From the NCBI GenBank assembly GCA_964448105.1, contig CAYUVK010000006.1:8443-72442 (forward strand): a stretch of DNA of 64,000 nt. Reading direction: 5' to 3'. Source of the stretch: an uncultured Ignavibacteriaceae bacterium (GTDB taxonomy: Bacteria; Bacteroidota; Ignavibacteria; Ignavibacteriales; Ignavibacteriaceae). Below are positions 1-64,000 of this stretch, one piece after another; within the stretch, counting starts at the first letter, position 1; each line of letters starts with the position of its first letter. Both the position numbers and the translations under genes were made by a program. The notes beneath the pieces were generated by a model. That model did no database searches and was not told the DNA's origin. It worked only from the letters and a program-made list of their open reading frames with translations.

Positions 1-2297
1 AGGATAGCTGCCGAAATTTTTTTCGCCGTATATTCTAAGTGCAGCCGCAGATAAAGGGAGTAAAGAAGTGGATACGTAATAACGTACATCCCCGGTTAAT
101 TTCGAAAAGCCGCTTTGATCTTTTCTTAGCGAAGGATAAGAAACTGCTTCCCCTGCAAAATAAAGTCCCTTGCCGGGAATAACCGGGTTATCTCTTCCAT
201 CTATTTTTATCCCTGCATTTATCCCGGTTAATAGAAAATCTCTATAACCATAAGGAGGATTCTGAATAAATAGAGAATTCACCTCTTTTTCCGTAGAAGT
301 AAATTTCAATGAAATCCCAAAGGATAAATTTATATGGTTGTTTAAAAGAAATTCAATCCGCGGATCAATTAAAAATTCTTTCTGGTTTACTTTATAAAAA
401 TGTTGTTTCTCAAGAACTTTATCTCTTTTTGTTTCATTACCATAGCCATAAAAATTAAGGACTTCCAAACCGGAGCCAAAAGCATGAAGTGCAATTTTGG
501 AACCATTTATTAAAGAATAGAATTCACCTAAATAATTTATTTTAAATTTCTGCGGTTTAGTTGCAAACCCAGCCTTCAACTCCATCCTGTAAACATACGG
601 AGAAGTTCGGAAGCCGAATTCATATAAAATTGGACCACCTCCAAGGAATAATCCTTCATCCGGGTTAGAGGAAATCCAGGGGATAAACCGCCAGTCATGG
701 CCCCAATCCTGAACTGTTGGCTCATACTTAATAGTATCATTATTAGGTTTAGGATTATCATTTTTATTTATTACTGTGCTTGCACCTTTTATAAATCTGG
801 TTTTATTCCCCCCGTCATAAAAGAAAGTTTTTTTCTCAGCCTGCAATATAAAAGGAATGAATCCGAACAAATATCCTTTAACTTCGGAGCTGTCAATTAG
901 TTCATCTTTGTCCCCATCACCTGCAATAATCACAGGAATACTTGAATTCACTTCTCCTTTAACAATTGCATAGTCATCACCGTCGAGAAGCATTATTCTT
1001 ATTTCTTTTGTAAAATCATCATTAAACATTCTATGAAATAGGATTGACTTCTTTTTCTCACCTGTTTTTTTATCTCTTTTACTAACCGTTACTTCAACAT
1101 GGTGTTCATCAATCCGGTTTATTTCTGCATATTCATCTTTATCGGTTCCATATATATCAACATATTTTGAAATATTTTTATAGTAATTTTCAGAAGCTTC
1201 AAAAAGATTATTGCGCCTTTCTTTTAAAATTGATACTAAATATTCTCCTGATTTTTGAATCATTTCAGGCGGCATATGATTGACCGCATCAACTATAACC
1301 GAATCAGTAAGATGATCTAATACATAATTAGTCACCGAATCCCATTGCGGTTTATCAAATGAAGACAGGAACCTTCTATCAACATATCTTCCCGACCAGG
1401 TTAAAGATTCAATTTTAGGATAAGATTCCGAAAAGCTGTTCATTTGAGTTATCGATTCAGTTGCAATCCAGGGAAACAAACCATCAAACCTTGAAAAAGC
1501 CTGATCGCGATCTCTTGGAATTGGATACCAGACTTTTTCCCCATTCTCGGTGAACCGAGCCCATTTCCATTGATCAACATGCCTGTCCCAATCTCCGACA
1601 TAAATGTCTATTAACCTGGCCTTTAGAAATTCTGTAGCCTTTACATGCTCATCATTATCCTCTTCAAGCCTTTTGAATAATTTATATGTACTTTTTATTT
1701 TTTCCGCATTTGCAAATCCCTCATCTTCATCATCAGCTTCAGGCTGGATTTCAAGCATACCAATAATTCCACCGAATTCTTGTCTGAATTTTCCAAGCTT
1801 TTCATCATCAGGCATAATATAAAGCTCAGGTATTGCCTGCAAAACTCCCACAGCATTTAGAATTGGAGCAACTATAAGAGGCGCCATTGGATTTGCCGAG
1901 CTAATCTGGTCCTGAAATACATCGGCTGCAAGTGATTCCTGTAATTCCGGCGGGAGAGTTTTAGATGGATCTTTATCTAATGATCTGAATTTATATTGCT
2001 TACCATCTTTTCCAACTAATCTTAATGATTTTGTCTGCAACCCGCCTCCCTTTTTTAAAGGTTCTAATCCGCCTGCAAATTTATTTAAATCTAAAACTTT
2101 AATTTTTAAAGGTGTAGACCATAAATCTCTCCAGTGTGTCCCGAAGAAAATTTTATGAAACCATCCTGCTTTATAACTTTCATTTGGAATTACTATTATT
2201 TCTTCTTCGGTGGTTTCATCTAAATTACTTTGAACTTGCGGATATGAAGAAATGGTTAAAAGAAAAAATGCAATATTTAGGTAAGTAATTCTTTTCA
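1..2297 (-). CDS. Large exported hypothetical protein, partial (C-terminal end runs off the window start)
   Basis: Hand translation of the minus strand from the ATG at 2295-2297 gives a signal-like N-terminus (MKRITYLNIAFFLLTISSYPQVQS). It appeared open to base 1 by eye; only the first ~260 nt were checked codon by codon. It is absent from the ORF track because no stop falls inside the window. It contains a GDWDRHVDQWKW motif, and the distal part has an alternating beta-strand-like pattern. Confidence 0.6.
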
Positions 2298-2466
2298 TTT
2301 TTATCTAATAAATAGAATTTTGCTATTGATAAATTTTTTCATCATGTTCTAACACTTTATTCACATAATTATCATTAATTTAAAAAGTCATAGTTTTTTA
2401 TTATTAGAAATGCGGAAAATAAAATATCAATTATCTAAAATGAGGGAGAATACGAGTAATTATATA

Positions 2467-3675
2467 TTATTCAATCAATGGTCCTAAATTTGTCCCTCCT
2501 GGGAAAAGAATTACGGCCACTGCAAAAGCTAAAATTGAGACTATTATACCATACATAAAAATATTGTAACATATTCTCAGGTAGCGGTATTTTTGTCCCA
2601 ATACCTGGCCAAGGTAATAGAAATCTTTTGTCATACTGCCGTAAAGAAAATCTTTATCATTCATCATTTCATTCATTCCCCATTCAAATTCTTTCAGCTT
2701 CATTTTAAAAAAATTTCCAAAGAATAAAAGGTTGACTCTTTTTTCTTTAATATCTTCATGTGTAAAAGTGCCTGAAGTAATTTTAGGACGCGTAACCAAA
2801 ACAGCAAAAATCAAAGTAACTAAACTCACAGTTGCCAATATTGCAGTAGGAATTATCAGATGCGGATTAGTATCTAATTTTCTTACCATTACAGCAACTA
2901 TTGCAGTTAAAATAAGAGTATTAATGCTTATCATAATATTAGCTTTGTTATCTGCAAGCCCGCTGAACTCTACATGCGTACGAATTGTATTACGGAACAT
3001 TGTTTCAATCCCGCGCTCAGCTTGTTTACTTTTTGCCGGTTTTTGTTTTTCAATTGTATCACCAATTTCAATTCCATTTTTTACTTTAATTAGTCTCTTT
3101 TTCAGCTTTTCAATGTTTCTTTGCCTTTGCTCTTCAAAAACTTCTTTTGCATAATCAGTATTAAATTTATTGTTCGTTAAAAAATCAATATTGGAATTCA
3201 GCCATTCAATATCCGTAAACTTGTTACCCAGCATATTTTCCCATTCCTGCCGAAGTAGCTTTACCCTGCTTTGAAACCCTTTTTGACCAATATGTGACAG
3301 GTCGGCATCGCAAATAATTTTTTCAAGTAAACTTTTAGGATTACGTGGAATCTTTGTAGCCCTTATTAAGTGAGCAACCATTTCAATTTTTTCTTCAGAA
3401 AGATGATTCTCATTACTAAAGTTTTTAAAAATCTCAATACTTTTTTCCTCATGTCCAATATAAAGTTTAATCAAACCCGTATCATGGAACCATGCGGCAA
3501 GTAAGAGAATCTCCATATCTTCATTCGATAAACCACTGTGTTCTCCAATTAGTTTTGCAGATTCAACTACATTGAGAGTATGGTCAATATTATGATAAAC
3601 GCAGCCTTCCGGTAGATTATTCTGAAATAAATTAACAACAAATTCAGATGCTTTAGTCAAGTAATTCATAATCAT
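2467..3675 (-). CDS. HD-domain phosphohydrolase fused to a C-terminal multi-TM domain (DUF5706 / PycTM-like)
   Basis: N-terminal HD motifs are present (YHNIDHT, AAWFHDTG). The C-terminal half (ERGIETMFRNTIRTHVEFSGLADNKANIMISINTLILTAIVAVMV plus two further hydrophobic helices) matches my recollection of DUF5706, the Pycsar effector TM domain. Confidence 0.75.
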   Translation of the reverse strand: MIMNYLTKASEFVVNLFQNNLPEGCVYHNIDHTLNVVESAKLIGEHSGLSNEDMEILLLAAWFHDTGLIKLYIGHEEKSIEIFKNFSNENHLSEEKIEMVAHLIRATKIPRNPKSLLEKIICDADLSHIGQKGFQSRVKLLRQEWENMLGNKFTDIEWLNSNIDFLTNNKFNTDYAKEVFEEQRQRNIEKLKKRLIKVKNGIEIGDTIEKQKPAKSKQAERGIETMFRNTIRTHVEFSGLADNKANIMISINTLILTAIVAVMVRKLDTNPHLIIPTAILATVSLVTLIFAVLVTRPKITSGTFTHEDIKEKRVNLLFFGNFFKMKLKEFEWGMNEMMNDKDFLYGSMTKDFYYLGQVLGQKYRYLRICYNIFMYGIIVSILAFAVAVILFPGGTNLGPLIE

Positions 3676-3921
3676 TTACCCCAAATAATTATTAATTTGA
3701 AGTTACTTATTTTTAAATAAAAAAGAAATTATAATTATTTATTTCTGATCTAATTACTCGGAAAAAGATACCGGATCTTATGATTTTTTAAATCATTTCC
3801 GGCTAATCGTCATCCTCGTAACTTTAAGAGAAATTGCCGGCAGGAATTATCTTAAATACAAAACGGATAATTGATACAAATGAAAATCTTTACATTCAGG
3901 ATTTACAGGCTGTTTGTCAAT

Positions 3922-4628
3922 ATTTTAATGATAACGAATCTTATTTTCTTTAGAGTGCGATTGTTCTTCAGGTTCCTCCATTTCTTTTTCATCCATTTCT
4001 TTTGAATAAGAATTATATTCTTCGGGTGAAGTTTTATGAAGTTGTTTTACTGCAGCTACAATTGCCCATATTTTATCATCGGGATGAGTTCTACCCCATG
4101 CCGGCATTCCCGTCATTTTAATTCCGTTTTTAGTTACCCAAAATAATTCTTCTGCGCTCATTTCTTTACCTGACTCACTCAAATCTGGTGCAGGCGGATT
4201 TAATCCTTTTGCCAAATTTGTTTCTTTCTTCCCCGGTGCACTGTGGCAGCTTTCACACATTTCTTGATAATGTACAAAACCTTCTTTAATCATGGATGAA
4301 TCATTTAGATCCGGAGCCTTAATCGCTTTAGAATGATGCTCAACAGAATTATCGCTTGTAGTTTCTAAAACCCATTTGGAGATTCCTGTTTCAGGTTTTA
4401 TTGCACTTACATTGTATAGGCCTGAGTAAATAAATATGATGCCTAATACGCCTAATCCAATAAATGTAAATAATATTGATAAAATGATTTTCATTGTTTT
4501 TCTTAGATATTTTAGTGAATATTTTTGTAGGATAAGTTAAAGGTTAAAAGTTAAGATTCAAAGGTCAGGGATCAAAGATTGACTATGATTAGTAATTCTT
4601 AATCCAAATTGAGTTGTTTTGAATTAGA
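3922..4628. repeat. Direct repeat copy A (~0.7 kb; cytochrome c gene plus its upstream region)
   Basis: Hand alignment with 21109-21813. The two copies are identical from ATTTTAATGATAACGAATCTTATTTT through the whole CDS. Similarity then decays through ATCAAAGAT...TTGTTTTGAA in the 5' flank. Confidence 0.8.
3925..4494 (-). CDS. Membrane-anchored monohaem c-type cytochrome (paralogue A)
   Basis: N-terminal TM helix, a single CESCH haem motif and a downstream MTGMPAWG (Met ligand region). About 23 of 189 residues differ from the 21112-21681 copy by hand alignment. Confidence 0.85.
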   Translation of the reverse strand: MKIILSILFTFIGLGVLGIIFIYSGLYNVSAIKPETGISKWVLETTSDNSVEHHSKAIKAPDLNDSSMIKEGFVHYQEMCESCHSAPGKKETNLAKGLNPPAPDLSESGKEMSAEELFWVTKNGIKMTGMPAWGRTHPDDKIWAIVAAVKQLHKTSPEEYNSYSKEMDEKEMEEPEEQSHSKENKIRYH

Positions 4629-4963
4629 TAATGACCAGAATAGTTCTTTTGTATTTTCACCATTAAAAGTTAGAGCAGTATAAGAAATCATTTTTTTATA
4701 TTTATCAAAATATTGCATGAAAGATTTTGGCAAAGGTAACACGAATACCCCGTTACTAATTTCCTCTAATCTTATTCCTTTTAAAGAAATATCCTTTATA
4801 ATAAAATTACTTGTGTTTTTTACAGAAAATTCTTGAAAGAATAGTAAATTATAAGGTATAAGATAAAAGTTTTATTATTAATCTAATTTGCAAATTATTT
4901 TTTTACTGCATACATTCCGTTAAAATTTATGGCTGAGTTTCCAAATTATGTGCAGGTAGATAC

Positions 4964-7474
4964 ATGTTTAAGTTAAATAAATTTTTGCCTTGGTTATCCA
5001 TCCGGAACAAACTGATTATTGCATTTACAGGTCTTTCTTTATTGCCCATTATGGTAGTCGGTGTATATGGAATTGTTACTAACACGAAGATGATGAGACA
5101 TATTGCAATTCAAAATCTCAATCATGATCTTTCCTTGCTTCAGGAAAATACGGCAAGCCTAATGTCTGGGATAGAAAGTGATCTTCGGCTGATTCAAAAT
5201 TCATATTTGAATAAGAATTTATTGAATACATCGAAAGATCAACACTATTTTTTACAAACACATACAATTAAAGATTTAAATGACGGACTTCTATCTTTAG
5301 TTAAATCACGAAGGATTTACTACCAGATTAGAGTTATGGATTATTTGGGAAATGAAATTTCACGCGTACAATCAGAATCATCCAATTTGACAGATGATTC
5401 ATATCAGATTGTTGCCAGAAATGAATTACGACCATTTCCTGAAGTCTATTACCTTTATCTTGTAAAAAATCTTTCCAAAGGTCAAATTGCATTAGCTCCG
5501 GCCGAACTTCGTGGAACAAATAATAAATTAATACCTGTGGTAAGTTTTGCTGTGCCTATAAGTTATGGAGACAAGGAATCCGGTATTCTTATTGCAGATG
5601 TGTATGTTAAAAGCCTTTTCGGCTCTTTACAGACTTATAAACCTCTAGCCCAGGATGAGGAAGTAATTTTAGCAAGCAGCGATGGTCATTACCTTTATCA
5701 TTCTTTAAAGAAAAAGAACTGGAATAAATTGTTAGCTGAAAGAAATGAATATAATCTTCAGCATGATTTTTCTGTTCCTGTAACAAATAAAATTCTTTCA
5801 AACCGGAAATCTACATTTATCGATGAAAGTAATTATATAATCTCTCATTCACCACTTTTCTATGGATATTCTTCAGTTTATCATTCAAGCATAGAACAGA
5901 GTTTCGCAATTCCGTTATATTTAATTGTTGCTGTTCCTAAAGCAATCATTATGTCTCCTGTTCACTCTTATGAAAATACATTTGCAGGTATACTTGTATT
6001 ATTCCTTATCATTTCAATTACATTAAGCCTATTGGCGACAAGACATTTTACTACTTCGCTTGCAACACTTACAAGAGGGGCTGAAACAATTACCAAAGGG
6101 AATTATGATTACAGGGTTAATGTAGAGACGGGTGATGAGATTGAAAAATTAGCTGAGCAATTCAATTTAATGGCAAAATCATTATTTGCACATGAAAAGG
6201 AAATACAGCAATATAGATTACACCTTGAAGAAATGGTTGCTTCCAGAACGGAAGAGCTTTTTTCCGAAAAATCAAAGTTGCAGGCCATACTTGATAATTT
6301 ACCGAGTGCATTTTTACTTCTTGATAAAGAATTGCGTATACAAACTGCAAGCGCTGCATTTAATACAATCACGGGTTACAATATTGATGATGTAAAAGGA
6401 GAAAATTGCAGCAAGATTTTCGGTACAAACGGATCATGTACTAATTGCATTTGCCAGAAAGCAATTTCAAATAATAAAATTGAAAGCTATATAAGCTGTA
6501 AAATAGATAACAAGCAGCAAGAACGCTACATTGAACATGTTGCCATTCCAATGAAGTATAATAGTGAAGTGATTGCCGTATTAGCAGTTATTACAGATAT
6601 TACGAAACGAAAGCAATTGGAAAATGTTTTAGTTAAAACAGAGAAGCTTGCTGCAACAGGAGAGATTGCAGCATTTGTAGCCCATGAATTCCGTAATTCT
6701 CTGACATCAATTAAAATGATTCTTCAACTTTTAGCGGAATCTGAACACGTTTCGAAGTCTGAAAAAAAATCTGTTACCGTTGCACTCAATTCTACCGGGG
6801 AAATGGAAGAAACTGTTACCAAGCTGCTTAACTATGCTTACCCGGTTCCGATGAACTTTCAAGCTGCAAGCATTGACACGATATTGAATGAAAGTCTCGT
6901 TTTTGTCCAGCTCCGTTTTCGTAAATCAAGGATATCTATCAAAAAAGAAATCGAACCTTCAATTCCACCAATATTTTTAGATGCTTCACATTTAAAGGAA
7001 GCAATAATTAATGTTCTTTTGAATGCCGTTCAGTCGATAGATGAAAAAAATAATTCATCTGAAAGTATAAACTTCGAAAAAGACGCAGTTAATAAAATTG
7101 GGATTTCAGTACGGAAAATAAATCTTAAAAAGACACTTCACGATTATAAATTAGAAGAAGCTATTGAATACACACATATTGAAAATGCAGATCGCAATAA
7201 ATATGAGATAATTTTACCAAAGGGAACCGAGTGTATTCTTTTACAAATTACCGATACCGGCGGTGGCATAGATCGTAAAGATATTTCGAGAATTTTCGAT
7301 CCGTTCTTCACTACAAAAACTAATGGTACCGGACTAGGGCTTCCAATGGTAAAGAGAACTATTAATGCTCATCGGGGTATTATTACAGTAGAAAGTAAAA
7401 AGGGAGCGGGTACAACTTTTGGTATCTTTATCCCATTACTTAACGAAGGTGATTCATTTCCTAAACATATCTGA
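4964..7474 (+). CDS. Sensor histidine kinase (2 TM, periplasmic Cache-like domain, HAMP, PAS, HisKA, HATPase)
   Basis: Two TM segments flank a ~300-aa extracytoplasmic region. H-box FVAHEFRNSL, N-box NVLLNAVQS, G-boxes DTGGGI and GTGLGL. PAS-like segment LQAILDNLPSAFLLLD. Confidence 0.9.
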   Translation: MFKLNKFLPWLSIRNKLIIAFTGLSLLPIMVVGVYGIVTNTKMMRHIAIQNLNHDLSLLQENTASLMSGIESDLRLIQNSYLNKNLLNTSKDQHYFLQTHTIKDLNDGLLSLVKSRRIYYQIRVMDYLGNEISRVQSESSNLTDDSYQIVARNELRPFPEVYYLYLVKNLSKGQIALAPAELRGTNNKLIPVVSFAVPISYGDKESGILIADVYVKSLFGSLQTYKPLAQDEEVILASSDGHYLYHSLKKKNWNKLLAERNEYNLQHDFSVPVTNKILSNRKSTFIDESNYIISHSPLFYGYSSVYHSSIEQSFAIPLYLIVAVPKAIIMSPVHSYENTFAGILVLFLIISITLSLLATRHFTTSLATLTRGAETITKGNYDYRVNVETGDEIEKLAEQFNLMAKSLFAHEKEIQQYRLHLEEMVASRTEELFSEKSKLQAILDNLPSAFLLLDKELRIQTASAAFNTITGYNIDDVKGENCSKIFGTNGSCTNCICQKAISNNKIESYISCKIDNKQQERYIEHVAIPMKYNSEVIAVLAVITDITKRKQLENVLVKTEKLAATGEIAAFVAHEFRNSLTSIKMILQLLAESEHVSKSEKKSVTVALNSTGEMEETVTKLLNYAYPVPMNFQAASIDTILNESLVFVQLRFRKSRISIKKEIEPSIPPIFLDASHLKEAIINVLLNAVQSIDEKNNSSESINFEKDAVNKIGISVRKINLKKTLHDYKLEEAIEYTHIENADRNKYEIILPKGTECILLQITDTGGGIDRKDISRIFDPFFTTKTNGTGLGLPMVKRTINAHRGIITVESKKGAGTTFGIFIPLLNEGDSFPKHI

Positions 7475-7484
7475 AAAATATTAA

Positions 7485-8906
7485 ATGAATAAATTTAACA
7501 AATTAAAAGAGAATAGAGGAAAAATTCTTGTTGTGGATGATGATCCCAAAATATTATTTGCCTTTCTTGAAGTTTTAAAGAAAGACGGTTATTCTGCTGT
7601 CACGGCAGGCGATGGAGAAGAAGCTTTAAAGGTAATCAGCTCCGAAAATATCGTACTGATTTTCATGGATATTTCAATTCCCAAAATAGACGGCTTGGAG
7701 GTTTTAAAAAGATTTAGAGAACTGGGGATAAATATTCCTACTATCATTATTACCGGTTACGGTATAATGCAAAATGCAATTAAAGCCATGCAGCTCGGTG
7801 CTTTTGACTATCTTACAAAACCACTTGACATAAATAAAATCAGAGAACTAACAAAAAATGCGCTGTCTAAATCGGTTAGAACTTCAGAGAATACCAAAAA
7901 CGATTTTACTTTTAATACAGATATAGTCGATAGTTATGAATTAATCGGCAGAAGCTCACGGATGCAGGAAATATATAAATTGATCGGTATGGTTTCCACG
8001 ACACCCAATACAGTTCCGGTATTAATCACAGGTGAAAGTGGTACGGGAAAAGAATTGGTAGCCAGGGCAATTCACGGCAACACATTAGAAACAGGTCACC
8101 CTTTTATAGGAATTAATTGTTCTGCGGTTCCTGATAACCTGCTTGAATCAGAACTGTTCGGTTACGAAAAGGGTGCCTTTTCGGGTGCTGAGACCCGTAA
8201 GTTAGGGAAGTTTGAACTTGCCCAGAACGGAACGATATTCCTTGATGAAATCGGCAATCTTTTACCAAACTTGCAGCAAAAATTGTTAAGGGTACTTCAG
8301 GAAAGAGAATTTGAAAGACTCGGCGGTAATGTTCCAATAAGAGTGCAAGCTCGATTCATAGCTGCAACAAACAAAGATCTTGAACCGGAAATTAAAAAAG
8401 GAAATTTTAGGGAAGATTTTTATTTCCGGTTGAATGTTGTGTCAATTAAATTGCCTCCCCTAAGAGAACGTCCTGAAGATATTCCCCTTCTTTCAAATTA
8501 TTTTTTAGCAAAATACAATGAGCATCTTAAAAAGAAGGTTGAGGGATTTTCAAAACAAACTATGGCACTTTTAAACAATTATCAATTTCCGGGAAATGTT
8601 AGAGAACTGGAAAATTTAATTGAGAGAGCAGTAATGCTGACAAGAGGAAAAGAAATTACAGATGACCTCCTGGAAAAAATGCTTAGCTTAAATCCGGTTA
8701 AGGCGCCGGTACTTCCAATTTCAGGATCAACACTCAAACAATCACGCGAACATATTATCAGGATGTTTGAACAACAATTTATTGAAAAAAAACTAGCCAA
8801 CACACATGGAAATGTTACTCTGGCAGCTAAAGATTCAGGAATGACAAGACAAAACTTCCAGCGCATGATGAAAAAGTATAATATAAAAGCATCAGATTTT
8901 AAATAA
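7485..8906 (+). CDS. Sigma-54-dependent response regulator (NtrC family: REC + AAA+ + Fis-type HTH)
   Basis: REC domain (ILVVDDD...FMDISIPKIDG), Walker A GESGTGKE, sigma-54 contact loop as GAFSGA, and a C-terminal HTH (GNVTLAAKDSGMTRQNFQRMMKKY). Confidence 0.92.
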   Translation: MNKFNKLKENRGKILVVDDDPKILFAFLEVLKKDGYSAVTAGDGEEALKVISSENIVLIFMDISIPKIDGLEVLKRFRELGINIPTIIITGYGIMQNAIKAMQLGAFDYLTKPLDINKIRELTKNALSKSVRTSENTKNDFTFNTDIVDSYELIGRSSRMQEIYKLIGMVSTTPNTVPVLITGESGTGKELVARAIHGNTLETGHPFIGINCSAVPDNLLESELFGYEKGAFSGAETRKLGKFELAQNGTIFLDEIGNLLPNLQQKLLRVLQEREFERLGGNVPIRVQARFIAATNKDLEPEIKKGNFREDFYFRLNVVSIKLPPLRERPEDIPLLSNYFLAKYNEHLKKKVEGFSKQTMALLNNYQFPGNVRELENLIERAVMLTRGKEITDDLLEKMLSLNPVKAPVLPISGSTLKQSREHIIRMFEQQFIEKKLANTHGNVTLAAKDSGMTRQNFQRMMKKYNIKASDFK

Positions 8907-9057
8907 TATAAATCCTTCATATCAAAACCTGCATAAATAAAGATATATTAAGACAAAGATAAATCAGAATAAAAAATTACTTCGCTTAAATGAAATTGGT
9001 TCCGCTTATTTATTTATCATATACTCCTATTCCCATTATACCTATGTACCTTAAAAG

Positions 9058-9097
9058 TGTAAAATAATCTTTGGCACATGTAAAATAAAACTTGGCA
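9058..9097 (+). promoter_or_regulatory. Two 19-bp direct repeats spaced 21 bp apart (candidate enhancer / UAS for the sigma-54 activator)
   Basis: TGTAAAATAATCTTTGGCA (9058-9076) and TGTAAAATAAAACTTGGCA (9079-9097). They lie ~75-115 bp upstream of the candidate -24/-12 element. Confidence 0.35.
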
Positions 9098-9170
9098 GTT
9101 TTTCCTTCTCAAAAATAATTCTATCCGTGTAAATCTCTACTAATGAACTATTTAATACATTTACTCAAAC

Positions 9171-9184
9171 GGCATACATGTTGA
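9171..9184 (+). promoter_or_regulatory. Candidate sigma-54 (-24/-12) promoter
   Basis: GGCATACATGTTGA compared with the consensus GGCAC-N5-TTGC. The GG and the TTG are at the correct spacing, but the final C is an A. It lies ~35 bp upstream of the REC gene start. Confidence 0.35.
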
Positions 9185-9216
9185 ACAAACCATATTAAAT
9201 TATTTGTGCAAAAGTA

Positions 9217-9606
9217 GTGATGAATAGACCAAAGATATTAGTTGTAGATAGTGATAAAAATATTCTTTCAGCTTTCAGTAATTATTTAAGGAAGAAAAAA
9301 TATTCAATGACCGGTGTAAATAATATTGAAGCAGGATTGAATAAAATCTATAAACAAAATTTTAATCTTGTGATTACTGATGTTAGGATTAATTCGGAAT
9401 TTGGAACAAGTTTTATCTCACAAATTAAAGAGACCCAAAATAGCTTACCAATAATTGCAATTACAAGTTATCCAGATAAAATAAAAGAATCCGATTTGAA
9501 AATTTGCGGTGCAGATTATCTTTTTATAAAACCTTTAGAACTTAGTCAGCTTGATAAAGCAATCGAAAACTGTTTAAAATCAAATTTAACAAACAAAATA
9601 ATATAG
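9217..9606 (+). CDS. Stand-alone receiver (REC) domain response regulator
   Basis: CheY-like pattern ILVVDSD...LVITDVRIN...IIAITS...K. There is no output domain. The start is GTG 9217 or ATG 9220. Confidence 0.85.
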   Translation: MMNRPKILVVDSDKNILSAFSNYLRKKKYSMTGVNNIEAGLNKIYKQNFNLVITDVRINSEFGTSFISQIKETQNSLPIIAITSYPDKIKESDLKICGADYLFIKPLELSQLDKAIENCLKSNLTNKII

Positions 9607-9615
9607 GGTGAAAAA

Positions 9616-10995
9616 ATGGTATCAACTACTTTTATATTTTTTATAGAATCACTTTTAGGACAGAAGAAGAAGAAAATATATCTTATTCTATCCATAATTG
9701 GAATGCTCATGTTTCTGACTGCACCCAATAATTATGCTATTCCAAGCTTTGCAAGACAGACTAATTTATCATGCAATTACTGTCATTACACTTATCCTGC
9801 CCTGACCCCGTTCGGGAGGATGTTTAAACTGAACGGGTATACTATGACAAATGTTGAAACGATCGAAGCCGTTTCACCGGATAGTGAACATACAACGCTG
9901 AAGATTCCATCGACATATTCATTTTCTGCATTTGTGAAATCTTCATACACTTCTATAAGCAAAGCAGCACCGGGTATAAAAAATAGCTTTGTTCAATCTC
10001 CCGAAGAAATAAGCTTATTTTTCTCAGGCGAAATAACTCCAAAAATAGGTGCATATGCTCAACTTACATACGGTTTAAGCGATGGAGCTATTGGGTTGGA
10101 TATGCTCGATATCAGATATGCAGATCATGCAAGACTTGGAACGAAAGATCTGTTGTATGGGATAACATTAAATAATATGCCAACTATGCAGGATGTTTGG
10201 AACACAACTCCAGCCTGGGGTTTTCCATATTATGGTTCTGAATCGGCTCCATCTCCTACCGCCGCTACTTTAATACAATCGATGGAAGGTGTTGCAGGTT
10301 TAGGTGCTTATGCGCTGTATAATAATTTAATTTACGTGGAGGTTACGGGTTATCATTCTTCACCAGCTGGAGTTTCTTATCCGCCCGATGCCTCATGGGA
10401 AATGAATACTAAAGGAGTGTCACCATACTGGAGAATAGCACTTCAGCATAAATGGGAAAGTCAATATGTTATGGTAGGAACTTACGGCATGTCTTCAAGT
10501 ATTTATCCGGCAGGAATAACCGGCTCAACAAATAAATATACGGATGTCGGCTTTGATGCTCAATATGAAAATATTGGTGATAATGGGGGTTCATGGATTT
10601 TTCATACAACATATATAACCGAGAAACAAAATCTGGATGCGACTTTTAGTGATGAAGGTTCGGCTAATGCAAGCGACAAATTAAATTATTTTAAGATCGA
10701 CGGTACGTACAATTTCCCTGAGTTGGCATCACTTTCGGCAGGATTCTTCTCAGTAAGCGGTTCAAACGATGCAATTCTATATGCTCCGGGTGATGTTTCA
10801 GGAAGTCTTAACGGTGAGCCGAACAGCAGCGGTGAAATCCTTCAATTGACATTCTTACCCTGGATGAATACTCAAATTGGAGTTCAGTACACACTATACA
10901 ATAAATTCAATGGTTCCAGCAGTAACTATAATGGTTCGGGCAGAAATGCTTCCGATAATAATACTTTGTATTTAATGGGATGGTTCGTGTTCTAA
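9616..10995 (+). CDS. Fused monohaem cytochrome c / outer-membrane beta-barrel protein (Cyc2/Cyt572-like architecture)
   Basis: Signal peptide (KKKKIYLILSIIGMLMFLTAPNNYA), a single CNYCH immediately after the predicted cleavage site, then ~400 aa rich in Gly/Tyr/Ser with alternating strands. It ends in the OMP-type terminus GWFVF. Confidence 0.6.
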   Translation: MVSTTFIFFIESLLGQKKKKIYLILSIIGMLMFLTAPNNYAIPSFARQTNLSCNYCHYTYPALTPFGRMFKLNGYTMTNVETIEAVSPDSEHTTLKIPSTYSFSAFVKSSYTSISKAAPGIKNSFVQSPEEISLFFSGEITPKIGAYAQLTYGLSDGAIGLDMLDIRYADHARLGTKDLLYGITLNNMPTMQDVWNTTPAWGFPYYGSESAPSPTAATLIQSMEGVAGLGAYALYNNLIYVEVTGYHSSPAGVSYPPDASWEMNTKGVSPYWRIALQHKWESQYVMVGTYGMSSSIYPAGITGSTNKYTDVGFDAQYENIGDNGGSWIFHTTYITEKQNLDATFSDEGSANASDKLNYFKIDGTYNFPELASLSAGFFSVSGSNDAILYAPGDVSGSLNGEPNSSGEILQLTFLPWMNTQIGVQYTLYNKFNGSSSNYNGSGRNASDNNTLYLMGWFVF

Positions 10996-11048
10996 CTGTG
11001 CGCGGATTTTATTCAAATATGATGTTAAAATTTTGGGAGTAAATAAAA

Positions 11049-11531
11049 ATGAAAATGAAAATGAATTCAATTATGACACTGTTACTTTTTAGCTCTTTTA
11101 TTTTTTTCCTGGGATTTGAATTAGAAAATCCAAACGTGGTTAAATCTTTAAAAACAAATCCTGAATTTCAACAGAAGGATAAACCTTCAAATTTAGCAGA
11201 TAAAGGGATTGGTCCAATCAAAGAAATAAAGCTGGGAAGCATAGATCAAAAATTGGTTGATAAAGGAAGCTCCATATTTTATGACAAATGCGCATTATGC
11301 CATAATATTGATGATGTAAACCTGGCCCCTCCTTTACGGGGAATTAGTAAATATCTATCACCTGAATTCATTATGAACTACTTAATGAATACAACCGAAA
11401 TGCAGAAGAAAGATCCTTATATAAAAAAATTAATCCAGGAATGGAAGAAAGTGCCAATAATGAAGGATCAGCATTTAAAGAAAAAAGATGCCAGGGCAGT
11501 ACTGGAGTTTCTTAGATCATTAGACGAATAA
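11049..11531 (+). CDS. Monohaem class I c-type cytochrome, exported or anchored
   Basis: Hydrophobic N-terminus, a single CALCH motif and the size of a small class I cytochrome. Confidence 0.8.
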   Translation: MKMKMNSIMTLLLFSSFIFFLGFELENPNVVKSLKTNPEFQQKDKPSNLADKGIGPIKEIKLGSIDQKLVDKGSSIFYDKCALCHNIDDVNLAPPLRGISKYLSPEFIMNYLMNTTEMQKKDPYIKKLIQEWKKVPIMKDQHLKKKDARAVLEFLRSLDE

Positions 11532-11553
11532 TTAAGCCCCATACCCGTTAAAC

Positions 11554-11582
11554 TTGCCTGCCGGAAGGCAGGCTTGTTTACT
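11554..11582 (+). terminator. Rho-independent terminator
   Basis: GCCTGCC-GGAA-GGCAGGC stem-loop followed by TTGTTT, located 25 bp after the stop of the cytochrome gene. Confidence 0.6.
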
Positions 11583-11715
11583 CGCTTCAGAGGCTTCCAA
11601 TAACTACATAAAAGTTTCACTGTAATAGTTTGAAAAAAAACATAGCAAGAAAAAGTTTAACTAACAGAAGAATTTTCGTTGTGATAATTGCAGAAATTAT
11701 TGAATTAAAATCATC

Positions 11716-12228
11716 ATGAGAAATAAAATATTCATTTTAGTTTTCTTCATATTAGGTTTTGTTATTAGTCTCTTACTAATAAATGATAATTCAAAGAATG
11801 CCACGGATATCGATCCTGTGTCTTTCAGCCACTATGTCCATACCAAAGAGCATAAGATAAAATGTGTAAATTGCCACAGGGGTGTTGAAACACAAGCGCG
11901 TGCAGAAATCCCTAATGTAAAAATTTGCAGTGTCTGTCATTCAAGGTTAATGAATCCTAAATCGGAAAAAGAAAAAAAGATTTATGAGTATGTGAAAGAA
12001 AACAAAACAATTCCCTGGAAAGTATTCTATTATGTTCCAGATTATGTTTACTTCTCTCACAGAAGACATGTTAAGCTTGGCAAATTGGATTGTACCGCTT
12101 GTCATGGTGATATGAGAGAGCAAACTTCACCTGAACTGAAAAATTTTAGCCCGGTAAAAATGCAATTTTGTTTTCAATGCCATGAAGATAAAAAAATAAC
12201 AACAGACTGCGGCAACTGCCATCATTGA
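11716..12228 (+). CDS. Membrane-anchored pentahaem cytochrome c (ActA/QrcA-like)
   Basis: N-terminal TM helix and five CxxCH motifs (CVNCH, CSVCH, CTACH, CFQCH, CGNCH). Confidence 0.85.
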   Translation: MRNKIFILVFFILGFVISLLLINDNSKNATDIDPVSFSHYVHTKEHKIKCVNCHRGVETQARAEIPNVKICSVCHSRLMNPKSEKEKKIYEYVKENKTIPWKVFYYVPDYVYFSHRRHVKLGKLDCTACHGDMREQTSPELKNFSPVKMQFCFQCHEDKKITTDCGNCHH

Positions 12229-12282
12229 TTTTCAAAATGCTAACGAAACTATTAAATAATGATTAACCGGAGAATAAACTGA

Positions 12283-14547
12283 ATGGAAATTAATAGAAGG
12301 GATTTTGTGAAACTGTTTGGAGGTTCTTTATTTGGACTTGCAATCGGAGGCGGTGCCGGAGCTATGTTAAAGCTTCCTAAAAAAGCAGAACCAATTCTTT
12401 ATTCCGGCCCAAGGATTGAATCCTGGAAATTGACTGCTTGTACAAAGTGTCCGGGCAGCTGCAGCCTTAGGATTCGTCTTATTGATGATCTCCCAATCCA
12501 GGCATTCGGTAATCCAAATTCTCCAATAAATGAAGGTGGAATTTGCCCGCTAGGGCTTGTGTCTGTAGCAGATTTATATCATCCTGCCCGGCTTACAAAT
12601 CCTGTTAAAAAAATAAACGGTGAATTTAAACCGGTATCTTATAAAGAAGCTTATAATATTATTTCTGATAATTTGAAGAATATTATTTCGAACAAAAGGC
12701 AGGATGATGTTTTTATTGTTGCACAAACCGAGTCAAAATTTCGAGTTGAATTGTTTCGGAAATTTTCTGATACCACTGGTTTTAAAAATCTAATAATTGA
12801 TAATTTCCGTGACGGAAGCTCTTTTCCGTTTTTTAAAGCAGCAGGTAATGCCCCGGATTTTATTGATTTTGATAAGTGCGATTATATATTAAACTTTGAT
12901 GCACAGTTCACCGAGATTTCTCAAAATCCTATTTACTTTACAAGAAAGATAAATGAATACAGATCTAAAGGATTTAAGATTACGACTGTTCAACCAAAGT
13001 TAACACCGGGTGTTGCTAAATTAGATGAATGGATACCCCTTCAGCCTGTTTTATTTGGAAATTTTGCATTGGGAGTTGCATATGTCTTATTGAAAGATGA
13101 CCAGTATGACAAAAGCTTTTTAGAGGAAAACTTTTCCGGATTTACCGATTTTAAAAATCATGTGCTGGAAAATTATGTACCGGATAAAGTGGCAAAGTTA
13201 ACAGGTATACCTGCAGAGAAAATTATTGAGATAGGCAGAGAATTTGAAAAAGCATCATCACCTGCTGCCTATTTTGATGAGTCGGTATTGTATAATTCAA
13301 ACGGGACACAAAATGCCTTTGCTATAATTGCCTTAAATGCATTAAAAGGATTTCGCAGCTTTGGTAAAATAAAGAATAGTTTTTTATCATCAGTTTTACA
13401 AAATGAAAGCCGGGAGATCAATATAACTTTTACAAATTTGATGGCTCGGCTTTCAAAAAGTAACGCTCTACAAGCTCTACTAATATCCGGAAGTAATTTT
13501 GTGTTCAATAGTCCCGATAGTGAAGCTCTGAAAAAACAATTAAGTTCCATTCCTTTTATTGTCAGCTTCTCCTCCTTTGTAGATGAAACTTCTTCATTTG
13601 CGCATTTGATAATTCCAGACCACTGCAATTTAGAAAAGCTTGACCTGCTGCTTAACAATTCGATGGGAGTACCTGCTGTTACCTTACAACAGCCGGTTGT
13701 TGAACCTTTTTTCAAAACTTCTGATACAGGTGATGTGCTAATATCTTTAATGAAGGAGATTAAACCGGAAGCAAAAGTTCAATATGAAAATTATTCAGAT
13801 TATATCACACAGATAGCAAAGAAAATTTACTCAGGCAGAGAAGGTATTTTTATGGATCAAAATAAGCCGACGGTGATTGAGAAAGGATTAAGGAAAATCG
13901 GGTGGCAGACCGAACAATTCGGCAGCTTTGATGATTTCTGGGACAGCCTGACGGATTCAGGAGGATGGTGGGATCCTTTTGCGGAAAAAGAACCATACAA
14001 TCCCAAAATTGATTTTAAACCGGCGTTTTATAAAGAATCTTTTACGACAAAGAACTCATTGAACTCCATACCAAAGAATAAACTACATTTAAACATCTTT
14101 AAAAGAAACTTGGACTATAAAGGGAACATGAGCATTTATCCCGTTCTTGTAGAACAGTTCGGGAGCAACTGGTCTGTCTTCTATCAACTATGGGCTGAGA
14201 TAAACCCGGTGACGGCACGCAGTTTATCTCTGCGTGATAGAAGCAAAGTAATATTAAAAACTAACAAAGGAAAATTCCCGGCAGTTTTAATTTACAATCC
14301 TACTGTTGTACCGGGCAACCTGGATATTCCTTTTGGATTAGGACATACGATTCTGGGTGACACATGCGGTGTTAACCCACTAATTTTTTCAGAAAATAAA
14401 ATTGATAAACCAACCGGTAAACCTTCTTTTTCCGAATCATTAATTGAGATTGAAGGTTCTTCGTTAAAAAATTCTTCGTTGGCTGAACAAGTGAAATTAA
14501 ATCAAAAACAATTTGCAGAAAATCAAGTTAGGAGAGATTATGCCTAG
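12283..14547 (+). CDS. Tat-exported molybdopterin-oxidoreductase-family (MopB) subunit (ActB1/QrcB/PsrA-like)
   Basis: Twin-arginine signal MEINRRDFVKLFGG. N-terminal FS0-type cluster motif CTKCPGSC...GGICPLG. 754 aa. Confidence 0.85.
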   Translation: MEINRRDFVKLFGGSLFGLAIGGGAGAMLKLPKKAEPILYSGPRIESWKLTACTKCPGSCSLRIRLIDDLPIQAFGNPNSPINEGGICPLGLVSVADLYHPARLTNPVKKINGEFKPVSYKEAYNIISDNLKNIISNKRQDDVFIVAQTESKFRVELFRKFSDTTGFKNLIIDNFRDGSSFPFFKAAGNAPDFIDFDKCDYILNFDAQFTEISQNPIYFTRKINEYRSKGFKITTVQPKLTPGVAKLDEWIPLQPVLFGNFALGVAYVLLKDDQYDKSFLEENFSGFTDFKNHVLENYVPDKVAKLTGIPAEKIIEIGREFEKASSPAAYFDESVLYNSNGTQNAFAIIALNALKGFRSFGKIKNSFLSSVLQNESREINITFTNLMARLSKSNALQALLISGSNFVFNSPDSEALKKQLSSIPFIVSFSSFVDETSSFAHLIIPDHCNLEKLDLLLNNSMGVPAVTLQQPVVEPFFKTSDTGDVLISLMKEIKPEAKVQYENYSDYITQIAKKIYSGREGIFMDQNKPTVIEKGLRKIGWQTEQFGSFDDFWDSLTDSGGWWDPFAEKEPYNPKIDFKPAFYKESFTTKNSLNSIPKNKLHLNIFKRNLDYKGNMSIYPVLVEQFGSNWSVFYQLWAEINPVTARSLSLRDRSKVILKTNKGKFPAVLIYNPTVVPGNLDIPFGLGHTILGDTCGVNPLIFSENKIDKPTGKPSFSESLIEIEGSSLKNSSLAEQVKLNQKQFAENQVRRDYA

Positions 14548-15229
14548 ATACGGGATGGTTATTGATCTTAATAAGTGCAATCAATGTGAAGCATGTGTTA
14601 CCGCTTGCAAGCTTGAAAATAACGTTCAGATAGTTTCAAAAGAAAATGCCGAAATGGGAAGAGTTATGCAATGGATGAAAATGCTTACGACAAATCATGA
14701 GGGAAATTACCCGGAAATTAGACCTGTAAGTCTCCCAGTTTTTTGTGTCCAGTGTGATGATCCCCCTTGTATAAAAGTATGTCCGGTAAGAGCAACTTAT
14801 AAAAGAGACGACGGAATCGTTGCACAAATTTATCCTCAGTGCATAGGATGCAGGTATTGCATGGCTAACTGCCCTTACACAGTAAAAGTATTCAACTGGT
14901 ATAAAGATGAACAGCCTGTTGAATATGAAAAATGCTATAACACTGATGTTTCTGTACGACCTAAAGGTATAGTTGAGAAATGTACTTTTTGTATCCATCG
15001 ATTACAAAAAGCTAAGGAAAAGTCAAAAGCTGAACATAGAAAAATGCAGGAAGAAGATTATGTTACTGCATGTACAGAAGTATGCCCTGCCCATGCAATT
15101 CATTTTGGTGATCTGGATGATCCCAACAGTCATGTTTCCAAATTAATGAACGATTATAGAAAGTTCACGTTACAGGAAGAACTGGGAACGGAACCGAAGG
15201 TTTATTACTTGAGCGAAAAATCCCAATGA
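14540..15229 (+). CDS. 4x[4Fe-4S] ferredoxin-type subunit (ActB2/QrcC/PsrB-like)
   Basis: Cys clusters CNQCEACVTAC, CVQCDDPPCIKVCP, CIGCRYCMANCP and CTFC. I prefer the ATG at 14540 (MPRYGMVIDLNKC), which is preceded by AGGAGA, over the track start at 14513. Confidence 0.9.
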   Translation: MPRYGMVIDLNKCNQCEACVTACKLENNVQIVSKENAEMGRVMQWMKMLTTNHEGNYPEIRPVSLPVFCVQCDDPPCIKVCPVRATYKRDDGIVAQIYPQCIGCRYCMANCPYTVKVFNWYKDEQPVEYEKCYNTDVSVRPKGIVEKCTFCIHRLQKAKEKSKAEHRKMQEEDYVTACTEVCPAHAIHFGDLDDPNSHVSKLMNDYRKFTLQEELGTEPKVYYLSEKSQ

Positions 15230-15268
15230 AGATTTTCGATTTATCAATACAATAATTAAGGTTTTCAG

Positions 15269-16615
15269 ATGAACAATCAAAACTTCGTTGATGAAGATGA
15301 GACATTATTTAGACCTATATATCACACCGGAAAAGGTTTCTATGCTTTTGCAGCCGCCTTAGCAGCCATAGTTTTGTTCGGCATTTTTATGTATATCCGT
15401 CAGCTCATATTCGGACTTGGAGTTACCGGAATGAACGAACCTGTAAGCTGGGGATTTTATATAATCAGCTTTGTTTTCTTTATTGGTATTTCACATGCAG
15501 GAACACTTATATCTGCAATTCTACGATTGTCAAAAGCAGAATGGCGGAGGCCGATAACTAGAATGGCAGAAGTGATTACTGGAATTGTCCTTTTGATTGG
15601 TGGTCTTCATCCAATTATTGACTTAGGCAGACCGGACAGGATACTTCATATATTTGAACGTGGGCGTTTACAATCTCCGCTTCTTTGGGATGTTACCAGC
15701 ATAACCGCCTATTTTACCGCTTCAACAATTTACCTTTATCTTCCATTAATTCCAGACATTGCACTGCTAAGAGATAGAGGCGGAAGATTTCATAAGATTT
15801 ATGAAATATTATCCTGGGGATACGAGGGTACCGAAAAACAAAAACATGTTCTGGAAAGAGCAATAAATATTTTGATGGTCATGGTTATTCCAATTGCAGT
15901 TTCGGTTCATACCGTAATCTCATGGATATTCTCAATGACTTTGCAGCCTGGTTGGCACAGCACTATTTTCGGTCCTTATTTTGTTGTGGGTGCAATTTAT
16001 TCAGGTATAGCTGCACTTATAATTGTTATGATTGCATTCCGGAAAGCTTACCATTTACAAGATTATCTCAAAGAAATTCATTTTAGATATCTTGGTACGC
16101 TGCTTTTGGTCATGTCGCTGCTCTGGTTTTATTTCACATTTGCTGAATACTTAACTACTTTTTACGGGCATGAGCCGCCGGAAATGCGTGTTTTCCTCTA
16201 TAAATTCGTTGGTAATTACTCTTTCTTTTTCTGGCTTATGGTAGTTTGCAATTTTATCATTCCTGTTGTCTTTTTAAGTAATAAAAAACTTAAGACCATT
16301 GGGGGAATTTTATTTACATCAATAGCGGTAGTACTCGGTATGTGGCTTGAAAGATTAATTATTATTGTTCCATCTATGGCGAATCCAAGACTTCCCTATC
16401 CAACGGGAATTTATGTCCCGTCTTTAACGGAAATATCACTTCTTCTTGCTGCTACTGCTGCATTTGTTCTAGGATTTATGGGATTTTCAAAACTATTTCC
16501 TTTGGTTTCAATATGGGAGATCAAAGAGGGACGTGAACAAAGTGTAAAAACTGTATCGGAACGGTTACACGAATATTTGCCTTCAAAAGGTCATATAAGA
16601 AATGAAATTGTATGA
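15269..16615 (+). CDS. NrfD/PsrC/ActC-family integral membrane quinone-interacting subunit
   Basis: 448 aa with about ten hydrophobic helices. NrfD-like segment VSWGFYIISFVFFIGISHAGTLISAIL. It directly follows the FeS subunit gene. Confidence 0.88.
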   Translation: MNNQNFVDEDETLFRPIYHTGKGFYAFAAALAAIVLFGIFMYIRQLIFGLGVTGMNEPVSWGFYIISFVFFIGISHAGTLISAILRLSKAEWRRPITRMAEVITGIVLLIGGLHPIIDLGRPDRILHIFERGRLQSPLLWDVTSITAYFTASTIYLYLPLIPDIALLRDRGGRFHKIYEILSWGYEGTEKQKHVLERAINILMVMVIPIAVSVHTVISWIFSMTLQPGWHSTIFGPYFVVGAIYSGIAALIIVMIAFRKAYHLQDYLKEIHFRYLGTLLLVMSLLWFYFTFAEYLTTFYGHEPPEMRVFLYKFVGNYSFFFWLMVVCNFIIPVVFLSNKKLKTIGGILFTSIAVVLGMWLERLIIIVPSMANPRLPYPTGIYVPSLTEISLLLAATAAFVLGFMGFSKLFPLVSIWEIKEGREQSVKTVSERLHEYLPSKGHIRNEIV

Positions 16616-16883
16616 GGGACTTATGTTGAGTAAAATAAAAAGTATCTTCGGAAAAAATATTCTTATTCAAACTGTACTTTTGTCATTTTTATGGATGCTT
16701 GCATCAGGGATGACACTTCTGTTAATTAATTTAGTGCAAGTCTCCTATGAAGTTAATGATCATCAATCTGCTTCAATTGCTATAAGTATTCTTGGAATTA
16801 TTGTTTTTTGGATTTTAGCAGGCATTTTAACATATGTTTTGGTCGGATTATACAAAGGAAGAAAAAAGGAGAGTAATAAATGA
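16602..16883 (+). CDS. Small two-TM membrane protein (possible accessory subunit)
   Basis: Two hydrophobic helices. It is translationally coupled on both sides (overlaps the NrfD stop, and ATGA overlap with the next gene). An alternative start is the ATG at 16620, after GAGGGA. Confidence 0.5.
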   Translation: MKLYEGLMLSKIKSIFGKNILIQTVLLSFLWMLASGMTLLLINLVQVSYEVNDHQSASIAISILGIIVFWILAGILTYVLVGLYKGRKKESNK

Positions 16884-18073
16884 AAATCAGAATTTTGTTT
16901 TTTATCTTCTTAATTGCTTTAATATCTACTACATTCATTTATTACGGATTTACACCAAATATTTTTTTTCAGCAGAAGCAATCAGAGAAAAAAAATCTGC
17001 CTGAAAATCCATTAGATGGTCGATTAGTCTTTGAGGGCAAGGGTTGTATTGACTGCCATGCAATTAATGGATTCGGTGGACATACTGCACCCGATTTCGG
17101 AACACATAATTTTTTCGGAAGTGATTATGATTTGATATCCGAAATGTGGAACCACTCGCCTAATATGTTTAAAGAAATGGAAAAAAAGAAAATTGATAAT
17201 CAAAAATTTAACACCACTGATTTTGGTAATCTCCGTTACTTTCTTTATTTCCTGCGTTACTTAGGAAGCAATGGAAATGTAAGTAAGGGGCATGAACTTT
17301 TTATTAAAATGAAATGCAGTGATTGCCATTCAGTCGGCGAAGGGAATGCGAAAAAAATTAGGCTTGATACAATAGGAGTTTATGCTACACCTCTTTACCT
17401 GGCACAAGTAATGTGGAATCATGCTCTCAAAATGCAGAAAATGCAAAAGATTTCCGGTATTAAAATTCCGAAATTTAAAAATAATGATTTTGCCGACCTA
17501 TCGTCTTATATAGCAGAAGTTAGTACTTATGGAAAGCGGGAAAAAAATTACATGTCACCAGGCAATCCTTTGAAAGGAGAAAAATTATTCGAAAGTAAGA
17601 AGTGCAGTTATTGCCATGTACAAAACCATATTGGACCGGATTTAACAAATTTTAATTTTAATAAGAGCGTAACGGAAATAGCCGGTATAATGTGGAATCA
17701 TGCTTTAAACATGGAAGAAGTTATGAGGAAAAATAAAATTTCATGGCCTTCATTTGAGGGAGATGAAATGGCAAATCTCATTTCATACCTGTATTTTAAA
17801 AACCGGGGTGATATTAAAGGTTCCGTCGAAGAAGGCAAGCAGCTTACTCAGCAGAAAGGATGCATCAGTTGTCATAGTGCAGGTAATTCATATGATGCTC
17901 CTGATATAAATAGTATCGGACCTTTTAACAGTATGGATTATTTTTTCAGTGAATTGTGGAATCATTTGCCGTTAATGGAAAAGAATCTGTATATAAAAGG
18001 TAAATCTCTGCCGAAGCTCTTGCCTTCAGATATAAAATCGTTGTATCTTTACTTTGACCGTAAAAACCGGTGA
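16880..18073 (+). CDS. Membrane-anchored tetrahaem cytochrome c built from four tandem class-I-like domains
   Basis: N-terminal TM helix. Four CxxCH motifs (CIDCH, CSDCH, CSYCH, CISCH), each followed ~30 aa later by a [ML]WNHxxxM motif. Confidence 0.85.
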   Translation: MKIRILFFIFLIALISTTFIYYGFTPNIFFQQKQSEKKNLPENPLDGRLVFEGKGCIDCHAINGFGGHTAPDFGTHNFFGSDYDLISEMWNHSPNMFKEMEKKKIDNQKFNTTDFGNLRYFLYFLRYLGSNGNVSKGHELFIKMKCSDCHSVGEGNAKKIRLDTIGVYATPLYLAQVMWNHALKMQKMQKISGIKIPKFKNNDFADLSSYIAEVSTYGKREKNYMSPGNPLKGEKLFESKKCSYCHVQNHIGPDLTNFNFNKSVTEIAGIMWNHALNMEEVMRKNKISWPSFEGDEMANLISYLYFKNRGDIKGSVEEGKQLTQQKGCISCHSAGNSYDAPDINSIGPFNSMDYFFSELWNHLPLMEKNLYIKGKSLPKLLPSDIKSLYLYFDRKNR

Positions 18074-18122
18074 AGGCATATTTTTTTGACGCCTGACGAT
18101 CATAAGTAAAGAAGTACATTTT

Positions 18123-18731
18123 ATGAATATTAAGTTATGTTCATTGTTTATCTTTTTTTTGTCGACTATCCTTTTTACCAAAACTGCATCTGCTGGTAAC
18201 ATTAAAGGTAAAATTAATCTTGAGGGAACAAAAAGCAACGCCGGAGTTTTAGTATTCATCGAACATGTTGACGGTTCTTTTGCTCCACTTAAAAAACCGG
18301 CAGTCATGGATCAAAAAGATTTTATGTTCATACCAAAAATATTACCAATTTTAGCAGGCACAACAGTAGACTTTTTAAATAGCGACAGCGTGCTGCACAA
18401 TGTATTTACACCAACAAAATGTGCTGATAGCTTTAATCTTGGAACTTGGCCTAAAGGCCAGTCCCGTTCATATACTTTTAATAATGCAGATTGTTTTGTT
18501 ACAATACTCTGTGATGTTCACCCTTATATGCAAGCATGGATAGCCGTACTTCAAAATCCTTTTTTTGCACAAACAAATGAAATAGGAGAATATGAAATAA
18601 AAAATATTCCCCCGGGTAATTATAAATTAAAAATCTGGTACCCGTTTTACGAAACCGAATCTAAACATATTACTGTCAGCGGTACTCAAATATTAGTAAA
18701 GAATTTTACATTAAAAAGAACAAGCGAATAA
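18123..18731 (+). CDS. Exported cupredoxin-like (type-1 copper) protein with a CarboxypepD_reg-like C-terminal beta-sandwich
   Basis: Signal peptide. Candidate T1Cu ligands are LHNVF ... CDVHPYM (C-x2-H-x2-M, amicyanin-like spacing). C-terminal segment GEYEIKNIPPGNYKLKIWYPF. Confidence 0.65.
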   Translation: MNIKLCSLFIFFLSTILFTKTASAGNIKGKINLEGTKSNAGVLVFIEHVDGSFAPLKKPAVMDQKDFMFIPKILPILAGTTVDFLNSDSVLHNVFTPTKCADSFNLGTWPKGQSRSYTFNNADCFVTILCDVHPYMQAWIAVLQNPFFAQTNEIGEYEIKNIPPGNYKLKIWYPFYETESKHITVSGTQILVKNFTLKRTSE

Positions 18732-19030
18732 TAATCTTACCAAAATATTAACTGAAGTTACGCATATTTTAATTTTGAGATTTTTGATTTGCCATGAAAT
18801 TAAAAAGGATGTCAAATTATACTTTCTCCATCACTCTATGCCAATTTTAAACATATTTAACGTTTATTTTCCAATACATTGCCATGAGAAATATAGGAAA
18901 TTCTCAAGCTTTTTCGGGATTCGGCTCAGTCGAATTAATAGTTGGTGCAATAGTCACTTTCCCGATGCACTGGTAGCTAGTAAAAATTGGCTGGAAATAT
19001 GGAATGTCTTAATAGACACTCAGACTCATT

Positions 19031-21094
19031 TTAGATTTCTAACAATTTAGCATTTATTGCAACTATAACTGTACTTATCGACATTAAAACCGCACCAATA
19101 GCAGGACTTAAAATTATTCCGGCTGAAAACAAAACACCCGCAGCAAGCGGAATAGCAATAACATTATAACCGGTTGCCCAAATTAAATTTTGAATCATCT
19201 TTTTATATGTTGCCCGGGCAAATTTTATTAAAGTGACAACATCCTGGGGATTATTTTTTACCAGAATAATATCTGCAGTTTCAACAGCAACATCAGTTCC
19301 TGTACCTATGGCAATACCAACATCAGCTTGAGCCAAAGCAGGCGCATCGTTAACACCATCACCGGTCATAGCTACAATCATTCCACGATTCTGCACTTCT
19401 TTAATCTTCTCAGCTTTTTTGCCGGGTAGAACCTCAGCAAAATATTCATCAAGTTCGAGTTCATCAGCGACCCATTTTGCAACCTGTTTGTTATCCCCGG
19501 TAAGCATCATTGGTTTTATTCCCATTTCCTTAAGCTGCTTAATTGCTTCTTTAGATTCTTCTCTTATTATATCAGCTAATGTAATGACACCAATTAAATT
19601 ATTTTCAATTAAAAGATATACAACAGTTTTACCTAAGCCTGAAAGTTTGTCTATTTTATCTTTTCCTTTTACTTCAATTTTATTTTCTTCCAGGTATCCG
19701 GGACTTACAACTTTAACATTTCTCCCGTAGACTTTTCCTTCGGCACCTTTACCAGGAATCGAATTAAATTCTTTTACTTCAAATTTTTCTTTGTTTATTT
19801 CATTAAAAGAATTTACAATACCTTGAGCAATAGGATGTTCAGATTCTGATTCAACGGCAGAAGCATATTTTAAGATTTCTTTTTCATCATATTTATTATC
19901 AAAAGAAATTGTATCTGTTACTCCGAATTCTCCTTTTGTTAAAGTTCCTGTCTTATCAAAAATTACTGCTTGAATATTTCTTGCCTGTTCGAATGCATTT
20001 CTGTTTCTAATTAGCAAGCCGTTTTTTGCAGAAAGCGCAGTTGAGACCGCTACAACTAAAGGAATAGCTAAACCTAAAGCATGAGGGCATGTAATTACCA
20101 TTACTGTCACGGTCCTGGATAATGCGAAGTTGAAACTTTGTCCGGTAAAAACAAGCCATACAAACATTGTTAATGCACCGGAAGCAATTGCAACAATAGT
20201 TAACCAAAAAGCAGCTTTGTTAGCAAAGTTCTGAGTTTTGGATTTGCTCTCCTGTGCTTCCTTAACCATCTTTACTATCTGTGAAAGAAATGTTTCTTCA
20301 CCGATTTTCTCAACTTCAATTTTTATTGAACCCTCGCCATTTATGGATCCTCCGATTATATCATCACCTTCACCTTTTGAAACTGGTTTTGATTCACCTG
20401 TAATCATAGCTTCATTGATAGAACTTTTGCCTTCAAAGATTTTTCCGTCGGCAGGAATTTTTTCTCCAGGTTTTATTAATAATTTAGCTGCGTGCTTAAG
20501 TTCGGAAACCGGAACATCAGAAACATTTCCGTTTTCATCAATTTTATGAGCTTCATCCGGCATAAGTTTGGCAAGTTCTTCAAGAGCTTTTGAAGCGCCC
20601 ATCACTGATTTCATTTCTATCCAGTGCCCAAGCAGCATTATATCAATCAAAGTTGCAAGTTCCCAAAAAAAGACTTCCCCTTTAACTCCAAATACAACTG
20701 CGCTGCTGTAGAAATACGCGACTGAAATTGCAAGTGCGATTAAAGTCATCATTCCGGGTTGTTTCTTTTTTAATTCATCAAAAAGTCCTTTTAAGAAAGG
20801 CCAGCCCCCGTAAAAAAAGGTAAAAGATGAAAGCGCAAACAAAACATAGATATGGCCATTGAAGCGTAATGCTTCTTTAAGTCCGAGAAATTGCTGGACC
20901 AGAGGTGAGAGAAGAAGGATTGGAATTGTGATTATTAATGAAATCCAAAATCGCTTTTTGAAGTCTTCAATCATATGTGAATGATGATCATGATGAGAAT
21001 GTTCTTCATGTTCATGATTATCATTTTTAATATTGATGTTCTTATGATGATTATGATTCATATAATGGCCTTCATGCTCTTTCGTAGAGTTCAT
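19031..21094 (-). CDS. copB: P1B-type copper-transporting ATPase, CopB-like (His-rich N-terminus, CPH motif)
   Basis: His-rich leader (HNHHKN...HEHEEHSHHDHHSH), TGES, CPH in TM6 (ITCPHALGLAIP), DKTGTLT and GDGVNDAP. Confidence 0.92.
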   Translation of the reverse strand: MNSTKEHEGHYMNHNHHKNINIKNDNHEHEEHSHHDHHSHMIEDFKKRFWISLIITIPILLLSPLVQQFLGLKEALRFNGHIYVLFALSSFTFFYGGWPFLKGLFDELKKKQPGMMTLIALAISVAYFYSSAVVFGVKGEVFFWELATLIDIMLLGHWIEMKSVMGASKALEELAKLMPDEAHKIDENGNVSDVPVSELKHAAKLLIKPGEKIPADGKIFEGKSSINEAMITGESKPVSKGEGDDIIGGSINGEGSIKIEVEKIGEETFLSQIVKMVKEAQESKSKTQNFANKAAFWLTIVAIASGALTMFVWLVFTGQSFNFALSRTVTVMVITCPHALGLAIPLVVAVSTALSAKNGLLIRNRNAFEQARNIQAVIFDKTGTLTKGEFGVTDTISFDNKYDEKEILKYASAVESESEHPIAQGIVNSFNEINKEKFEVKEFNSIPGKGAEGKVYGRNVKVVSPGYLEENKIEVKGKDKIDKLSGLGKTVVYLLIENNLIGVITLADIIREESKEAIKQLKEMGIKPMMLTGDNKQVAKWVADELELDEYFAEVLPGKKAEKIKEVQNRGMIVAMTGDGVNDAPALAQADVGIAIGTGTDVAVETADIILVKNNPQDVVTLIKFARATYKKMIQNLIWATGYNVIAIPLAAGVLFSAGIILSPAIGAVLMSISTVIVAINAKLLEI

Positions 21095-21108
21095 TCTAAA
21101 ATTCCCTC

Positions 21109-21813
21109 ATTTTAATGATAACGAATCTTATTTTCATTAGAGTGTGATTGTTCTTCTTGTTTCATTATTTCTTTTTCGTCCATTTCTTTTGTATAAGAAT
21201 TATATTTCTCCGGTGAAGTATTATGAAGATGTTTTACTGCTGCTATAATTGCCCAAATTTTATCATCCGGATGGGTTCTCCCCCACGCCGGCATACCTGT
21301 CATTTTAATTCCGTTTTTTGTTACCCAGAACAATTCTTCTGCACTCATTTCTTGTCCGGATTCACTTAAATCGGGTGCAGGTGGATTTAATCCCTTCGCC
21401 AGTTCTGTTTCTTCTTTTCCCGGACCACCATGGCAGCTTTCACACATTTCCTTATAATGTGCAAAACCTTCTTTTATCATAGACGGATCATCTAGATCCG
21501 GAACTTTAATACCTTTGGAATGATGCTCAACTGAATTATCACTGGTAGTTTCTAAAACCCATTTGGAGATTCCTGTTTCAGGTTTTATTGCACTTACATT
21601 ATATAGGCCTGAATAAATAAAAATGATGCCTAATATGCCCAACCCAATAATTGTGAATAATATTGATAAAATGATTTTCATTATTCTTCTTAAAATATTT
21701 TATTAATTTTAGGAAAATAATTTAAGTGGTAAATGCCAATATTCAAACGTTATGGATCAAAGATAAGTTATACTGGGCAATTACTAATTCGAATTGAATT
21801 GTTTTGAAATTGA
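21109..21813. repeat. Direct repeat copy B (~0.7 kb; cytochrome c gene plus its upstream region)
   Basis: Hand alignment with 3922-4628, in the same orientation. Confidence 0.8.
21112..21681 (-). CDS. Membrane-anchored monohaem c-type cytochrome (paralogue B), first gene of an operon with copB
   Basis: CESCH motif and the same 189-aa length as the copy at 3925-4494. Its stop lies 17 bp upstream of the copB start. Confidence 0.85.
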   Translation of the reverse strand: MKIILSILFTIIGLGILGIIFIYSGLYNVSAIKPETGISKWVLETTSDNSVEHHSKGIKVPDLDDPSMIKEGFAHYKEMCESCHGGPGKEETELAKGLNPPAPDLSESGQEMSAEELFWVTKNGIKMTGMPAWGRTHPDDKIWAIIAAVKHLHNTSPEKYNSYTKEMDEKEIMKQEEQSHSNENKIRYH

Positions 21814-22000
21814 AAGAGATATATATCAACAATTTAAATTCTATAAATATTTTCATTTACAGGTAACCCTTTTGAACTTGATCTTTTATTAAATTAGCGC
21901 CATTTACAAATCCTTTTAAATCCGGAATTAAAAATTCTATTTAAGTAATAATTTAAAAATGTTAAATATATTTGCAGTTTAGTTAAACAATGAATATTCC

Positions 22001-22579
22001 ATGAAAATACGTGAAAGCGGGATGCCGGAAGAAAAATACTGGGAAACTTTTTTTAATATTCAGGATATTTTCTACCGGCTTCAATTAGATAATAAAATCA
22101 ATAGTGCAGTTGAATTTGGTTCAGGGTACGGAACTTTTGCTATTCCTGCAGCAAAGATTATTAAAGGGAAAATTCATGCCTATGATATTGATGAAGAGGT
22201 GACTTACCGTTTGTCTCAAAGAGTAACAGAAGAAAAATTATCTAATGTAATTATTCATGAAACTGATTTTGTCAAAGAAGGAACTTTATTAAATGATAAT
22301 TCAATCGATTATGCAATGATGTTCAATATACTCCATGCTGAAAAACCGGTTGAATTATTAAAAGAAGCTTTCAGAATTTTAAAACCGGGAGGAAAGATTG
22401 GCATCATTCACTGGATTTACTCTCCGACAACTCCAAGAGGTCCTTCAATGGATATAAGGCCAAAACCGGAACAATGTATCGAATGGATGAAATTGGCCGG
22501 CTTTACAATTAACAGTGATGTCATTTCACTGCCGCCGTATCATTATGGAATCGTGGGAAGGAAAATGATTGCTACTTGA
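22001..22579 (+). CDS. Class I SAM-dependent methyltransferase
   Basis: Motif I VEFGSGYGTFAI, a post-I acidic residue (YDID) and ILKPGGKIGI. Confidence 0.8.
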   Translation: MKIRESGMPEEKYWETFFNIQDIFYRLQLDNKINSAVEFGSGYGTFAIPAAKIIKGKIHAYDIDEEVTYRLSQRVTEEKLSNVIIHETDFVKEGTLLNDNSIDYAMMFNILHAEKPVELLKEAFRILKPGGKIGIIHWIYSPTTPRGPSMDIRPKPEQCIEWMKLAGFTINSDVISLPPYHYGIVGRKMIAT

Positions 22580-22683
22580 TGCTGGATTCTCGATGTTCGA
22601 TATTTGATTATTGGAATAAATAATCCGATATTAAAAAATCAATATAAATTCACTTACTCAATAGTTTTCCTATATTGTTATTT

Positions 22684-23247
22684 TCAATCTAACCGGCTTT
22701 TTGCATCACTGCCGTGATCTCTTAACTGAGCGTCAAACCAAACGTGAATTGCATTTACTATTACAGAATCTTTTGAAGCAAATGTAAGTTTCGCTCCATC
22801 AGACAATTTTTTAAACTTGACATCAAACTCACCTTTTGATCCGGATAAAACTTTTAAACCGGGCATATTCATTCCGTGAAGAGTCTTAGGATCTCTGAAA
22901 TCCGCTTTTGAAAATAATTTACATTCTTTTTTTAAGTGGCTTTGTACCAATGCTGCCTGTGCGGTATCTTTTTTATTTTTTGTTTTTATCATTAAAACAC
23001 CACCAGCATCGTTTTTAATGAAATAGTGGGTGACTTTATTCATATCAAATGGCATTACCATGTGACTTTCGGTATGTATCATATGCTGCCTGTGCATTAA
23101 AGTCGAATCATTCATGTGATGATTAATATGGTTGTTTTTATCCTGCGGGTATGAATAGTTATTCGCAAGCAGACAACTAAAAGCAAATACTATTAAAATA
23201 TGTTTTATTTTATGAGCAATTAAAAGATTTTTTATTTCAAACTCCAA
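22684..23247 (-). CDS. Exported hypothetical protein with a His/Met-rich N-terminal segment
   Basis: Signal-like N-terminus, then NNHINHHMNDSTLMHRQHMIHTESHMVMPFDM. It contains conserved-looking MPFD...HGMNMPGL motifs. Function unknown. Confidence 0.55.
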   Translation of the reverse strand: MEFEIKNLLIAHKIKHILIVFAFSCLLANNYSYPQDKNNHINHHMNDSTLMHRQHMIHTESHMVMPFDMNKVTHYFIKNDAGGVLMIKTKNKKDTAQAALVQSHLKKECKLFSKADFRDPKTLHGMNMPGLKVLSGSKGEFDVKFKKLSDGAKLTFASKDSVIVNAIHVWFDAQLRDHGSDAKSRLD

Positions 23248-23507
23248 AATGCTAATTAAAATTAAGTAAAAGATATATCATTAACCAAAATATCAGCCCA
23301 GGTTTAATTGCAGCCGCAAACATCATTGTCAAACACTAATATTTACAGAATCAAAAAATTTTGACGGGTAATTAGATTTCAACCGGTAAATTTAAGGAAT
23401 ACTAAGCAAAGTTTTTTGGTGTAAATGATTTTATAATTTTTATAATTTACTAAAAAGAAGCGATGCCTATTATTTTAATAATAGAATCTATATCAAAAGA
23501 AAACAAA

Positions 23508-23648
23508 TTAAGTTTCCCCTTCCACAATTTTTATTTCTTCTTCGGTTAGGCCGTAAAGCTGATAAACTAATTGGTCGATTTGTTTATCTGTAGCATCTAT
23601 TTGCCTTTGGAGTACAGTTTTTTCTTGGGGGTTTATTAAAGATGACAT
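23508..23648 (-). pseudogene. 3'-terminal remnant of a DNA methyltransferase / type IIG-type I R-M gene
   Basis: Hand translation gives ...QEKTVLQRQIDATDKQIDQLVYQLYGLTEEEIKIVEGET*. This is the characteristic C-terminal tail of N6-adenine R-M methylases. Its only start codon lies inside the REP-like hairpin. Confidence 0.45.
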
Positions 23649-24364
23649 TTTTCAAGTTGCTATCCAGATATACGAAAAGATGTCTATCTTTTCCTTTCCC
23701 CAACTTCATCTTCAATTAAATAATTATCACTAAAATAATCCCTTTTCATATCAGAATGAAAGCAGATGAAATTACTTTTCCCACCAAACCATTCAATTAC
23801 TATATCTCTGCTCAATCTTGTTTCATTATTTCCAGCTAATATTTTATATGAACTGAACTTATAATTTCTTAGGTCTCCTACAATATTATGGTGAACAGGA
23901 TTGGCATGTATATAATATACAGCTGAATAAAAATAATTTTCATTATCTATAATCTTCCTCTTAAAGCCCCTTTGGAAAAGATTCCCCCTTCTTTTTTCTT
24001 GTATGTTAATTGACATCGAATACGAAATAAAGAACTTTCTGAATCTTTCACTCACAATCGCAGGTTGATTGTTTTTTACTCTTACAAGTAGGTGAAAGTG
24101 ATTAGGAAGTAAGCAGTAAGCAAATGTCTCTAAAGAATCCGAAAGATATTTATAATACTGTCGAAGAAAATAGTAATAATTATCTTCATTAAAGAAAATC
24201 TTTTCATTACCGTTACCACGGTTATATATATGGTATACTTTATCTTTGTACAAAGGTATGTAATAATTTATTTTTTTCATTATTAATCTGCCAAAAGATG
24301 ACATCTTTCAAGTTGTTACCAAGGTATTCGAAAAGATGTCATCTTTTCTTTTCCCCAACTCTTC
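23638..24364 (-). mobile_element. RAYT (IS200/IS605-like Y1 transposase) unit flanked by two ~70-bp REP-like hairpin repeats
   Basis: Repeats at 23638-23706 and 24293-24364 share AAAGATGACATyTTTCAAGTTG...CGAAAAGATGTC.ATCTTTTC.TTTCCCCAACT. Copy 2 folds into a ~17-bp stem (AAAAGATGACATCTTTC / GAAAAGATGTCATCTTTT). Copy 1 is more degenerate. Confidence 0.65.
23684..24280 (-). CDS. REP-associated tyrosine transposase (RAYT, transposase IS200-like family)
   Basis: HUH motif LPNHFHLLVR and catalytic Tyr region YYIHANPVHH. N-terminus YHIYNRGNGNEKIF. I prefer the ATG at 24280 (MKKINYY) over the track start inside the hairpin. Confidence 0.85.
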   Translation of the reverse strand: MKKINYYIPLYKDKVYHIYNRGNGNEKIFFNEDNYYYFLRQYYKYLSDSLETFAYCLLPNHFHLLVRVKNNQPAIVSERFRKFFISYSMSINIQEKRRGNLFQRGFKRKIIDNENYFYSAVYYIHANPVHHNIVGDLRNYKFSSYKILAGNNETRLSRDIVIEWFGGKSNFICFHSDMKRDYFSDNYLIEDEVGERKR

Positions 24365-24455
24365 TTTTATCATCACTTCTTTCGAAGAGTTCGACAAGTT
24401 CAGTTATTCTGTTAGGAACAGACATTAAGCCCCGCTTTCTGTAATCAGTTTTCAT
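24339..24455 (-). pseudogene. Possible 5' remnant of the same R-M/methylase gene (38 codons)
   Basis: MKTDYRKRGLMSVPNRITELVELFERSDD... weakly resembles N-termini of type IIG/BREX-type methylases (xxELVExFExN). The ORF terminates in the REP-like hairpin. Confidence 0.25.
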
Positions 24456-24847
24456 TGCAAATTATCTGTTTAGAGAAATTAAATCAAATGGTAATATAAA
24501 AATTATTAAAATACATAATTGGTATTCTGTATACTATTGATTTTCCCCATGGTATGTATATTTCCACTTTGGAGGAAGAAGGTAACATTTTCCATGGAAA
24601 AGCTGGTTGCCTTTTAGTAAAAATAAACCCAGATTTGTCATTAGAAAATAAGAGATAATTAGCAAAACGATGAATTTTTGCTACTTACAAAATAATATTG
24701 TTATCAAAAATTGTATGTTTTAATTACAGTGCTCCATAAAGCCTGTAACGAGTCTAACTTATTCTATTCAAATAAGTTATCTAATGTTTTTTCTAATGAC
24801 GGCCATTAGAAATTTTCCCTAATGACAAATTTGGGATAAAATAATTT

Positions 24848-25063
24848 ATGATTATGAATTTAAAAGATTTTGAAAAACAAATCCCTTCTGAAATTCTTAA
24901 AAGAGGTTACAGCTATTTTAACAATAAGCATATTATTTCTTTAGAGGAGGAGGAGTCGGGCATCTGGTTTGCTCAAGTTGAAGGAAATGAAAATTATAAT
25001 GTAACCGAAAAAAGAAAAAGTCAAGCAAGCAGGTATTCAAGTCATATGAACAAAACCAAATGA
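24848..25063 (+). pseudogene. Truncated N-terminal fragment of a SWIM-zinc-finger (SNF2-associated) protein
   Basis: IPSEILKRGYSYFNNKHIISLEEEESGIWFAQVEGNENYNV matches the usual N-terminus of SWIM-domain proteins. It then diverges and stops after 71 aa. Confidence 0.5.
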
Positions 25064-25125
25064 TTTTTCTGCCGCCATCATTGGAAGAGCTAATAGAAGA
25101 AAACCATATGGTAAGAGTAAATTAA
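25060..25125 (+). pseudogene. 21-codon relic of an IS1182/IS5-type transposase N-terminus (DUF772-like)
   Basis: Hand translation MIFLPPSLEELIEENHMVRVN* matches the conserved LFPxSLDDLIPEDHPVRxI start of these transposases. The rest of the gene is missing. Confidence 0.5.
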
Positions 25126-25158
25126 ACTGATTTTAATTTGAATAATTTGAATAAAATA

Positions 25159-28143
25159 TCATAGAGAATTAAGATTTAAACTTTTTATCAGTTCATTTGC
25201 AACATTCGAACTTTCAAGCCTCATTATACTTTCTTCAGAATTCCCAAAACTCAGAAGATTTATGCTTCCATACCAGGCAATCCGTCGATCAATTATTGCA
25301 AATTTCTGATGTATGTTTGATTTCAATAATAAATTGATACCCTCATTTTTCAAACCATCCAAAGTATGGTACACAATTAATCTATTCCCTTCCCTATAAT
25401 CTTCATAAGGCTTTGTCATAATATTTATTTTAACATTTTTGATTATGGCTTTATTAAAATATTGATACATTTGTTCAACACGTCTTCTTGTAATAAACGG
25501 ACTAATTATAAAGATTTCCCTTTGAGCATTTATTAAATCGTTGTTATAAACCGGTAAAAAGCTATTTTTATCAAAAATAAAATTAGCAGTTTCAACTGTC
25601 CCGTCTGGCAGGACTTCACCTTTTATTTTATATCCAAGCGAAGCGTAACCATTAAGCCTCTTGTTGTACATTTTCTCAAGCATCCTTATATGAATATCTA
25701 TGTAATCATAAACTTGAACTTCTTTTTTATTTTCATGCAGCCTGTGAAGCCTTCCAATATATTGCTGTAAAGTACCTTTCCATGATATTGGTAATGTCAG
25801 AAACAGAGTATCAAGCCTTGGTTCGTCAAATCCTTCTCCGATATATTTGCCGGTTGCAACCAAAGTTAATTGCTTATTCAAAGAAACATCGGATATTCTT
25901 TTTAGAGTTTCTTTGGTTTTCTTTGCTCCGATTTTACCAGTTAAGGTTATTACATCCGGAATTTTTTCGTTTAACTTTTTCACAAGCATTTCCACATGGT
26001 CGGTTCTTTCAGTTAATACCAGAGAATTTCTACCGCTTTCGTAATTTTTAATAATATCACTAACTATAAGTTGATTTCTCATTTCATCAACTGTTAATTC
26101 TGAATAAATTTCTTGAATTGTAAATTGTTTTGCTCCTGATTGGACTTCTTTATCAATTGGAATATTAAAACCTGTAAATTTTGGGATAACATAATGTTCA
26201 AATGGTCTTTTTTCTGCTTGTATCTTTGCGTCGACTTTGAATCTTACCTGTCCGCAATGCATAAAAATAATTGGATGATGTCCATCTGATCTTGTAGGTG
26301 TTGCTGTTAATCCGTAAACATATTTTGCATCAGCATTTTTAAGGACTTGTTCAAAACTGAAGGCAGGAATATGATGACATTCATCTACAATTATCATCCC
26401 ATAATTATTGATGCCATCTAAAATACTTTTTCCTTTGTTTAAAGATTGCATGATTGCAACATCAATGATACCAGTTAAATTCTCTTTGCCTCCTCCAATT
26501 TGTCCTATTAGCGATTGTCGATTTTGTCTATTTCGTTTTTTCTTAATTTCAGGTAATTCTTCTTCTATATTTAAAAACTCAGATAATCTTGATATCCATT
26601 GTGAAAGTAATTGTTTTCTATGAACTATTACAAGTGTATTTATTTTTCTTTCAGAAATTAATTTAGCTGCAATTACAGTTTTACCAAATGCTGTGGCAGC
26701 GGCTAATACGCCATTTTCATATTTTAATAATTTATTTACTGCAGATAACTGTTCATCTCTTAATACTCCTTTAAACACAACATTTATATTTCTACCATGA
26801 TTGGTTTTATCAACTTCTTTAATCTCAATATTAAATTTATCTAATATAATGTAAATATCTTCTTCACACCCTCTCGGCAAACAAAGAAATTCTTCCGTTT
26901 CATCAGAACATGATATAATTCTTGGCTTATTATATGTTGGCATTCGCATTGCCTGGGCTTTATAAAATTCAGGATTCTTAAATGCAGCTAACCGTTTTAA
27001 AACATTCAATGCCTTTTGAGAAATACCTTCTTTGAAAATATATATCATATTTGCTTTTATAAGCTCTATATTTTGGGGAAAGTCATCCCTAGTTAGCTGT
27101 GGCGTTTTGATTCTCTCCCATGGTTTTTGATTTTCTTCGGTATCTTTTCTTAATACTCCTAATTCATTCCCGTTTGCTGCAGAAAGTCTTACAATGATAG
27201 ATTCAACTTTGTCTTCTGACAACTTCTTTATGTAACTCAAAAATTCCCATTGATCAGTATAAGGTTCATATTGTTCATTAATAAAAACACTATTGTCTTT
27301 CTTTCTTGATTCTTTCTGCAAAGGAAGTGCAATCAAATTCCCGAAACCTCCTTTTGGCATTAAATCTTGATTGGGAAAAAATCTATCATAAGATTTGAAT
27401 TTGATTTCGTGCCTTCTATTCATTGAATAGGTTAATAAAGATGTTCCGAATTTCCTTGCTAATGAAGCAGGTATACTCTTCTCAAAGAAGAACCAAACGT
27501 GAGCACCATTTCCCGAACGGGAACGTTCTACTGCAAAAGGGAGATCAAAATCTATACATATATTTCTTAATACAAAAATATCTTTTTTCCATTCTTCATT
27601 ATCAAAATCGATTGCTAAAAAGTAGCAAGTTTCATCAATACACATAGGGTATATTCCTGCAACAACATTTCCTTTAAGATGCTCTTCAATTACTTTTTCA
27701 GTTAAAGGTTCAAAAGCTTTATTATTGCACTCGAAGCATTTTATTTTCGGCTTGTTGCATATTCCTGGCTTCCACTCGTTAAAACAAACAGGTGAATAAC
27801 CTGACTTACCATTTTTATTCTGCCATCTTTTAGTAAACACATCATCTCGTCCTTTAAAGAGAGACATAAAAAGTTTTATCTTTTCCCCGGGTTTACTGTA
27901 TCGATTTATTGATTTTCTAGAAAGTTCATGGGTTGGTTGAGCTGAAATATCTGGACAAATTTCTTCCTTATCATTAACAGAAATATCCGGTAATTCTAAT
28001 TCATTTAAAGTTTCCTTTGAATAATTGAGAATGTCAAGCTTTTCTTTTAGTATTTTATTTTCAGCTTTTAATTTATCATTCTCAATAAGTAGTGCCTGGT
28101 ATTTATTTAAGAGGGATAAATTTTTTACCTGATCATCAGTCAT
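25159..28143 (-). CDS. Single-polypeptide conflict-system protein: coiled coil + Zn-ribbon + archaeo-eukaryotic primase (AEP) domain + SF2 DExH helicase + PLD(HKD) nuclease
   Basis: Cys cluster CFNEWKPGICNKPKIKCFEC. AEP motifs LAIDFDNE (DxD) and SRSGNGAHVWFFF. Helicase motif I AATAFGKTV and motif II VDECHH. C-terminal HKD motif HQKFAIIDRRIAWYGSINL. Confidence 0.85.
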   Translation of the reverse strand: MTDDQVKNLSLLNKYQALLIENDKLKAENKILKEKLDILNYSKETLNELELPDISVNDKEEICPDISAQPTHELSRKSINRYSKPGEKIKLFMSLFKGRDDVFTKRWQNKNGKSGYSPVCFNEWKPGICNKPKIKCFECNNKAFEPLTEKVIEEHLKGNVVAGIYPMCIDETCYFLAIDFDNEEWKKDIFVLRNICIDFDLPFAVERSRSGNGAHVWFFFEKSIPASLARKFGTSLLTYSMNRRHEIKFKSYDRFFPNQDLMPKGGFGNLIALPLQKESRKKDNSVFINEQYEPYTDQWEFLSYIKKLSEDKVESIIVRLSAANGNELGVLRKDTEENQKPWERIKTPQLTRDDFPQNIELIKANMIYIFKEGISQKALNVLKRLAAFKNPEFYKAQAMRMPTYNKPRIISCSDETEEFLCLPRGCEEDIYIILDKFNIEIKEVDKTNHGRNINVVFKGVLRDEQLSAVNKLLKYENGVLAAATAFGKTVIAAKLISERKINTLVIVHRKQLLSQWISRLSEFLNIEEELPEIKKKRNRQNRQSLIGQIGGGKENLTGIIDVAIMQSLNKGKSILDGINNYGMIIVDECHHIPAFSFEQVLKNADAKYVYGLTATPTRSDGHHPIIFMHCGQVRFKVDAKIQAEKRPFEHYVIPKFTGFNIPIDKEVQSGAKQFTIQEIYSELTVDEMRNQLIVSDIIKNYESGRNSLVLTERTDHVEMLVKKLNEKIPDVITLTGKIGAKKTKETLKRISDVSLNKQLTLVATGKYIGEGFDEPRLDTLFLTLPISWKGTLQQYIGRLHRLHENKKEVQVYDYIDIHIRMLEKMYNKRLNGYASLGYKIKGEVLPDGTVETANFIFDKNSFLPVYNNDLINAQREIFIISPFITRRRVEQMYQYFNKAIIKNVKINIMTKPYEDYREGNRLIVYHTLDGLKNEGINLLLKSNIHQKFAIIDRRIAWYGSINLLSFGNSEESIMRLESSNVANELIKSLNLNSL

Positions 28144-28222
28144 TTCATTTTACTCATCCGTTAAACTTCATTGTAAGATTTATTAAATTTTAGAAATTCA
28201 TTCCGAAAAGCTTTTGATAATC

Positions 28223-28585
28223 CTATTCATTAGAAGTTGAACTAGTATAAATGGATTTGATATTTTTTAATTGATCAATCAGTTTGTCTAAATCATCTTC
28301 AATTATAGCCCAGACTATTTTATAATCAATACCAAAATAATCATGAATAATGCGATTTCTAAATCCCCTAATTCTTTCCCATTCAACATTAGGATTATTT
28401 TGCCTGAATTTAGGATCAATTCTATTAGCGGCTTCTCCTATTATTTCAAAATTTCTTACAACTGCATCCATTGTTTTTTCATCTTTTTGAAACGAATCAA
28501 AATTTAATTCGCTTGTATAGCTTTTGATTTTCATAGCTGATTCAATCATATCTTCAAGCAATAAAAGTATATCTCGCTTAGACAT
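28223..28585 (-). CDS. hepT: HepT-like (DUF86) RNase toxin
   Basis: Rx4HxY motif as RNRIIHDY, 120 aa, and an 8-nt overlap with the upstream MNT gene. Confidence 0.9.
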   Translation of the reverse strand: MSKRDILLLLEDMIESAMKIKSYTSELNFDSFQKDEKTMDAVVRNFEIIGEAANRIDPKFRQNNPNVEWERIRGFRNRIIHDYFGIDYKIVWAIIEDDLDKLIDQLKNIKSIYTSSTSNE

Positions 28586-28868
28586 AAATTAGATCCGATT
28601 TAATTACTTTATAATACCTTTCCTTTATTCCATTTCTTGAAACTAAATCAACTTTAAATCCTATAAGATTTTCAATTTCTTCTGCAAGATCAATAAATTG
28701 GATTCCAATTTTGTCTTTGAACTCAACCATTATATCCAAATCGCTTCCATCCTCTTGTTCATTTCTTGCATAAGAACCAAAGATAGCGATTGATTTAATA
28801 GGATATTTAGAAAATAATTGTTTCTTATGAGTATTCAATATAAACTCTATTTCTTTAAGAGTTTTCAT
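28578..28868 (-). CDS. mntA: MntA-type nucleotidyltransferase antitoxin
   Basis: GSYARNEQEDGSDLDI (GSxxR...DxD of minimal nucleotidyltransferases), 96 aa. Confidence 0.9.
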   Translation of the reverse strand: MKTLKEIEFILNTHKKQLFSKYPIKSIAIFGSYARNEQEDGSDLDIMVEFKDKIGIQFIDLAEEIENLIGFKVDLVSRNGIKERYYKVIKSDLIYV

Positions 28869-29057
28869 AGCTTTTGATGGTTTGTTACTAAATTACTAAT
28901 ATGATTATCAGGCTAAATAGGAGTATAAACACAAAAATATTTAAATTAATTTTACTTTAATAATTTACAATTTAGAGAGTCATTTAACAAACCTATTTTC
29001 CTTATAACAGTGGGACGGAATAAATATAAAGTTAATAAAACAATTTAATCACATTAA

Positions 29058-29106
29058 TAAATAAAAAGTCATTCCCACATTACGGAAACTGTTTGCGGGA
29101 ATGATC
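29058..29106 (-). terminator. Rho-independent terminator / REP-like hairpin ending the cus-associated gene string
   Basis: On the minus strand, TCATTCCCGCA-loop-TGTGGGAATGA is followed by CTTTTTATTTATT. It lies just downstream of the stop at 29129. Confidence 0.55.
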
Positions 29107-29128
29107 TTACCATATTGAGGGATACTAT

Positions 29129-29536
29129 TTAATTTTGTCTTCTTCCCATCATCATACCTTGGTGCATCATTCCATTCCCGTTCATCATATTCTGCATCCA
29201 GCCCCACATCTGCGGATAATTATTCATCATGTTATACATGTAATTGGTTAGACTTGAATCACGATTTGCTTTTGAGAACATTCCATTCATCATCATATGA
29301 CGGGTATTCCGGTTATTCATCATCCACCCGATCATATTGTTCATTGCACTTGAATTGTCGGCCATGTGATTCATGAAATTCTGCATCATCTGCGGATTGT
29401 TGATAATTGTAGTAATTGCTTCGTCCTGGTTTTCTTTATTTTGAAGCATCTGCTTAATTGAGTTGCCTTGGGCAAAAAGTAATGAAAAACCGAATACTAC
29501 AACAACCAAAACAGGTATTAAAACTTTTAATTTCAT
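29129..29536 (-). CDS. Exported Met/Asn-rich protein (candidate periplasmic Cu(I)/Ag(I) binder)
   Basis: Signal peptide. 26 of 135 residues are Met by hand count, in MxxM / MMxxM patterns with His (e.g. HMMMNGM, GMMHQGMMMG). Confidence 0.7.
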   Translation of the reverse strand: MKLKVLIPVLVVVVFGFSLLFAQGNSIKQMLQNKENQDEAITTIINNPQMMQNFMNHMADNSSAMNNMIGWMMNNRNTRHMMMNGMFSKANRDSSLTNYMYNMMNNYPQMWGWMQNMMNGNGMMHQGMMMGRRQN

Positions 29537-29696
29537 TTTATCATTCTCCTTTCAATTAGGATCTTATTGACTTAATTCTTACGTAACAAATTTATACTTC
29601 CTGATAACATATTGCGTTATATAATTCTAATTTTCTTTTATATATTTTTAATGATCATTCTTAACTATACTATGCCTTAAAGGGTTTAATGCCTAT

Positions 29697-29795
29697 TTAT
29701 TTACAGCAATCTTTTCCTTCACTTGTTTTCATAAATTTTTTATAACCGGCAATAACTACCAAGCCAATAAAAACAAAACCTACAACTAGTTCCAT
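29697..29795 (-). CDS. Unannotated 32-aa membrane micro-protein ending in Cys-Cys-Lys
   Basis: Hand translation MELVVGFVFIGLVVIAGYKKFMKTSEGKDCCK*. A strong AAAGGAG Shine-Dalgarno lies 6 nt upstream. It is below the ORF-track length cut-off. Confidence 0.35.
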   Translation of the reverse strand: MELVVGFVFIGLVVIAGYKKFMKTSEGKDCCK

Positions 29796-29858
29796 ATTTT
29801 CTCCTTTATTAAAAATAATTTGCCGTATCTTTTAGATAATCACATATATTAAAGAGAA

Positions 29859-30260
29859 TTACTTTAAACCTTTTACTTTGAAGCCGCTTTTCAAAAGTAT
29901 TTCTTTTGCTCTTTTAAGTGATACTTCTTTCAAAGTCATTCCGCAAAGCGGGCACTTACCCGGTTTATCTGAAATTACATTATAATCCATTACATCCTGG
30001 TATACTTTCCCGTCTTTATTTTCATCAATTGCTTTTAAATCAATTACACCCTCTCTAACGATAGAGTCTTTAACATTTTTTGTTGTATCTATATTCATAA
30101 CTTTGTTAGAATCACTTTCCATATTCATTTTATGTTCCATCATTTTCATAGTTTTATGATTCATTGAGCTATCCATTTTTTCTTGTGCTAATGAAAGAAC
30201 TGCAAAGCTGAATGTAAACACAAAAACTAAAAGAAAAGTTTTGCTTATATTATTGAACAT
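29859..30260 (-). CDS. Exported Met/His-rich protein with a C-terminal heavy-metal-binding (CxxC, HMBD/YHS-like) module
   Basis: Signal peptide, then MDSSMNHKTMKMMEHKMNMESD, then IDENKDGKVYQDVMDYNVISDKPGKCPLCGMTLKEV. Confidence 0.7.
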   Translation of the reverse strand: MFNNISKTFLLVFVFTFSFAVLSLAQEKMDSSMNHKTMKMMEHKMNMESDSNKVMNIDTTKNVKDSIVREGVIDLKAIDENKDGKVYQDVMDYNVISDKPGKCPLCGMTLKEVSLKRAKEILLKSGFKVKGLK

Positions 30261-30283
30261 TTTATACCTCCTTGTATTAATTT

Positions 30284-30625
30284 TTATAAATTCTGAAAAT
30301 CATTTGTTTCTCCAGTTTTAATACGCACAGCTTTTTCAACAGGAGAAATAAAAATCCACCCATCGCCGCTTTTACCTGTATGTGCATATTTCGAAATAAC
30401 ATCAACTAATTTGTCACTTTCTTCGTTATTGCAAACCAATTCTATCTTAACCACTTTGGTATATTTTTGAACATACTCAATAGAAAAGCTAAAAGCTTCA
30501 GGATCCGCCCACTCAGCAAGTGCGTTAGCATCAAGTAGAGTCATTCCCTTTACACCTGCTTCTTCTAATTTTTCAATTACGATATCGGCTTTTTCATGCC
30601 GAATGTAAGCAATTATTTTTTTCAT
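30284..30625 (-). CDS. P-II (GlnB)-like small signalling-fold protein encoded inside the efflux operon
   Basis: MKKIIAYIRHEKADIVIEKLEEAGVKGMTLLD...TGKSGDGWIFISPVEKAVRIKTGE follows the P-II fold signature. I prefer the ATG at 30625, immediately after the cusA stop. Confidence 0.8.
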   Translation of the reverse strand: MKKIIAYIRHEKADIVIEKLEEAGVKGMTLLDANALAEWADPEAFSFSIEYVQKYTKVVKIELVCNNEESDKLVDVISKYAHTGKSGDGWIFISPVEKAVRIKTGETNDFQNL

Positions 30626-30626
30626 A

Positions 30627-33600
30627 TTAATTTCCTTCACTTTTAGCTTGATTAGCAATTTTTAATACCTGTCTTTTCTTTATTACATAAAAGATAGCCG
30701 GATAGAATGCGAGCTGAATTATCATGGCTGTGATTATACCGCCGAACATCGGGGCGGCAATTCTTTTCATTACATCGGAGCCCGATCCGTGTCCGATAAG
30801 GATTGGTAACAAACCAAGCAGCAGCACGGTTACCGTCATTATAACAGGACGTATTCTTCTGACTGCTCCCTGGAAGATTGCCTCTTTAAGTTTTTCAAGT
30901 GATGTTAACAATCCCTGCTTCCTCATATTTTCATAAGAGATTTCCAGGTAGAGCAGCATAACAACTCCCATTTCAGCACTTACACCCAGTAATGCTATTA
31001 TACCAACCCAGACAGCAACGCTAAGATGGTAGCCTGCCAGGAATAAATACCATGTTGCTCCCACCATTGAAAACGGAAGGGCAAGTATAATTATTCCTGT
31101 ATTGATGAATGATTTCGTATTAAAGTAAAGGAGCAGTAATACTATCAATAAAGTCAGCGGGAGAACTGTGGCAAGCTTTTTAGCAGCTCTTTCCATGTAT
31201 TCATACTGTCCGCTCCAAATTAATGAATAGCCATGAGGAAGCTTTACTTTCTGTGCTATTATTTTCTGTGCATTTTGAACATAAGTTCCTACATCGATAT
31301 TTTCTATATCAATGTAAACCCAGGAATTAGGCCGCGCATCTTCCGATTTAATCATCGGCGGGCCCTTCTTGACTACAATATTGCCAAGTTCTTCTAGGGG
31401 AATATTTCCGCCGCCTGATAATGGAACAAGCACACGTTTTAAAGCATCAATATTATCACGATAATCTCTTTGATAACGAAGATTTACGGGATAACGCTCC
31501 AATCCTTCGACTGTCTGTGTAATGTTCATTCCGCCTACAGCCGACATAAATACATTTTGAACATCAGCTACTGTAAGACCATATCTTGCAATAGCATTTC
31601 TATCAATATCGAAATCAACATAATTTCCGCCGGCAGATCTTTCAGCATAAACGGAACGTGTACCCGGTATTGTTCGTGTCACTTCTTCAATTTTTTTACC
31701 GATATCCTGCAATACCTTCAAATCCGGTCCGGCAATCTTAATTCCTACCGGAGTTTTAATACCGGTTGAAAGCATATCGATTCTTGTTTTGATTGGCATT
31801 GTCCATGCGTTTGTAAGTCCAGGTATTTTTACAGCTTGATCTAAATCTTCAACAAGCTTTTCCCTTGTCATTCCCTCCGGCCATTCATCTTCAGGTTTTA
31901 ATTGTATTGTTGTTTCAATCATTGATAATGGTGCAGGATCTGTAGCAGTTTCAGCGCGTCCTATTTTTCCAAATACTGATTTAACTTCCGGAAATGTTTT
32001 AATGATTTTATCAGTCTGCTGCAACAATTCTTTCGCTTTTGTAATTGAAATTCCCGGCAATGTAGTCGGCATATACAGTAAATCACCTTCGTACAACGGC
32101 GGCATAAATTCCGAACCGAGCTTCGAAAAAGGGATGTAAGAAACAATTACTATTAATATAGAAAGAATAATTACCCACCATCTTTTTTTCAAAACAAAAT
32201 CTACAATAGGATGATAGACATTCATTAAAAACCTTGTTACAGGATTGTCCTCTTCCTTTTTCATTTTACCACGTATGAAGTACCCCATTAAGACAGGAAC
32301 TATTGTAATTGCGAGTATTGCACCTGCCGCCATCGAATATGTTTTTGTAAATGCCAAAGGTTTGAACAATCTTCCTTCCTGTGCCTCGAGTGTAAATACA
32401 GGAATGAAGGAGACTGTGATTACTAAAAGTGAATAAAATATTGAAGGACCAACTTCTTTTGAAGATTCAAGAATCACAGCCCAGTGCGGTCTTCTTTTCC
32501 CTTCCGGCAAAAGCTGGTTATGCAAAATGTGCGAGTGGGAGTTTTCCACCATTATTATTGCAGCGTCAACCATTGCACCAATTGCTATTGCGATACCGCC
32601 GAGCGACATAATGTTTGCATTCAAACCCTGTAATTTCATAACAAGCAAAGCTGCCAGTACAGCAGTTGGCAAAGTAAAAATTGCAACGAGAGAGCTTCGG
32701 AAGTGAAGAAGGAAAATAATAATTATTAAAGCCACAATTAAACCTTCTTCCATTAATTTATCACCTAGATTATCAACCGCTTTATGTATCAGTTGACTTC
32801 TGTCATACACAGGAACAATCTGAACATCAGATGGAAGTGAAGACTTCAATTCCTGCAATCGTTTTTTAACTTTGTTGATAACCGCAAGCCCGTTTTCTCC
32901 ATACCTTTGAATTACAATTCCGCCTACTACTTCACCTTCACCATTAAGATCTGCAATTCCTCTTCGTAATTCGGGTCCTATATCAATATTTGCAACATCT
33001 TTTAAATAAATTGGTGTGCCAGTGCTTGGGTCTTTTCCAATAGCAATATTTTTCAAATCATCAACACTTTTTATATATCCCAAACCTCTTACCATAAACT
33101 CGGTTTCACCCATTTCCATTAACCTGCCGCCGACATCATTGTTGCTTTGTTTTATTGCCATTTTAACTTTACCGAGCGGAATATTGTAAGAAGCTAATTT
33201 TGTAGGATCAACATTCACCTGGTATTGTTTTACAAATCCACCGACACTTGCAACTTCAGATACACCCGGAATAGCTGATAGTTCATATTTTAAGAACCAA
33301 TCTTGTATTGAGCGTAATTCCTGCAAACTCCGTTTGTTAGATTTAAGTGCATATTCATAAACCCATCCTAAGCCTGTAGCATCCGGACCTAACTCAGGCG
33401 ATACTCCTTCAGGGAGTGAACTTCGCATTGAACTTAAATATTCAAGCACCCTGCTTCTTGCCCAGTACAAATCAGTTCCATCTTCAAATATTATATAAAC
33501 CATTGAAAAGCCGAAGAATGAGTATCCCCGAACGTCTTTTGCGTAAGGAACAGAAAGCATTTTAGATGTAAGCGGGTAGGTTACCTGGTCTTCAACTATT

Positions 33601-33806
33601 TGCGGGCCTTGCCCGGGATATTTTGTAAATATGATTACCTGCACATCACTTAAATCAGGTATAGCATCTACAGCAGTATTTTCAATCGCCCATATGCCTC
33701 CGAATATCAGTGCAGCAGTTAATATTATTACCAGTATTTTATTATTAATTGACCATTCAATTATTTTGGCAATTATTCCGTCTTTAGCTGGATTACCTGT
33801 TGTCAT
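30627..33806 (-). CDS. cusA: Heavy-metal efflux RND pump, CusA/CzcA family
   Basis: 1059 aa with 12-TM RND topology and two large periplasmic loops. It sits in an operon with the adaptor (MFP) and outer-membrane factor (OMF) genes. Confidence 0.93.
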   Translation of the reverse strand: MTTGNPAKDGIIAKIIEWSINNKILVIILTAALIFGGIWAIENTAVDAIPDLSDVQVIIFTKYPGQGPQIVEDQVTYPLTSKMLSVPYAKDVRGYSFFGFSMVYIIFEDGTDLYWARSRVLEYLSSMRSSLPEGVSPELGPDATGLGWVYEYALKSNKRSLQELRSIQDWFLKYELSAIPGVSEVASVGGFVKQYQVNVDPTKLASYNIPLGKVKMAIKQSNNDVGGRLMEMGETEFMVRGLGYIKSVDDLKNIAIGKDPSTGTPIYLKDVANIDIGPELRRGIADLNGEGEVVGGIVIQRYGENGLAVINKVKKRLQELKSSLPSDVQIVPVYDRSQLIHKAVDNLGDKLMEEGLIVALIIIIFLLHFRSSLVAIFTLPTAVLAALLVMKLQGLNANIMSLGGIAIAIGAMVDAAIIMVENSHSHILHNQLLPEGKRRPHWAVILESSKEVGPSIFYSLLVITVSFIPVFTLEAQEGRLFKPLAFTKTYSMAAGAILAITIVPVLMGYFIRGKMKKEEDNPVTRFLMNVYHPIVDFVLKKRWWVIILSILIVIVSYIPFSKLGSEFMPPLYEGDLLYMPTTLPGISITKAKELLQQTDKIIKTFPEVKSVFGKIGRAETATDPAPLSMIETTIQLKPEDEWPEGMTREKLVEDLDQAVKIPGLTNAWTMPIKTRIDMLSTGIKTPVGIKIAGPDLKVLQDIGKKIEEVTRTIPGTRSVYAERSAGGNYVDFDIDRNAIARYGLTVADVQNVFMSAVGGMNITQTVEGLERYPVNLRYQRDYRDNIDALKRVLVPLSGGGNIPLEELGNIVVKKGPPMIKSEDARPNSWVYIDIENIDVGTYVQNAQKIIAQKVKLPHGYSLIWSGQYEYMERAAKKLATVLPLTLLIVLLLLYFNTKSFINTGIIILALPFSMVGATWYLFLAGYHLSVAVWVGIIALLGVSAEMGVVMLLYLEISYENMRKQGLLTSLEKLKEAIFQGAVRRIRPVIMTVTVLLLGLLPILIGHGSGSDVMKRIAAPMFGGIITAMIIQLAFYPAIFYVIKKRQVLKIANQAKSEGN

Positions 33807-33867
33807 TTAATTTCTCCAAAATTTTTTTTGAGCTTGACCACTATAAGAAACTGTTAAATAAATTTCT

Positions 33868-33945
33868 GTTGTCATTTCGAGGGAGTCCTCGACTGAGAAA
33901 TCTTTTGCTTTTATTGAGATTTCTCCCCTCGGTCGAAATGACAAC
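33868..33945. repeat. 78-bp nested palindromic (REP/MITE-like) element in the cusB-cusA spacer
   Basis: Outer arms GTTGTCATTTCGA (33868-33880) / TCGAAATGACAAC (33933-33945) are perfect over 13 bp. Inner arms are GAGAAATC / GATTTCTC. Confidence 0.7.
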
Positions 33946-34023
33946 TCGCAGTATATTCCTAAACAATTACTTAAGTTATTTTTTATTTTACTCATCATAT
34001 TTAACCTTCAGATAAATCTTGTA

Positions 34024-35586
34024 TTAGTCTTTATACTCAAATCCATTCTTTTTTAAATTCTCTTTTACTTCTTTAATAGTGAATTCCTTTAGTGTCATTC
34101 CACACAAAGGACATGTTCCCGGTTCATCGGAAATAACATTCCAGTCCATTATATCTTCGTAAAGCTTTCCATCTTTATTTTTATCAATTGCAGAAAGATC
34201 GATTGTGCCTTTTCTTATCCGCGGATCAGTCATTTCAGTGTTATCTTTTTTGTCCATATCTTTCATCGAATTCACATTATCATTTTTCATTTTCGTCGTA
34301 TCTTTTTTAGCGGCGCTACTAAATTGTGACAAAGCAGCTCTCAGATTACTTTCCGAATCGATTAGGAATTGTGCGGATGTTACAATTGTTTCCCCTGCAG
34401 ATATTCCCTTTAGAACCTGGTAATAACCATTGGAATAATCACCAAGAGTTATTTCCATAGGTTTGAATTTACCATTACCCAGATCGAGTATTACAATATT
34501 TTTTTGACCGTTTCTCAGCACAGCCTGTTCGGGAACAGCAGGATAATTTCCAAGACTTTTTCCTTTTATAACTATGTTAGCAAACATCGAAGGCTTCAAT
34601 TCATTATTATAATTAGGAATATCAAACCTGACTTTTACTGTTCTTGTTTTGTTATCAAGAGTCGGATAGATAAAAGAAATTTTACTCTTAAAAGTTTTCC
34701 CCGGTAAAAAATTAAAAGTAATATCAGCACGTGAACCCAATTTTACTTTAGGCAATTCATATTCATAAATATCTGCTGTTAACCATAAATTCGAAAGGTC
34801 TGCAATATGCAGCAAAGAAGCACCAGCCATAACTTTCTGACCCTCTACAACATTCTTCATTATAACTGTTCCACCCTGCTGGGCATAAAGAGTCATATAG
34901 GTTTTTACAACTTTTGTCTCTTTTATCCTTTCAATTTCACTTTCAGGGATTTCAAGTAATTCCAATTTTCTAACAGCGTTCTTTAATAATTCATCCCCGC
35001 TTGCTGCAGCTTCACTAATGGTAGAATTTTTTACAGTAGATTGATAAGAAAGTGCTGTCAATAGTTCTTGTTCTGCGGCTACAAGTTCAGGAGAATAAAT
35101 ATCCATCAATTTTTCACCTTTATTTACTACTTGCCCGGTATAATTAACATAAAGCTTCTGCACCCAGCCGCTTACTCTTGTAGTTACCATATATTCATTC
35201 TGCTCATTAACAGTGAGTATACCATTTGTAACTACCTGGGAACTTAAATCTTTATTTTCAACTACAGCAGTTTTTACATTCATATTTTGCTGAACTGCAC
35301 CGCTGATAGTTACTATACCATTTCCTGAAGCTTCATCTTCATAAACCGGTACCAAATCCATTCCCATTTTTGATTTCCCCGGGTGATCATAAACCTCGCT
35401 TGGATTCATGGGAGCACGCCAGTAGAGAACTTTTCTCTCTTTTTGTGCCGTTTGTGTGGAACTGTTATTCATAGCAGAAGAACTATTATTACCTGAACTT
35501 CTAAGCCATAGATATGAAATCACCGCTATTATTATTACTAGTATTCCGATAATTATGTTTTGTATTTTCACTTTATTATTCTCCAA
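34024..35586 (-). CDS. cusB: RND periplasmic adaptor (CusB-like MFP) with an extra C-terminal CxxC metal-binding module
   Basis: N-terminal TM helix and an HlyD-type core (VSGWVQKLYVNYTGQVVNKGEKLMDIYSPEL). The C-terminal module is IDKNKDGKLYEDIMDWNVISDEPGTCPLCGMTLKEF. Confidence 0.88.
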   Translation of the reverse strand: MENNKVKIQNIIIGILVIIIAVISYLWLRSSGNNSSSAMNNSSTQTAQKERKVLYWRAPMNPSEVYDHPGKSKMGMDLVPVYEDEASGNGIVTISGAVQQNMNVKTAVVENKDLSSQVVTNGILTVNEQNEYMVTTRVSGWVQKLYVNYTGQVVNKGEKLMDIYSPELVAAEQELLTALSYQSTVKNSTISEAAASGDELLKNAVRKLELLEIPESEIERIKETKVVKTYMTLYAQQGGTVIMKNVVEGQKVMAGASLLHIADLSNLWLTADIYEYELPKVKLGSRADITFNFLPGKTFKSKISFIYPTLDNKTRTVKVRFDIPNYNNELKPSMFANIVIKGKSLGNYPAVPEQAVLRNGQKNIVILDLGNGKFKPMEITLGDYSNGYYQVLKGISAGETIVTSAQFLIDSESNLRAALSQFSSAAKKDTTKMKNDNVNSMKDMDKKDNTEMTDPRIRKGTIDLSAIDKNKDGKLYEDIMDWNVISDEPGTCPLCGMTLKEFTIKEVKENLKKNGFEYKD

Positions 35587-35607
35587 TTTAATAGGCTTTA
35601 GACTATA

Positions 35608-36876
35608 TTATTTACTTAAACTTGTTCCTGTTAAGAATTTTAATTCTTCAATCTCTTTTAGATAATCTGTTTTTAACCTGTATAAACTTGTTTCCACCTG
35701 ATACAATTTATTTTGTGCATCAATCACATTTATAAAATCAATTTGACCTACCTGGTAGCTGGATAGAGCCGCTGAATATGTTTGTTGTGCCTGAAGCAGT
35801 TGAGCTTCTTCAACTAATCTAATTCTTTCCTTCAGAGAGTTTAACTTTGAAACCGCTGTCCCAAAATTGCCGTTAAGCATTTGCAAGGAGAGATTATATT
35901 GTTCACGATACATATCCTGCATTGCTTCCGTCTCTTCAACTTTTGAGGAAACTTTTCCGCCGTAATTAAGAGGAAGAGATATACCTACCATAAATGAAGT
36001 AAAATCTGCAAGAGGTGTATTTGTTTTTGCTATTCTATCTCTTTGGGAATATTGAACTAAAACGTTAAAATTCGGAAGGAAATCATACTTTGCCAGCTTT
36101 TCCTGCAGTTCGGCTTTTTCCCTTGCTAATTCAATCCCGGTAAGAAATGGTCTATTTTGCACAGCTAATGAATCAAGCTGTTTCTGAGAAAATTTATAAT
36201 ATTGGATTGCAGGAAGATTGCCTGTAATAATAGGAACATCTTGAGATCTCAACAACTGGGCATTTATCACAGCGGTAACTGAGTTCTCTTTATTTATTAA
36301 TTCTTCTATTTTATCGTTCAAATTGGTTATTTCTAATTCAACTTTGAACAAATTCTGCTGGCTTGCTTTTGCAACCGAATAATTTATCCTGACAACTTTA
36401 GCTATCTCATTGAGCAATTTTAAGTTTTCATTTGCAACGGCAATTGCTTTCCGAACATAAATCAATTCGTAATAATTTTGAGAGACATTTTTTATTATTT
36501 CATTTTTAGCATCATCTACTTCCTGCTTTACAATTTCAGCACCTTTTTCAGTTACATCAGCCATAGAACCCAATTTCCCCGGAAAAGGAATTGCCTGGCT
36601 TAATCCAATAATTTTACCTGTCATCGGTTCTTGAGTAAAAGAAAATGAGTTGGTTGGTAAATTTGCTAAACCTAGAGTAAGCATTGGATCCGGCAGGTTT
36701 GAATTGATATTTATATAGCTTTCTGCGGCCGAATATTTTGATTGCAGCATTTTAAGCTTTGGGCTAACATTTAATGCCTGGCTTATCAAAGAATCAAGAG
36801 TATTTTGCTGAGCAAAAATGGTTAATGGAATAATACTCAATAAAATGAATAGACATATATTTTTTATATTAATCAT
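35608..36876 (-). CDS. cusC: TolC-family outer-membrane efflux protein (CusC-like)
   Basis: Signal peptide, 422 aa, two-repeat coiled-coil-rich OEP architecture, and position upstream of cusB. Confidence 0.85.
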   Translation of the reverse strand: MINIKNICLFILLSIIPLTIFAQQNTLDSLISQALNVSPKLKMLQSKYSAAESYININSNLPDPMLTLGLANLPTNSFSFTQEPMTGKIIGLSQAIPFPGKLGSMADVTEKGAEIVKQEVDDAKNEIIKNVSQNYYELIYVRKAIAVANENLKLLNEIAKVVRINYSVAKASQQNLFKVELEITNLNDKIEELINKENSVTAVINAQLLRSQDVPIITGNLPAIQYYKFSQKQLDSLAVQNRPFLTGIELAREKAELQEKLAKYDFLPNFNVLVQYSQRDRIAKTNTPLADFTSFMVGISLPLNYGGKVSSKVEETEAMQDMYREQYNLSLQMLNGNFGTAVSKLNSLKERIRLVEEAQLLQAQQTYSAALSSYQVGQIDFINVIDAQNKLYQVETSLYRLKTDYLKEIEELKFLTGTSLSK

Positions 36877-36985
36877 AGATATTTTCCTTAACAGATATAT
36901 TTATCTTTTTGAAAGAAATAATGAACAACATGAGAAGATTTTTCAAAGACAGAAAAATCCTATAGAATCGAAGAGATGGTTAAGA

Positions 36986-37402
36986 TCAGATTAAGAGAAT
37001 TGAATTGTCAAGATAGATATGGTTACTAAATTGTGTTGGAGGAGATATATCGTTAAAATATTTAACTGAATTTGTGAATAAATTATTACTTTCTGACAAG
37101 TTAAAATTTATGATTACAATAATGATTTGATTCAGGTTATGTTTATGAACATCTACCTGTAAATATTTATCGGAGATGGACTTATCAACTATTTCCGTTT
37201 TACAGCAATCTTCTTTATTGAATTCAGTTTTTATTGAAACCGGGTGGTTTTCATTTTCACATGCATTATCTTTTGAATGCATTTCACATGATTCTGACCG
37301 GGATTCATCCATCATTGTGCATAGGTTAACAGATAATGGTAATCCAGTTGTAGAAACAAAGAATAGTAAAATTAACGATATAACAGCGATTTTCTTTTTC
37401 AT
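36986..37402 (-). CDS. Small exported Cys-rich protein leading the cus operon (possibly HYC_CC_PP-type)
   Basis: Signal/anchor, then LC...C...C...DCCK...SPP motifs. Family name recalled from memory only. Confidence 0.5.
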   Translation of the reverse strand: MKKKIAVISLILLFFVSTTGLPLSVNLCTMMDESRSESCEMHSKDNACENENHPVSIKTEFNKEDCCKTEIVDKSISDKYLQVDVHKHNLNQIIIVIINFNLSESNNLFTNSVKYFNDISPPTQFSNHIYLDNSILLI

Positions 37403-37434
37403 AATCTCTTAAGAATATCAATATAAGTGCCAAT

Positions 37435-37448
37435 TTGCATATATGCAA
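37435..37448. promoter_or_regulatory. Perfect 14-bp palindrome in the cus operon promoter region (candidate operator)
   Basis: TTGCATATATGCAA is its own reverse complement. It lies 33-46 bp upstream of the start codon at 37402. Confidence 0.3.
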
Positions 37449-37642
37449 TGTATGGTGTCATCAATATAAAATTTTCTTAAAAATGAAAAAAATTATTAAA
37501 TAATTCTCTCGATCAATTATGAATTATTGATAAGAGAACTTATAATTTTGATGATAATTTGAAGAGCTAATATAAGTTCAAAAGAATATTTAATGTTATA
37601 TTTTACTAAAAAAAATTTATAAAATTATAATATATCATATTC

Positions 37643-38284
37643 TTAGTTTTGTTTCCGTGAACTCGCATTTCTAACCAATTCAACTAATTCCTTTGGTGCT
37701 TTGGAAGGTGATCCTGCATCAAAAGGCGGAGCCGGATCATATTCGATTGCAAGCTGAAGAGCTTTTGCAAGAGTTTCATTTTTAATAAGATGAACTAATT
37801 TTAATGACATATCTATTCCTGCCGATACACCTGCAGAAGTAATTACTTTTCCGTCCTGAACATATCTCTCATCCACAACTTCCGCATCATATTTATTAAG
37901 CCTTTCAATATGATTCCAATGAGTTGTTGCTTTTAATCCTTTTAAAATTCCTGCTGCACCCAGAAGCAGTGAACCGGTGCAAACCGATGCTGTATACTTG
38001 GTAGATTTATGCACCTGTTTAATCCATTCTAAAATTGTATTATTTTCAAGCAGATCATCAACCCCTTTTCCACCCGGAATTAAAAGTATATCTGCACGTG
38101 TAAAATCTTTAATGGAATGTTCGGCAAGTAGTTTTAATCCTCCCGTGGAAGTTTTTAGACCGGTTTCATTTGAAACAAAAAATATTTCTACAGCGGGGAT
38201 TCTCGATAATACCTCAAATGGACCAACAGCATCCAAGGCCGTAATATTATCAAATAAAAGAATTACAATTTTGGTTTTATCCAT
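37643..38284 (-). CDS. DJ-1/PfpI family protein
   Basis: Nucleophile elbow ASVCTGSLLLGAAG and GGKG...AGVSAGIDM, 213 aa. Confidence 0.88.
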   Translation of the reverse strand: MDKTKIVILLFDNITALDAVGPFEVLSRIPAVEIFFVSNETGLKTSTGGLKLLAEHSIKDFTRADILLIPGGKGVDDLLENNTILEWIKQVHKSTKYTASVCTGSLLLGAAGILKGLKATTHWNHIERLNKYDAEVVDERYVQDGKVITSAGVSAGIDMSLKLVHLIKNETLAKALQLAIEYDPAPPFDAGSPSKAPKELVELVRNASSRKQN

Positions 38285-38366
38285 TTATATAACCTTGTTT
38301 TAGGAATTTGAAATTTTCAATCTTATTTGTAATTAGAATATGATTAAGATTAATTGAATTATTTAT

Positions 38367-39080
38367 TTATTTTTTATCATTTAATAGCTTAAATTTTTGC
38401 AGCACTTGCACAACATCTTTTTTATGATACCAATCAGTATAAACGAGTTCTAATTCTTTAACCCAAGTTTTTCCAAAATACTTATCTCTATTCATTTTCA
38501 AGAAATTGATAAAATTTTTTTTGTCTCTTAATTCCATTTTAAATCTTACAAGGGTACAATGTACGGTTTTGATTTTATATCTCACATCAACAGAATTATA
38601 TAGATTTCCTTTTTTAAATTTGTTCCGAAGATTATTACGCATAAGTTCTAATGCATTGTTCTTTGGGAAACCCTGGATTAAAATACACGAAGAAGAAGCT
38701 GTTATTCCTTTAAATTCTATTTCAAAAGGCCGGATATTCTTTATGCTATTTCCAATATAATTGATATAATCTTGTACATGGATTTTGGATAAATTAAACT
38801 CTGAGCTGCAATTAATAATGGATAAAGCCGTAACATGAATTTCATCCGGTTTATAAAAATATTGTCCCAGTTCAATAGTTTTAATTTCTTCAATAAACTT
38901 ATTAAAATTATTTAATATGATCTTATCAGGTTTTGCTTGCAGTGTTATACCTCTCCGCGAATCATTGGGATCATCAATAAAACGGTCAAATTCCAGTTCA
39001 TCTTTTTTAAATGCTTCCAACGCATTATCCCACATTTTATTATATATTGATTTTATCAGCAGGTTAAATTTCCTTCGCAA
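38367..39080 (-). CDS. 2H-phosphoesterase-superfamily (LigT-like) protein
   Basis: Two HxT motifs in hydrophobic context (EIHVTALS and TVHCTLVRF), ~100 aa apart. Confidence 0.5.
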   Translation of the reverse strand: MRRKFNLLIKSIYNKMWDNALEAFKKDELEFDRFIDDPNDSRRGITLQAKPDKIILNNFNKFIEEIKTIELGQYFYKPDEIHVTALSIINCSSEFNLSKIHVQDYINYIGNSIKNIRPFEIEFKGITASSSCILIQGFPKNNALELMRNNLRNKFKKGNLYNSVDVRYKIKTVHCTLVRFKMELRDKKNFINFLKMNRDKYFGKTWVKELELVYTDWYHKKDVVQVLQKFKLLNDKK

Positions 39081-39327
39081 TATTCATAACCGCGTACTAT
39101 GTTTAAAATAAATATAAAGGTATTATAAAATAATAGATAATCCCTCAAGAGCAAGAGTAAGTTCAAGTGCAAGGACACAAATACTTACGCAAAAGTTAAA
39201 ATCTAATTATATATAATAAGAACCGTGAGTAATTCGGTAAAGATTTTTTCAATATTTTTTGTTAAATCAAAACTTCTTATTTATAAAATCGATAAATTAC
39301 TGTATCTAAATCCAGGAGGAATTTAAA

Positions 39328-42168
39328 ATGTATACAGCTATCATATTTGCGCTTATCGCAATCACAGCATTCTTTATAATTTCAGGATTTAGAAAAGGAA
39401 AACGGAGCAGAATAATTATAGGTGCTTTAATTGGATTTCTTACTTGGTACCTCTTTTGGTTTATGGATTTTTGGGGAGATGCTCTCTGGTTCTTTTCCCT
39501 GGGATATGGGAACAGGTTCTGGACTGTTATTCTCGCAAAGGCTATTTTTTTCGTTGTTGGAGTACTTTTCGGTGGTTTGTTTCTTTATACTTTAACACTC
39601 AGCTTATCGTCAGCTAAAAAGTATATTAAGATTGTTGCAATATTAGCAGGTGCTTTCGCCGGGGGAGTTTGGGGATTATCCAACTGGGAAGTAATTCTAA
39701 AATTTATAAATAGTGTTCCCTCAAGTATAAGCGATCCTATTTTAAATAAAAACGTTGGCTTCTACCTTTTTATATTACCTTTTCTCAATAATATATACGG
39801 TCTCTTAATTTCTCTTTCAATTATTGGATTAGCTGCTTGCGTCATTACAATTTTCTTCTGGTTTGATGGAAAAAACATTTTGGTTCAACCCCCTGCCGGG
39901 GATGATAAGGCGTTATCACGAATATATAAACCTTTATTTATAAATGCTTCCATTTTTATATTTATTCTTGCCTTTGGAAAGTACCTGAGCAGGTTTAATT
40001 TAATGTATTCATCAACCGGGGTTGTATTTGGTCCCGTCTGGACTGATGTAAATATTCTTTTACCTGCTTACAATATTATAATAATTTTAACTCTGTTAAC
40101 TGGGCTGACATTATTAATTACACCGTTAAGAAATCTTTTAAGAAAAATTTTAGAAAGATTTAAAATATACGGAAGCAGATTTTATTCTTCAGTTTTTTTT
40201 GCTGCCGGCATTTTTATAATTGTTACCTGGTTTTTGGGTTTAACATTAATTCCCGGCATATTCCAATGGATTATTGTTACTCCAAATGAAATAACTTATG
40301 AAAAGCCGTACATCATGAATAATATTAAATATACAAGGTATGGATTTAAGCTAAACGATATAGAATCAAAGCAGTACCCTGTTTCTGGCGGCTTCACACA
40401 GCAAACTGTAAATGATAACAAGCAAATATTTTCAAATGTAAGGCTTTGGGATTGGAGAGCATTGGATGCGGTATTCAAACAATTCCAGGAATTCCGTCTT
40501 TATTATGAATTTAAAGATGTTGATTTAGACCGGTACACTTTTGATAGTACTTACAGACAGGTAATGATTTCTGCAAGAGAAATCCAGCCTAATAGTTTAC
40601 CTCAGCAAAGCCAGACTTTTGTAAACAAACGATTCCAATATACACATGGTTACGGTGTTACTTTAACAACAGTAAGTGATTTCACTGACCAGGGTTTACC
40701 TAATTTGCTGATTAAGGATATTCCCCCTGTTAGTAAATATCCCGCACTCGATGTGACCCAGCCAAGAATTTATTACGGTGAGGTAACGAACAGTTATGTA
40801 GTAGTTAATTCCCAGGAAAAAGAATTTGATTATCCCAGCGGGGAAGATAATATGTACAACAAGTATGATGGGAAAGGCGGAGTTAAACTTTCCAATATCT
40901 GGCTAAAGTTTTTATATGGATGGAAATTCGGCGGTTCGCAATTTTTCTTTTCAAGTTATACTACAGATCAAAGCCGTATACTTTTTTATAGACAAATTGA
41001 AGAACGTGTAAAAAACCTGGCCCCGTTTCTTCATTTTGACCAGGACCCGTATGTAGTTCTTGCAAACGGAAAGCTTTACTGGATTATTGATGCATATACT
41101 ACTTCGGATTATTATCCATACAGCCAGCCGTATTCTTCAGCTGAAACTATTGAGTACAGTCAAGGAGACAATGCTACCGAATTGCATAGCAATACTGTTC
41201 CTTATCTAAACGGAGTAAATTATGTCCGCAATTCCGTTAAAGCAGTTGTTGATGCATATAACGGCTCTGTTGATTTTTATATTGTTGATAAAGAGGACCC
41301 GGTTATAAATGTGTGGAATAATATTTTCCCGAGCATGTTTAAAACTAAAGATGAAATGCCTAAAGATTTGCTCGCTCATATAAGGTATCCTATAGATTTT
41401 CTACTTGTGCAGGGATTAGTTTATGCAAAATACCATATGACCGACCCGACAGTCTTTTATAACCAGGAAGATCTCTGGATTCGAGCAACTGAAAAATATT
41501 ACAGCCAAATTCAGCCGGTACAACCGTATTATATTATGTGGCAGTTTCCTGATTCAAAAAAACCACAGTTTGTTTTGATCTTGCCATTCACTCCAAAAAA
41601 CCGGCAGGTAATGATAGGCTGGATTGCCGGTATGTGCGACGGAGATAATTACGGAAGATTTTTAGCTTATCAATTTCCAAAAGACAAGCTTGTACTTGGT
41701 CCCCAGCAGATTGAAACAAAGATTGACCAGGACAGCTTCTTATCCGGGCAATTAACTCTATGGGATCAGCGGGGTTCAAATGTAATACGGGGGAATGTAC
41801 TTGCTATCCCTGTCGAGAAAACATTGTTTTATGTTGAACCTATTTACCTTCAATCTGAAACTGCAGCATACCCCGAACTTCGATTAGTTGCGGTAATGCA
41901 TGGTGAAGATTTAAGTTATGCGCCCTCATTCGATCAGGCATTGCAGGGATTATTCTCAAAAACTAAACCGCAAATTGCGGCACAAACAACAACAACCTCA
42001 AAAGAAGCTGTTGCAGAAAGTAGGACTGTTAAACAACAGATACAAAATGCAAATGATGCTTTTGAAAATTATTTGAAATATCTCGGTCAAAAGAAGTTTA
42101 ATGACGCTGCCAATGAACTTCAAAAATTACAGCAATCTTTGAAACAATTGGAAGAAGGAAATAAATAA
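39328..42168 (+). CDS. UPF0182-family large integral membrane protein
   Basis: 946 aa with an N-terminal multi-TM region and a large C-terminal domain. RLWDWRALDAVFKQFQEFRLYYEFKDVDLDRY matches my recollection of the UPF0182 signature. Confidence 0.75.
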   Translation: MYTAIIFALIAITAFFIISGFRKGKRSRIIIGALIGFLTWYLFWFMDFWGDALWFFSLGYGNRFWTVILAKAIFFVVGVLFGGLFLYTLTLSLSSAKKYIKIVAILAGAFAGGVWGLSNWEVILKFINSVPSSISDPILNKNVGFYLFILPFLNNIYGLLISLSIIGLAACVITIFFWFDGKNILVQPPAGDDKALSRIYKPLFINASIFIFILAFGKYLSRFNLMYSSTGVVFGPVWTDVNILLPAYNIIIILTLLTGLTLLITPLRNLLRKILERFKIYGSRFYSSVFFAAGIFIIVTWFLGLTLIPGIFQWIIVTPNEITYEKPYIMNNIKYTRYGFKLNDIESKQYPVSGGFTQQTVNDNKQIFSNVRLWDWRALDAVFKQFQEFRLYYEFKDVDLDRYTFDSTYRQVMISAREIQPNSLPQQSQTFVNKRFQYTHGYGVTLTTVSDFTDQGLPNLLIKDIPPVSKYPALDVTQPRIYYGEVTNSYVVVNSQEKEFDYPSGEDNMYNKYDGKGGVKLSNIWLKFLYGWKFGGSQFFFSSYTTDQSRILFYRQIEERVKNLAPFLHFDQDPYVVLANGKLYWIIDAYTTSDYYPYSQPYSSAETIEYSQGDNATELHSNTVPYLNGVNYVRNSVKAVVDAYNGSVDFYIVDKEDPVINVWNNIFPSMFKTKDEMPKDLLAHIRYPIDFLLVQGLVYAKYHMTDPTVFYNQEDLWIRATEKYYSQIQPVQPYYIMWQFPDSKKPQFVLILPFTPKNRQVMIGWIAGMCDGDNYGRFLAYQFPKDKLVLGPQQIETKIDQDSFLSGQLTLWDQRGSNVIRGNVLAIPVEKTLFYVEPIYLQSETAAYPELRLVAVMHGEDLSYAPSFDQALQGLFSKTKPQIAAQTTTTSKEAVAESRTVKQQIQNANDAFENYLKYLGQKKFNDAANELQKLQQSLKQLEEGNK

Positions 42169-42210
42169 AAGAAAATTAATCATTAACAACTATAAAAAGT
42201 CGATATTTAT

Positions 42211-43266
42211 TCAATAAATTAAATTGAATAAATAACCGACAATAATTATACCTGCTGCCACAATTCCGACAAATACTATTATTAACCGGAGCTTTAAAAC
42301 TTTTTTAAGAATGATTACCTCGGGTAATGATAGCCCGATTACACTCATCATAAATGCAAGCACCGTTCCGAGCGCCGCACCTTTTTCTAATAATGCCTGT
42401 ACTATTGGAATTATTCCTGCAGCATTTGAATACATTGGAACTCCAATTATAACTGCAATTGGTACGGACCACCAGGCGCTCTTCCCCATTAAAGCAGCCA
42501 TAAAATTTTCGGGAACATAGCCATGAATTCCTGCTCCGACTGCAATACCGAGAATAATGTATATCCAAACTTTTCCCACTATTTCTTTTACGGCATCTAA
42601 ACCGGCAATAATTCTCTGTGCGAAAGGTTTGGCAGTTTGGGTTTCTTCCTTTTCCAGATGATCGGCCTTAATTTGATAAACCCAACCCTCAACATATTTT
42701 TCTAGTTTTAACCTGCTTATAATATAACCTGAAATCATTGCAATAATTAAACCTGTAGACATATAAATCAGTGCTGTTTCCCAGCCAAATAAACCGAATA
42801 AAAGAACCACAGCTACTTCGTTTATCATCGGTGCAGCAATTAAAAAAGAAAATGTTACACCGAGCGGTACACCGCTTTCGACAAATCCAAGAAATAACGG
42901 GATTGCCGAACAGGAACAAAACGGAGTTACAATACCTAGCATGCTTGCAAGAACATTTCCGGCAAAAAGCTTTTTACCGCCTAGCATTTTTCTAGTTCTT
43001 TCCGGAGAAAAATATGATCTGATTATCCCCACCGCAAAAACAATTAATATAAGAAGCAGCATAACCTTGGGAACTTCAAAAATAAAAAAGTTTATTGCAC
43101 TTGTTAGATGAGAATCTCTTGGAAGATTAACTAAATCGTAAACAATCCAGTCTGTTATGCTTTGAAGGCTTAAATAAAGAAGAAGCCATAAAGGCAGAAG
43201 TAAAAAAAGAATTGTAATTTTTACATTCTCTTTATTAATTAATTTAATTTCAACAAACGAATTCAT
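42211..43266 (-). CDS. YraQ/ArsP_1 (DUF318) family permease, last gene of the ars operon
   Basis: Multi-TM protein with TPFCSCSAIPLFLGF, a Cys-containing motif typical of this permease family. Confidence 0.8.
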   Translation of the reverse strand: MNSFVEIKLINKENVKITILFLLLPLWLLLYLSLQSITDWIVYDLVNLPRDSHLTSAINFFIFEVPKVMLLLILIVFAVGIIRSYFSPERTRKMLGGKKLFAGNVLASMLGIVTPFCSCSAIPLFLGFVESGVPLGVTFSFLIAAPMINEVAVVLLFGLFGWETALIYMSTGLIIAMISGYIISRLKLEKYVEGWVYQIKADHLEKEETQTAKPFAQRIIAGLDAVKEIVGKVWIYIILGIAVGAGIHGYVPENFMAALMGKSAWWSVPIAVIIGVPMYSNAAGIIPIVQALLEKGAALGTVLAFMMSVIGLSLPEVIILKKVLKLRLIIVFVGIVAAGIIIVGYLFNLIY

Positions 43267-43283
43267 TTGAATTCCCCTTATTA

Positions 43284-44381
43284 TTAACAGACATCCGGTG
43301 CTTTTACAGTTCCTTCTTCAACTACTTTAAAATATTTTTTCTGAAACCATAATGATACATTTACCAGGCTGATCAACACAGGCACTTCTACAAGCGGGCC
43401 AATTACTGCAGCAAATGCTTCACCTGATTTTATTCCGAATACCGCTACAGCCACTGCGATTGCAAGCTCAAAATTATTGCTGGCGGCAGTAAAAGAAAGT
43501 GTTGCACTTTGGGAATAATCTGCCCCGATTTTTCTGCCGAGATAAAATGAAACAAAAAACATTATTATAAAATAAAATACCAACGGGATTGCAATCCTAA
43601 CAACATCAAGAGGAATTTTGACTATATATTCTCCTTTAAGCGAAAACATTACAATAATTGTAAAAAGAAGTGCAACCAAAGTAATAGGACTTATTTTCGG
43701 AATAAATTTATGTTGATACCAATCCTTACCCTTTATTTTGATTAAAGAGAATCTCGTAATGATGCCGGCAATGAATGGAATTCCCAAATAAATAAAAACG
43801 CTCTCTGCAATTTGACCGATTGTAATATCAACTTTAAATGTTTTCAAACCCAGGGCAGAAGGAAGAATTGTTAGAAATATATATGCATACACAGAAAAGA
43901 AAAGAACCTGGAAAATTGAATTAAAAGCAACAAGACCTGCAGCATATTCGGTATCACCTTTTGCTAATTCATTCCAGACTATAACCATTGCTATACATCG
44001 TGCGAGACCTATCATTATTAAACCGGCCATGTATTCAGGATAGCCTTGCAGAAAAATTATTGCCAACCCGAACATTAATATTGGTCCAACTATCCAGTTT
44101 TGGAACAGGGAAAGAGATAATATTTTAACATTCTTGAAAACATCGCCTAATTCTTCATACTTTACTTTTGCAAGAGGAGGATACATCATCAATATTAATC
44201 CTATTGCAATAGGAATGTTTGTTGTACCGCTCTGGAATGAATTCCAGAAATTAACTATCCCCGGGAAAAGATATCCGGAAAAAACTCCAACAAACATTGC
44301 CAGGAAAATCCATAAAGTTAAATATCGATCTAAAAAAGATAATTTCTTAGAAACTGATGACATATTATATCTCGTCTTCAT
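43284..44381 (-). CDS. acr3: ACR3-family arsenite efflux transporter
   Basis: [19 protein letters not shown]-terminus and the conserved GLARCIAMV motif. The start may be the ATG at 44363. Confidence 0.92.
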
Positions 44382-44820
44382 TTATCAATTTGATTTCCAG
44401 TTCATTTATCCATGACATAATTTTTTCTTTTATTTGATCCCGGATAATTCGTGTACCAACTAATTTTTCTTCAAAGCTGCCATCAATTGCGGCAGGGTCA
44501 GGAAAACTCCAATGAAGTCTTTTGCATATTCCCGGGAATATTGGGCAGCGTTCGGCAGCTGTTTCATTACACACTGTAATTACATAGCGATACATCTTTC
44601 CCTGCTTAAAAAAATCGAATACACTCTTCGTTTTATTTTGTGAAATATCTATTCCATCTTCTTCCATAACTTCAACTGCAGCCGGATTCAAGATTCCTGG
44701 TTCGAGCCCTGCACTTTCAACTTCAAATTTATCCCCGCCATATTTTTTTAGATATGCTTCGGCTATTTGACTTCGTGCACTATTTTTTATACAAACGAAA
44801 AGAACTTTCATTTTATTCAT
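44365..44820 (-). CDS. arsC: LMW-PTP-fold arsenate reductase paralogue
   Basis: CX5R(S) P-loop CIKNSARS and a distal Cys pair CNETAAERC. Confidence 0.78.
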
Positions 44821-44828
44821 AATGTCTC

Positions 44829-45092
44829 TTAATTTTTTTTATGTTCCTCAGAAAGTTCATCCATCAGCCAATGTGTAAGTGTAGATTTTGTAGGCAATTT
44901 TCCGCTAAGTATTACTTTTCCATTTAACACCAATCCAGGTGTGCTCATTATTCCATATTTCATTATTTCTTTATAATCAGTTACTTTTTCAATTTCGGCG
45001 ATTAAGTTATTTTCAACAACAACTTCATTGCATAATTTTTCCAGGTTTTTACAATTGGTACAACCTGAACCTAATATTTTTATATTCAACAT
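44829..45092 (-). CDS. Small thioredoxin-fold protein (redox-active disulfide protein 2 type)
   Basis: 87 aa, with a CxxC in [11 protein letters not shown]. Confidence 0.8.
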
Positions 45093-45094
45093 TT

Positions 45095-45514
45095 TTATCT
45101 CCCTAAATTTTCCTGATAAAATTTGTAAAACTCACTTTTTATTTCATCTCTTATTTTTCTAAATACTGAAAGTATTTCTTCCTCAGTTCCAAATGCTTCA
45201 GCCGGATCTTCAAATCCTATATGTAATTGTTTCCCTACCTTACCGAGAAAAACCGGGCAGGTTTCTTTTGCATTGTCGCATACAGTAATTACATAATCAA
45301 AAGATTTATTTAAAAACTGCTCAATGTTTTTTGGAGCTTTTTTGCTTAAATCAATCCCTATCTCTTTCATTACTTTAATTGCTTTGGGATGAACTTGAGA
45401 TGATGGTTTAGTTCCGGCAGAAAAAACTTCAAGGTTAGGATCAAATGATTTAAGAAATCCTTCAGCCATCTGGCTGCGGCATGAATTACCTGTGCAAAGA
45501 ATTAAAACTTTCAA
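45095..45514 (-). CDS. arsC: Thioredoxin-coupled arsenate reductase (LMW-PTP family)
   Basis: P-loop CTGNSCRSQMAEG and a Cys pair CDNAKETC with Cys82/Cys89-type spacing. Confidence 0.88.
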   Translation of the reverse strand: MKVLILCTGNSCRSQMAEGFLKSFDPNLEVFSAGTKPSSQVHPKAIKVMKEIGIDLSKKAPKNIEQFLNKSFDYVITVCDNAKETCPVFLGKVGKQLHIGFEDPAEAFGTEEEILSVFRKIRDEIKSEFYKFYQENLGR

Positions 45515-45563
45515 TTGTGTTTCCTATATTTTGCCAAATATCGAAATGTTTTACAAAAAAATG

Positions 45564-45914
45564 TTACCTGCTGCATACTTCATTTCTATCCACTTTCTGA
45601 ATCTTCTGTTTATCGGAAATAATTAAATTATCATCCGATATCCAGAAATCAAGAGTTGATAGAACAGAAGAAATCCTTTGATCAAAAGGTTTTTGATTAA
45701 TCATATAATTAACCCATTTACCATCCTTTTCCTCAACAATAAATCCCGTATCTCTTAAAATGCTAAGATGTTTGGAAACCGTTGAAGTGGCTAAGTTAAG
45801 AACATCAGTAATTTCACAAACACATAACGATTTTGTCTGCAGCATCTTCAAAATCCTTAACCTGTTAGGATCAGAAAGGGCTTTAAATAATTTTGTGTTT
45901 TCTTTTAAATTCAT
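45564..45914 (-). CDS. arsR: ArsR/SmtB-family metalloregulator
   Basis: LCVCEITDVL metal-binding site followed by the HTH region LATSTVSKHLSILRDTGF. Confidence 0.9.
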   Translation of the reverse strand: MNLKENTKLFKALSDPNRLRILKMLQTKSLCVCEITDVLNLATSTVSKHLSILRDTGFIVEEKDGKWVNYMINQKPFDQRISSVLSTLDFWISDDNLIISDKQKIQKVDRNEVCSR

Positions 45915-45920
45915 TATTTC

Positions 45921-45940
45921 ATTTCGTTATTAAACGAAAT
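45921..45940. promoter_or_regulatory. Inverted repeat just upstream of arsR (candidate ArsR operator)
   Basis: ATTTCGTT-ATTA-AACGAAAT has perfect 8-bp arms. It lies 7-26 bp upstream of the arsR start codon. Confidence 0.35.
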
Positions 45941-46007
45941 ATAATCGGAATTAAATTCAAATTCAAATGCTTGAGCTGAAAAATTTAGGGATATTTATTT
46001 TGAAATA

Positions 46008-47993
46008 TTATTTGAGGTAAACCATTTTCTTACTGTATATTTGACCGTTAAGATTTAAAACGTAAAAATAAATACCGCTGGCCGCTTGTGTACCAAGGTT
46101 TGTGGTTCCATCCCAGGAAGTCCTATTTTCCTTTTTAGGAGTAATACCGCTAAATAATACTTTTACTTTTTCACCAAGACTGTTATAGACTATTAATTTC
46201 GCTTCAGAATTTATTTCCGAGTTAAAAATTATAACTGTCCTATTATTAAACGGATTGGGATAATTTTGAGTCAAAACAAAATTTTGAGGCACATTTATAA
46301 TTTGTTTTACCGTATCTACACCGGTAATTTTAAAATTCCCATAAACAAATGAGTAATTAATATTTACAGGTTCTCTAAAAACATTACCGGTACTATCAGA
46401 ATAAGTAAAATAAAAATCTACTTTTGTTCCGGTTGTAAAAGTAGGCATAACGACATCATATTTTAATTTACCATCATAGTTCAAAGTTAAATGATTTATA
46501 TTCAAATCGGCTTCTGAATAATTAAGAACAACAGAGGAAGGATCTATTCTATCGTGGTCTAAAAATATTTTGTGTAATATATATTCACCATTAACATATT
46601 TAAAATTAGGATACGAAATTGCTCTTGATGCCGATACAAGACCATATCCCCTGTTGCTATCCGGAGTAAAAAAATTATCTGCAGTGGTTAATAATATATC
46701 CCTGGCTTGAACATTTGACAAATACGGCCAGGCAGACAATAATAATGCTGCGGTTCCCGCGGCTAAAGGTGCAGAATAAGAAGTTCCATCGCCTGTATTA
46801 TAGCCGGAAGGATCAAATAGATCGGCATGATAAACATTTACTCCCTGTGCAAGAATATCTGGTTTGATTCTTCCATCGTAGCTGGGGCCACGGCTGCTGA
46901 AATAGGCAACAACATTATTTTTATCGACAGCCCCGACAGCAATAGTATTTATACCATCAGCGGGAGCTATTATATAATGCCATGCTGTATGACCTTCATT
47001 ACCGGCAGAAGTTATTGTAAGTATCCCTCTTTGAAATGCTAACTCTGCAGCTTTTGTAACGATAGTAGTTTTACCGTCCATATCTTTATAAGTATAAGAA
47101 TATGTTGAATCATCGAATTCATTATATCCTAAAGAAGAACTTGTAATATCGACTCCTATAGAATCCATCCATATTAAAGCTCTTGCATAATTATCTTCCT
47201 CTACATGAGTTTCGCTTCTTTCGTCTTCTGTTTTTGCCAGGATATAGCTTGCATTGTAAGCTGGACCGATTATTTCGCCATCTTTATAACCGCCTATTAT
47301 TGAAAAGACTCCTGTTCCATGCGAGTCCTGCTTAGAGATATCGCCTGGTTGATTGGCTGTAACGCTATCATTGAATACAAAATCATATTCCGCAATTACC
47401 TTTCTAGCAGAAAGAGCTTCATGCACTTTCCATCTGAAACCGCTGTCTAGTAAACCAATAACAACACCTTCCCCGCTTAACCCTTTTGATTGAACTTTAG
47501 GAATATCGATAAGATTATCCTGACCGAATGATGGACCATAATTCAAACCATCAATAATAGCATTTTTGTAAAGTGAAGGTTTATTTATTTGGCTCTTGAC
47601 TCTTTTATAAATCAAAATCTTTACCGGTTCCACTTTTTGAACAAAAGAGAATTTTAAAACAGCGTTTTTCTGTTCGTCGCTTAAATATGCGGAAACTGCA
47701 TTAAACCATTTTAATTTATTTTCAATTTTAATTCCGGAATTTGATAATACTTTCAAATAATCTTTGCTAACAGGAATATCTTCATAAGTAATAAAATTAT
47801 TCCCCATACTTTTTCTTCTTCTCTCGATGCTTCTTTCAGATAGTGAATTTATTGCTTCTGTATAAAAAGGTGAAGCTTTATTGAGTATCTCAGTTTTTTG
47901 GATCCCCTTGTCTTTAAAGTAGATTAAATATTTTGTTTGAGAATAAGATATTGTAACAAATATCAATAGAAAAAGAATAACCAATTTTTTCAT
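46008..47993 (-). CDS. Secreted S8 (subtilisin-like) serine peptidase with a T9SS C-terminal sorting domain
   Basis: Catalytic triad contexts GLLDSGF, HGTGVFS and GTSYSAPL. C-terminal domain NYPNPFNNRTVIIF...GIYFYVLNLNGQ. Confidence 0.9.
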   Translation of the reverse strand: MKKLVILFLLIFVTISYSQTKYLIYFKDKGIQKTEILNKASPFYTEAINSLSERSIERRRKSMGNNFITYEDIPVSKDYLKVLSNSGIKIENKLKWFNAVSAYLSDEQKNAVLKFSFVQKVEPVKILIYKRVKSQINKPSLYKNAIIDGLNYGPSFGQDNLIDIPKVQSKGLSGEGVVIGLLDSGFRWKVHEALSARKVIAEYDFVFNDSVTANQPGDISKQDSHGTGVFSIIGGYKDGEIIGPAYNASYILAKTEDERSETHVEEDNYARALIWMDSIGVDITSSSLGYNEFDDSTYSYTYKDMDGKTTIVTKAAELAFQRGILTITSAGNEGHTAWHYIIAPADGINTIAVGAVDKNNVVAYFSSRGPSYDGRIKPDILAQGVNVYHADLFDPSGYNTGDGTSYSAPLAAGTAALLLSAWPYLSNVQARDILLTTADNFFTPDSNRGYGLVSASRAISYPNFKYVNGEYILHKIFLDHDRIDPSSVVLNYSEADLNINHLTLNYDGKLKYDVVMPTFTTGTKVDFYFTYSDSTGNVFREPVNINYSFVYGNFKITGVDTVKQIINVPQNFVLTQNYPNPFNNRTVIIFNSEINSEAKLIVYNSLGEKVKVLFSGITPKKENRTSWDGTTNLGTQAASGIYFYVLNLNGQIYSKKMVYLK

Positions 47994-48082
47994 TTAATTA
48001 TCATAAAAGTTATTTAGTATTTAGTTTAAATATATCTTAAAAAAGAAAGAATAAAAAAAGATAAAAAAATACTCTCTAAAAT

Positions 48083-48994
48083 TTAGTGAACGGTTGTAAA
48101 TAGTCTACTATATCGAATTGAATTAAAAAAATCACCAATGTTAGAAACAGATTTATTCAAATCAATTGACCAATAAATTAAAAAAGCTCTGCCGATAATT
48201 TTGTCTTCCGGCACAAATCCCCAATACCGGCTGTCAAGACTATTGTCCCTGTTATCTCCGAGAACAAAATAATAATCTTTTTTAAATTTGTAATTCCTCA
48301 CAGGTTTATCATTTATTGTTATTACCGTACCTTCAACTCCGACTGCTTTTTTCCCGATTTCCCTGTCAATAATCATCTGCCATTCTTTAATATTTTTTAT
48401 ATTTATATCGATAGTTAATCCTTCATAGGGGATAAAAATTGCTCCGTAATTATCCTTGTTCCAGTTTTTATCCGGAGGAAATATTCCTTTTCCACGTTCT
48501 CCTTCCATAATTATGTCAGAGGAATCTATTAAAGCCGACGGAGGATTTAATATTCTTTTACCATTAATATAGACTTTCTTATCGTATATCTGCAAGAGAT
48601 CTCCAGGTTCCCCGATTACCCTTTTAACATAAGTTTCTCCGTTAGGTGAATTTAATTCATTTATATTTCCTGGAAATTCAAATACAATTACATCGTTTCT
48701 TTCCGGCTTTTCTAGTTTGATTAATTCAATTCTAGAGAGTTCTATATTTAGAATTGGAATTACACGTGGAGTAGATATCGAATAAGCAGCTTTATTAACC
48801 AGGATAAAATCTCCCGGCAGTAAAGTATTTTCCATTGAACCGGTTGGGATTTTATATGCTTCAAGAATAAAACCCCTAATGAGAAGAGCTAATATAAAAG
48901 TTATAAGAAGAGTGAATAAATATTTTTTTAATATACCTCTTTTATTTGAAGCGATAGTTTTATCTTCCGTATTATTATTCTTTTTTAAGAACAA
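48083..48994 (-). CDS. lepB: Signal peptidase I
   Basis: GSMENTL (catalytic Ser), VKRVIG (Lys) and GDNRDNSLDSRYWG. It lies downstream of lepA. Confidence 0.92.
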   Translation of the reverse strand: MFLKKNNNTEDKTIASNKRGILKKYLFTLLITFILALLIRGFILEAYKIPTGSMENTLLPGDFILVNKAAYSISTPRVIPILNIELSRIELIKLEKPERNDVIVFEFPGNINELNSPNGETYVKRVIGEPGDLLQIYDKKVYINGKRILNPPSALIDSSDIIMEGERGKGIFPPDKNWNKDNYGAIFIPYEGLTIDINIKNIKEWQMIIDREIGKKAVGVEGTVITINDKPVRNYKFKKDYYFVLGDNRDNSLDSRYWGFVPEDKIIGRAFLIYWSIDLNKSVSNIGDFFNSIRYSRLFTTVH

Positions 48995-49018
48995 TTTTTA
49001 TCCGGTTTAATAGACTCT

Positions 49019-50812
49019 TTATTCATCAATTTGAAGAACGGCTAGAAAAGCTTCCTGGGGTATTTCAACATTCCCCACCTGTTTCATTCTTTTCTTCCCT
49101 TCTTTTTGTTTTTCAAGAAGCTTTCTTTTACGCGTTATATCGCCGCCGTAACATTTTGCAAGCACATTTTTCCTTAATGCTTTCACTACAGATTTTGAAA
49201 TAACCTTTGTACCAATTGTAGCCTGGATGCTAATTTCAAACATTTGTCTGGGGATTAAATCTTTTAATTTGCTGCAGACTTTCCTTCCCCAATCATAAGC
49301 CTTGTTTTTATGAACAATCATCGATAAAGCATCTACTGGTTCACTGTTTAAAAGAATATCAAGCTTAACCAAATCCGATTCTTTATACCCGATATATTCA
49401 TAATCAAAAGAAGCATACCCGCGCGACATTGATTTAAGTTTATCGTAAAAATCAAAAATTATTTCCGACAGCGGCAATTCATATAGAAGATCTGCACGGG
49501 TTGGATCTAGATAAGATGTATTTTTATAAATACCTCTTTTTTCCATTGAAAGCTGCATTAAATTTCCGACATATTCACTCGGACATACAATCTGTGCTTT
49601 AACATAAGGTTCTTCGATTCGTTCGATATCACCGATTTCAGGCATCAAAGCAGGATTATCGACAATTATTTCTTCACCGTTCTTTCTATAAACGTGATAT
49701 TCAACGTTGGGAAGCGTGGTAATAATAGACTGATTATATTCTCGCAGAAGTCTTTCCTGGACAATTTCCATGTGGAGCAAACCTAAAAAACCGCATCTAA
49801 ATCCGAATCCTAAAGCAGCAGAAGTTTCAGGCAGGTAGCTAAGTGCTGAATCGTTTAGCCGAAATTTTTCCAATGCATCCCGCAGATCTTCAAAGTCTTC
49901 GGAGTTAGTCGGATAAAGTCCGCTGTAAACCATCGGTTTTACTTCTTTATATCCCGGTAAAGCTTTTTCAGCTTCATTATTTTTAAGTGTTACCGTGTCC
50001 CCCACTTTGGCATCATGAACATCTTTAATACCGGCAATTAAATAACCGACATTCCCTGCTGAAAGTTCATCTGCCTTTATTCTTCTTAAACCTAAAATTC
50101 CTATTTCTTCTGCTTCAAATTCTTTATTAATGGCAAAAAATTTTATTTTATCGTTTGTTTGAATTTTTCCGTTAAACAGCCTGATATAAGCAATTGCTCC
50201 CCTGTATGCATCAAAAATTGAATCAAAAATTAATGCTTGAAGCGGTGCATCGGGATCACCGGTTGGTGCAGGAATTCTTTTAACTATGTTTTCAAGAATT
50301 TCTATTATACCAATCTTTGCTTTTGCTGACGCCAAAAGAATTTCATCTTCTTTGCATCCTAATAAATCCATTATTTGCTTTTTAACTTTTTCAACTTCTG
50401 CACTAGGCAAATCAATTTTATTTATAACAGGAATAATTTCAAGTCCTGCATCAAAAGCAAGATATAAATTTGAAATGGTTTGTGCTTCAACTCCTTGCGC
50501 AGCATCGACTACTAGCAGAGCACCTTCGCAAGCTGCAAGTGAACGTGAGACTTCATAAGTAAAATCGACATGCCCGGGTGTATCAATTAAATTTAAAATA
50601 TATTCTATTCCATCATTTGCTTTATACTTCATCTGGATTGCATGTGATTTAATAGTAATACCTCGTTCTCTTTCAAGTTCAAGGTTATCTAAAAGCTGCG
50701 CCTTTGCTTCCCTTACCGATACTGTACCGGTATTTTCCAGCAGGCAATCAGCAATGGTAGATTTCCCGTGATCGATGTGTGCAACAATGCAAAAGTTTCT
50801 AATATTTATCAT
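49019..50812 (-). CDS. lepA: Elongation factor 4
   Basis: [17 protein letters not shown] and NKIDL G-motifs, with a LepA-specific C-terminal region. 597 aa. Confidence 0.97.
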
Positions 50813-50906
50813 TTATTGTCTTAATATTTAAATAATAAATATACTTACCATAAGAGAATATTAAAAGGGAATAAAAATATGAAAACAAAGAGAAAGGCAA
50901 CGAACT

Positions 50907-50980
50907 ATTTCGAATTTTGGATTTTGAATTTCGAATTTCAAAACAAATCCACAGTCCCCAATCCGAAATCCGAAATTTCA
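50907..50980. repeat. Low-complexity CGAAAT/GGATTT-type imperfect inverted repeat in the lepA / ATP-grasp divergent spacer
   Basis: ATTTCGAATTTTGGATTTTGAATTTCGAATTTC ... CCAATCCGAAATCCGAAATTTC. The halves are approximately reverse-complementary. Confidence 0.4.
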
Positions 50981-51048
50981 CTTCCTCCTTGCATGCAAGT
51001 TGAGATATTAATATTTTTTGAAACAAAATACATAATAAATATTTAGCA

Positions 51049-51966
51049 ATGGAATTTTTCGATTTAGGATTGGCATATGTCTGGGAATATGATGACGGCT
51101 TCCTTGAACTTATTGAAAGAACTCTACAGAGCGCCGGGATTACCACTTTCATTTTATCCTATCATAATTTTCCCGAAATACAGGAAAAAGTTGTTAATAG
51201 AAAATTAGGCTTCAATTTTTATCTTGATAGAGCGTGGGATGTAGATGAAGGTTTTGAAAAGCTCGGGCAAATCATCAATAGAAGAAAAACAATAATATTT
51301 AACCCGTATAAAAAAGTTTTGCATGCAATAGACAAAGCCAGCATGCACCTGGAATTTTTAACTGCCGGATTAAATGTACCTTATTCAATAATAATCCCGC
51401 CGCATAGTGAAATTGAAAACATAGTTATCACTATTGAAGAATTAGAAATTCTTGGAAGGCCTTTTATAATTAAACCTTGCAATACAACCGGCGGCGGTGT
51501 AGGCGTTGTAACAGGTGCCGAATCTCTCAGAGAAGTCCTTGATGAGCGATTAACCAATACAGATGATAAATATATTCTGCAGGAAAAAATTTATCCAAGG
51601 ATGCTGAATGGGAAAAGGGCCTGGTTTCGTTCCTTCTGGGCATTCGGCAAACCAATCCCTGTTTGGTGGGATGACCAGACTCATCTTTATGAAGAACTTA
51701 AACCAGAAGAAATTGAAATTTACGGGCTGAGAAAACTATTTAATATAACCAGACAAATTGCAAGAATTACCGGGCTTGATTTTTTCTCTACGGAAATAGT
51801 CCTTACTAATGATGATAGATTTATTGTTATAGATTATGTAAATGATCAATGTGATATGAGACTGAAATCTAAACATATGGACGGGGTTCCTGATTCGGTT
51901 GGTTATCAAATAGTAAAAAGTATGTTAAGAACTATCTTACGCGAAAAGAAAAAAGCTAAAATTTAA
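51049..51966 (+). CDS. ATP-grasp domain protein
   Basis: GRPFIIKPCNTTGGGVGVVTG (P-loop-like ATP-grasp segment) and ...ILQEKIYP...FFSTEIVL. Confidence 0.7.
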   Translation: MEFFDLGLAYVWEYDDGFLELIERTLQSAGITTFILSYHNFPEIQEKVVNRKLGFNFYLDRAWDVDEGFEKLGQIINRRKTIIFNPYKKVLHAIDKASMHLEFLTAGLNVPYSIIIPPHSEIENIVITIEELEILGRPFIIKPCNTTGGGVGVVTGAESLREVLDERLTNTDDKYILQEKIYPRMLNGKRAWFRSFWAFGKPIPVWWDDQTHLYEELKPEEIEIYGLRKLFNITRQIARITGLDFFSTEIVLTNDDRFIVIDYVNDQCDMRLKSKHMDGVPDSVGYQIVKSMLRTILREKKKAKI

Positions 51967-52054
51967 ACTATGTATTTTTTTCTATTTTATCGGAACTTGA
52001 AAAAATCGGTTGTTGAAGGATCCTTTTTTAGTAATTAAATACTATAACAATTAA

Positions 52055-52438
52055 ATGAGGAGAACCACTATTTATTTCATTGCCGGATCCTTAATAATTT
52101 TAGTTGTTATATTTTCATATCTATATATTTTCAACATTTATGAAATCACTTATTCGGTAAATCCTTCTTCGCTATACTCTGATAATGAATCAATGGTTAT
52201 TGTTACTTCCGATCCTATAAATGCTTTCGGGTGGAAAATACCTTTTAGAAATGCTTATGCCGAGTTTAATATAAAGGAAGGAAAAGATTTGATTGATATT
52301 TTATCCGAAGACAATAAGAAAGGGATTTTAAAGTTAAAAGTAAAAAACAAAACCGGTACAGTTGTTGTTTATATTAAATCGAAATATGCACTGCTTCCCT
52401 CTGAAGTTGTAATTCATATTTATCCGAATGTAGCTTGA
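52055..52438 (+). CDS. Membrane-anchored hypothetical protein
   Basis: N-terminal TM helix. No recognisable motifs. Confidence 0.45.
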   Translation: MRRTTIYFIAGSLIILVVIFSYLYIFNIYEITYSVNPSSLYSDNESMVIVTSDPINAFGWKIPFRNAYAEFNIKEGKDLIDILSEDNKKGILKLKVKNKTGTVVVYIKSKYALLPSEVVIHIYPNVA

Positions 52439-52553
52439 AATACCTCCGAACAAAAGAATGGAGTAACGAACTTTTAGTAAAACTCTTTTAATAAATATGA
52501 CATATTAAATAATTATTGTTATTTTTGTTTTAGTGAATTCATTATGAAATTTT

Positions 52554-53333
52554 ATGATAAGAATTAAAACTCTACTTCCCTTCATATTGTTTTTTTCCAC
52601 TTCAATTAATTTGGCACAGGGAACTGCCGGAGATAATGCAAAATATGAATACAGGTATTTAATCGATATGCCTACTGCTGGAATTTTAGAAAAAGGTTAT
52701 GTCGGCTTTACAAATGATGTTCTCCCGGATGGTGTTTTAATCTCAAAGCTTGAAGTTGGTGCATTTGATAATGTTAGCTTTGGAATATCATATGGCGGAG
52801 CAAACGTAATTGGCGCAGGAACTCCAAGATGGTATAAATTACCAGGTGTAAATATTCGTTTTAGATTATTTAATGAATCTATCGCTCTCCCTGCAATAAC
52901 TTTGGGATTCGATTCTCAAGGGAAAGGAGAATATTTCGATTCTCTTGGAAGATATGCCGTAAAATCTCCCGGTTTTTTCGGTGCCGTTAGCAAAAACTTT
53001 GCTTTTTTAGGTTATTTAAGTATACACGGCTGTGCCAACTATTCATTAGAAACAAAAGATGGCGATAATTTTATTGATTTGTATGCCGGATTTGAAAAAA
53101 CATTGGGACCTCATTTTTCTATAATTGGAGAATATAATTTTGCTTTTAATGATAATGCAGCAAAAAGCTTTGGAAACGGAAATGGATATCTGAATATGGG
53201 TTTAAGATGGTCCTTAGGGGATGGATTTACTTTTGGTTTTGATTTAAGAGATTTGCTGGATAATAAGAAAATAAATCCAACTGTTGCAGATAGAGCAATT
53301 AGAATTGAGTATATTAAAAATATTTTCAAATAA
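52554..53333 (+). CDS. Exported hypothetical protein, probably a small outer-membrane beta-barrel
   Basis: Signal peptide, alternating aromatic/Gly-rich strands, and a terminus close to the OMP type. Confidence 0.5.
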   Translation: MIRIKTLLPFILFFSTSINLAQGTAGDNAKYEYRYLIDMPTAGILEKGYVGFTNDVLPDGVLISKLEVGAFDNVSFGISYGGANVIGAGTPRWYKLPGVNIRFRLFNESIALPAITLGFDSQGKGEYFDSLGRYAVKSPGFFGAVSKNFAFLGYLSIHGCANYSLETKDGDNFIDLYAGFEKTLGPHFSIIGEYNFAFNDNAAKSFGNGNGYLNMGLRWSLGDGFTFGFDLRDLLDNKKINPTVADRAIRIEYIKNIFK

Positions 53334-53506
53334 ATGCGTTTTTTAGCTTTTCCATCCTTGTATTCAAACCTATACAAATAAGTTCACTATTTTATACAAA
53401 ATAAGTGGTGATTCACTATACTTATTAATAAATGAGATTAATTTCACACTTTCATTAGGAACGATTTTTGCCAATATTTGTAAAAGTATTCTTGTGGAGG
53501 TTAGAA

Positions 53507-54505
53507 ATGAAATTCTATAAATTTTATATATTCTTAGTAGTTCTGGTTTCGGCGGTTTTCTTAGGCGGCTGTTACACACAAGTCGCAATGAGAGAATACC
53601 CGAACAGGGATTACAATCATGATTATAATAATAATTATAACTACGATGATTCGACTTATTCTGACGATTCATCCTATTATGATGACTCTACTTATTACGG
53701 GAATGATTATTACGATAATACCCCTTCAATAAATAATTACTATTATGGATTCGGATATCCATATGGACATAGATACTACTGGAATTATTACCCATCCTAT
53801 TCATTTGGTATTACTTTTGGAAGTTATTATGATCCTTTCTACTGGGATCCATGGGAATGGTGCTACACCCCTTATACATGGAATTCATGGTGGTATTCAC
53901 CCTATGGTATTTATTATCCATACTATTATTCCCCGTATTCTTATGGTGGTTATTATGGGGGATATTATGGAGGACACCACAGTTATTATGGCGGAGGTAA
54001 ATATTATAAAGAAAGAACACGCGGTTCTTCTACTGTAAGAAATAATATAGGCTTAAGAAATAATGATCGTGGTCGTGTGCTCACTTCAGGAAGCAGAAAC
54101 GGCAGCAGATTAGAAAAAAGTAATTCAGGAAATCGAACAAGAAATACTAATATTAACAGACCTTCAAGAACCAATTCCACAAATACTAACAGAGAATACA
54201 GAAGAGAAAGAGTTACTAGGGAAAACCGCTCGCATTCGGTACAAAGAAATAACACTAATAGAAGAAATGAAAGTAATGTAAGAAGGAGTTCCGGCGAAAG
54301 AAGATCAAGGGAATCAAGCTCATACCAGCCAAGATCAAGAAGCGGTAACAATAATTCATATCATCCGCCACAGCGGTCATATTCCCCGCCGCGAAGTTCA
54401 TCTCCGCCTTCAAGGTCTTATTCGCCTCCCAGCAGATCATCTTCACCAAGAGGCAGTGATGGCGGTGGAAGAAGCAGCGGCGGATCTTCCGGTAGAAGAA
54501 GATAA
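53507..54505 (+). CDS. Lipoprotein with an extreme Tyr/Asp/Trp-rich half and an Arg/Ser/Asn/Pro-rich half
   Basis: Lipobox FLGGC. Roughly 45 Tyr in the first ~165 mature residues (hand count). The tail contains SYSPPRSSSPPSRSYSPPSRSSSPRG...GRRR. I prefer the ATG at 53507, after GGAGG. Confidence 0.7.
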   Translation: MKFYKFYIFLVVLVSAVFLGGCYTQVAMREYPNRDYNHDYNNNYNYDDSTYSDDSSYYDDSTYYGNDYYDNTPSINNYYYGFGYPYGHRYYWNYYPSYSFGITFGSYYDPFYWDPWEWCYTPYTWNSWWYSPYGIYYPYYYSPYSYGGYYGGYYGGHHSYYGGGKYYKERTRGSSTVRNNIGLRNNDRGRVLTSGSRNGSRLEKSNSGNRTRNTNINRPSRTNSTNTNREYRRERVTRENRSHSVQRNNTNRRNESNVRRSSGERRSRESSSYQPRSRSGNNNSYHPPQRSYSPPRSSSPPSRSYSPPSRSSSPRGSDGGGRSSGGSSGRRR

Positions 54506-54520
54506 TGGAGATAACACAAA

Positions 54521-55057
54521 ATGAAAAAAAATATATTAAAATTAATTTTAATAATAACAGTGGTAATTTCTTTCGGCGGCTGTTATACAATCTTATGGTC
54601 GCCTGATGAACAATTACCATCTGGAAATAATAGTTCTGAAAATTCTGAAAACATTGATCAAATCTATTATTCCGAACCTTTTTATGGTGATTACAATTAT
54701 TATTATGGTCATCCATGGTGGATAACCAGACATCCAATGTATTTGCCTCCAACTCAAAATGAAAATGTAGATAAAGGTAACGGTGTAAATACAATCAGAG
54801 ATAACAACACTATTAGAAACAATAACGGCACAAGAAACACAACGGATAATAATAGGCCGATAATTAATACCGGGCCTCCGGTAAAAAGCAGCAGTAACAA
54901 TAACAATGACAGCTCCGGCTCAGTATCCAAAACAAGTTCAAATAATAACAACAATTCGGGTGAAAAAACAAGAGCATCCGAGGGTTCAAGAACAAATGAT
55001 GATAATTCCGCTCGAAATAATAACGGAAGCAGAAATTCAGGAAACGGGAGGAAATGA
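54521..55057 (+). CDS. Paralogous low-complexity lipoprotein (Tyr-rich patch, then Asn/Ser/Arg-rich tail)
   Basis: Lipobox SFGGC followed by CYT, as in the upstream gene. It contains YYSEPFYGDYNYYYGHPWW, then an N/S/R-rich tail. Confidence 0.7.
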   Translation: MKKNILKLILIITVVISFGGCYTILWSPDEQLPSGNNSSENSENIDQIYYSEPFYGDYNYYYGHPWWITRHPMYLPPTQNENVDKGNGVNTIRDNNTIRNNNGTRNTTDNNRPIINTGPPVKSSSNNNNDSSGSVSKTSSNNNNNSGEKTRASEGSRTNDDNSARNNNGSRNSGNGRK

Positions 55058-56520
55058 TGTATAAAAACTTTTGTTCCAATTGCAGCAAAGTTTTTGCTTT
55101 TTTACTTATTTGCAGTTCATTTGCATATCCACAGGGTATTCCTGATGCATTGAGACTTGGAGAAAGTGGATTAGGTGCTAATGCAAGAGCCCTAGGTATG
55201 GGGAATGCTTATATCGGATTAAGCGATGATGCATCTGCTGCCTATTATAACCCGGCAGGATTAGGCTTATTAAAAAGATTAGAATTCTCAGGTGGAATCG
55301 ATTACTCAACTTATAATAATAATACAACCTTCTTTAATAATACATCAGATTACTCCAACAGTACAACGAGATTGGATAGATTAAGCTTTGCCTTTCCATT
55401 TCCAACTGTTAGGGGAAGTTTAGTGTTTGGGATCTCTTATCATAATACTAAAGATTTTACGGGTGCTTTAAAATTCGATGGATTTAACAATGGGAATAAT
55501 TCTTTAATTCAAGTTTTAAATGAAGCTACCTATTATGATAATAATGGAAATCCGTATAACATCCCTTATGATCTCGGGCTTAACGATTCAAACCTGGTTA
55601 CACCAATAAACGGTCATCTTAATCAAAGCGGTACTGTTTTAAATTCGGGTTCTACCAATAATTGGACTTTCTCGGGTGCTATTGAAGCAGCTCAAAATCT
55701 ATTTCTCGGTTTAAACTTAAACATAATTACCGGCAGCTATAATTCGAATAATGATTATTATGAAGATGATACTCAAAATTATTATCAAGGTGCAATCGCA
55801 ACCGGTGAATCATCACCGCCAATAGATTTTCAGACCTTTAATTTAAATAGAGTATTAAATTGGGATATCTCAGGTTGGAGTGCAAAGGCCGGGTTGATGT
55901 ATCAGTTTAACAATTACGGGAGATTCGGTTTAACAGTCCAGTTCCCAAAATATTATACTGTAAAAGAAACCTTTACCGTAAACGGAACAAGTTACTTTGC
56001 CAATGCTCAATATAATTTGAATCAGCAGGATTACAGTGATAACGTAAAATACGATATTGTTTCCCCCTTTGAATTTGGAGCAGGTTTTTCGATAAATTAC
56101 AAAGGATTTATTTTTAGTGGAGAAGGAACTGCAATTGATTACTCACAATTAAAATTTGATAATCCCGATGGAATTAGCGCACAGGATGTTGGTACTATAA
56201 ATAAGGATATTAAAGATCAGCTTGGTGCAGTAATAAATTACAATGTTGGTGTTGAATATACAATCCCTGAAGTTGGTTTAAGATTAAGGACCGGTTATTT
56301 TGTTCAACCTTCTGCTTACAAAGGTGATCCTTCCAGCTTCAATAAGAAATATTTTACTGCCGGAATCGGTATTTTAGCACAAGAAACTTTAGGACTGGAT
56401 CTTGCATGGGCTCACGGTTGGTGGAGTACAATCGGAGACAATTACGCTTCGAATGAATCAAGAACTTACCAGGATATTAAATACGACAAAATAATGCTGA
56501 CTGCTACTTACAGATTCTAA
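55054..56520 (+). CDS. Outer-membrane beta-barrel protein (FadL / PorV-like family)
   Basis: Signal peptide, LGANARALGMGNAYIGLSDDASAAYYNPAGLG, and a C-terminal ...TATYRF. Its start overlaps the upstream stop (ATGA). Confidence 0.75.
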   Translation: MMYKNFCSNCSKVFAFLLICSSFAYPQGIPDALRLGESGLGANARALGMGNAYIGLSDDASAAYYNPAGLGLLKRLEFSGGIDYSTYNNNTTFFNNTSDYSNSTTRLDRLSFAFPFPTVRGSLVFGISYHNTKDFTGALKFDGFNNGNNSLIQVLNEATYYDNNGNPYNIPYDLGLNDSNLVTPINGHLNQSGTVLNSGSTNNWTFSGAIEAAQNLFLGLNLNIITGSYNSNNDYYEDDTQNYYQGAIATGESSPPIDFQTFNLNRVLNWDISGWSAKAGLMYQFNNYGRFGLTVQFPKYYTVKETFTVNGTSYFANAQYNLNQQDYSDNVKYDIVSPFEFGAGFSINYKGFIFSGEGTAIDYSQLKFDNPDGISAQDVGTINKDIKDQLGAVINYNVGVEYTIPEVGLRLRTGYFVQPSAYKGDPSSFNKKYFTAGIGILAQETLGLDLAWAHGWWSTIGDNYASNESRTYQDIKYDKIMLTATYRF

Positions 56521-56549
56521 AATGAATCTTTTATTGATTTATAATTTTG

Positions 56550-56580
56550 AGCGCTATATTTTTTATGTAGCGCTTTTTTA
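56550..56580 (+). terminator. Rho-independent terminator
   Basis: AGCGCTA-loop-TAGCGCT followed by TTTTTTA, located 30 bp after the barrel gene stop. Confidence 0.65.
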
Positions 56581-56648
56581 TTTTCCTGGGAGGTTGTATT
56601 AAAGGAATTGTCTGCAGAATTGAAAGTAAAGATTACTATATTTTTAAT

Positions 56649-57554
56649 TTGGATAATTTTAATTTGATAAGGTGTTCTTTAAAAGGAAAATTTAAAAAAG
56701 AATTTAATCTAAAAAAGGATAAGTTATATAAAACCGATATTGCAGTGGTTGGCGATTTTGTAAATTATGAATTGAATGATGACGGTACCGGTGTAATTGA
56801 TGAGATTAAAAAAAGAGAAAATTATCTATCAAGGAAAGCCCCTAAAATTAAAGGTGCAAGTTATAGAGGCGAAAGACTGGAACAAATTGTCGCATCCAAT
56901 ATTGATAATCTATTTATTATAAGCAGTGCTCTTGAACCAGCTTTCAACAATAAAGTTATCGATAGATTTTTGGTTGCCGGTGAGAGTTCTCACGTTCCCA
57001 TAACCATAATTATTAATAAAATCGATTTGGACCGGGATAATTTGATTGATTCATGGGTTAATTTATACAAACAAATCGGATATGAAACTATAAGAACCAG
57101 TGCAGTTACCGGAGAAGGGATTGGAACCGTTAAAGACTTATTACTTAATAAAAAAACTTTGTTTTGGGGACAATCAGGTGTTGGGAAATCATCAATATTT
57201 AATAAAATTTTCCCGGGATTGGATTTAAATGTTGGCGAAATAAGTACTTATAGCGATAAAGGTAAACATACAACCGTAACGACAAATATGATAAAAGTTG
57301 AAGAAAATACATTTGTAATTGACACCCCGGGAATTCGTGAGATTGCTCCTTACGGAATAAAAAAAAAAGACCTGGGGCATTACTTTCTAGATTTTACTGA
57401 TTATATTTACGATTGCCGTTTCAATACTTGCACACATCAACATGAACCGGGCTGTGCGGTTATTGGGGCTGTAAAAAATAATTATATTTCCAAATATAGA
57501 TATGAAAGTTATTTAAGAATTTTAGAAACAATTGAAGAAGATATAATTTTTTAA
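56649..57554 (+). CDS. rsgA: Ribosome small-subunit-dependent GTPase A (the true start is probably upstream, see findings)
   Basis: GQSGVGKSS, DTPGIRE and the zinc knuckle CRFNTCTHQHEPGC. Confidence 0.9.
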   Translation: MDNFNLIRCSLKGKFKKEFNLKKDKLYKTDIAVVGDFVNYELNDDGTGVIDEIKKRENYLSRKAPKIKGASYRGERLEQIVASNIDNLFIISSALEPAFNNKVIDRFLVAGESSHVPITIIINKIDLDRDNLIDSWVNLYKQIGYETIRTSAVTGEGIGTVKDLLLNKKTLFWGQSGVGKSSIFNKIFPGLDLNVGEISTYSDKGKHTTVTTNMIKVEENTFVIDTPGIREIAPYGIKKKDLGHYFLDFTDYIYDCRFNTCTHQHEPGCAVIGAVKNNYISKYRYESYLRILETIEEDIIF

Positions 57555-57661
57555 CCTATCTTATAAAATTGATCAGCGTCAAATACATCTTTGCAAATAC
57601 CTAATAAAATTGTAAACTTTTTTAATAAAAATTATATTTCATTTTTAATTTATAATGTGTA

Positions 57662-59077
57662 ATGGAAGATTTCAATAATTCTGCTGTAAATTCATTTACT
57701 GACTTTCTCATTCAAAATAAATCAAGTCTGAAAGAATCCAAACTGAACAACCCGGTAGTTAGTTTTGCTGTAAAAAATAACAGTATCGATTTGAAGGATA
57801 AAATTGATTACCTAATAAAATATTACGAAAAATCGTTTTATTTCGAAAAACCTGAAGATAATTTTCTTATACTGGCAATAGACGAAATAATTTCAATTTC
57901 GGAAAACGGGGATAAACGTTTTGCTGCAACAGATAAAAAGGTAAAGGAATTAAAAAATAATTTTATTAACAACTGGGAGAATATCCAGCTGGAAAACAAA
58001 CCTTTATTTGTTGGAGGTATGAAATTTAACGTTGAACATCAGGACGAAGATTGGAAAGATTTTAGCGATTCGATATGGTTAATCCCGGAATTAATGGTTG
58101 TTAAAAGTAAGGGAGATACTTTTATCTTTTTTAATTTTATATACAGTCCCAATTCATCTATTGAGAATTTGATTGAGAAATTCAAAAGTAAATTGGAAAA
58201 TCTAATTAAACCGCCCGAAGCAAAAAATTCTGATATCGTAAAAATTAATAAACTGACGGGCGCTTCACCGAAAGACAAAAAAAAGTGGAAAAATTTAGTT
58301 AACGAATGCCTTGAAAATATCTTTAATAATAAAGTTAATAAAATTGTGGTTTCAAGAAGAATAGAACTTCTGCTTTCGGGTGAAGTTAATCTTAATCATG
58401 TTATAAATCATTTTAAATCAAAATATCCTGAATGTTATTTATTTATATTTCACAGAGGCAAATCTTCTTTTCTAGGAGCAACACCTGAGCGACTTGTAAA
58501 GTTTTGTGATGGTTCAATAAAAATTGAAGCTCTTGCCGGTTCTGCGCCGAGAGGTACTACAAATGATGAGGATATTAAATTAGAAAAAAATCTTTTGAAA
58601 AGTGAAAAAGACATTCACGAACATGATTTTGTTGTTAATCATATTAAGGATTCTATTACCCCGTTAGTTGAAGGATTAACAATCGAAAAAGAACATTCAA
58701 TAAAAAAATTAAAAAATATTCAACACATTAGTACATCAATTTCTGCAAGAATGAATTCTCAAAATTCACCGTTAAATTTAATTAAAGAACTATTCCCTAC
58801 CCCAGCAGTCTGCGGGATACCGAAAGAAGTATCTTTAAACCTCATTAAAAAAATGGAAAATTATTACCGGGGCTTATATTCAGGAATTATAGGATGGTTC
58901 AATTTTGATGATGAAGGAGAATTTGCCGTTGCCATAAGATCGGCATTAACTTACGGAAATAAATTAATTGCGTTTGCCGGAAGCGGAATTGTTGAAAAGT
59001 CAGATCCCGATCTTGAATATGAAGAAACCGAATTAAAATTTAAACCAATACTATCTTTATTTAATGAAAATCAATAG
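57662..59077 (+). CDS. menF: Isochorismate synthase
   Basis: GATPERLV and FPTPAVCG chorismate-binding motifs, in men gene context. Confidence 0.88.
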   Translation: MEDFNNSAVNSFTDFLIQNKSSLKESKLNNPVVSFAVKNNSIDLKDKIDYLIKYYEKSFYFEKPEDNFLILAIDEIISISENGDKRFAATDKKVKELKNNFINNWENIQLENKPLFVGGMKFNVEHQDEDWKDFSDSIWLIPELMVVKSKGDTFIFFNFIYSPNSSIENLIEKFKSKLENLIKPPEAKNSDIVKINKLTGASPKDKKKWKNLVNECLENIFNNKVNKIVVSRRIELLLSGEVNLNHVINHFKSKYPECYLFIFHRGKSSFLGATPERLVKFCDGSIKIEALAGSAPRGTTNDEDIKLEKNLLKSEKDIHEHDFVVNHIKDSITPLVEGLTIEKEHSIKKLKNIQHISTSISARMNSQNSPLNLIKELFPTPAVCGIPKEVSLNLIKKMENYYRGLYSGIIGWFNFDDEGEFAVAIRSALTYGNKLIAFAGSGIVEKSDPDLEYEETELKFKPILSLFNENQ

Positions 59078-60854
59078 AAATATATTATGGACCGAAACTT
59101 TCGTAAAAGAATTATCTTCTGCGGGAATTAAATATGCATGCATTTCACCCGGTTCCAGGAATACACCGTTAACTTTTGCTTTTGCTACAAATAAAAAAAT
59201 AAAATCATACGTTCACATTGATGAAAGAAGTTGTGCTTTTTTTGGGCTTGGACTCGCAAAATCTTCCGGTTCACCTGTCGTACTTGTTTCAACTTCAGGT
59301 ACAGCTACTGCAGAATTTTATCCCGCTATAATAGAAGCTTACCAGCAACGAATTCCATTAATTGTCTGTACTGCAGACAGACCTCCGGAATTATTGGACT
59401 GCGGTGCAAATCAGACTATCAACCAAAATAATCTTTATAAAAATCATATAAGATGGTTTGTCGATGTAGGTTTACCTGAACCGATTGATCGAAGGATAAA
59501 ACATATAAAAGTTGTTGCAAGAAGAGCAGTTTATGAAAGCCTTGTTAGATCAAAAGGTCCGGTTCATTTGAACTTTCCTTTCAGAAAACCTTTTGAACCG
59601 GATTCTTTCACGGATGATGTTAGTCGGGAACTATTGGATCTTGCAAACGAACTCTCTTTTGATAAGGAAGAATTCTTTAAGGAAGAAGAAAAAAATATTT
59701 CTGCTGAAAAATGGTTTATTGAAATATTTAATTTTCTAAAAGAATCCGAAAAAGGATTAATTATTGCCGGTCCAGAAAATTATGATCCGGCATTTCATAA
59801 AAAATGTCAGCTGCTTTCGGAAAAATTAGGTTACCCTGTTTTAGCAGACGGTGCTTCACAATTGCGGTTCGGAAATTATAAGAAAGAAAATATTCTTTCA
59901 AATTTTGAAGGTTTCTTACGTTCCGAATTTTTTATAAATAATAATAAACCGGATGTAATCATTCAGTTCGGAAGGACTATTACTTCAAAAGCTCTTGATA
60001 TTTATCTTGAAAAATGTTCCGCACCAAGATTTATGATTAATGAATTCGGTGACTGGTTTGATCCATCCAATAGAGCTACCGCTGCTATAGCTTGTAAGCC
60101 TTTTCTCTTTTGTGAAAAGATGCTTGACATAATTACTTCTGAAAATATAGAAAGAAAAATAAATGGCTGGCTGCATACTTTTATTGAAGCAGATAAAACA
60201 TCGGCATTGATAAAAGAGGAAATTATAAATCAATCGGATTTTTTAAATGAAGCGAGAACTATCACAGAAATAGTTAACCTTCTTCCTGAAAATTCCCAGG
60301 TGATGATCTCCAACAGTATGCCCATTCGGGATTTTGATTACTTTGCCGGGAATACAAATAAAAACATTGCAATTTTTAATAACCGCGGTGCAAGTGGCAT
60401 AGACGGAATAACATCTACAGCACTTGGTATTGCCGCAGATAGTAAAAAACCTTCCTTTTTAATTACAGGCGACCTGGCCTTTTATTATGATTTAAATGGA
60501 TTATTGGCAGCCAAGAAATATTCTCTACCGTTAATTATTATTTTAATTAACAACAACGGCGGCGGAATTTTTGAAGTCCTGCCAATCTCTAAATACAAAG
60601 AAGTGTTTAATGAATTTTTTATTTCTCCCCACTTTCTTGATTTTTCGAATTTTATTAAAGCATATAATGGTAATTACACATTAATAAGCGACTGGGAAAA
60701 TTTTCATGAAAGCTTTTCAATGGCTTTAGATAATAAAAATTTCTCCGTACTCGAAGTGAAGACTAATGCCGTTGAATCTTTAGAGTTGCGAAAAAAATAT
60801 TGGAATGAAGTGGAAAAACAATTAATGCTGCAACCTGCTCCTGAGGGTGATTGA
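59064..60854 (+). CDS. menD: SEPHCHC synthase (ThDP-dependent)
   Basis: ISPGSRNTPL N-terminus and ThDP motif GDLAFYYDLNGL...NNNGGGIF. 596 aa. Confidence 0.93.
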   Translation: MKINRNILWTETFVKELSSAGIKYACISPGSRNTPLTFAFATNKKIKSYVHIDERSCAFFGLGLAKSSGSPVVLVSTSGTATAEFYPAIIEAYQQRIPLIVCTADRPPELLDCGANQTINQNNLYKNHIRWFVDVGLPEPIDRRIKHIKVVARRAVYESLVRSKGPVHLNFPFRKPFEPDSFTDDVSRELLDLANELSFDKEEFFKEEEKNISAEKWFIEIFNFLKESEKGLIIAGPENYDPAFHKKCQLLSEKLGYPVLADGASQLRFGNYKKENILSNFEGFLRSEFFINNNKPDVIIQFGRTITSKALDIYLEKCSAPRFMINEFGDWFDPSNRATAAIACKPFLFCEKMLDIITSENIERKINGWLHTFIEADKTSALIKEEIINQSDFLNEARTITEIVNLLPENSQVMISNSMPIRDFDYFAGNTNKNIAIFNNRGASGIDGITSTALGIAADSKKPSFLITGDLAFYYDLNGLLAAKKYSLPLIIILINNNGGGIFEVLPISKYKEVFNEFFISPHFLDFSNFIKAYNGNYTLISDWENFHESFSMALDNKNFSVLEVKTNAVESLELRKKYWNEVEKQLMLQPAPEGD

Positions 60855-60942
60855 AAAGTTTAATATGTCATTTTGATTGATCCGGTTCTTTCGAAAAGAC
60901 ACTAATTTGTTTTCTGATAAACCTTTAATATCAAAAATTTTT

Positions 60943-61776
60943 ATGATCTTAAATCTTTCCGGTATAAATATTTATTTTGATCAATATTTAAATTCCAATT
61001 CTGCCAATCAAGCTAGTTTTAAGAATGTAATTCTTCTGCATGGATTTACAGGTTCATCAAAAGATTGGGAAGAAATAATACCTCGTCTCTCACCTAATTA
61101 TAATTATTACACAATTGATTTAATCGGGCATGGAAACAGTGATTCCCCTTCAGATAATGAATTTTATAATACCGCTTCGTTAATTGAACAATTAAGAGAA
61201 TTTGCAGTAAAAATTACAAAAGATAAATTTGTTTTAATTGGTTATTCAATGGGTGGAAGAGCGGCGTTATCTTATTCAATCAAATATCCCGGATCAATTG
61301 CAGGATTAATTCTTGAAAGTACCACTGCCGGTATTAAAGATGAAGAGGAAAAGATTAAAAGGATAAAAAAAGATGAAGAGCTTGCAGAGTTTATCAAAAA
61401 TCATTCAATAGAAGAATTTATTGATTACTGGATGAACCTCGATATTTTTGATACCCAGAAAAGATTTGCCAACTCAAAATTAACAGTGATTAAAAATTCA
61501 AAAATAAATAACAGCAAAATCGGATTATCTAATTCCTTAAAAGGATTCGGAGCCGGTATAATGCCGAATTATTTTGATGAATTAAAAAACCTGAATTTTA
61601 AAACCCTTCTTATAACGGGCGATCTTGATGAAAAGTTTATTTTAATAAATAATGAAATGGTTAACTTATTCCCTTCTGCGAAACACACTTCACTTAAAAA
61701 CTCAGGCCACAATACACACCTGGAAACGCCGGATGCTTTTATAAAAACAGTAAATAATTTTTTGAATGAAATATAA
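60943..61776 (+). CDS. menH: SHCHC synthase-type alpha/beta hydrolase
   Basis: HGFTGS and the nucleophile elbow GYSMGG, downstream of menD. I prefer the ATG at 60943 over the TTG at 60877. Confidence 0.78.
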   Translation: MILNLSGINIYFDQYLNSNSANQASFKNVILLHGFTGSSKDWEEIIPRLSPNYNYYTIDLIGHGNSDSPSDNEFYNTASLIEQLREFAVKITKDKFVLIGYSMGGRAALSYSIKYPGSIAGLILESTTAGIKDEEEKIKRIKKDEELAEFIKNHSIEEFIDYWMNLDIFDTQKRFANSKLTVIKNSKINNSKIGLSNSLKGFGAGIMPNYFDELKNLNFKTLLITGDLDEKFILINNEMVNLFPSAKHTSLKNSGHNTHLETPDAFIKTVNNFLNEI

Positions 61777-61792
61777 ATTTTAATCCTTAGAT

Positions 61793-62965
61793 TCAATAAT
61801 CGGTACCATTTTTCAAAAAAATATAAGACGCGGATGTACCTATTAAACCTATTAATCCTCCAATAATAAATGCTGCCTGAAGATTAATAATATCTGCAAT
61901 TATACCGAACATTATCGGACCGAGTACCTGCCCAAAGCTCAAAGATGAAGTAAATGCCCCGGTAGCAGCACCCATGCCAAAAATTCTTCCCCTTTCGGTT
62001 CTAATAGCTACTGCAGAAGCTCTTGAAACAGAACTAAATATTCCCATACTTATTGTCAGTAGAGCATACATTAATAAAGTATTAAAATAGGTAAAAATAC
62101 ACATAGAAATCGCACTAACAGTTCCTCCGATTAAAATATAATTTAATTTTTGCTTGGGAAATCTATCTACAGCTAATCCAAACGGATATTGAATAACTGA
62201 TCCTGAAATCATATAAGCAGAAAGAATTAAGCCAATATTAGTTGTGCTCATAGAAATAGATTTGACTGCCAGAACCGGGAAAAATGTATTGAAGCCCCAT
62301 CTGTAAAAACCTCTGCTGCTTATATAGGTCATAATTCCTATCATCGGTTTATCTTTGAAAACCGGTTTAAGAGATTTGAATATAGGTGTATTTTCTTTTT
62401 TATCTTTTTTAATGGCTGCGCTTTCGGGCACAAAAAACAGGATAAGGATTAAAGCTAAAAATGATAAAACAGCCATAACATAAAACGGCATTCTTATATT
62501 GAATTGATCCGTTAAATAACCTCCCAAATATGGACCGATTGCCTGCCCCGCAAAGAATTACATAAAAAATAAATTTATATACGAACCTTCTTTACCCTTG
62601 GGGGTAATATCACCAATATAAGCTTGAGCAACAGGTGTAACCAAAACAGATGAAAAACCTTCAACGAATCTAATGACAGTTAAAGTTAATGGAGAAGATG
62701 CAAAAGCGTAACAAACCGAAAGGATCATAAAAAATATTAGACCGATAACTATTAAATTTTTTCTCCCGTGCTGATCTGAGTACTGCCCTATAATTGGAGC
62801 AAATATACCACGTGATAAAGCAAATCCTGAAAAAATAATTCCCAACTGAATATTTGTTGCTTCCATGCTTTTTGCATACAAAGGAAGAATTGGGGTGATT
62901 ATTCCAAGGCTCAGCATAGAAATAGCAGTGGCAATAAATAAGCTTATAAAAATCTGCTTTTTCAT
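61793..62965 (-). pseudogene. MFS transporter interrupted by one in-frame TAA
   Basis: ORFs 62558-62965 and 61793-62527 are in the same frame (438 nt apart). Reading through gives ...YINLFFM*FFAGQAIGPYLGGYLTDQF, a contiguous MFS sequence. Confidence 0.8.
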
Positions 62966-63287
62966 AATTAATAGAATAGTAAGGTAGATTCAATAATATT
63001 TATAATTGAATATCAATTTAAGTATTTGATTTCTATTGAAAAAAATTTTGAAGTGATATGCATTAACTTATTGTAGGAGGATTAAGTTTGTTAATCTACA
63101 TATGTGTGCTAATTATTTACTTTTAGATTAAAAATGTATCATTTAAATTGGTTAATAGAATTATAGTAAATACTTATTCAAAAGGATTGAATATCTATCA
63201 TTTTTTAAGGGGTGATAATGCGAAAAGTTATCCTTACAAAAAATATTAATCATCCGGAAAATTCAATTCAAATGGGAGAATTCGACA

Positions 63288-64000
63288 ATGTCTAAATTAG
63301 GGTTAGCACTTGGCGGAGGCGGAGCAAGGGGCTTAGCACATATTGGTGTACTAAAAGTTCTGGACAAAGAAAAAATAAAGATTTCAGCTATAACCGGCTG
63401 CAGTATGGGTGCCATTGTTGGAGGACTTTATTCTTATTTCAAAGATGCCGGACAAGTTGAAGATTTTATTTTAAAAGCTATAAAAGAGCCGAAGTTTGAA
63501 AACCTGGAAATAGACTCATTGAACACAAATAAAATAAAACATGATAAAAATTATTTCGATCAACTAATCAATTATATCGGTGAAAAGATTAATGCAATAA
63601 AAATTATGGGACGAGTTTCATATTTTGATGAAGAAATCACCGATAAAATCTATGAAATGCTCCCGGATGTACCAATCGAATCATTAAAAATAAAATTCTC
63701 TGCTATAGCAACCGACCTAATCTCAGGAGAGGAAATCAATTTTACAGAGGGAAGTCTACGAAAGGCTATTAAAGCGAGTTCGGCGATACCTGGAATTTTC
63801 CCACCGGTTGAAATTGATAACAATTTTTTAGTGGACGGCAGTTCATCGGAAAGTGTTCCTGTTGGAAGAGTTAAAGAAATAGGTGCCGATAGAGTATTAG
63901 CCGTTGATGTATCACGATGCCTCAAGGTTGTAAAACCTGCAAAGAATATGATTGATCTACTTTACAGGACTGAAGATATTACTTCTTACCATTTATCATT
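63288..64000 (+). CDS. Patatin-like phospholipase, partial (runs off the window end)
   Basis: Hand translation from the ATG at 63288 gives MSKLGLALGGGGARGLAHIGVL (GGGxRG) and GCSMGA (GxSxG), with LVDGSS later. Confidence 0.9.
   Translation, partial: MSKLGLALGGGGARGLAHIGVLKVLDKEKIKISAITGCSMGAIVGGLYSYFKDAGQVEDFILKAIKEPKFENLEIDSLNTNKIKHDKNYFDQLINYIGEKINAIKIMGRVSYFDEEITDKIYEMLPDVPIESLKIKFSAIATDLISGEEINFTEGSLRKAIKASSAIPGIFPPVEIDNNFLVDGSSSESVPVGRVKEIGADRVLAVDVSRCLKVVKPAKNMIDLLYRTEDITSYHLS

Follow-up and report, generated by a model that had tools for sequence, protein, structure and literature searches.

A conserved gene cluster joining a Cyc2-family cytochrome-porin to a variant of alternative complex III in an uncultured Ignavibacteriaceae bacterium: a possible respiratory unit under sigma-54 control

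Do twelve neighboring genes in an uncultured Ignavibacteriaceae bacterium form a single regulated respiratory unit that links the cell surface with the menaquinone pool and, if so, in which direction would the electrons flow? The genes are located at positions 4964 to 18731 in a stretch of 64,000 nucleotides, here called the window, and are tightly spaced on the plus strand. A gene-by-gene check of reading frames and domains showed that the unit is real, with all genes of the first-pass annotation present on that strand and at the same coordinates. The 12-gene unit is conserved across several bacterial phyla: the same genes occur in the same order in seven species-level genomes and five metagenome contigs, and all 12 were found wherever the contig was long enough. 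The hosts are MAGs of the Ignavibacteriaceae, “Bacteroidetes” and Kryptoniota, along with metagenome contigs. Since the gene order recurs across these genomes and contigs while the flanks differ, the cluster is more than a chance assembly. Synteny also holds in both directions, in that all 12 loci of the MopB clade with enough sequence contain genes for Cyc2 and the monoheme cytochrome c1 in the same order, and, where the upstream sequence suffices, all close relatives of MopB have Cyc2 as a neighbor. We tentatively favor a single unit from the cell surface to menaquinone as the best explanation, at somewhat short of an even chance.

The outer end of the proposed route is a 459-aa protein (9616..10995, +) with a single CNYCH, in which the sequence AIPSFARQT-NLS-CNYCH-YTY-PAL fits the published Cyc2 motif AxPxFAR[Q/K][T/Y], CxxCH, PxL. 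No match was obtained in Pfam or NCBIfam. Among 40 homologs, the motif, the invariant CxxCH and a C-terminal aromatic residue are conserved, and AlphaFold2 predicts a beta-barrel (pLDDT 75) with porins of 16–18 strands as the best PDB matches in Foldseek. The Cyc2-like identity proposed in the first-pass annotation is thus in agreement with the field’s own sequence diagnostic, and homology identifies the protein as a putative outer-membrane monoheme cytochrome fused to a porin of the Cyc2 family. Fe(II) oxidation is the sole activity demonstrated for this family, a potential of +208 mV has been measured for Cyc2, and homologs have already been reported in MAGs of the Ignavibacteriales. Downstream is the gene for c1, a periplasmic class I monoheme cytochrome c (11049..11531, +; Pfam Cytochrom_C) of the kind that usually accompanies Cyc2, a homolog of which follows Cyc2 in 25 of 80 related genome loci, some of them without ACIII-like genes. 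A pairing of cyc2 with a monoheme cytochrome is also known from the Chlorobia.

The inner end of the route would be a quinone module, described in the first-pass annotation as similar to both Qrc and alternative complex III (ACIII). It begins with a membrane-anchored pentaheme cytochrome c (11716..12228, +; five CxxCH, N-terminal TM 5–23) that matches Chloroflexus ActA (8k9e_A, 2.1e-20) as well as 6btm_A, 6f0k_A and 6lod_A, and that scores 98 bits against the NCBIfam model for QrcA, below its cut-off of 180. The iron-sulfur subunit (14540..15229, +), which probably starts at the ATG at 14540 and not at the TTG at 14513, aligns with residues 797–1023 of R. marinus ActB (6.5e-57). Its 16 cysteines form four four-Cys cluster motifs and there is no [3Fe-4S] motif. 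The window protein and seven aligned orthologs from the Ignavibacteriaceae, “Bacteroidetes” and Kryptoniota share CIGCRYCMANCP, with CIGC where R. marinus ActB has CIGT, which is also found in the Terriglobia variant. The NrfD-family membrane subunit (15269..16615, +), putatively quinone-interacting, matches ActC over nearly its full length (6lod_C, 2.7e-69; 6f0k_C, 1.9e-68; 6btm_C, 1.3e-66) and its gene is the most conserved of the unit, with 77–93% identity in orthologs. A peptide with two TM segments (16602..16883, +; TM 25–43 and 63–81) occupies the position of ActD and is kept in orthologous loci; it resembles neither Pfam ActD nor the ActD of the Terriglobia. The stop of its gene overlaps the start of the gene for a membrane-anchored tetraheme cytochrome c in the position of ActE (16880..18073, +; Pfam Cytochrom_C and Cytochrome_CBB3), which consists of four class I repeats behind an N-terminal TM 3–21 and whose four CxxCH are kept in number in orthologs. 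ActF is absent from the unit.

We also considered the possibility that the module is a true periplasmic molybdoenzyme, similar to Psr, Arr or Ttr or with a new specificity, for which the Cyc2-like protein and the cytochromes would serve as substrate channel and electron partners. The Tat-exported MopB-fold subunit in the position of ActB1/QrcB (12283..14547, +; Pfam Molybdopterin and Molybdop_Fe4S4; Tat motif NRRDFVK) has its best PDB sequence matches to the catalytic enzymes ArrA (3.7e-30) and Fdh (6e-30) rather than to ActB (4e-7). The cysteines of the FS0 [4Fe-4S] cluster (C53, C56, C60 and C88) are invariant in 26 sequences and, together with the all-four-Cys clusters of the iron-sulfur subunit, resemble those of catalytic CISM enzymes. 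Most orthologs have Ser where the alignment places the Fdh ligand, which might still permit a cofactor. The window contains genes for arsenic and metal resistance, and Aio and Arx operons are under a similar sigma-54 two-component control. Against this stand NCBIfam scores that are far below the cut-offs of all catalytic models (PhsA, 148 of 694; ArrA, 118 of 1600; TtrA, 31 of 1750), a gap where ArrA has its Mo ligand Cys193, Gly, Thr or Val at the Fdh-ligand position in some orthologs, and an active-site segment, positions 151 to 191, with no invariant residue in the 26-sequence alignment. Furthermore, MopB is less conserved (47–72% identity) than the iron-sulfur and NrfD-type subunits (72–93%), its partners are homologs of ActA and ActC, and other genomes with the cluster do not share the metal-resistance flanks. 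A catalytic reductase was rejected on the lack of a conserved Mo ligand and the low model scores, and we regard a molybdoenzyme as very improbable. The MopB subunit is probably Mo-free with FS0 retained, as judged from the alignment. Without Mo, it is not obvious what the conserved FS0 cysteines would do.

The best NCBIfam models for the module subunits were QrcA, QrcB (223 bits, cut-off 440) and QrcC, all four Qrc scores being below cut-off. The subunit logic is shared with QrcABCD of sulfate reducers (a multiheme cytochrome c, a MopB-like, an iron-sulfur and an NrfD-like protein), and Qrc reduces quinone, which is the direction favored here. However, QrcB is without cofactors, the membrane subunit in the window is ActC-like with only 43 bits to the QrcD model, and Qrc takes its electrons from the low-potential cytochrome c3 instead of class I cytochromes or copper. 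Qrc was rejected for the module as a whole. The ACIII-like part of the first description, which stands on the matches to ActA, ActB and ActC, is more precise than the Qrc-like part. Homology places the putative module as a variant of ACIII. As in ActABCDEF of Rhodothermus, Flavobacterium, Roseiflexus and Chloroflexus, homologs of ActA, the C-terminal domain of ActB and ActC are encoded in act order, MopB is Tat-exported and the genes after actC encode a small TM protein and a cytochrome. It differs in that ActB is split in two, with a MopB part that is nearer to catalytic enzymes and keeps FS0, in that ActF is missing and homology to ActD is undetectable, in the tetraheme protein replacing the monoheme ActE, and in that no oxidase operon adjoins the cluster.

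The last gene encodes a secreted type-1 copper cupredoxin with a carboxypeptidase-regulatory-like beta-sandwich (18123..18731, +). The ligands H92, C130, H133 and M136 are invariant in 39 homologs, as are C100 and C124, and they align with the ligands of amicyanin and the C-terminal domain of NirK. The AlphaFold2 model (pLDDT 89) has amicyanin, plastocyanin and pseudoazurin as its best Foldseek matches; none of the tests run supported homology to rusticyanin. The cupredoxin and c1 are probably soluble high-potential carriers. In four loci from the Acidobacteria (L045, L067, L071 and L078) a cupredoxin homolog is located directly 3′ of Cyc2, reminiscent of the linkage of rusticyanin to Cyc2. 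In the window, the cupredoxin gene converges with one for a Cu-translocating P1B ATPase, and the CusCBA genes are 12 kb away. This arrangement would suit a role in metal homeostasis, in which the cupredoxin and Cyc2 detoxify periplasmic Cu(I) or another metal by oxidation, together with the ATPase and CusCBA, as would a deltaproteobacterial MAG (L079) in which an ATPase with 64% identity directly follows a Cyc2 homolog. Yet no other full cluster has the ATPase or Cus genes in its flanks, the supply of copper to cuproproteins would be a simpler role for the ATPase, and a quinone-linked complex with 10 hemes and 5 FeS clusters is out of proportion for detoxification, which leaves this idea with the slightest of chances.

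Regulation of the cluster as a single unit is suggested by the genes and sites at its head. The sensor histidine kinase (4964..7474, +; HAMP, PAS, HisKA and HATPase in Pfam) has a periplasmic dCache/HK_sensor-like domain of about 300 aa between TM 17–35 and TM 340–358 and a conserved Cys triad in its PAS domain. Orthologs occupy the equivalent position in loci L002–L004, L006, L009 and L085–L088. It is followed by an NtrC-type sigma-54-dependent response regulator (7485..8906, +) with a REC domain (Response_reg), an AAA+ sigma-54 interaction domain (Sigma54_activat, 8.5e-66) and HTH_8, for which no NCBIfam equivalog reaches its cut-off; its orthologs are 74–79% identical in the Ignavibacteriaceae loci and 50% in the Marinimicrobia. 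The first gene after a sigma-54-type promoter candidate encodes a REC-only response regulator (9217..9606, +; Response_reg, 2.9e-18), which is separated by 9 nt from cyc2 and precedes it in all full clusters. The −24/−12 candidate itself, CGGCAT-ACATG-TTGAA (9170..9185, +), lies about 35 nt upstream of the ATG of this gene, and CGGCAY-N5-TTG is found 42–58 nt upstream of its start in eight loci, while the remaining four have it in the equivalent stretch before the gene. CGGCA and TTG are invariant columns of the promoter-region alignment, and L007 has the canonical GGCAC-N5-TTGCA. Further upstream are two adjacent 19-bp sites, TGTAAAATAATCTTTGGCA and TGTAAAATAAAACTTGGCA (9058..9097, +), which in related loci take the form of dyads, TGYMAAAT-N3-ATTTKRCA. 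They are conserved across loci whose flanks diverge, with TTGGCAG invariant in the 8-sequence alignment, and may act as an enhancer for the activator. Both elements are new relative to the first-pass annotation and back its proposal of sigma-54 and two-component control. The canonical C of the −12 element is missing in most loci and a search with the canonical sigma-54 pattern gave no enrichment across the window, which counts against the regulatory and electron-uptake readings. A GC-rich hairpin, GCCTGCC-GGAA-GGCAGGC (11556..11573, +; 7-bp stem with 6 GC), is located in the 184-nt spacer after c1 and is followed by a weak T tract (TTGTTT). It is a candidate attenuator or 3′ stabilizer; about half of the orthologous loci have a hairpin of comparable stability in this spacer, and no sigma-54-like element was found between the hairpin and the pentaheme gene.

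Sequence alone reveals neither which way the electrons flow nor what the substrate is. We nevertheless consider electron uptake, probably from Fe(II), to be the most likely mode, although with a little less than even confidence. The kinase would phosphorylate the activator, which would bind the two upstream sites and open the promoter ahead of the REC-only gene, cyc2 and c1, and transcription would continue beyond the hairpin through the ACIII-like and cupredoxin genes. At the Cyc2 heme, soluble Fe(II) or a comparable reductant outside the cell might be oxidized and the electrons passed to c1 or the cupredoxin. These carriers would hand them on either to an oxidase or reductase encoded elsewhere or, by way of the tetraheme and pentaheme cytochromes and the FeS chain, to the ActC-like site, where menaquinone would be reduced with the aid of the proton-motive force. 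Uptake is favored by the identity of Cyc2, with its motif, its barrel and the activity demonstrated for the family, and by published models of reverse flow through ACIII or bc1, whereas the only demonstrated activity of ACIII is quinol oxidation. Cultured Ignavibacteria are organoheterotrophs, some of them Fe(III)-reducing, which also counts against uptake. Reduction of menaquinone by high-potential carriers would be an uphill step.

The same parts could be run outward, with menaquinol oxidized by the ACIII-like complex and the electrons passed through the tetraheme cytochrome, the cupredoxin and c1 to Cyc2 and on to external acceptors such as soluble Fe(III) complexes or humic quinones. ACIII oxidizes quinol and belongs to the aerobic chain in M. 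roseus; Ignavibacteriaceae with Cyc2 homologs from a humic bog have been discussed as kin of Fe(III) and humic reducers, and “oxidation” and “reduction” gene sets occur together in MAGs of the Ignavibacteriales. However, reduction of an extracellular acceptor has been demonstrated for no Cyc2, known Fe(III) reducers use multiheme conduits, and the potential of Cyc2, the class I cytochromes and the type-1 copper would permit high-potential acceptors only. We find outward transfer rather unlikely.

Less probable still is that two inputs converge, with Fe(II) electrons from Cyc2 and c1 and menaquinol oxidation by the ACIII-like complex both feeding a shared high-potential pool of tetraheme cytochrome and cupredoxin, without quinone reduction, toward a cbb3 or caa3 oxidase or a denitrification enzyme encoded elsewhere. 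Each component would then run in the direction known from experiment, Chloroflexus provides an established case of ACIII with a blue-copper acceptor (auracyanin), and an external sink is needed anyway, there being no terminal oxidase within the 12 genes or among those flanking them. What this leaves unexplained is why every locus couples cyc2, in strict linkage and with shared regulation, to a second, dedicated complex III-type module, and why that module is replaced in other phyla. In the Marinimicrobia, Calditrichaeota and others, the same kinase and activator family, a Cyc2-like protein and a cupredoxin flank a Rieske/cytochrome b module that is accompanied by an NAD(P)H-type flavoprotein; the Marinimicrobia cluster is headed by a full-length homolog of the kinase (34% identity). 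In a Terriglobia MAG (L045) the two modules are located side by side. This interchange indicates a variable module at the “complex III” position. Rieske/cytochrome b complexes with such a flavoprotein and a multiheme cytochrome have been described for anammox bacteria, and a complex of the same kind replaces the ACIII-like module in the Marinimicrobia, Calditrichaeota and Terriglobia; it is absent from the window and is relevant as an interchangeable counterpart only.

The interchangeable module, together with the ACIII homology, the two-way synteny, the link between cupredoxin and Cyc2 and the conserved regulatory DNA, leads us to prefer a single unit, with uptake as its mode. The proposal mirrors the Cyc2-Cyc1-ACIII model for neutrophilic microaerophilic iron oxidizers, in which Fe(II) electrons reach both the quinone pool and an oxidase. 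Mariprofundus and the Gallionellaceae likewise have a motif-bearing Cyc2 porin, a periplasmic monoheme cytochrome and an ACIII-type complex, but their genes are dispersed and the link between them hypothetical. Here, by contrast, a single conserved cluster combines these genes with a cupredoxin and a dedicated sigma-54 two-component system, and its hosts belong to lineages that are not known to oxidize iron. Unlike the neutrophile complex, the ACIII in the window has a split ActB, keeps FS0, lacks a [3Fe-4S] motif and ActF, and has a tetraheme protein for ActE. The logic of rus and petI in Acidithiobacillus ferrooxidans is also similar, with Cyc2, c-type cytochromes, a cupredoxin and a complex III dedicated to moving Fe(II) electrons toward quinone. 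That acidophile, however, has a chain of very high potential, a bc1 complex in place of an ACIII-like one, an aa3 oxidase inside the rus operon and a different regulation, and its cupredoxin is rusticyanin rather than an amicyanin-like protein with a beta-sandwich.

The first reading of the cluster as a whole held in every part that could be tested in silico. Its suggestion that this combination under a dedicated sigma-54 phosphorelay is new is consistent with our literature searches, the Cyc2 homologs of the Ignavibacteriales aside. The cluster provides genomic support for an electron route that has long been hypothesized to link the cell surface with the quinone pool, and the single sigma-54 two-component switch that would govern Cyc2, the soluble carriers and the ACIII variant offers a testable regulator.

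In the ORF listing, twelve plus-strand genes lie between 4964 and 18731, with gaps of -14 to 54 nt except for two longer spacers, one of 310 nt located 5' of the REC gene and the other of 184 nt located 3' of the gene for the monohaem cytochrome c1 (11049-11531). Searches against Pfam and NCBIfam confirmed most of the gene list in the first-pass annotation: a sensor kinase with HAMP, PAS, HisKA and HATPase domains and a periplasmic sensor domain, an NtrC-type activator (REC/sigma-54/HTH_8), a REC-only protein, class I and multihaem cytochromes, a MopB protein with a Tat motif, an FeS protein with four motifs and an NrfD-type subunit. The small ORF of the unit contains two TM segments, and the FeS gene probably starts at the ATG at 14540 rather than at the TTG at 14513. 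The haem counts of the four cytochromes, which are the Cyc2-like protein, c1, the pentahaem c5 (11716-12228) and the tetrahaem c4 (16880-18073), are 1, 1, 5 and 4, and these numbers are identical across the orthologous loci. A public assembly contains the same DNA, with an identical Cyc2 product and 98-100% identity for the remaining products.

The 459-aa protein had no sequence match in Pfam, NCBIfam or the PDB, and it has more than 3,800 homologues. Because the PDB sequence search was empty, a fold comparison was needed. The AlphaFold2 model (pLDDT 75, pTM 0.74) is a beta-barrel, and its best PDB matches in Foldseek were the OmpT, OmpF, OmpC, DcaP and AlgE porins (E down to 2.5e-9). The single CxxCH motif, CNYCH at residues 53-57, is near the N-terminus and follows a signal peptide made up of KKKK and a hydrophobic segment ending in NYA, and the last residue is a C-terminal Phe. 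Cyc2 proteins have been defined by the motif AxPxFAR[Q/K][T/Y] before a single CxxCH, a PxL four residues past it and a porin body no shorter than 365 aa (Keffer et al., mBio 2021; PMC8406198). The corresponding sequence in the window protein is AIPSFARQT-NLS-CNYCH-YTY-PAL, and its 459 aa compare with the lower bound of 365 aa; all three features thus identify it as a Cyc2. In an alignment of 40 homologues with 48-78% identity, residues P43, R47, Q48, T49, C53, C56, H57, P61 and L63 were invariant, and all orthologues have one CxxCH each. With a beta-barrel model and a conserved CxxCH, the original reading of this gene as a cytochrome-porin stands. Homologues of Cyc2 have already been published for MAGs of the Ignavibacteriaceae/Ignavibacteriales and the Zixibacteria in marker-gene surveys, so that Cyc2 as such is no novelty in this lineage. 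No known iron oxidiser was found among the 80 nearest genome matches of the protein.

A scan of a genome collection with the Cyc2 alignment yielded 80 species-level loci, onto which the window proteins were placed by tblastn. Five MAGs of the Ignavibacteriaceae or the 'Bacteroidetes' share the genes and their order with the window; the set of twelve is complete in three, and in the other two it is cut off by a contig end. The unit is also present in one more 'Bacteroidetes' MAG and one Kryptoniota MAG, in which the order of the kinase and the activator is swapped. Since the flanking genes are unrelated between genomes, the borders of the unit coincide with 4964-18731. The reciprocal test, in which the MopB protein was compared with metagenome contigs, identified seven close relatives, all with the same arrangement, and Cyc2 and c1 were present in each of the five with enough upstream sequence. 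Judged by sequence identity the MopB clade is small, in that 54 of the 120 clusters listed were at least 47% identical and the next match was at 34%. Homology and synteny establish the identities of the parts, their co-inheritance and a shared promoter architecture.

Among the next-closest Cyc2 homologues, at 39-56% identity, c1 is mostly the only partner, a pairing of cyc2 with a c1-type protein that is known from the Chlorobia. Cyc2 homologues were also seen within a few kb of FeS/NrfD or MopB/FeS genes in a Zixibacteria, a Bacteroidales and a deltaproteobacterial MAG (L040, L063 and L079, respectively); these neighbours are only 22-37% identical to the window proteins. The gene contexts suggest a recurrent and independent linkage of Cyc2 to CISM-type modules.

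The first-pass annotation had left the quinone module between Qrc and alternative complex III (ACIII; ActABCDEF), and comparison with solved structures indicates that it is a variant of ACIII. The NrfD-type protein aligned nearly end to end with ActC of four ACIII structures (E = 2.7e-69 to 1.7e-65), the best matches being 6lod_C (2.7e-69), 6f0k_C (1.9e-68) and 6btm_C (1.3e-66). Likewise, the FeS protein matched the C-terminal domain of ActB (6f0k_B, 6.5e-57), and residues 4-160 of c5 matched ActA (8k9e_A, 2.1e-20), with which c5 shares five CxxCH motifs and an N-terminal anchor (TM 5-23). The Qrc models still rank first in NCBIfam for three of the subunits; membership in QrcABCD was rejected on the scores relative to the cut-offs, which were 98/180 for QrcA, 223/440 for QrcB, 268/400 for QrcC and 43/570 for QrcD.

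The module differs from the known ACIII in several respects. In ACIII, the MopB and FeS parts are fused in ActB, whereas they are encoded by two split genes in the window. The FeS domain of ActB has one [3Fe-4S] cluster and three [4Fe-4S] clusters, and its ActB1 part is without cofactors. The third FeS motif reads CIGT in ActB of R. marinus, but CIGCRYC in the window and in the seven aligned orthologues from the Ignavibacteriaceae, the 'Bacteroidetes' and the Kryptoniota; with this replacement, all four FeS clusters are of the four-Cys type. The FeS protein (15379-16083) of a Terriglobia MAG locus, L045, has CIGTRYC, as in R. marinus, and this locus also has a recognisable ActD. While the MopB domain of ActB is cofactor-less, the window MopB has four invariant cysteines of the [4Fe-4S] set, FS0. 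Furthermore, a tetrahaem cytochrome takes the position of the monohaem ActE. The 93-aa 2-TM protein did not match the ActD model (Pfam PF11821) and was not similar to the ActD of the Terriglobia locus, a protein that does match this model (9e-28); the agreement with ActD is in position and topology only. No second NrfD-like subunit of the ActF type was found in the unit, and its sole NrfD-type gene matches ActF weakly (5e-11).

The MopB subunit is the least conserved of the three core subunits. Its best PDB matches were the catalytic enzymes ArrA and Fdh, with ActB reaching only 4e-7, which raised the possibility of a catalytic enzyme of the Psr/Arr/Ttr type. In the catalytic CISM reductases (Psr/Phs/Ttr/Arr), the Mo ligand is a conserved Cys, Sec, Ser or Asp. 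However, the Mo ligand Cys193 of ArrA faces a gap in the window protein, the position aligned with the Mo ligand of Fdh is Ser in most orthologues and Gly, Thr or Val in others, and there are no invariant residues between positions 151 and 191. The catalytic reading was rejected on this lack of conservation of the ligand and the active-site segment, and it is very unlikely that the subunit is a true molybdoenzyme. The catalytic NCBIfam models scored 148/694 (PhsA), 118/1600 (ArrA) and 31/1750 (TtrA) relative to their cut-offs. All 26 family members aligned share the four FS0 cysteines, as does the distant Terriglobia homologue; QrcB, by contrast, has been described as being without cofactors. 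MopB is probably Mo-free, yet predicted to bind FS0. A variant that keeps FS0 and has all clusters of the four-Cys type could represent an evolutionary intermediate between the catalytic molybdoenzymes and the cofactor-less ACIII and Qrc.

The last gene of the unit encodes a cupredoxin of 202 aa with a signal peptide, from a family with more than 3,000 members at 90% clustering. The type-1 copper ligands H92, C130, H133 and M136 are invariant in 39 homologues, and they align with those of amicyanin and of the C-terminal cupredoxin domain of NirK, the C-x2-H-x2-M loop being amicyanin-like. Foldseek comparisons of the AlphaFold2 model (pLDDT 89) identified amicyanin (TM 0.73, normalised by target), plastocyanin and pseudoazurin. 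The Pfam Copper-bind score is below the cut-off for the window protein and above it for the Terriglobia homologue; the remaining part of the protein is a carboxypeptidase-regulatory-like sandwich.

We also looked at the gene surroundings of a sample of cupredoxin homologues further removed from the window protein (46-52% identical), among them L093-L100. A 384-434-aa Cyc2-like protein with the motif IPxF[AS]RKYKTSCxTCH...PKL precedes the cupredoxin in a dereplicated family of metagenome contigs (L093-L095), in L099, in the Marinimicrobia, in the Calditrichaeota and in another MAG, and a YtkA-like gene can sit between the two. The cupredoxin is followed in these loci by a GltD-like FAD/FeS protein, a Rieske protein, a split cytochrome b, a multihaem cytochrome of about 650 aa and a cytochrome c, examples of such sister clusters being L097 (1496-14476) and L098 (3489-16053). 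In four of six sister loci, the first genes are for a kinase and a sigma-54 activator that match those of the window in architecture, and the Marinimicrobia proteins are 34% (kinase) and 50% (activator) identical to those of the window over their full length. Both versions occur in tandem in the Terriglobia locus L045 (85-18144), the first as Cup-FAD/FeS-Rieske-cytochrome b-octahaem-cytochrome c and the second as Cyc2-Cup-ActA-MopB-FeS(CIGT)-ActC-ActD. In three other Acidobacteria, the cupredoxin is located directly 3' of Cyc2. The conserved core that emerges from these contexts is thus Cyc2 plus the cupredoxin, often with the same pair of regulators. The quinone-level module is interchangeable between clusters, and this interchange is, among the in-silico arguments, the strongest for a partnership between the ACIII-like complex and Cyc2 at the 'complex III' position.

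Possibly, although we put this forward with reservation, these clusters are variants of a widespread, modular and hitherto undescribed respiratory 'supermodule' in the organoheterotroph-rich Ignavibacteriota, Kryptoniota, Acidobacteriota, Marinimicrobia and Calditrichota, in which a core of Cyc2 and a dedicated cupredoxin, usually together with one family of periplasm-sensing kinases and sigma-54 activators, is plugged into an interchangeable quinone-level engine. This engine would be of two kinds: one is the ACIII variant, where FS0 is retained on a Mo-free MopB and would give electrons a new point of entry, and the other combines a Rieske/cytochrome b complex with an NAD(P)H-type flavoprotein. 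Were this the case, such organisms would have an inducible electron exchange with soluble extracellular iron or humic redox couples, and the regulator pair would be the first known regulator of cyc2.

The sigma-54 control proposed in the first-pass annotation was examined from both the protein and the DNA side. The AAA+ sigma-54 domain of the activator is clear in Pfam, and rpoN was not seen in the window. A search of the window for TGGCAC-N5-TTGCW with at most two mismatches gave 22 matches against 22 expected, none of them in the intergenic regions of the unit, and scans for sigma-70 promoters and terminators were at chance level. A promoter candidate was found only by comparison of the orthologous regions 5' of the REC gene. 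The element CGGCAY-N5-TTG is present in 12 of 12 loci, at a distance of 42-58 nt from the REC start in the eight loci measured, and corresponds to 9170-9185 in the window. The -12 C is variable across loci, and the element in one locus, L007, is canonical (GGCAC-N5-TTGCA). In the alignment of these regions, where identity is otherwise 62%, the columns of CGGCA, TTG and TTGGCAG do not vary. About 75-115 bp upstream of this -24/-12 candidate are two adjacent 19-bp sites (9058-9076 and 9079-9097), which in the relatives are dyads of the form TGYMAAAT-N3-ATTTKRCA. Such a layout fits a sigma-54 promoter served by an NtrC-type activator, and this is its presumed function. No sigma-54-like element was found 5' of the kinase gene or of c5, and for this reason the ACIII-like genes are probably read through the hairpin that follows c1 (11556-11573). 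This hairpin, which had been called a terminator, is real, but its T tract is weak; a counterpart is found after c1 in only about half of the loci, and hence it is not a defining part of the unit.

The cytoplasmic PAS domain of the kinase contains a cysteine triad, C-x10-C-x2-C, at residues ~482-497 (window ~6405-6455), which is kept as far as the Marinimicrobia, and most Ignavibacteriaceae have four cysteines. The triad suggests a second, cytoplasmic redox or metal input to the kinase, and may be a metal, Fe-S or redox sensing site.

The order of the electron carriers and the direction of flow are our inference. The reading that we favour, tentatively, is uptake, whereby electrons would pass from the Cyc2 side toward the quinone pool. 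Fe(II) oxidation is the only activity demonstrated for Cyc2 proteins, the pairing with a cupredoxin parallels that of Cyc2 and rusticyanin, and petI of Acidithiobacillus, like the reverse-flow models for ACIII and bc1, offers a parallel for a second complex III that is dedicated and co-regulated. On the other hand, ACIII is known only as a quinol oxidase, the cultured relatives are organotrophs of which some reduce Fe(III), and the step from class I haems and copper to menaquinone would be uphill. An outward route, with soluble Fe(III) or humics as the acceptor, is rather unlikely in our judgement, and a convergent model with two inputs is more doubtful still.

The surroundings of the unit contain several genes for metal handling. 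A copper-translocating P1B-type ATPase with a His-rich N-terminus (19031-21094, minus strand; TIGR01511, 628 bits) is oriented tail to tail with the cupredoxin gene and may supply copper for cuproproteins. A 64%-identical ATPase is located directly 3' of the Cyc2 homologue in the deltaproteobacterial L079 (from 11483). A CusCBA-type RND efflux system, consisting of an AcrB-family pump, a membrane-fusion protein with heavy-metal-binding domains and an outer-membrane factor, and ArsP/ACR3-type permeases are encoded at 30627-36876 and 42211-44381 (both minus strand). It is extremely unlikely that the unit itself has a role in copper handling; the metal-resistance neighbourhood is absent from the other genomes that carry the unit.

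Two genes for 189-aa monohaem cytochromes c of the Cytochrome_CBB3 type (3925-4494 and 21112-21681, both minus strand), with 88% identical products, bracket the unit and the P1B-type ATPase. We considered them as an insertion or duplication boundary of a mobile island and rejected this: the DNA repeat (~300 nt, 87% identity) is confined to the coding sequence and other genomes have different flanks, so that there is no evidence for such an island. Elsewhere in the window are two defence-type genes, both on the minus strand, for a 994-aa fusion of a TOTE-system archaeo-eukaryotic primase domain, a helicase and a PLD nuclease (25159-28143) and for a 402-aa HD-domain protein with a Pycsar-effector TM domain, PycTM (2467-3675). 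A gene resembling REP-associated tyrosine transposases (23684-24304; NCBIfam 67 bits, below the cut-off of 80) has a 47-nt direct repeat at either end, the two copies being 87% identical (23638-23684 and 24294-24340).

The cluster is not categorically new. A path from Cyc2 via a periplasmic cytochrome to ACIII or bc1 is an established hypothesis for iron oxidisers. In the searchable literature, we found no description of a physical and conserved Cyc2-ACIII linkage, of a dedicated sigma-54 two-component system with promoter and enhancer for cyc2, of this specific ACIII variant, of the cupredoxin family as a recurrent partner of Cyc2, or of the replacement of the ACIII-like genes by a Rieske/cytochrome b module. 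Among genetic markers for neutrophilic iron oxidation Cyc2 is the principal one, and the cluster bears both on how electrons from Cyc2 reach the quinone pool and on how cyc2 is controlled. The proposed link to ACIII has so far drawn only on the co-occurrence of unlinked genes; here the genes are physically linked, the linkage is reciprocal and strictly conserved, and in other phyla it is seen again with another complex III. For the control of cyc2, the cluster offers a candidate sensor kinase, activator, promoter and enhancer sites. Many of the Cyc2 matches in metagenomes from bog, soil, sediment and the subsurface come from organisms with such clusters, and the direction of flow thus decides whether these matches signify the oxidation of iron or the reduction of soluble Fe(III) and humics.

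Follow-up and report, generated by a model that had tools for sequence, protein, structure and literature searches.

A Cyc2-family fused cytochrome-porin within a conserved redox gene cluster of an uncultured Ignavibacteriaceae bacterium

Gene content of the Cyc2 locus

The window analysed here, a 64,000-nt stretch of DNA from an uncultured Ignavibacteriaceae bacterium, carries a gene for a Cyc2-family fused monohaem cytochrome-porin, preceded by regulatory genes and followed by genes for cytochromes, an ACIII/Qrc-like complex and a cupredoxin (Table 1). Reports of Cyc2 homologues from Ignavibacteriaceae, Bacteroidota, Zixibacteria and Gemmatimonadota go back to 2019, and the useful lead at this locus is the conserved gene cluster. 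Sensor kinase, sigma-54 regulator, receiver, Cyc2, monohaem cytochrome c, ACIII/Qrc-like complex, tetrahaem cytochrome c and cupredoxin are clustered in about 15 related genomes. The genome loci compared in this study were found with an alignment of 41 close homologues (A1) and represent close relatives only (46-77% identity), all of which are metagenome bins.

Table 1. Features of the Cyc2 locus, numbered from the first nucleotide of the window
Feature	Position	Strand	Basis or remark
Sensor histidine kinase	4964..7474	+	Pfam: periplasmic sensor domain, HAMP, PAS, HisKA, HATPase
Sigma-54-dependent response regulator	7485..8906	+	Pfam Response_reg, Sigma54_activat and HTH_8; synteny
Stand-alone receiver-domain protein	9217..9606	+	Pfam Response_reg; synteny
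Cyc2-family fused monohaem cytochrome-porin	9616..10995	+	459 aa plus stop; uninterrupted ORF
Predicted signal peptide	9616..9738	+	Residues 1 to ~41; KKKK, hydrophobic stretch, NYA
Haem-binding cytochrome core	9736..9804	+	A41-IPSFARQT49, C53-NYCH57, P61-AL63; Cyc2 diagnostic motif
16-strand beta-barrel porin domain, terminal Phe	9919..10992	+	Residues 102-459; AlphaFold2 strands, Foldseek
Monohaem class I cytochrome c, 160 aa	11049..11531	+	Pfam Cytochrom_C
Terminator-like GC-rich hairpin with T-rich tail, 3' of the monohaem c gene	11553..11573	+	Consensus scan; site numbers at chance level
Pentahaem cytochrome, ActA/QrcA-like	11716..12228	+	Five CxxCH; NCBIfam QrcA 5e-28, below cut-off
Molybdopterin-family subunit, ActB1/QrcB-like	12283..14547	+	Pfam, NCBIfam; twin-arginine signal, CX2CX3CX27C
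4Fe-4S subunit, ActB2/QrcC-like	14513..15229	+	NCBIfam QrcC 1e-79, below cut-off; DsrO 4e-56
NrfD-type quinone-site membrane subunit, ActC-like	15269..16615	+	ACIII ActC structure matches
Small hydrophobic protein, 86 aa, apparently two transmembrane segments	16623..16883	+	Called as a gene in relative L122
Membrane-anchored tetrahaem cytochrome c, 397 aa	16880..18073	+	Four CxxCH; Pfam Cytochrom_C
Cupredoxin fused to a CarboxypepD_reg-like sandwich domain	18123..18731	+	Type-1 copper site H92, C130, H133, M136

The sensor kinase gene is syntenic with the Cyc2-like gene in loci L001, L002, L005-L007, L010, L011, L013-L017, L019 and L020, and the receiver gene stops 10 nt short of the start codon of the Cyc2-like gene. 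Among the neighbours of the Cyc2-like gene, the monohaem cytochrome c gene is the most constant, lying adjacent or near in about 45 of the 82 loci. Synteny of the tetrahaem cytochrome c is kept in ACIII-type clusters, and the cupredoxin is syntenic both in these and in the bc-type clusters of L001 and L002. The copper ligands of the cupredoxin are invariant in 33 homologues, its AlphaFold2 model has a pLDDT of 91 and its Foldseek matches include amicyanin, plastocyanin and pseudoazurin.

A 17.2-kb direct repeat flanking the cluster consists of two paralogous cytochrome genes and was not taken as a sign of a mobile island.

The Cyc2-like protein and its place in the family

The strand opposite the Cyc2-like ORF is interrupted by stops throughout when read in reverse. 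The first-pass annotation had proposed a Cyc2-type architecture from a cleavable signal peptide, a single CxxCH, a Gly/Tyr/Ser/Thr-rich tract of about 400 residues, a GWFVF outer-membrane terminus and a length in the Cyc2 range, and all five features were found again. The N-terminus reads MVSTTFIFFIESLLGQ-KKKK-IYLILSIIGMLMFLTAPNNYA-IPSFARQTNLSCNYCHYTYPALTPFGRMFKLNGY, identical to the earlier quotation. A putative signal peptide was recognised by eye from a basic n-region, a 16-residue hydrophobic core and NYA preceding I42, the cleavage site being approximate, and residues 4-34 are helical in the AlphaFold2 model. The only CxxCH (C53-N-Y-C-H57) contains the sole cysteines of the 459 residues. 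Gly, Tyr, Ser and Thr make up 37% of residues 100-459, and the protein ends in GWFVF with an aromatic last residue, as related ORFs end in Phe in 75 of 82 cases. Its length compares with a family criterion of at least 365 aa, most members exceeding 400 aa.

Keffer et al. 2021 defined AXPXFAR[Q/K][T/Y] ... CXXCH ... PXL as the diagnostic motif of Cyc2. The protein bears this motif, which had gone unrecognised in the first-pass annotation, as AIPSFARQT-3 aa-CNYCH-3 aa-PAL. The gap of three residues between T49 of the A41-I-P-S-F-A-R-Q-T49 stretch and C53 is the same as in reference Cyc2 sequences, and the downstream PXL follows as H57-Y-T-Y-P61-A-L63. Residues P43, R47, Q48, T49, C53, C56, H57, P61 and L63 are invariant in A1, and Q48, C53, C56, H57 and L63 are also invariant in A2, an alignment of 47 distant homologues at 31-59% identity. 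Thus the CxxCH is not a chance occurrence, as C53, C56 and H57 are invariant in both the close and the distant homologues. Exactly one CxxCH and the core PSF[AST]RQT occur in all 82 related ORFs from species-representative genomes, so that no loss of the haem site, which would have spoken against a Cyc2, was seen in A1, in A2 or among these loci. The family comprises 3088 representatives at 50% identity, and the haem site is always kept. No Met is conserved across A2, nor any His besides H57, and a sixth haem ligand is therefore not proposed.

Full-length cyc2 genes for comparison were obtained from metagenome contigs, with the N-terminal fragment P0294 of an Acidithiobacillus sp. as the query. 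Both Acidithiobacillus-type references are thus metagenomic contigs; their type was recognised from the synteny and from 89% identity to this NCBI fragment at the N-terminus. In BLASTP, the protein is 32% identical (E 6e-70) over its whole mature length to a 485-aa cyc2 product from a cyc2-cyc1-orf-coxBAC (rus-type) contig, and 35% identical (E 5e-76) over its full length to a 474-aa cyc2 product encoded next to c4-sdr-petABC-HiPIP, both well within the limit of E 1e-5 or better that was used for homology to reference Cyc2. The closest characterised relatives by sequence are therefore Acidithiobacillus Cyc2 proteins and not ordinary substrate porins. With the diagnostic motif, the full-length homology and the barrel, the gene encodes a genuine Cyc2 family member, as the first-pass annotation had read it.

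McAllister et al. 2020 divided Cyc2 into Cluster 1 (Gallionellaceae, Zetaproteobacteria and Chlorobium), Cluster 2 (A. ferrooxidans) and Cluster 3 (Leptospirillum). The protein is tentatively assigned to the Cluster 2 type from BLAST comparisons, from a neighbour-joining tree that includes a single Cluster-1-type outgroup, and from a published figure read by machine. Whereas the Acidithiobacillus-type match covers the full length, the Cluster-1-type sequence L119 (motif CHFQHFPLLN) aligns only over the haem region, about 100 N-terminal residues (E 2e-15; 24% identity in the trimmed alignment). In the tree, with L119 as the one Cluster-1-type outgroup, the window clade groups with the Acidithiobacillus sequences and L119 lies far off on a long separate branch. 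Relative L076, from the Bacteroidota MAG Dive100_bin10.60 of a Southwest Indian Ridge study, was published as a Cyc2 homologue and is 48% identical to the window protein over residues 8-459; in the published Cyc2 alignment it is listed beside Acidithiobacillus and Thiomonas, the figure having been machine-read with its cluster labels displaced. At the sensitivity used, the L076 locus has no regulator, ACIII-like or cupredoxin neighbours, unlike the window.

Cluster 3 had been expected at first from the DeMMO survey, and FeGenie surveys report that Cyc2 matches are mainly of Cluster 3 in communities where Ignavibacteriales and Zixibacteria carry iron-oxidation genes. The motif table and the alignment with Acidithiobacillus Cyc2 over the full length led to this placement being set aside. 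Cluster 3 proteins, among them Cyt572 of Leptospirillum, are also fused monohaem cytochrome-porins, but in the published alignment their haem regions are of the form FARKY...P.LN/LA, as opposed to FARQT...P.LTPFGR.FKLNGY in the window protein, that is, the FARQT...LTP.GR.FKL.GY type. The window protein has the family motif and the architecture in common with Cluster 1 members such as Cyc2 PV-1 of Mariprofundus ferrooxydans.

The barrel presumed in the first-pass annotation is present in the AlphaFold2 model, with 16 strands of at least 9 residues each between residues 102 and 458 (pLDDT mostly 70-94, pTM 0.72). The N-terminal segment 36-99, with the CxxCH, has a pLDDT below 50; the haem may be located in or close to the opening of the barrel that faces the periplasm. 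The 50 Foldseek matches listed are mostly 16-strand porins (E 2e-9 to 6e-7), including OmpT, Omp-Pst, OmpF/OmpC and chitoporin; OprO and OprP, the porins named by Keffer, are absent among these 50. The PDB sequence search returned nothing meaningful, there being no sequence similarity to any solved porin, and the Pfam-A and NCBIfam scans assigned no family. As Cyc2 is represented by no model in Pfam or NCBIfam and by no structure in the PDB, fold matches to porins are to be expected. Porins of the OmpF/OmpC/OmpT type share the barrel fold, but the conserved N-terminal haem-binding domain is absent from them.

The ACIII/Qrc-like complex and cluster variants

The genes following the monohaem cytochrome c have Pfam matches to Molybdopterin, Fer4 and NrfD. 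The ActA-like subunit matches structures of ACIII subunit A (E 2e-20 to 1e-17), and the ActC-like subunit matches 6lod, 6f0k, 6btm and 8k9e over its full length (E 3e-69 to 2e-65). ActB is split, a feature shared with Qrc and with the ACIII of iron oxidisers, and the CX2CX3CX27C pattern of the molybdopterin-family subunit has been reported for the split ActB1 of neutrophilic iron oxidisers. Among the canonical ACIII parts, the second NrfD subunit ActF is absent and ActD and ActE were not clearly found; the cluster has one NrfD-type gene, and the tetrahaem cytochrome and the cupredoxin stand after the complex in place of ActF/ActD/ActE. Every NCBIfam Qrc score lies under its curated cut-off, so that equivalog-level Qrc is not reached. 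Given the absence of ActF and these scores, the complex is labelled ACIII/Qrc-like and is filed as neither.

An ACIII-like complex occurs in about 15 loci, and about 20 have a Rieske/cytochrome b (bc) complex instead. In L042, genes for a caa3 oxidase, a Rieske protein, cytochromes b and c, the Cyc2-like protein and the monohaem cytochrome c form one same-strand run of 8 kb, and in the window's own cluster a terminal oxidase gene is lacking. That the ACIII-like and bc complexes replace each other while Cyc2 and the monohaem cytochrome c are retained suggests that the connection is made at the cytochrome c pool.

Probable function and direction of electron flow

Cyc2 of A. ferrooxidans, a Cluster 2 protein encoded by the first gene of the rus operon, has the signal peptide, single CxxCH and 16-strand barrel in common with the window protein. 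In the published alignment the N-terminal motifs of the two are nearly the same, and the haem region is close to the Acidithiobacillus type (AIPSFARQTNLSCNYCHYTYPALTPFGRMFKLNGY in the window versus ALPSFARQTGWSCAACHTSFPQLTPMGRMFKLLGF in the rus-operon contig L094). Both the Acidithiobacillus-type and the window cyc2 are clustered with a c-type cytochrome and a cupredoxin, and in L083 also with a quinol:cytochrome c complex. The cupredoxin of the window parallels rusticyanin and AcoP of the rus operon, as well as auracyanin, a partner of ACIII. The host of the A. ferrooxidans system is an acidophilic proteobacterium, whereas that of the window is neutrophilic, low-GC and of the Ignavibacteria type. 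The partner cytochrome is a dihaem c4 in A. ferrooxidans and monohaem in the window, the membrane partner is bc1 plus aa3 in the former and ACIII-like in the latter, and the upstream two-component system with its sigma-54 activator sets the window apart from the rus operon. In a pathway model published for neutrophilic iron oxidisers, Cyc2 is paired with a cytochrome of the periplasm and with an ACIII whose ActB is split.

Of the functions considered for the protein, oxidation of Fe(II) is the most probable. The reading as a whole, to which we give a somewhat better than even chance, is that of a Cluster-2-type Cyc2 with Fe(II) as its most likely substrate, passing electrons to the periplasmic carriers encoded in the cluster. 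One polypeptide would combine the signal peptide, a c-type haem domain of about 35 residues and the 16-strand outer-membrane barrel. A single haem, bound covalently at C53 and C56 with H57 as axial ligand, could exchange single electrons with small dissolved redox species entering the pore, most likely Fe(II). In the periplasm, the cupredoxin and the two c-type cytochromes, monohaem and tetrahaem, would be the next carriers, and the ACIII-like complex (Rieske/cytochrome b in relatives) would serve the same carriers on the menaquinone side. Electrons from Fe(II) might then enter the cytochrome c pool and reach a terminal oxidase or reductase whose genes lie elsewhere; alternatively, they might be driven uphill to menaquinone via the ACIII-like complex.

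MtrCAB, MtoAB and PioAB also transfer electrons across the outer membrane by means of a haem-holding barrel, but in these systems the barrel has 26 strands and encloses a separate decahaem cytochrome, and solids are within their reach. The window protein is a single polypeptide with one haem and 16 strands, so its partners are expected to be dissolved species only.

Several observations count against Fe(II) oxidation. The close relatives are all metagenome bins from groups held to be heterotrophs and partly Fe(III) reducers, and specialists hold that iron oxidation is not assignable to Cluster 2 homologues far from Acidithiobacillus without supporting context. As characterised ACIII and bc complexes are quinol:acceptor oxidoreductases, electrons would normally go outward. 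The current could accordingly be reversed, from menaquinol through the ACIII-like or bc complex, the monohaem cytochrome c and the cupredoxin to Cyc2 and on to dissolved acceptors outside the cell, for example chelated Fe(III) or humic quinones, making Cyc2 a terminal reductase in the anaerobic respiration of heterotrophs. We consider this rather unlikely. The MenF- and MenD-like genes in the window suggest low-potential menaquinone, the lack of an oxidase in the window's cluster agrees with such a reversal, Ignavibacteriaceae are treated as reducers of Fe(III) and humics and nonetheless have Cyc2 homologues, and reversible flow has been argued for related porin-cytochrome systems. However, all Cyc2 proteins assayed so far were assayed for Fe(II) oxidation and showed it, among them those of A. 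ferrooxidans, PV-1, Leptospirillum and Ca. Mariimomonas, and the clustering with caa3 oxidase in L042 agrees with a branch that donates electrons to an aerobic chain. The adjacent bc1 (pet) complex of Acidithiobacillus is taken to run in reverse, and an adjoining quinol oxidoreductase therefore leaves the direction unfixed.

A lineage-wide form of this idea holds that in the menaquinone heterotrophs of Ignavibacteria, Bacteroidota and Kryptoniota the sigma-54-regulated set of Cyc2, monohaem cytochrome c, cupredoxin and interchangeable quinol oxidoreductase is an outward conduit, with Cyc2 as terminal reductase for dissolved acceptors. It is an unlikely proposal in our judgement; were it true, iron oxidation could not be read reliably from Cyc2 in these lineages, and extracellular respiration would be achievable with a one-haem porin.

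A Cyc2-type conduit with a small redox-active solute other than iron as its natural partner, the candidates being Mn(II), reduced sulfur or arsenic species and soluble electron shuttles, is decidedly unlikely. A role in Mn(II) oxidation has been proposed for a Cyc2 homologue of Ca. Manganitrophus and another homologue has been linked to cathode oxidation in Ca. Tenderia, the family is present in many lineages without known iron metabolism, and heavy-metal efflux genes are abundant in the window; against this, no Cyc2 has a biochemically demonstrated non-iron substrate, and the haem region almost matches that of the iron-oxidising A. ferrooxidans protein. An ordinary diffusion porin with an incidental CxxCH, or free of haem, and with no redox role is highly improbable: general porins are the closest solved structures among the fold matches listed and the Pfam, NCBIfam and PDB sequence searches gave no cytochrome match, but the CxxCH and its flanking motif are invariant in thousands of homologues, both cysteines belong to that motif, haem binding is biochemically proven for the homologous protein family, and the linkage of the gene to cytochromes and quinone complexes is persistent.

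Cyc2 is the main genetic marker from which microbial iron oxidation is inferred in metagenomes. Its homologues number thousands, of which a handful have been assayed and none from the Ignavibacteria/Bacteroidota group. The locus provides a well-defined candidate from this gap, probably of Cluster 2 type and with 32-35% identity to the Acidithiobacillus enzyme, in a cluster that is apparently self-contained, having its own sensor system, carriers (cytochrome c and cupredoxin) and quinone-coupled complex. It bears on what a FeGenie-type Cyc2 call stands for in the heterotrophs that abound in the subsurface and in sediments: the oxidation of iron, its reduction or another process.

Expression of the Cyc2 module is probably under the control of the co-located sensor kinase and sigma-54 activator. 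A search for -24/-12 sigma-54 promoters (TGGCAC-N5-TTGCW, at most 2 mismatches) gave nothing upstream of 9217 or 9616, and over the whole window the consensus was found 22 times against 22 expected by chance. The sigma-70 promoter and terminator scans were likewise at chance level. By eye, TGGCA(C/G) boxes are visible at 9072 and 9093.

Cyc2 identity and fold of the window protein

Translation gives a Cyc2-like frame that is open throughout (459 aa), with the reverse strand closed by stop codons, and the receiver-domain gene ends 10 nt before its start codon. The only CxxCH lies at C53-H57 and holds the protein's sole two cysteines, Gly, Tyr, Ser and Thr make up 37% of the remaining 360 residues, and the C-terminus is GWFVF; the sequence quoted in the first-pass annotation matches this re-read frame in length, single CxxCH, composition and end. 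Keffer et al. (2021) characterized Cyc2 by a signal peptide, one CXXCH, PXL four residues downstream, a minimum length of 365 aa and a porin of 16 strands, and described AXPXFAR[Q/K][T/Y] just upstream of CXXCH as unique to Cyc2. The window protein reads A-I-P-S-F-A-R-Q-T, NLS, C-N-Y-C-H, YTY and P-A-L in this order, and all of their sequence features are present.

An AlphaFold2 model built with a 41-sequence alignment (pLDDT 72, pTM 0.72) contains 16 long strands across residues 102-458, while the apo haem domain and linker (residues 36-99) form a low-confidence region. A Foldseek search of the PDB gave 239 matches with E <=1e-3, the best being 16-strand porins (V. cholerae OmpT, Omp-Pst1/2, OmpF/OmpC and chitoporin; target TM ~0.55). 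The barrel proposed at first pass is thus borne out by model and fold matches, and a barrel-less alternative finds no support.

Reference haem regions came from a figure in the supplement to the Southwest Indian Ridge study (machine-read, with errors), and full-length reference cyc2 genes from metagenome contigs found via that figure and an NCBI Acidithiobacillus sp. fragment. The Acidithiobacillus-type contig L094 has the order cyc2 (485 aa)-cyc1-orf-coxB-coxA-coxC, which is that of the rus operon. A second such contig, L083 (7001-13914, +), carries cyc2 (474 aa), two c4 cytochromes, an SDR, Rieske (petA), cytochrome b (petB), cytochrome c1 (petC) and HiPIP, the order after cyc2 being that described for the Acidithiobacillus pet operon; cyc2 is therefore joined to a pet-type operon in L083 versus cyc1-cox in L094. 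The window protein aligns over its whole mature length with both Cyc2 proteins, at 35% identity for L083 (455 columns, E 5e-76) and 32% for L094 (492 columns, E 6e-70), so homology runs through the barrel and is more than a shared motif. The protein is homologous to Cyc2, keeps the haem site intact and has a barrel of 16 strands, in agreement with the Cyc2-type interpretation made at first pass.

A word-indexed search gave 3875 homologues (E <=1e-3); those named among the matches listed come from bins of Ignavibacteriaceae, Bacteroidota, Kryptoniota and Zixibacteria, annotated as "cytochrome C" or hypothetical. Exhaustive phmmer over 1.84 billion cluster representatives gave 3088 matches at E <=1e-3, 393 of them at <=1e-30. 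Pfam, NCBIfam and PDB sequence searches returned no match, the family simply being absent from those libraries. P43, R47, Q48, T49, C53, C56, H57, P61 and L63 are invariant among 41 close homologues, and Q48, C53, C56, H57, L63, G67 and F70 are still invariant in 47 representatives at 31-59% identity. Exactly one CxxCH occurs in every one of 82 related ORFs from 78 species-representative genome loci (75 are Phe-terminal); beside such conservation, an inert porin is very improbable.

Probable Cluster 2 placement

Similarity between the window protein and the Cluster-1-type sequence L119 (CHFQHFPLLN...FKA) is confined to the first ~100 residues (E 2e-15); L119 shares 24% identity in the trimmed alignment and sits on a long branch of a neighbour-joining tree, apart from the group of the window clade and Acidithiobacillus sequences. 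In the published alignment, read by machine from a figure, Cluster 3 references show FARKY...P.LN/LA and Acidithiobacillus and Thiomonas show FARQT...P.LTP.GR.FKL.GY, which the haem region of the window protein resembles. The Bacteroidota bin Dive100_bin10.60 (L076), whose Cyc2-like protein shares 48% identity with the window protein, is listed beside Acidithiobacillus and Thiomonas in the Southwest Indian Ridge figure, and that paper reports Bacteroidota sequences in Cluster II. By sequence, the window protein is probably Cluster-2-type, with Cluster 3 compared by its printed haem-region motif alone and the tree being a neighbour-joining one.

A conserved gene cluster around Cyc2

Features of the window, with the Cyc2 cluster in gene order
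Feature	Position (strand)	Place	Details
Sensor kinase		upstream of Cyc2-like gene	periplasmic sensor, HAMP, PAS
Response regulator		upstream of Cyc2-like gene	sigma-54-dependent
TGGCA(C/G) boxes	9072-9098 (+)	310-nt regulator/receiver intergenic gap	two, 21 nt apart
Receiver protein		upstream of Cyc2-like gene	
Cyc2 homologue	9616-10995 (+)		459 aa
Monohaem cytochrome c		downstream, 1st	
Pentahaem cytochrome		downstream, 2nd	resembles ActA in solved structures of ACIII, E 2e-20
ActB1/QrcB-like subunit	12283-14547 (+)	downstream, 3rd	molybdopterin family; TAT signal RRDFVK; FeS motif CX2CX3CX27C
4Fe-4S subunit		downstream, 4th	
NrfD-type subunit		downstream, 5th	match to ActC in four structures of ACIII, E 3e-69 to 2e-65
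Membrane protein		downstream, 6th	86 aa
Tetrahaem cytochrome c		downstream, 7th	
Cupredoxin	18123-18731 (+)	last gene of cluster	202 aa
Cytochrome c paralogues	3925-4494 (-); 21112-21681 (-)	17.2 kb apart	189 aa, monohaem, membrane-anchored
P-type ATPase	19031-21094 (-)		His-rich
HD/PycTM protein	2467-3675 (-)		402 aa
Metal-resistance genes	29129-36876 (-); 22684-23247 (-)		
Helicase-like and DUF86/HepT-type proteins	25159-28585 (-)		994 and 120 aa
Transposase-like protein	23684-24304		206 aa
MenF-like and MenD-like genes	57662-60854 (+)	adjacent	chorismate-binding and TPP-dependent enzymes

The subunits of the complex score under the curated cut-offs of NCBIfam QrcA-D and the gene set has no ActF, and the complex is therefore labelled ACIII/Qrc-like (alternative complex III or Qrc). 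In neutrophilic iron oxidisers, Kato et al. (2015) described a split ActB1 with the identical cysteine motif, and they reported a pathway model pairing ACIII with Cyc2. In the cupredoxin, the type-1 copper ligands H92, C130, H133 and M136 show no variation among 33 homologues and are spaced C-x2-H-x2-M as in amicyanin; its model (pLDDT 91) best matches amicyanin, plastocyanin and pseudoazurin. It is fused to a CarboxypepD_reg-like sandwich domain, Pfam recognising the C-terminal domain only, and its family has >3000 members, some named "plastocyanin" by JGI.

Relatives at 54-77% identity (L005-L017, L020, L021) have Cyc2 and monohaem c followed by ACIII-like genes. In those loci that extend that far, genes for the kinase, the sigma-54 regulator and the receiver lie upstream, and those for tetrahaem c and cupredoxin downstream. 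In L001 and L002 the regulators, Cyc2, monohaem c and cupredoxin are retained, with Rieske and a cytochrome b/c fusion replacing the ACIII-like genes; in further Ignavibacteria and Bacteroidota loci, Rieske/cytochrome b and either one or two genes for monohaem c accompany Cyc2. Such neighbours were not found in Gemmatimonadota relatives at the sensitivity used. Therefore, Cyc2 and monohaem c are the constant pair and the quinone-side complex is interchangeable, with Cyc2 genetically linked both to carriers in the periplasm and to a quinone-coupled complex.

Cyc2 homologues have been reported in Ignavibacteriaceae and Bacteroidetes bins (Trout Bog), in Bacteroidota, Gemmatimonadota and Calditrichota (Southwest Indian Ridge), and as the chief iron-oxidation genes of Ignavibacteriales and Zixibacteria (DeMMO), so the window protein is not the first of its sort. 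Neither the conserved sigma-54 regulator/Cyc2/cytochrome c/ACIII-like/cupredoxin cluster nor its bc-type variant was found described in the literature searched, which left most subscription journals outside coverage; the cluster, rather than the protein itself, is the part deserving follow-up.

The TGGCA(C/G) boxes are both without a -12 TTGC element at the correct spacing. The cytochrome c paralogues, 88% identical, bracket the entire Cyc2 cluster, the second lying directly upstream of the P-type ATPase.

Function and direction of electron flow

Four Cyc2 proteins spanning all three clusters oxidised Fe(II) in assays, and Fe(II) oxidation is the most probable function here. Fe(II) would enter the barrel pore and reduce the haem, and the electron would pass to monohaem c or cupredoxin, a pool that the ACIII-like or bc complex likewise serves. 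The electron may then reach an oxidase or reductase whose gene lies elsewhere, or move uphill to menaquinone.

The MenF-like and MenD-like genes, which lie side by side, suggest menaquinone synthesis in this organism, a point relevant to which way electrons flow. Together with a Cyc2 cluster lacking oxidase genes in the window, the normal run of ACIII and bc complexes from quinol outward, and the presence of Cyc2 in Ignavibacteriaceae, which are seen as reducers of Fe(III) and humics, this makes an outward conduit, from the quinol side to the outside, a serious though less probable rival. Among the 78 loci, a CoxA match within 8 kb occurs only in L042, an uncultured Ignavibacteria bin (1536-9760, +), where a single strand carries, within 8 kb, the caa3 oxidase genes coxB (which includes a c domain), coxA and coxC together with those for Rieske, a fused cytochrome b/c, Cyc2 and monohaem c.

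Specialists caution that, for Cluster 2 homologues far from Acidithiobacillus, iron oxidation should be called only with support from context. The small size of the barrel and its one haem imply that the substrate is dissolved (Keffer et al. 2021); that this substrate is something other than iron seems doubtful.

Elsewhere in the window, the metal-resistance neighbourhood comprises an AcrB-like RND pump (1059 aa), a CusB/HlyD-type adaptor with heavy-metal-binding domains, an outer-membrane factor and small secreted Met-/His-rich proteins. Judged by eye from translations, a protein with helicase-like motifs adjoins a DUF86/HepT-type toxin-like protein, and another resembles an IS200-like or REP-associated transposase. 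The HD-domain protein carries a PycTM (Pycsar effector transmembrane) module and is a possible anti-phage effector.

Follow-up and report, generated by a model that had tools for sequence, protein, structure and literature searches.

What does a protein that joins an archaeo-eukaryotic primase (AEP) domain, a helicase-like motor, and a phospholipase D (PLD)-type nuclease domain do in an uncultured Ignavibacteriaceae bacterium? The gene lies within the 64-kb stretch of DNA that was analysed (the window), where the list of open reading frames and their translations revealed an uninterrupted frame from ATG to stop on the minus strand (25159..28143; 994 aa plus stop). All of its catalytic residues were intact, and every motif quoted in the initial annotation was found in the translation. 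The motifs are located at aa 120-139 (CFNEWKPGICNKPKIKCFEC), 178 (IDFDNE), 213 (GAHVW), 485 (AFGKTV), 587 (DECHH), 613 (TATP), 795 (YIGRLHR), and 945-963 (HQKFAIIDRRIAWYGSINL). The proposed domain order (long helix, Cys4 cluster, AEP, SF2, and PLD) was borne out by Pfam, the motifs, and structural models, with Pfam support far above chance for each domain. The gene is a real, intact relative of the Escherichia coli O157 protein IEE (IS-excision enhancer) that carries an additional nuclease domain; within the IEE / Z1568-like / AEP-TOTE family, it belongs to the long form, which bears PLD.

The AEP primase-polymerase domain (aa 87-315; 27199..27885, minus strand) matched the Z1568-like/AEP-TOTE model of Pfam (PF22548) with E = 5.7e-105; the score was 350.4 bits (cutoff, 27), and the match ran from position 1 to position 229 of the 230-position profile. 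The AlphaFold2 model of this domain superposed in Foldseek on the CAPP Prim-Pol structure 7nqf (TMt 0.77), so the AEP fold and motifs that had been proposed stand. In a pairwise BLASTP alignment, D179 and D181 (motif A), H215 (motif B), D253 (motif C), and the steric gate Y165 correspond to D142, D144, H178, D216, and Y128 of IEE. The catalytic residues were kept in 97-100% of 72 diverse representatives and in 121/121 members of the close clade; Y165 was invariant, and its counterpart Y128 has been linked to dNTP use by IEE. A PADLOC model, PrimPol (PDLC01465), matched the AEP domain with E = 1.6e-93 and matches IEE too. As the initial annotation stated, "TOTE conflict system" is a current name: it is the Pfam title of the AEP domain, NCBI applies it to homologues, and NCBI and UniRef label the E. 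coli IEE clusters in this way as well. No definition of TOTE was found in the literature searched. The accompanying attribution to a prediction by the Aravind group was not confirmed, as none of the terms "TOTE", "AEP", or "primase" occurs in the main text of the group's eLife 2020 article on NTP-dependent conflict systems.

Four cysteines (C120, C129, C136, and C139; 27727..27786, minus strand) form a Cys4 cluster that is presumed to be a zinc site. The cluster described initially as a Zn-ribbon is thus present, but the AEP-TOTE Pfam domain encloses it, and it does not form a Zn-ribbon domain of its own. The four cysteines were kept in 69-70 of 72 diverse family representatives, of both short and long forms, and are present in IEE. 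Because the fold of this region is of low confidence in the AlphaFold2 model (pLDDT 52-59), we infer zinc binding only from the ∼97% conservation of the cysteines.

Between the AEP domain and the motor is a middle region (aa 316-455; 26779..27198, minus strand) consisting of a disordered linker and a small alpha/beta domain. It is conserved in the pairwise alignment with IEE and has a mean identity of 62% in the close clade. Foldseek alignments to UvsW and XPB spanned 440-536 columns, more than two RecA lobes would give; these alignments probably overlap the middle region, which may bind DNA. The ATPase core that follows (aa 456-845; 25609..26778, minus strand) was recognized by the Pfam models ResIII (aa 460-618, E = 1.8e-25), DEAD, and Helicase_C (aa 695-802, E = 6.6e-6). 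It possesses Walker A (G487-K488-T489), DECH (587-590), TAT (613-615), and motif VI (Y795..G797-R798..R801), with ∼100% conservation of the SF2 motif residues (97-100% across the 72 diverse representatives; all 121 members of the close clade). The PDB sequence matches were XPBII and Rad25 at 1.9e-17, and Foldseek matched the domain to UvsW, XPB, RadD, and SauUSI. The earlier assignment as a DExH helicase was correct with regard to the SF2 motifs but not with regard to unwinding; we prefer the term SF2 ATPase because IEE is a DNA-dependent ATPase that does not unwind DNA (PMC9943667).

The C-terminal PLD-family nuclease domain (aa 854-990; 25174..25584, minus strand) contains a single HKD motif, H945-x-K947-x4-D952-x6-G959-S960-x-N962, read from the sequence (25255..25311, minus strand). 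The motif noted initially was confirmed as part of a PLD domain by the Pfam model PLDc_2 (aa 870-988, E = 2.4e-11) and by Foldseek. The domain modelled alone (pLDDT 90.8) matched NucT (6ehi, 5.8e-9), Zucchini (4ggk), and Nuc (1byr, TM 0.73) with E values of 6e-9 to 2e-7, and there were weak profile matches to NucT, Zucchini, and PLD3. The inactive PLD-like folds TrmBL2 and FAM83 were also among the Foldseek matches. The motif was intact in 119-120 of 120 close homologues; among diverse long-form representatives the histidine was kept in 10/36, the lysine in 16/36, and D952 in 36/36, such that the His-x-Lys dyad was lost in about three-quarters of them. This loss from most long forms, along with the absence of the domain from the short form, indicates that the predicted nuclease is an accessory in the family rather than a universal effector. 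At the other end of the protein, AlphaFold2 gave a single long helix (aa 3-44; 28012..28137, minus strand), consistent with the coiled coil proposed earlier, which is putative, followed by a disordered linker (aa 45-84; pLDDT <50 over aa 40-76). Close homologues show heptad-like conserved positions at L11, Y15, E21, N22, L25, E28, and L32, and the helix may serve as an oligomerisation element.

The 994-aa protein and IEE share 43% identity over 758 aa (BLASTP, 654 bits; aa 87-840 versus IEE 49-777), and IEE matches the same Pfam AEP-TOTE model with E = 1.7e-98 and 329 bits. The sequence comparison places the protein in a family that already holds a studied member. The view that no member has a demonstrated mechanism is therefore incorrect, because IEE has published activities in vivo and in vitro (PMC9943667; bioRxiv 10.1101/2023.06.07.543989). 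Its AEP domain polymerizes DNA in a Mn2+-dependent, error-prone manner, and the AEP and ATPase domains together synapse two 3' overhangs via at least 4 bp of microhomology and then extend these overhangs (PMC9943667). IEE also acts in cells, where it stimulates the transposase-dependent excision of IS3, IS1, and IS30-family elements and gives rise to adjacent deletions (PMC9943667); its mechanism in vivo is disputed between end joining (PMC9943667) and copy-out strand switching (bioRxiv 10.1101/2023.06.07.543989). A rough neighbor-joining tree separated two clades, a short form (IEE-like, without PLD) and a long form (with PLD), with AEP and ATPase residues near-invariant in both. The 994-aa protein fell in the long-form clade, sister to that of IEE; because of this placement and of the PLD domain that follows its ATPase, it is a family member and not a strict IEE orthologue.

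The family has more than 8000 homologues. Proteins that match over their full length, with the architecture of the 994-aa protein and 59-76% identity to it, occur over many phyla (Ignavibacteria, Bacteroidota, Bacillota, Planctomycetota, Desulfobacterota, and Nitrospirota), and identities of at least 60% between distant phyla indicate horizontal transfer. The distribution is patchy: hits confirmed by pattern numbered at least 294 in 185,579 species genomes. Short forms were present on 122 PLSDB plasmids, and no AEP-containing match was detected among 50,697 GenBank phage records.

Adjacent to the gene is a co-directional MntA/HepT toxin-antitoxin pair (28223..28868, minus strand; HepT 28223-28585 and MntA 28578-28868), as reported initially. 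Pfam supports HepT (HepT-like, 2.6e-30) and MntA (NTP_transf_2/Polbeta, ∼8e-13), the latter of which matches the PADLOC candidate PDC-S09. An MntA-like neighbor occurred in only 3 of 83 loci, and the pair is context rather than a conserved partner. No neighbor was conserved in more than 10 of the 83 loci, in agreement with a single-gene module; fixed synteny was not found across these loci, nor was a ligase partner conserved near the gene. On its other side, a 71-aa remnant of a SWIM-zinc-finger gene (24848..25063, plus strand) marks a deletion adjoining the gene. The remnant clusters with a full-length protein (464 aa; L007:13357-14751) of the syntenic Ignavibacteria MAG L007, which has a SWIM domain and matches PDC-S62, and by blastn L007 14598-14767 is 88% identical to window positions 25007-24836. 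Comparison with L007 revealed that type IIG restriction-modification, SWIM, and Y1-transposase-like genes were gained or lost beside a conserved block of MntA, HepT, and the gene; in L007, the last of these is broken into ORFs of 109 aa and 828 aa. The wider neighborhood in the window consists of heavy-metal efflux and cytochrome genes.

The surroundings had been described as mobile-element debris in a defence island. The debris amounts to just the SWIM remnant and a weak Y1-transposase-like ORF with repeats on either side. The island holds for other genomes, where neighbors include toxin-antitoxin modules, restriction-modification, McrBC, AAA_14/DUF4143 (PADLOC PDC-S01), integrases, Schlafen/AlbA_2 proteins, mad2, and pAgo-related hits and look like defence islands or integrative elements, but in the window there is merely a small variable hotspot. 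Nine tblastn queries returned no IS3, IS30, IS66, IS4, IS630, or IS605 transposase and neither of two types of tyrosine integrase in the window, which also lacked repeated IS, tandem or CRISPR repeats, and a tRNA or flanking repeats at the gene. DDE transposases made up only 2 of 150 close neighbors in other genomes; together with their absence from the window, this result provides no physical link to IS elements. No cas family was among the top neighbor families in 71 loci or in the flanking genes.

We favor, with a probability of roughly 55%, the interpretation that the gene encodes a long-form, IEE-family single-gene conflict module, namely an enzyme of the IEE type that synapses DNA ends, fills them in, and carries its own nuclease. 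One polypeptide would combine a dNTP-using primase-polymerase, an XPB/UvsW-like DNA-dependent ATPase, and a single-HKD PLD nuclease. The core chemistry of IEE probably operates here as well, given the 43% identity over the AEP-ATPase span and the conservation of every catalytic residue. With one HKD motif per chain, the PLD domain is predicted, by analogy to Nuc, NucT, and Zucchini, to pair with a second copy and build a nuclease active site, a step that the N-terminal coiled coil could plausibly assist. The domain would thereby supply the DNA cleavage or resection that the IEE model borrows from host nucleases, yielding a self-contained machine that cuts or resects, anneals, and fills in the intermediates formed when mobile DNA replicates or transposes. 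Intermediates of transposable elements or other mobile DNA are the most probable targets. The module would be horizontally transferred and would reside in variable hotspots beside other defence-type genes; its mobile, single-gene character is supported by the lack of a conserved neighbor (83 loci), the wide range of phyla, and the occurrence on plasmids and near integrases. On the other side, the functional data all derive from the 43%-identical short-form IEE of the sister clade, by analogy to which the long-form role is proposed, and the defence-type neighborhoods would suit an anti-phage role equally well. The original proposal, in which synthesis by the primase permits the helicase to translocate and the PLD domain to cleave, is a poor fit to the family: PLD is missing from the IEE clade and IEE does not unwind DNA, the catalytic His/Lys have been lost in most long-form subfamilies, and the steric gate tyrosine (Y165) is that of the dNTP-using polymerase IEE (Y128).

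Anti-phage restriction by the 994-aa protein is possible, although we consider it doubtful as the main role. By this account, a single gene restricts phages or plasmids: the AEP/Cys4 region would detect foreign DNA ends or intermediates of replication, translocation would be driven by the SF2 motor, and invader DNA would be destroyed by the PLD domain as the effector, analogous to the helicase-PLD enzymes SauUSI or Mokosh MkoC-type proteins. The strict conservation of HKD within the clade of the protein is in its favor, as are the Foldseek match to SauUSI (7clg), the conflict-system name in Pfam, the rarity of the family in phage genomes, and neighbors rich in PDC-S01, mad2, pAgo-related hits, restriction-modification, McrBC, and toxin-antitoxin modules. 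PADLOC-DB v2.0 yielded domain-level matches and no full-length match to a named defence system. The partial matches to type IV methyl-directed REase (mREase_IV, 8.9e-14) and PbeA on the ATPase and to MkoC (2.2e-13) on the PLD domain favor restriction; HamB also matched on the ATPase, and MkoB and DrmC on the PLD domain. Against restriction, PADLOC v2 holds no full-length model of the architecture, and the sole strong match is that of the AEP domain to PrimPol, a Cas-associated accessory. Furthermore, the effector appears to be dispensable, being absent from the IEE clade and deprived of His and/or Lys in about three-quarters of diverse long forms while the polymerase and ATPase residues are invariant; the studied homologue IEE acts without unwinding, on IS elements and not phages; and phage defence by an AEP-ATPase-PLD architecture was not found in the literature searched. 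A bolder proposal, which we regard as rather unlikely, is that long forms constitute a stand-alone innate immune system dedicated to acting on transposable elements and other mobile DNA of the rolling, circle-forming, or copy-out kind. The 3' ends or strand-switch intermediates that arise in copy-out-paste-in transposition (or as a plasmid or phage replicates) would be recognized and captured by the ATPase and AEP domains; the captured intermediate would be cleaved by the dimeric PLD domain, and microhomology would allow the polymerase to reseal the donor. If true, insertion sequences would be actively removed from the genome, instead of damage simply being repaired, and repeated loss of the HKD dyad would mark lineages that went back to a nuclease-independent, IEE-like mode.

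A host function in double-strand-break repair or damage tolerance, i.e., LigD-independent microhomology end joining with end processing and no conflict role, is improbable. IEE does perform MMEJ in vitro (PMC9943667), the ATPase is similar to XPB, RadD, and UvsW, which are helicases of DNA repair, XPB partners with the nuclease Bax1 (6p4o), and two related Ignavibacteria genomes share the position of the gene; against these points stand the patchy distribution (at least 294 among 185,579 species genomes), the horizontal transfer evident from identities of at least 60% across distant phyla, the lack of fixed synteny and of a nearby conserved ligase partner, the occurrence on plasmids and integrative elements, and the split copy in the sister genome L007 (109-aa and 828-aa ORFs). 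Least probable is that the protein initiates replication, as a primase-helicase, for an integrated plasmid or other mobile element, like archaeal and bacterial plasmid PrimPol-helicases. AEP-helicase fusions are typical of mobile-element replicases (PMC5862659) and family members do occur on plasmids and near integrases, but the motor is of the SF2 XPB/UvsW type instead of hexameric SF3/D5 or MCM, IEE does not unwind DNA, and a C-terminal nuclease is unexpected in a replicase. Moreover, no conserved mobile-element backbone surrounds the gene, which in the window sits between metal-efflux and cytochrome genes in the absence of the queried integrase types, a tRNA, or flanking repeats.

Comparison with known systems led us to reject the replicative primase-helicase class on the basis of the SF2 XPB/UvsW/RadD motor, the lack of a conserved element backbone, and the lack of an AEP match among the GenBank phage records. 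The closest solved AEP structure is CAPP of Marinitoga sp. 1137 (7nqd, 7nqe, 7nqf, and 7p9j), which like our protein belongs to the Prim-Pol clade (sequence E ∼3e-8; Foldseek TMt 0.77, rmsd 3.6 Å) but differs in C-terminal architecture; membership was rejected since the NCBIfam model NF040561 (PrimPol_Msp) scored 105 bits versus an equivalog cutoff of 200, with no CRISPR repeats in the window and no cas genes among the neighbors examined. SauUSI (type IV REase, 7clg), XPB-Bax1 (6p4o, like SauUSI a Foldseek match), and Mokosh MkoC also combine an XPB/ResIII-type SF2 motor with a nuclease, whereas the 994-aa protein has a different domain order, no modification-reading domain, and an additional polymerase domain; the similarity is at the domain level only and does not confer membership. 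The C-terminal domain shares its fold (TM 0.63-0.73) with Nuc of S. Typhimurium (1byr), NucT of H. pylori (6ehi), and Zucchini/MitoPLD (4ggk), and its complete HxK(x)4D(x)6GSxN motif assigns it to the PLD family. Nuc, NucT, and Zucchini work on their own as homodimeric nucleases; in the 994-aa protein, the domain is an appendage of a polymerase-ATPase, and its dyad is degenerate in most related subfamilies, recalling inactive TrmBL2 and FAM83. Among known systems, the closest is the type member of the Z1568-like AEP family, IEE (ECs_1305 / Z1568; NP_309332.1), which is a single gene on horizontally acquired DNA (SpLE1). The two proteins share AEP-TOTE, Cys4, the DxD/H/D residues, the steric-gate tyrosine, the middle region, and an SF2 ATPase with all motifs, collinear over aa 87-840 (K488 = IEE K451). 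IEE, at 786 aa, ends directly after the ATPase without a PLD domain, whereas the 994-aa protein extends past such an ending (about 780-830 aa) with a predicted 140-aa, HKD-intact PLD nuclease domain and has ∼38 extra residues before AEP (start at 87 versus 49), modelled as a long helix. The family was thus already known through a studied member, and the 994-aa protein is a form of it that bears a predicted nuclease.

The window gene (25159-28143, minus strand) runs from ATG to stop as one ORF of 994 codons, and such a long ORF is unlikely to occur by chance given the G+C content of ∼30% across this stretch. The frame is uninterrupted, and every motif quoted in the initial annotation was found in it in the order described. 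Pfam searches placed an AEP-TOTE domain (PF22548) at residues 87-315 (E = 5.7e-105), a ResIII/DEAD domain at 460-618 (E = 1.8e-25), Helicase_C at 695-802, and PLDc_2 at 870-988 (E = 2.4e-11). An AlphaFold2 model (input alignment of 49 sequences; mean pLDDT 75) displayed a long helix at residues 3-44, followed by a disordered linker and then the folded domains. Foldseek recovered the expected AEP fold, with the Prim-Pol domain of 7nqf (CRISPR-associated; TMt 0.77) as its match. The structural neighbors of the ATPase were T4 UvsW, RadD, SauUSI, and the XPB proteins of archaea and eukaryotes, and the C-terminal 149 residues, when modeled alone (pLDDT 90.8), matched NucT, Zucchini, and Nuc, which are nucleases with a single HKD motif. 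The Cys4 cluster of the initial annotation (C120, C129, C136, and C139) is present and ∼97% conserved across the family; however, it lies within the Pfam AEP-TOTE domain rather than in the separate Zn-ribbon that had been proposed, and because its fold is modeled with low confidence the region can be called only a putative Zn-ribbon. A promoter scan yielded 20 sigma-70 promoter-like sites versus 30.8 expected from shuffling, and a terminator scan yielded 2 terminator-like sites versus 2.1.

BLASTP aligned residues 87-840 of the window protein with residues 49-777 of the IS-excision enhancer (IEE) of Escherichia coli at 43% identity over 758 residues, which makes the window protein closely related to a protein already studied by experiment. 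The iee gene (ECs_1305) is located within element SpLE1 of E. coli O157:H7 Sakai, and its product matched Pfam AEP-TOTE (E = 1.7e-98), ResIII, and Helicase_C, with no PLD domain. To our knowledge, IEE is the sole bacterial protein shown so far to drive insertion sequences from a genome. In cells, elements of the IS3, IS1, and IS30 families are excised more often in its presence, in a transposase-dependent manner, and adjacent deletions also result (PMC9943667; bioRxiv 10.1101/2023.06.07.543989). Its AEP domain has an error-prone DNA polymerase activity that requires Mn2+ and is lost on mutation of D142/D144, and its use of dNTPs goes with a Tyr at the sugar-selectivity position; the AEP and ATPase domains together bridge and then extend 3′ overhangs that share at least 4 bp, and the ATPase is DNA dependent (K451), with no unwinding detected (PMC9943667). 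There are two competing models, one of end joining that follows cutting by the transposase, with resection by unidentified host nucleases (PMC9943667), and one of strand switching during copy-out (bioRxiv 10.1101/2023.06.07.543989). Both reports treat IEE as a two-domain E. coli curiosity, and the nuclease-bearing form is absent from them: neither contains the words "PLD" or "phospholipase", and "nuclease" does not occur in the preprint (PMC9943667; bioRxiv 10.1101/2023.06.07.543989).

In NCBI and UniRef, the clusters of E. coli IEE carry the label [quoted passage not shown], in agreement with the naming given in the initial annotation. The presence of IEE in this family links the "TOTE conflict system" annotation with the biology of IS excision; no definition of "TOTE" was found in our literature searches, which included two Aravind-group papers. 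The AEP domain of IEE is the type of the "Z1568-like family" (PMC9943667), which PMC5862659 assigns to the Prim-Pol clade after the 2005 classification. The PADLOC profile PDLC01465 ("PrimPol", labeled Cas-associated) matched the window protein at 1.6e-93 and IEE at E = 2.5e-147, in the latter case end to end (profile positions 1-276 of 276), so automated "CRISPR-associated PrimPol" calls may often be IEE-family proteins unlinked to CRISPR. Identification of the window protein as a CAPP/CRISPR accessory protein was itself rejected because it scored below the NCBIfam cutoff and lacks CRISPR context.

A homologue search seeded with IEE returned near-identical E. coli proteins only and says nothing about architecture beyond them. 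A phmmer search with the AEP and middle regions against 1.84 billion cluster representatives yielded 1346 representatives (50%-identity clusters) spanning phyla at E ≤ 1e-30. Among the best 150 of these 1346, the long architecture (AEP, ATPase, and PLD-like domains; ∼920-1100 aa) accounted for 40 and the short, IEE-like architecture (AEP and ATPase, with the protein ending directly after the latter; 745-835 aa) for ∼35, with the PLD-like domain present in about half of the full-length representatives. Databases already annotate the AEP-ATPase-PLD architecture, but the literature searched yielded no paper on it; the window gene is one among thousands of similar homologues that have already been named. 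A rough neighbor-joining tree built on 724 shared columns, which is approximate, separated the short clade with IEE from the long clade with the window protein.

The PLD domain of the long forms has a distinctive pattern of conservation. D952 and the WYGS core were universal among 36 diverse representatives, whereas only 10 retained the catalytic His and 16 the Lys; at the columns corresponding to residues 945-947 of the window protein, His or Lys was replaced in approximately three-quarters of the diverse long forms (P0241-P0390) by S, Q, Y, F, C, E, T, P, or others. Unlike the PLD site, the polymerase and ATPase sites are invariant across the family. Across the family, the nuclease is an accessory that has been repeatedly disabled or is lacking, rather than the common effector, and the pattern suggests repeated conversion from a nuclease to a non-catalytic, possibly DNA-binding or dimerizing, module. 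Lineages with an intact HxK are scattered across the tree, whose topology suggests a single gain of the domain followed by many decays. Within the window protein's own clade, the HKD motif is complete in 119-120 of 120 homologues (59-76% identity), and for this reason its PLD nuclease is probably active. Decay of the nuclease site against invariant polymerase and ATPase sites provides a useful constraint on any mechanism. Separately, one JGI metagenome contig (Ga0209347_1000009) carries two family copies within ∼8 kb (2324-5286 and 10001-12955), one of full length and the other divided between two genes with a 4-nt overlap, for AEP-TOTE (368 aa) and ATPase-PLD (619 aa); the split implies that polymerase and motor-nuclease may be able to work as separate subunits.

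The window gene lies within a region of metal-resistance genes. Upstream of it, across a gap of 79 bp, is a toxin-antitoxin pair (MntA/HepT) in the same orientation, and a complete CusCBA-like heavy-metal RND efflux operon occupies 29859-36876 (minus strand), comprising an outer-membrane factor (35608-36876), an HlyD-type adaptor with HMBD repeats (34024-35586), and an AcrB-family pump (30627-33806), after which a P-II-like and a small HMBD protein are encoded. The wider surroundings also include a P-type ATPase (19031-21094) and cytochromes. Thus, the HepT/MntA neighbors cited in support of a defense island are real, but the surroundings of metal efflux, P-type ATPase, and cytochrome genes do not form a large island. 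In a syntenic Ignavibacteria metagenome-assembled contig (CAVUCR010000023.1, hereafter L007; ∼80-90% nucleotide identity), the block consisting of a 135-aa ORF, MntA, HepT, and the window-gene homologue is kept in place. That homologue (L007:10001-12986) is the closest genomic one at 77% identity with the same synteny, and its split into 109-aa and 828-aa ORFs indicates a frameshift, a pseudogene, or an assembly error. Beside the block, L007 carries an intact SWIM-domain gene (full length; PADLOC candidate PDC-S62), an ORF resembling Y1 transposases, and a type IIG restriction-modification enzyme of 1055 aa (PADLOC 1.2e-258); the window has a 71-aa remnant of the SWIM gene, a different, 206-aa weakly Y1-like ORF, and no type IIG enzyme. 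These differing borders mark a small variable hotspot that collects defense-type genes.

The 206-aa ORF (23684-24304, minus strand; Pfam Y1_Tnp, IS200-like, E = 0.0048) is bracketed by a ∼70-nt direct repeat (23638-23705 and 24294-24360; 87-95% identity), within which is a small palindrome, GAAAAGAT..ATCTTTTC. In L007 this motif (L007:15679-15732) adjoins a 195-aa Y1_Tnp-like ORF, and the element at 23638-24360 looks like a REP/RAYT- or IS200-type element. A 300-nt direct repeat of 87% identity, with copies 17 kb apart (3922-4221 and 21109-21408), may represent paralogous genes rather than a mobile element; the second copy overlaps a cbb3-type cytochrome c gene (21112-21681). No tRNA, CRISPR repeats, tandem repeats, or repeated IS were seen in the 64-kb window.

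No conserved neighbor was found among 83 loci in other genomes. The commonest neighbor cluster, an AAA_14/DUF4143 ATPase (PDC-S01), occurred at 10 of the 83, and a multi-gene "TOTE system" with obligatory partners was rejected because no neighbor exceeded 12% of loci. A census of 150 flanking ORFs at 71 loci, compiled without a matched control, included AAA_14/DUF4143, Schlafen/AlbA_2, methyltransferases, type IIG enzymes, pAgo-related matches, and toxin-antitoxin components (HEPN/MNT, ParE, PIN, and HicB), with DDE transposases contributing only two ORFs. Single loci also carry an ImmA/IrrE-HTH pair, integrase fragments, HicAB, McrBC, RhuM, or tandem tyrosine integrases. Physical association with IS was rejected given this scarcity of DDE transposases, the lack of repeated IS, and the failure of nine transposase and integrase queries to match anywhere in the 64-kb window. 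Horizontal transfer is implied by the range of taxa that have homologues of 59-76% identity (Ignavibacteria, Bacteroidota, Kryptoniota, Bacillota, anammox Planctomycetota, Desulfobacterota, Nitrospirota, and others); since peptide patterns limit the genome scan, its species count is a minimum. Short forms are found on 122 PLSDB plasmids. GenBank phages gave helicase-level matches only, none containing an AEP domain, and full-length relatives were present on only ∼22 of 2.9 million IMG/VR contigs, where their context resembles that of cargo genes; a phage-encoded replication gene was rejected on these grounds. Three of the IMG/VR contigs (L095, L097, and L099) represent one Bacteroidales-like lineage (42-44% identity to the window protein) with a conserved, same-strand, overlapping pair of HTH (sigma70_r4-like) and DUF3307 genes upstream (∼6600-7990) and two tandem tyrosine integrases with Arm-DNA-bind_5 domains downstream (11420-13890), which suggests that in this lineage the gene is cargo of an integrative element, possibly with lineage-specific partners.

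The window protein retains every one of the residues named above for IEE, Y165 at the sugar-selectivity position included, and the core functions of polymerase, synapsis, and ATPase should therefore be common to both proteins. Its PLD domain has one HKD motif and, by analogy with Nuc, NucT, and Zucchini, would need a second protomer to complete the active site, and dimerization could plausibly be mediated by the conserved N-terminal helix. Cleavage or resection, for which the IEE model turns to host factors, could be carried out by this PLD domain. We favor, at slightly better than even odds (∼0.55), a self-contained "cut/resect, anneal, fill-in" enzyme that would act on mobile-DNA intermediates and be carried as a single-gene conflict module.

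The phage or plasmid sensor of the initial annotation, in which primase, helicase, and PLD cleavage would restrict incoming DNA, is compatible with the defense-type neighborhoods and the clade-specific conservation of HKD; we consider it doubtful, at perhaps one chance in four, since the nuclease is dispensable across the family, the activity of the studied homologue IEE speaks against it, no named PADLOC defense system matched the window protein over its full length, and no defense paper on the AEP-helicase-PLD architecture was found in the literature searched. A core-genome factor with fixed synteny, which the initial annotation had set against its own proposal, was not what we found: the patchy spread, horizontal transfer, and variable synteny contradict a housekeeping repair role and make it improbable. 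A mobile-element replicase is very improbable and the least likely of these readings: the SF2 motor is of XPB/UvsW type, no mobile-element backbone surrounds the gene, and it was not found in phages, all of which contradict such a role.

Under the favored reading of an enzyme acting on mobile-DNA intermediates, as under its rivals, the link to IEE offers concrete residues (D179/D181, K488, and H945) with which to decide among anti-transposon, anti-phage, and repair functions. IEE is shown to belong to a large, phylum-spanning family in defense-type hotspots, and this link, together with the nuclease-decay pattern, is informative and directly testable. With all of the sequence-defined features in place, the window protein is a member of the IEE/Z1568-like/AEP-TOTE family. 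It is not an orthologue of IEE in the narrow, strict sense, however, because it falls in the sister long-form clade and carries an extra nuclease domain that IEE lacks.
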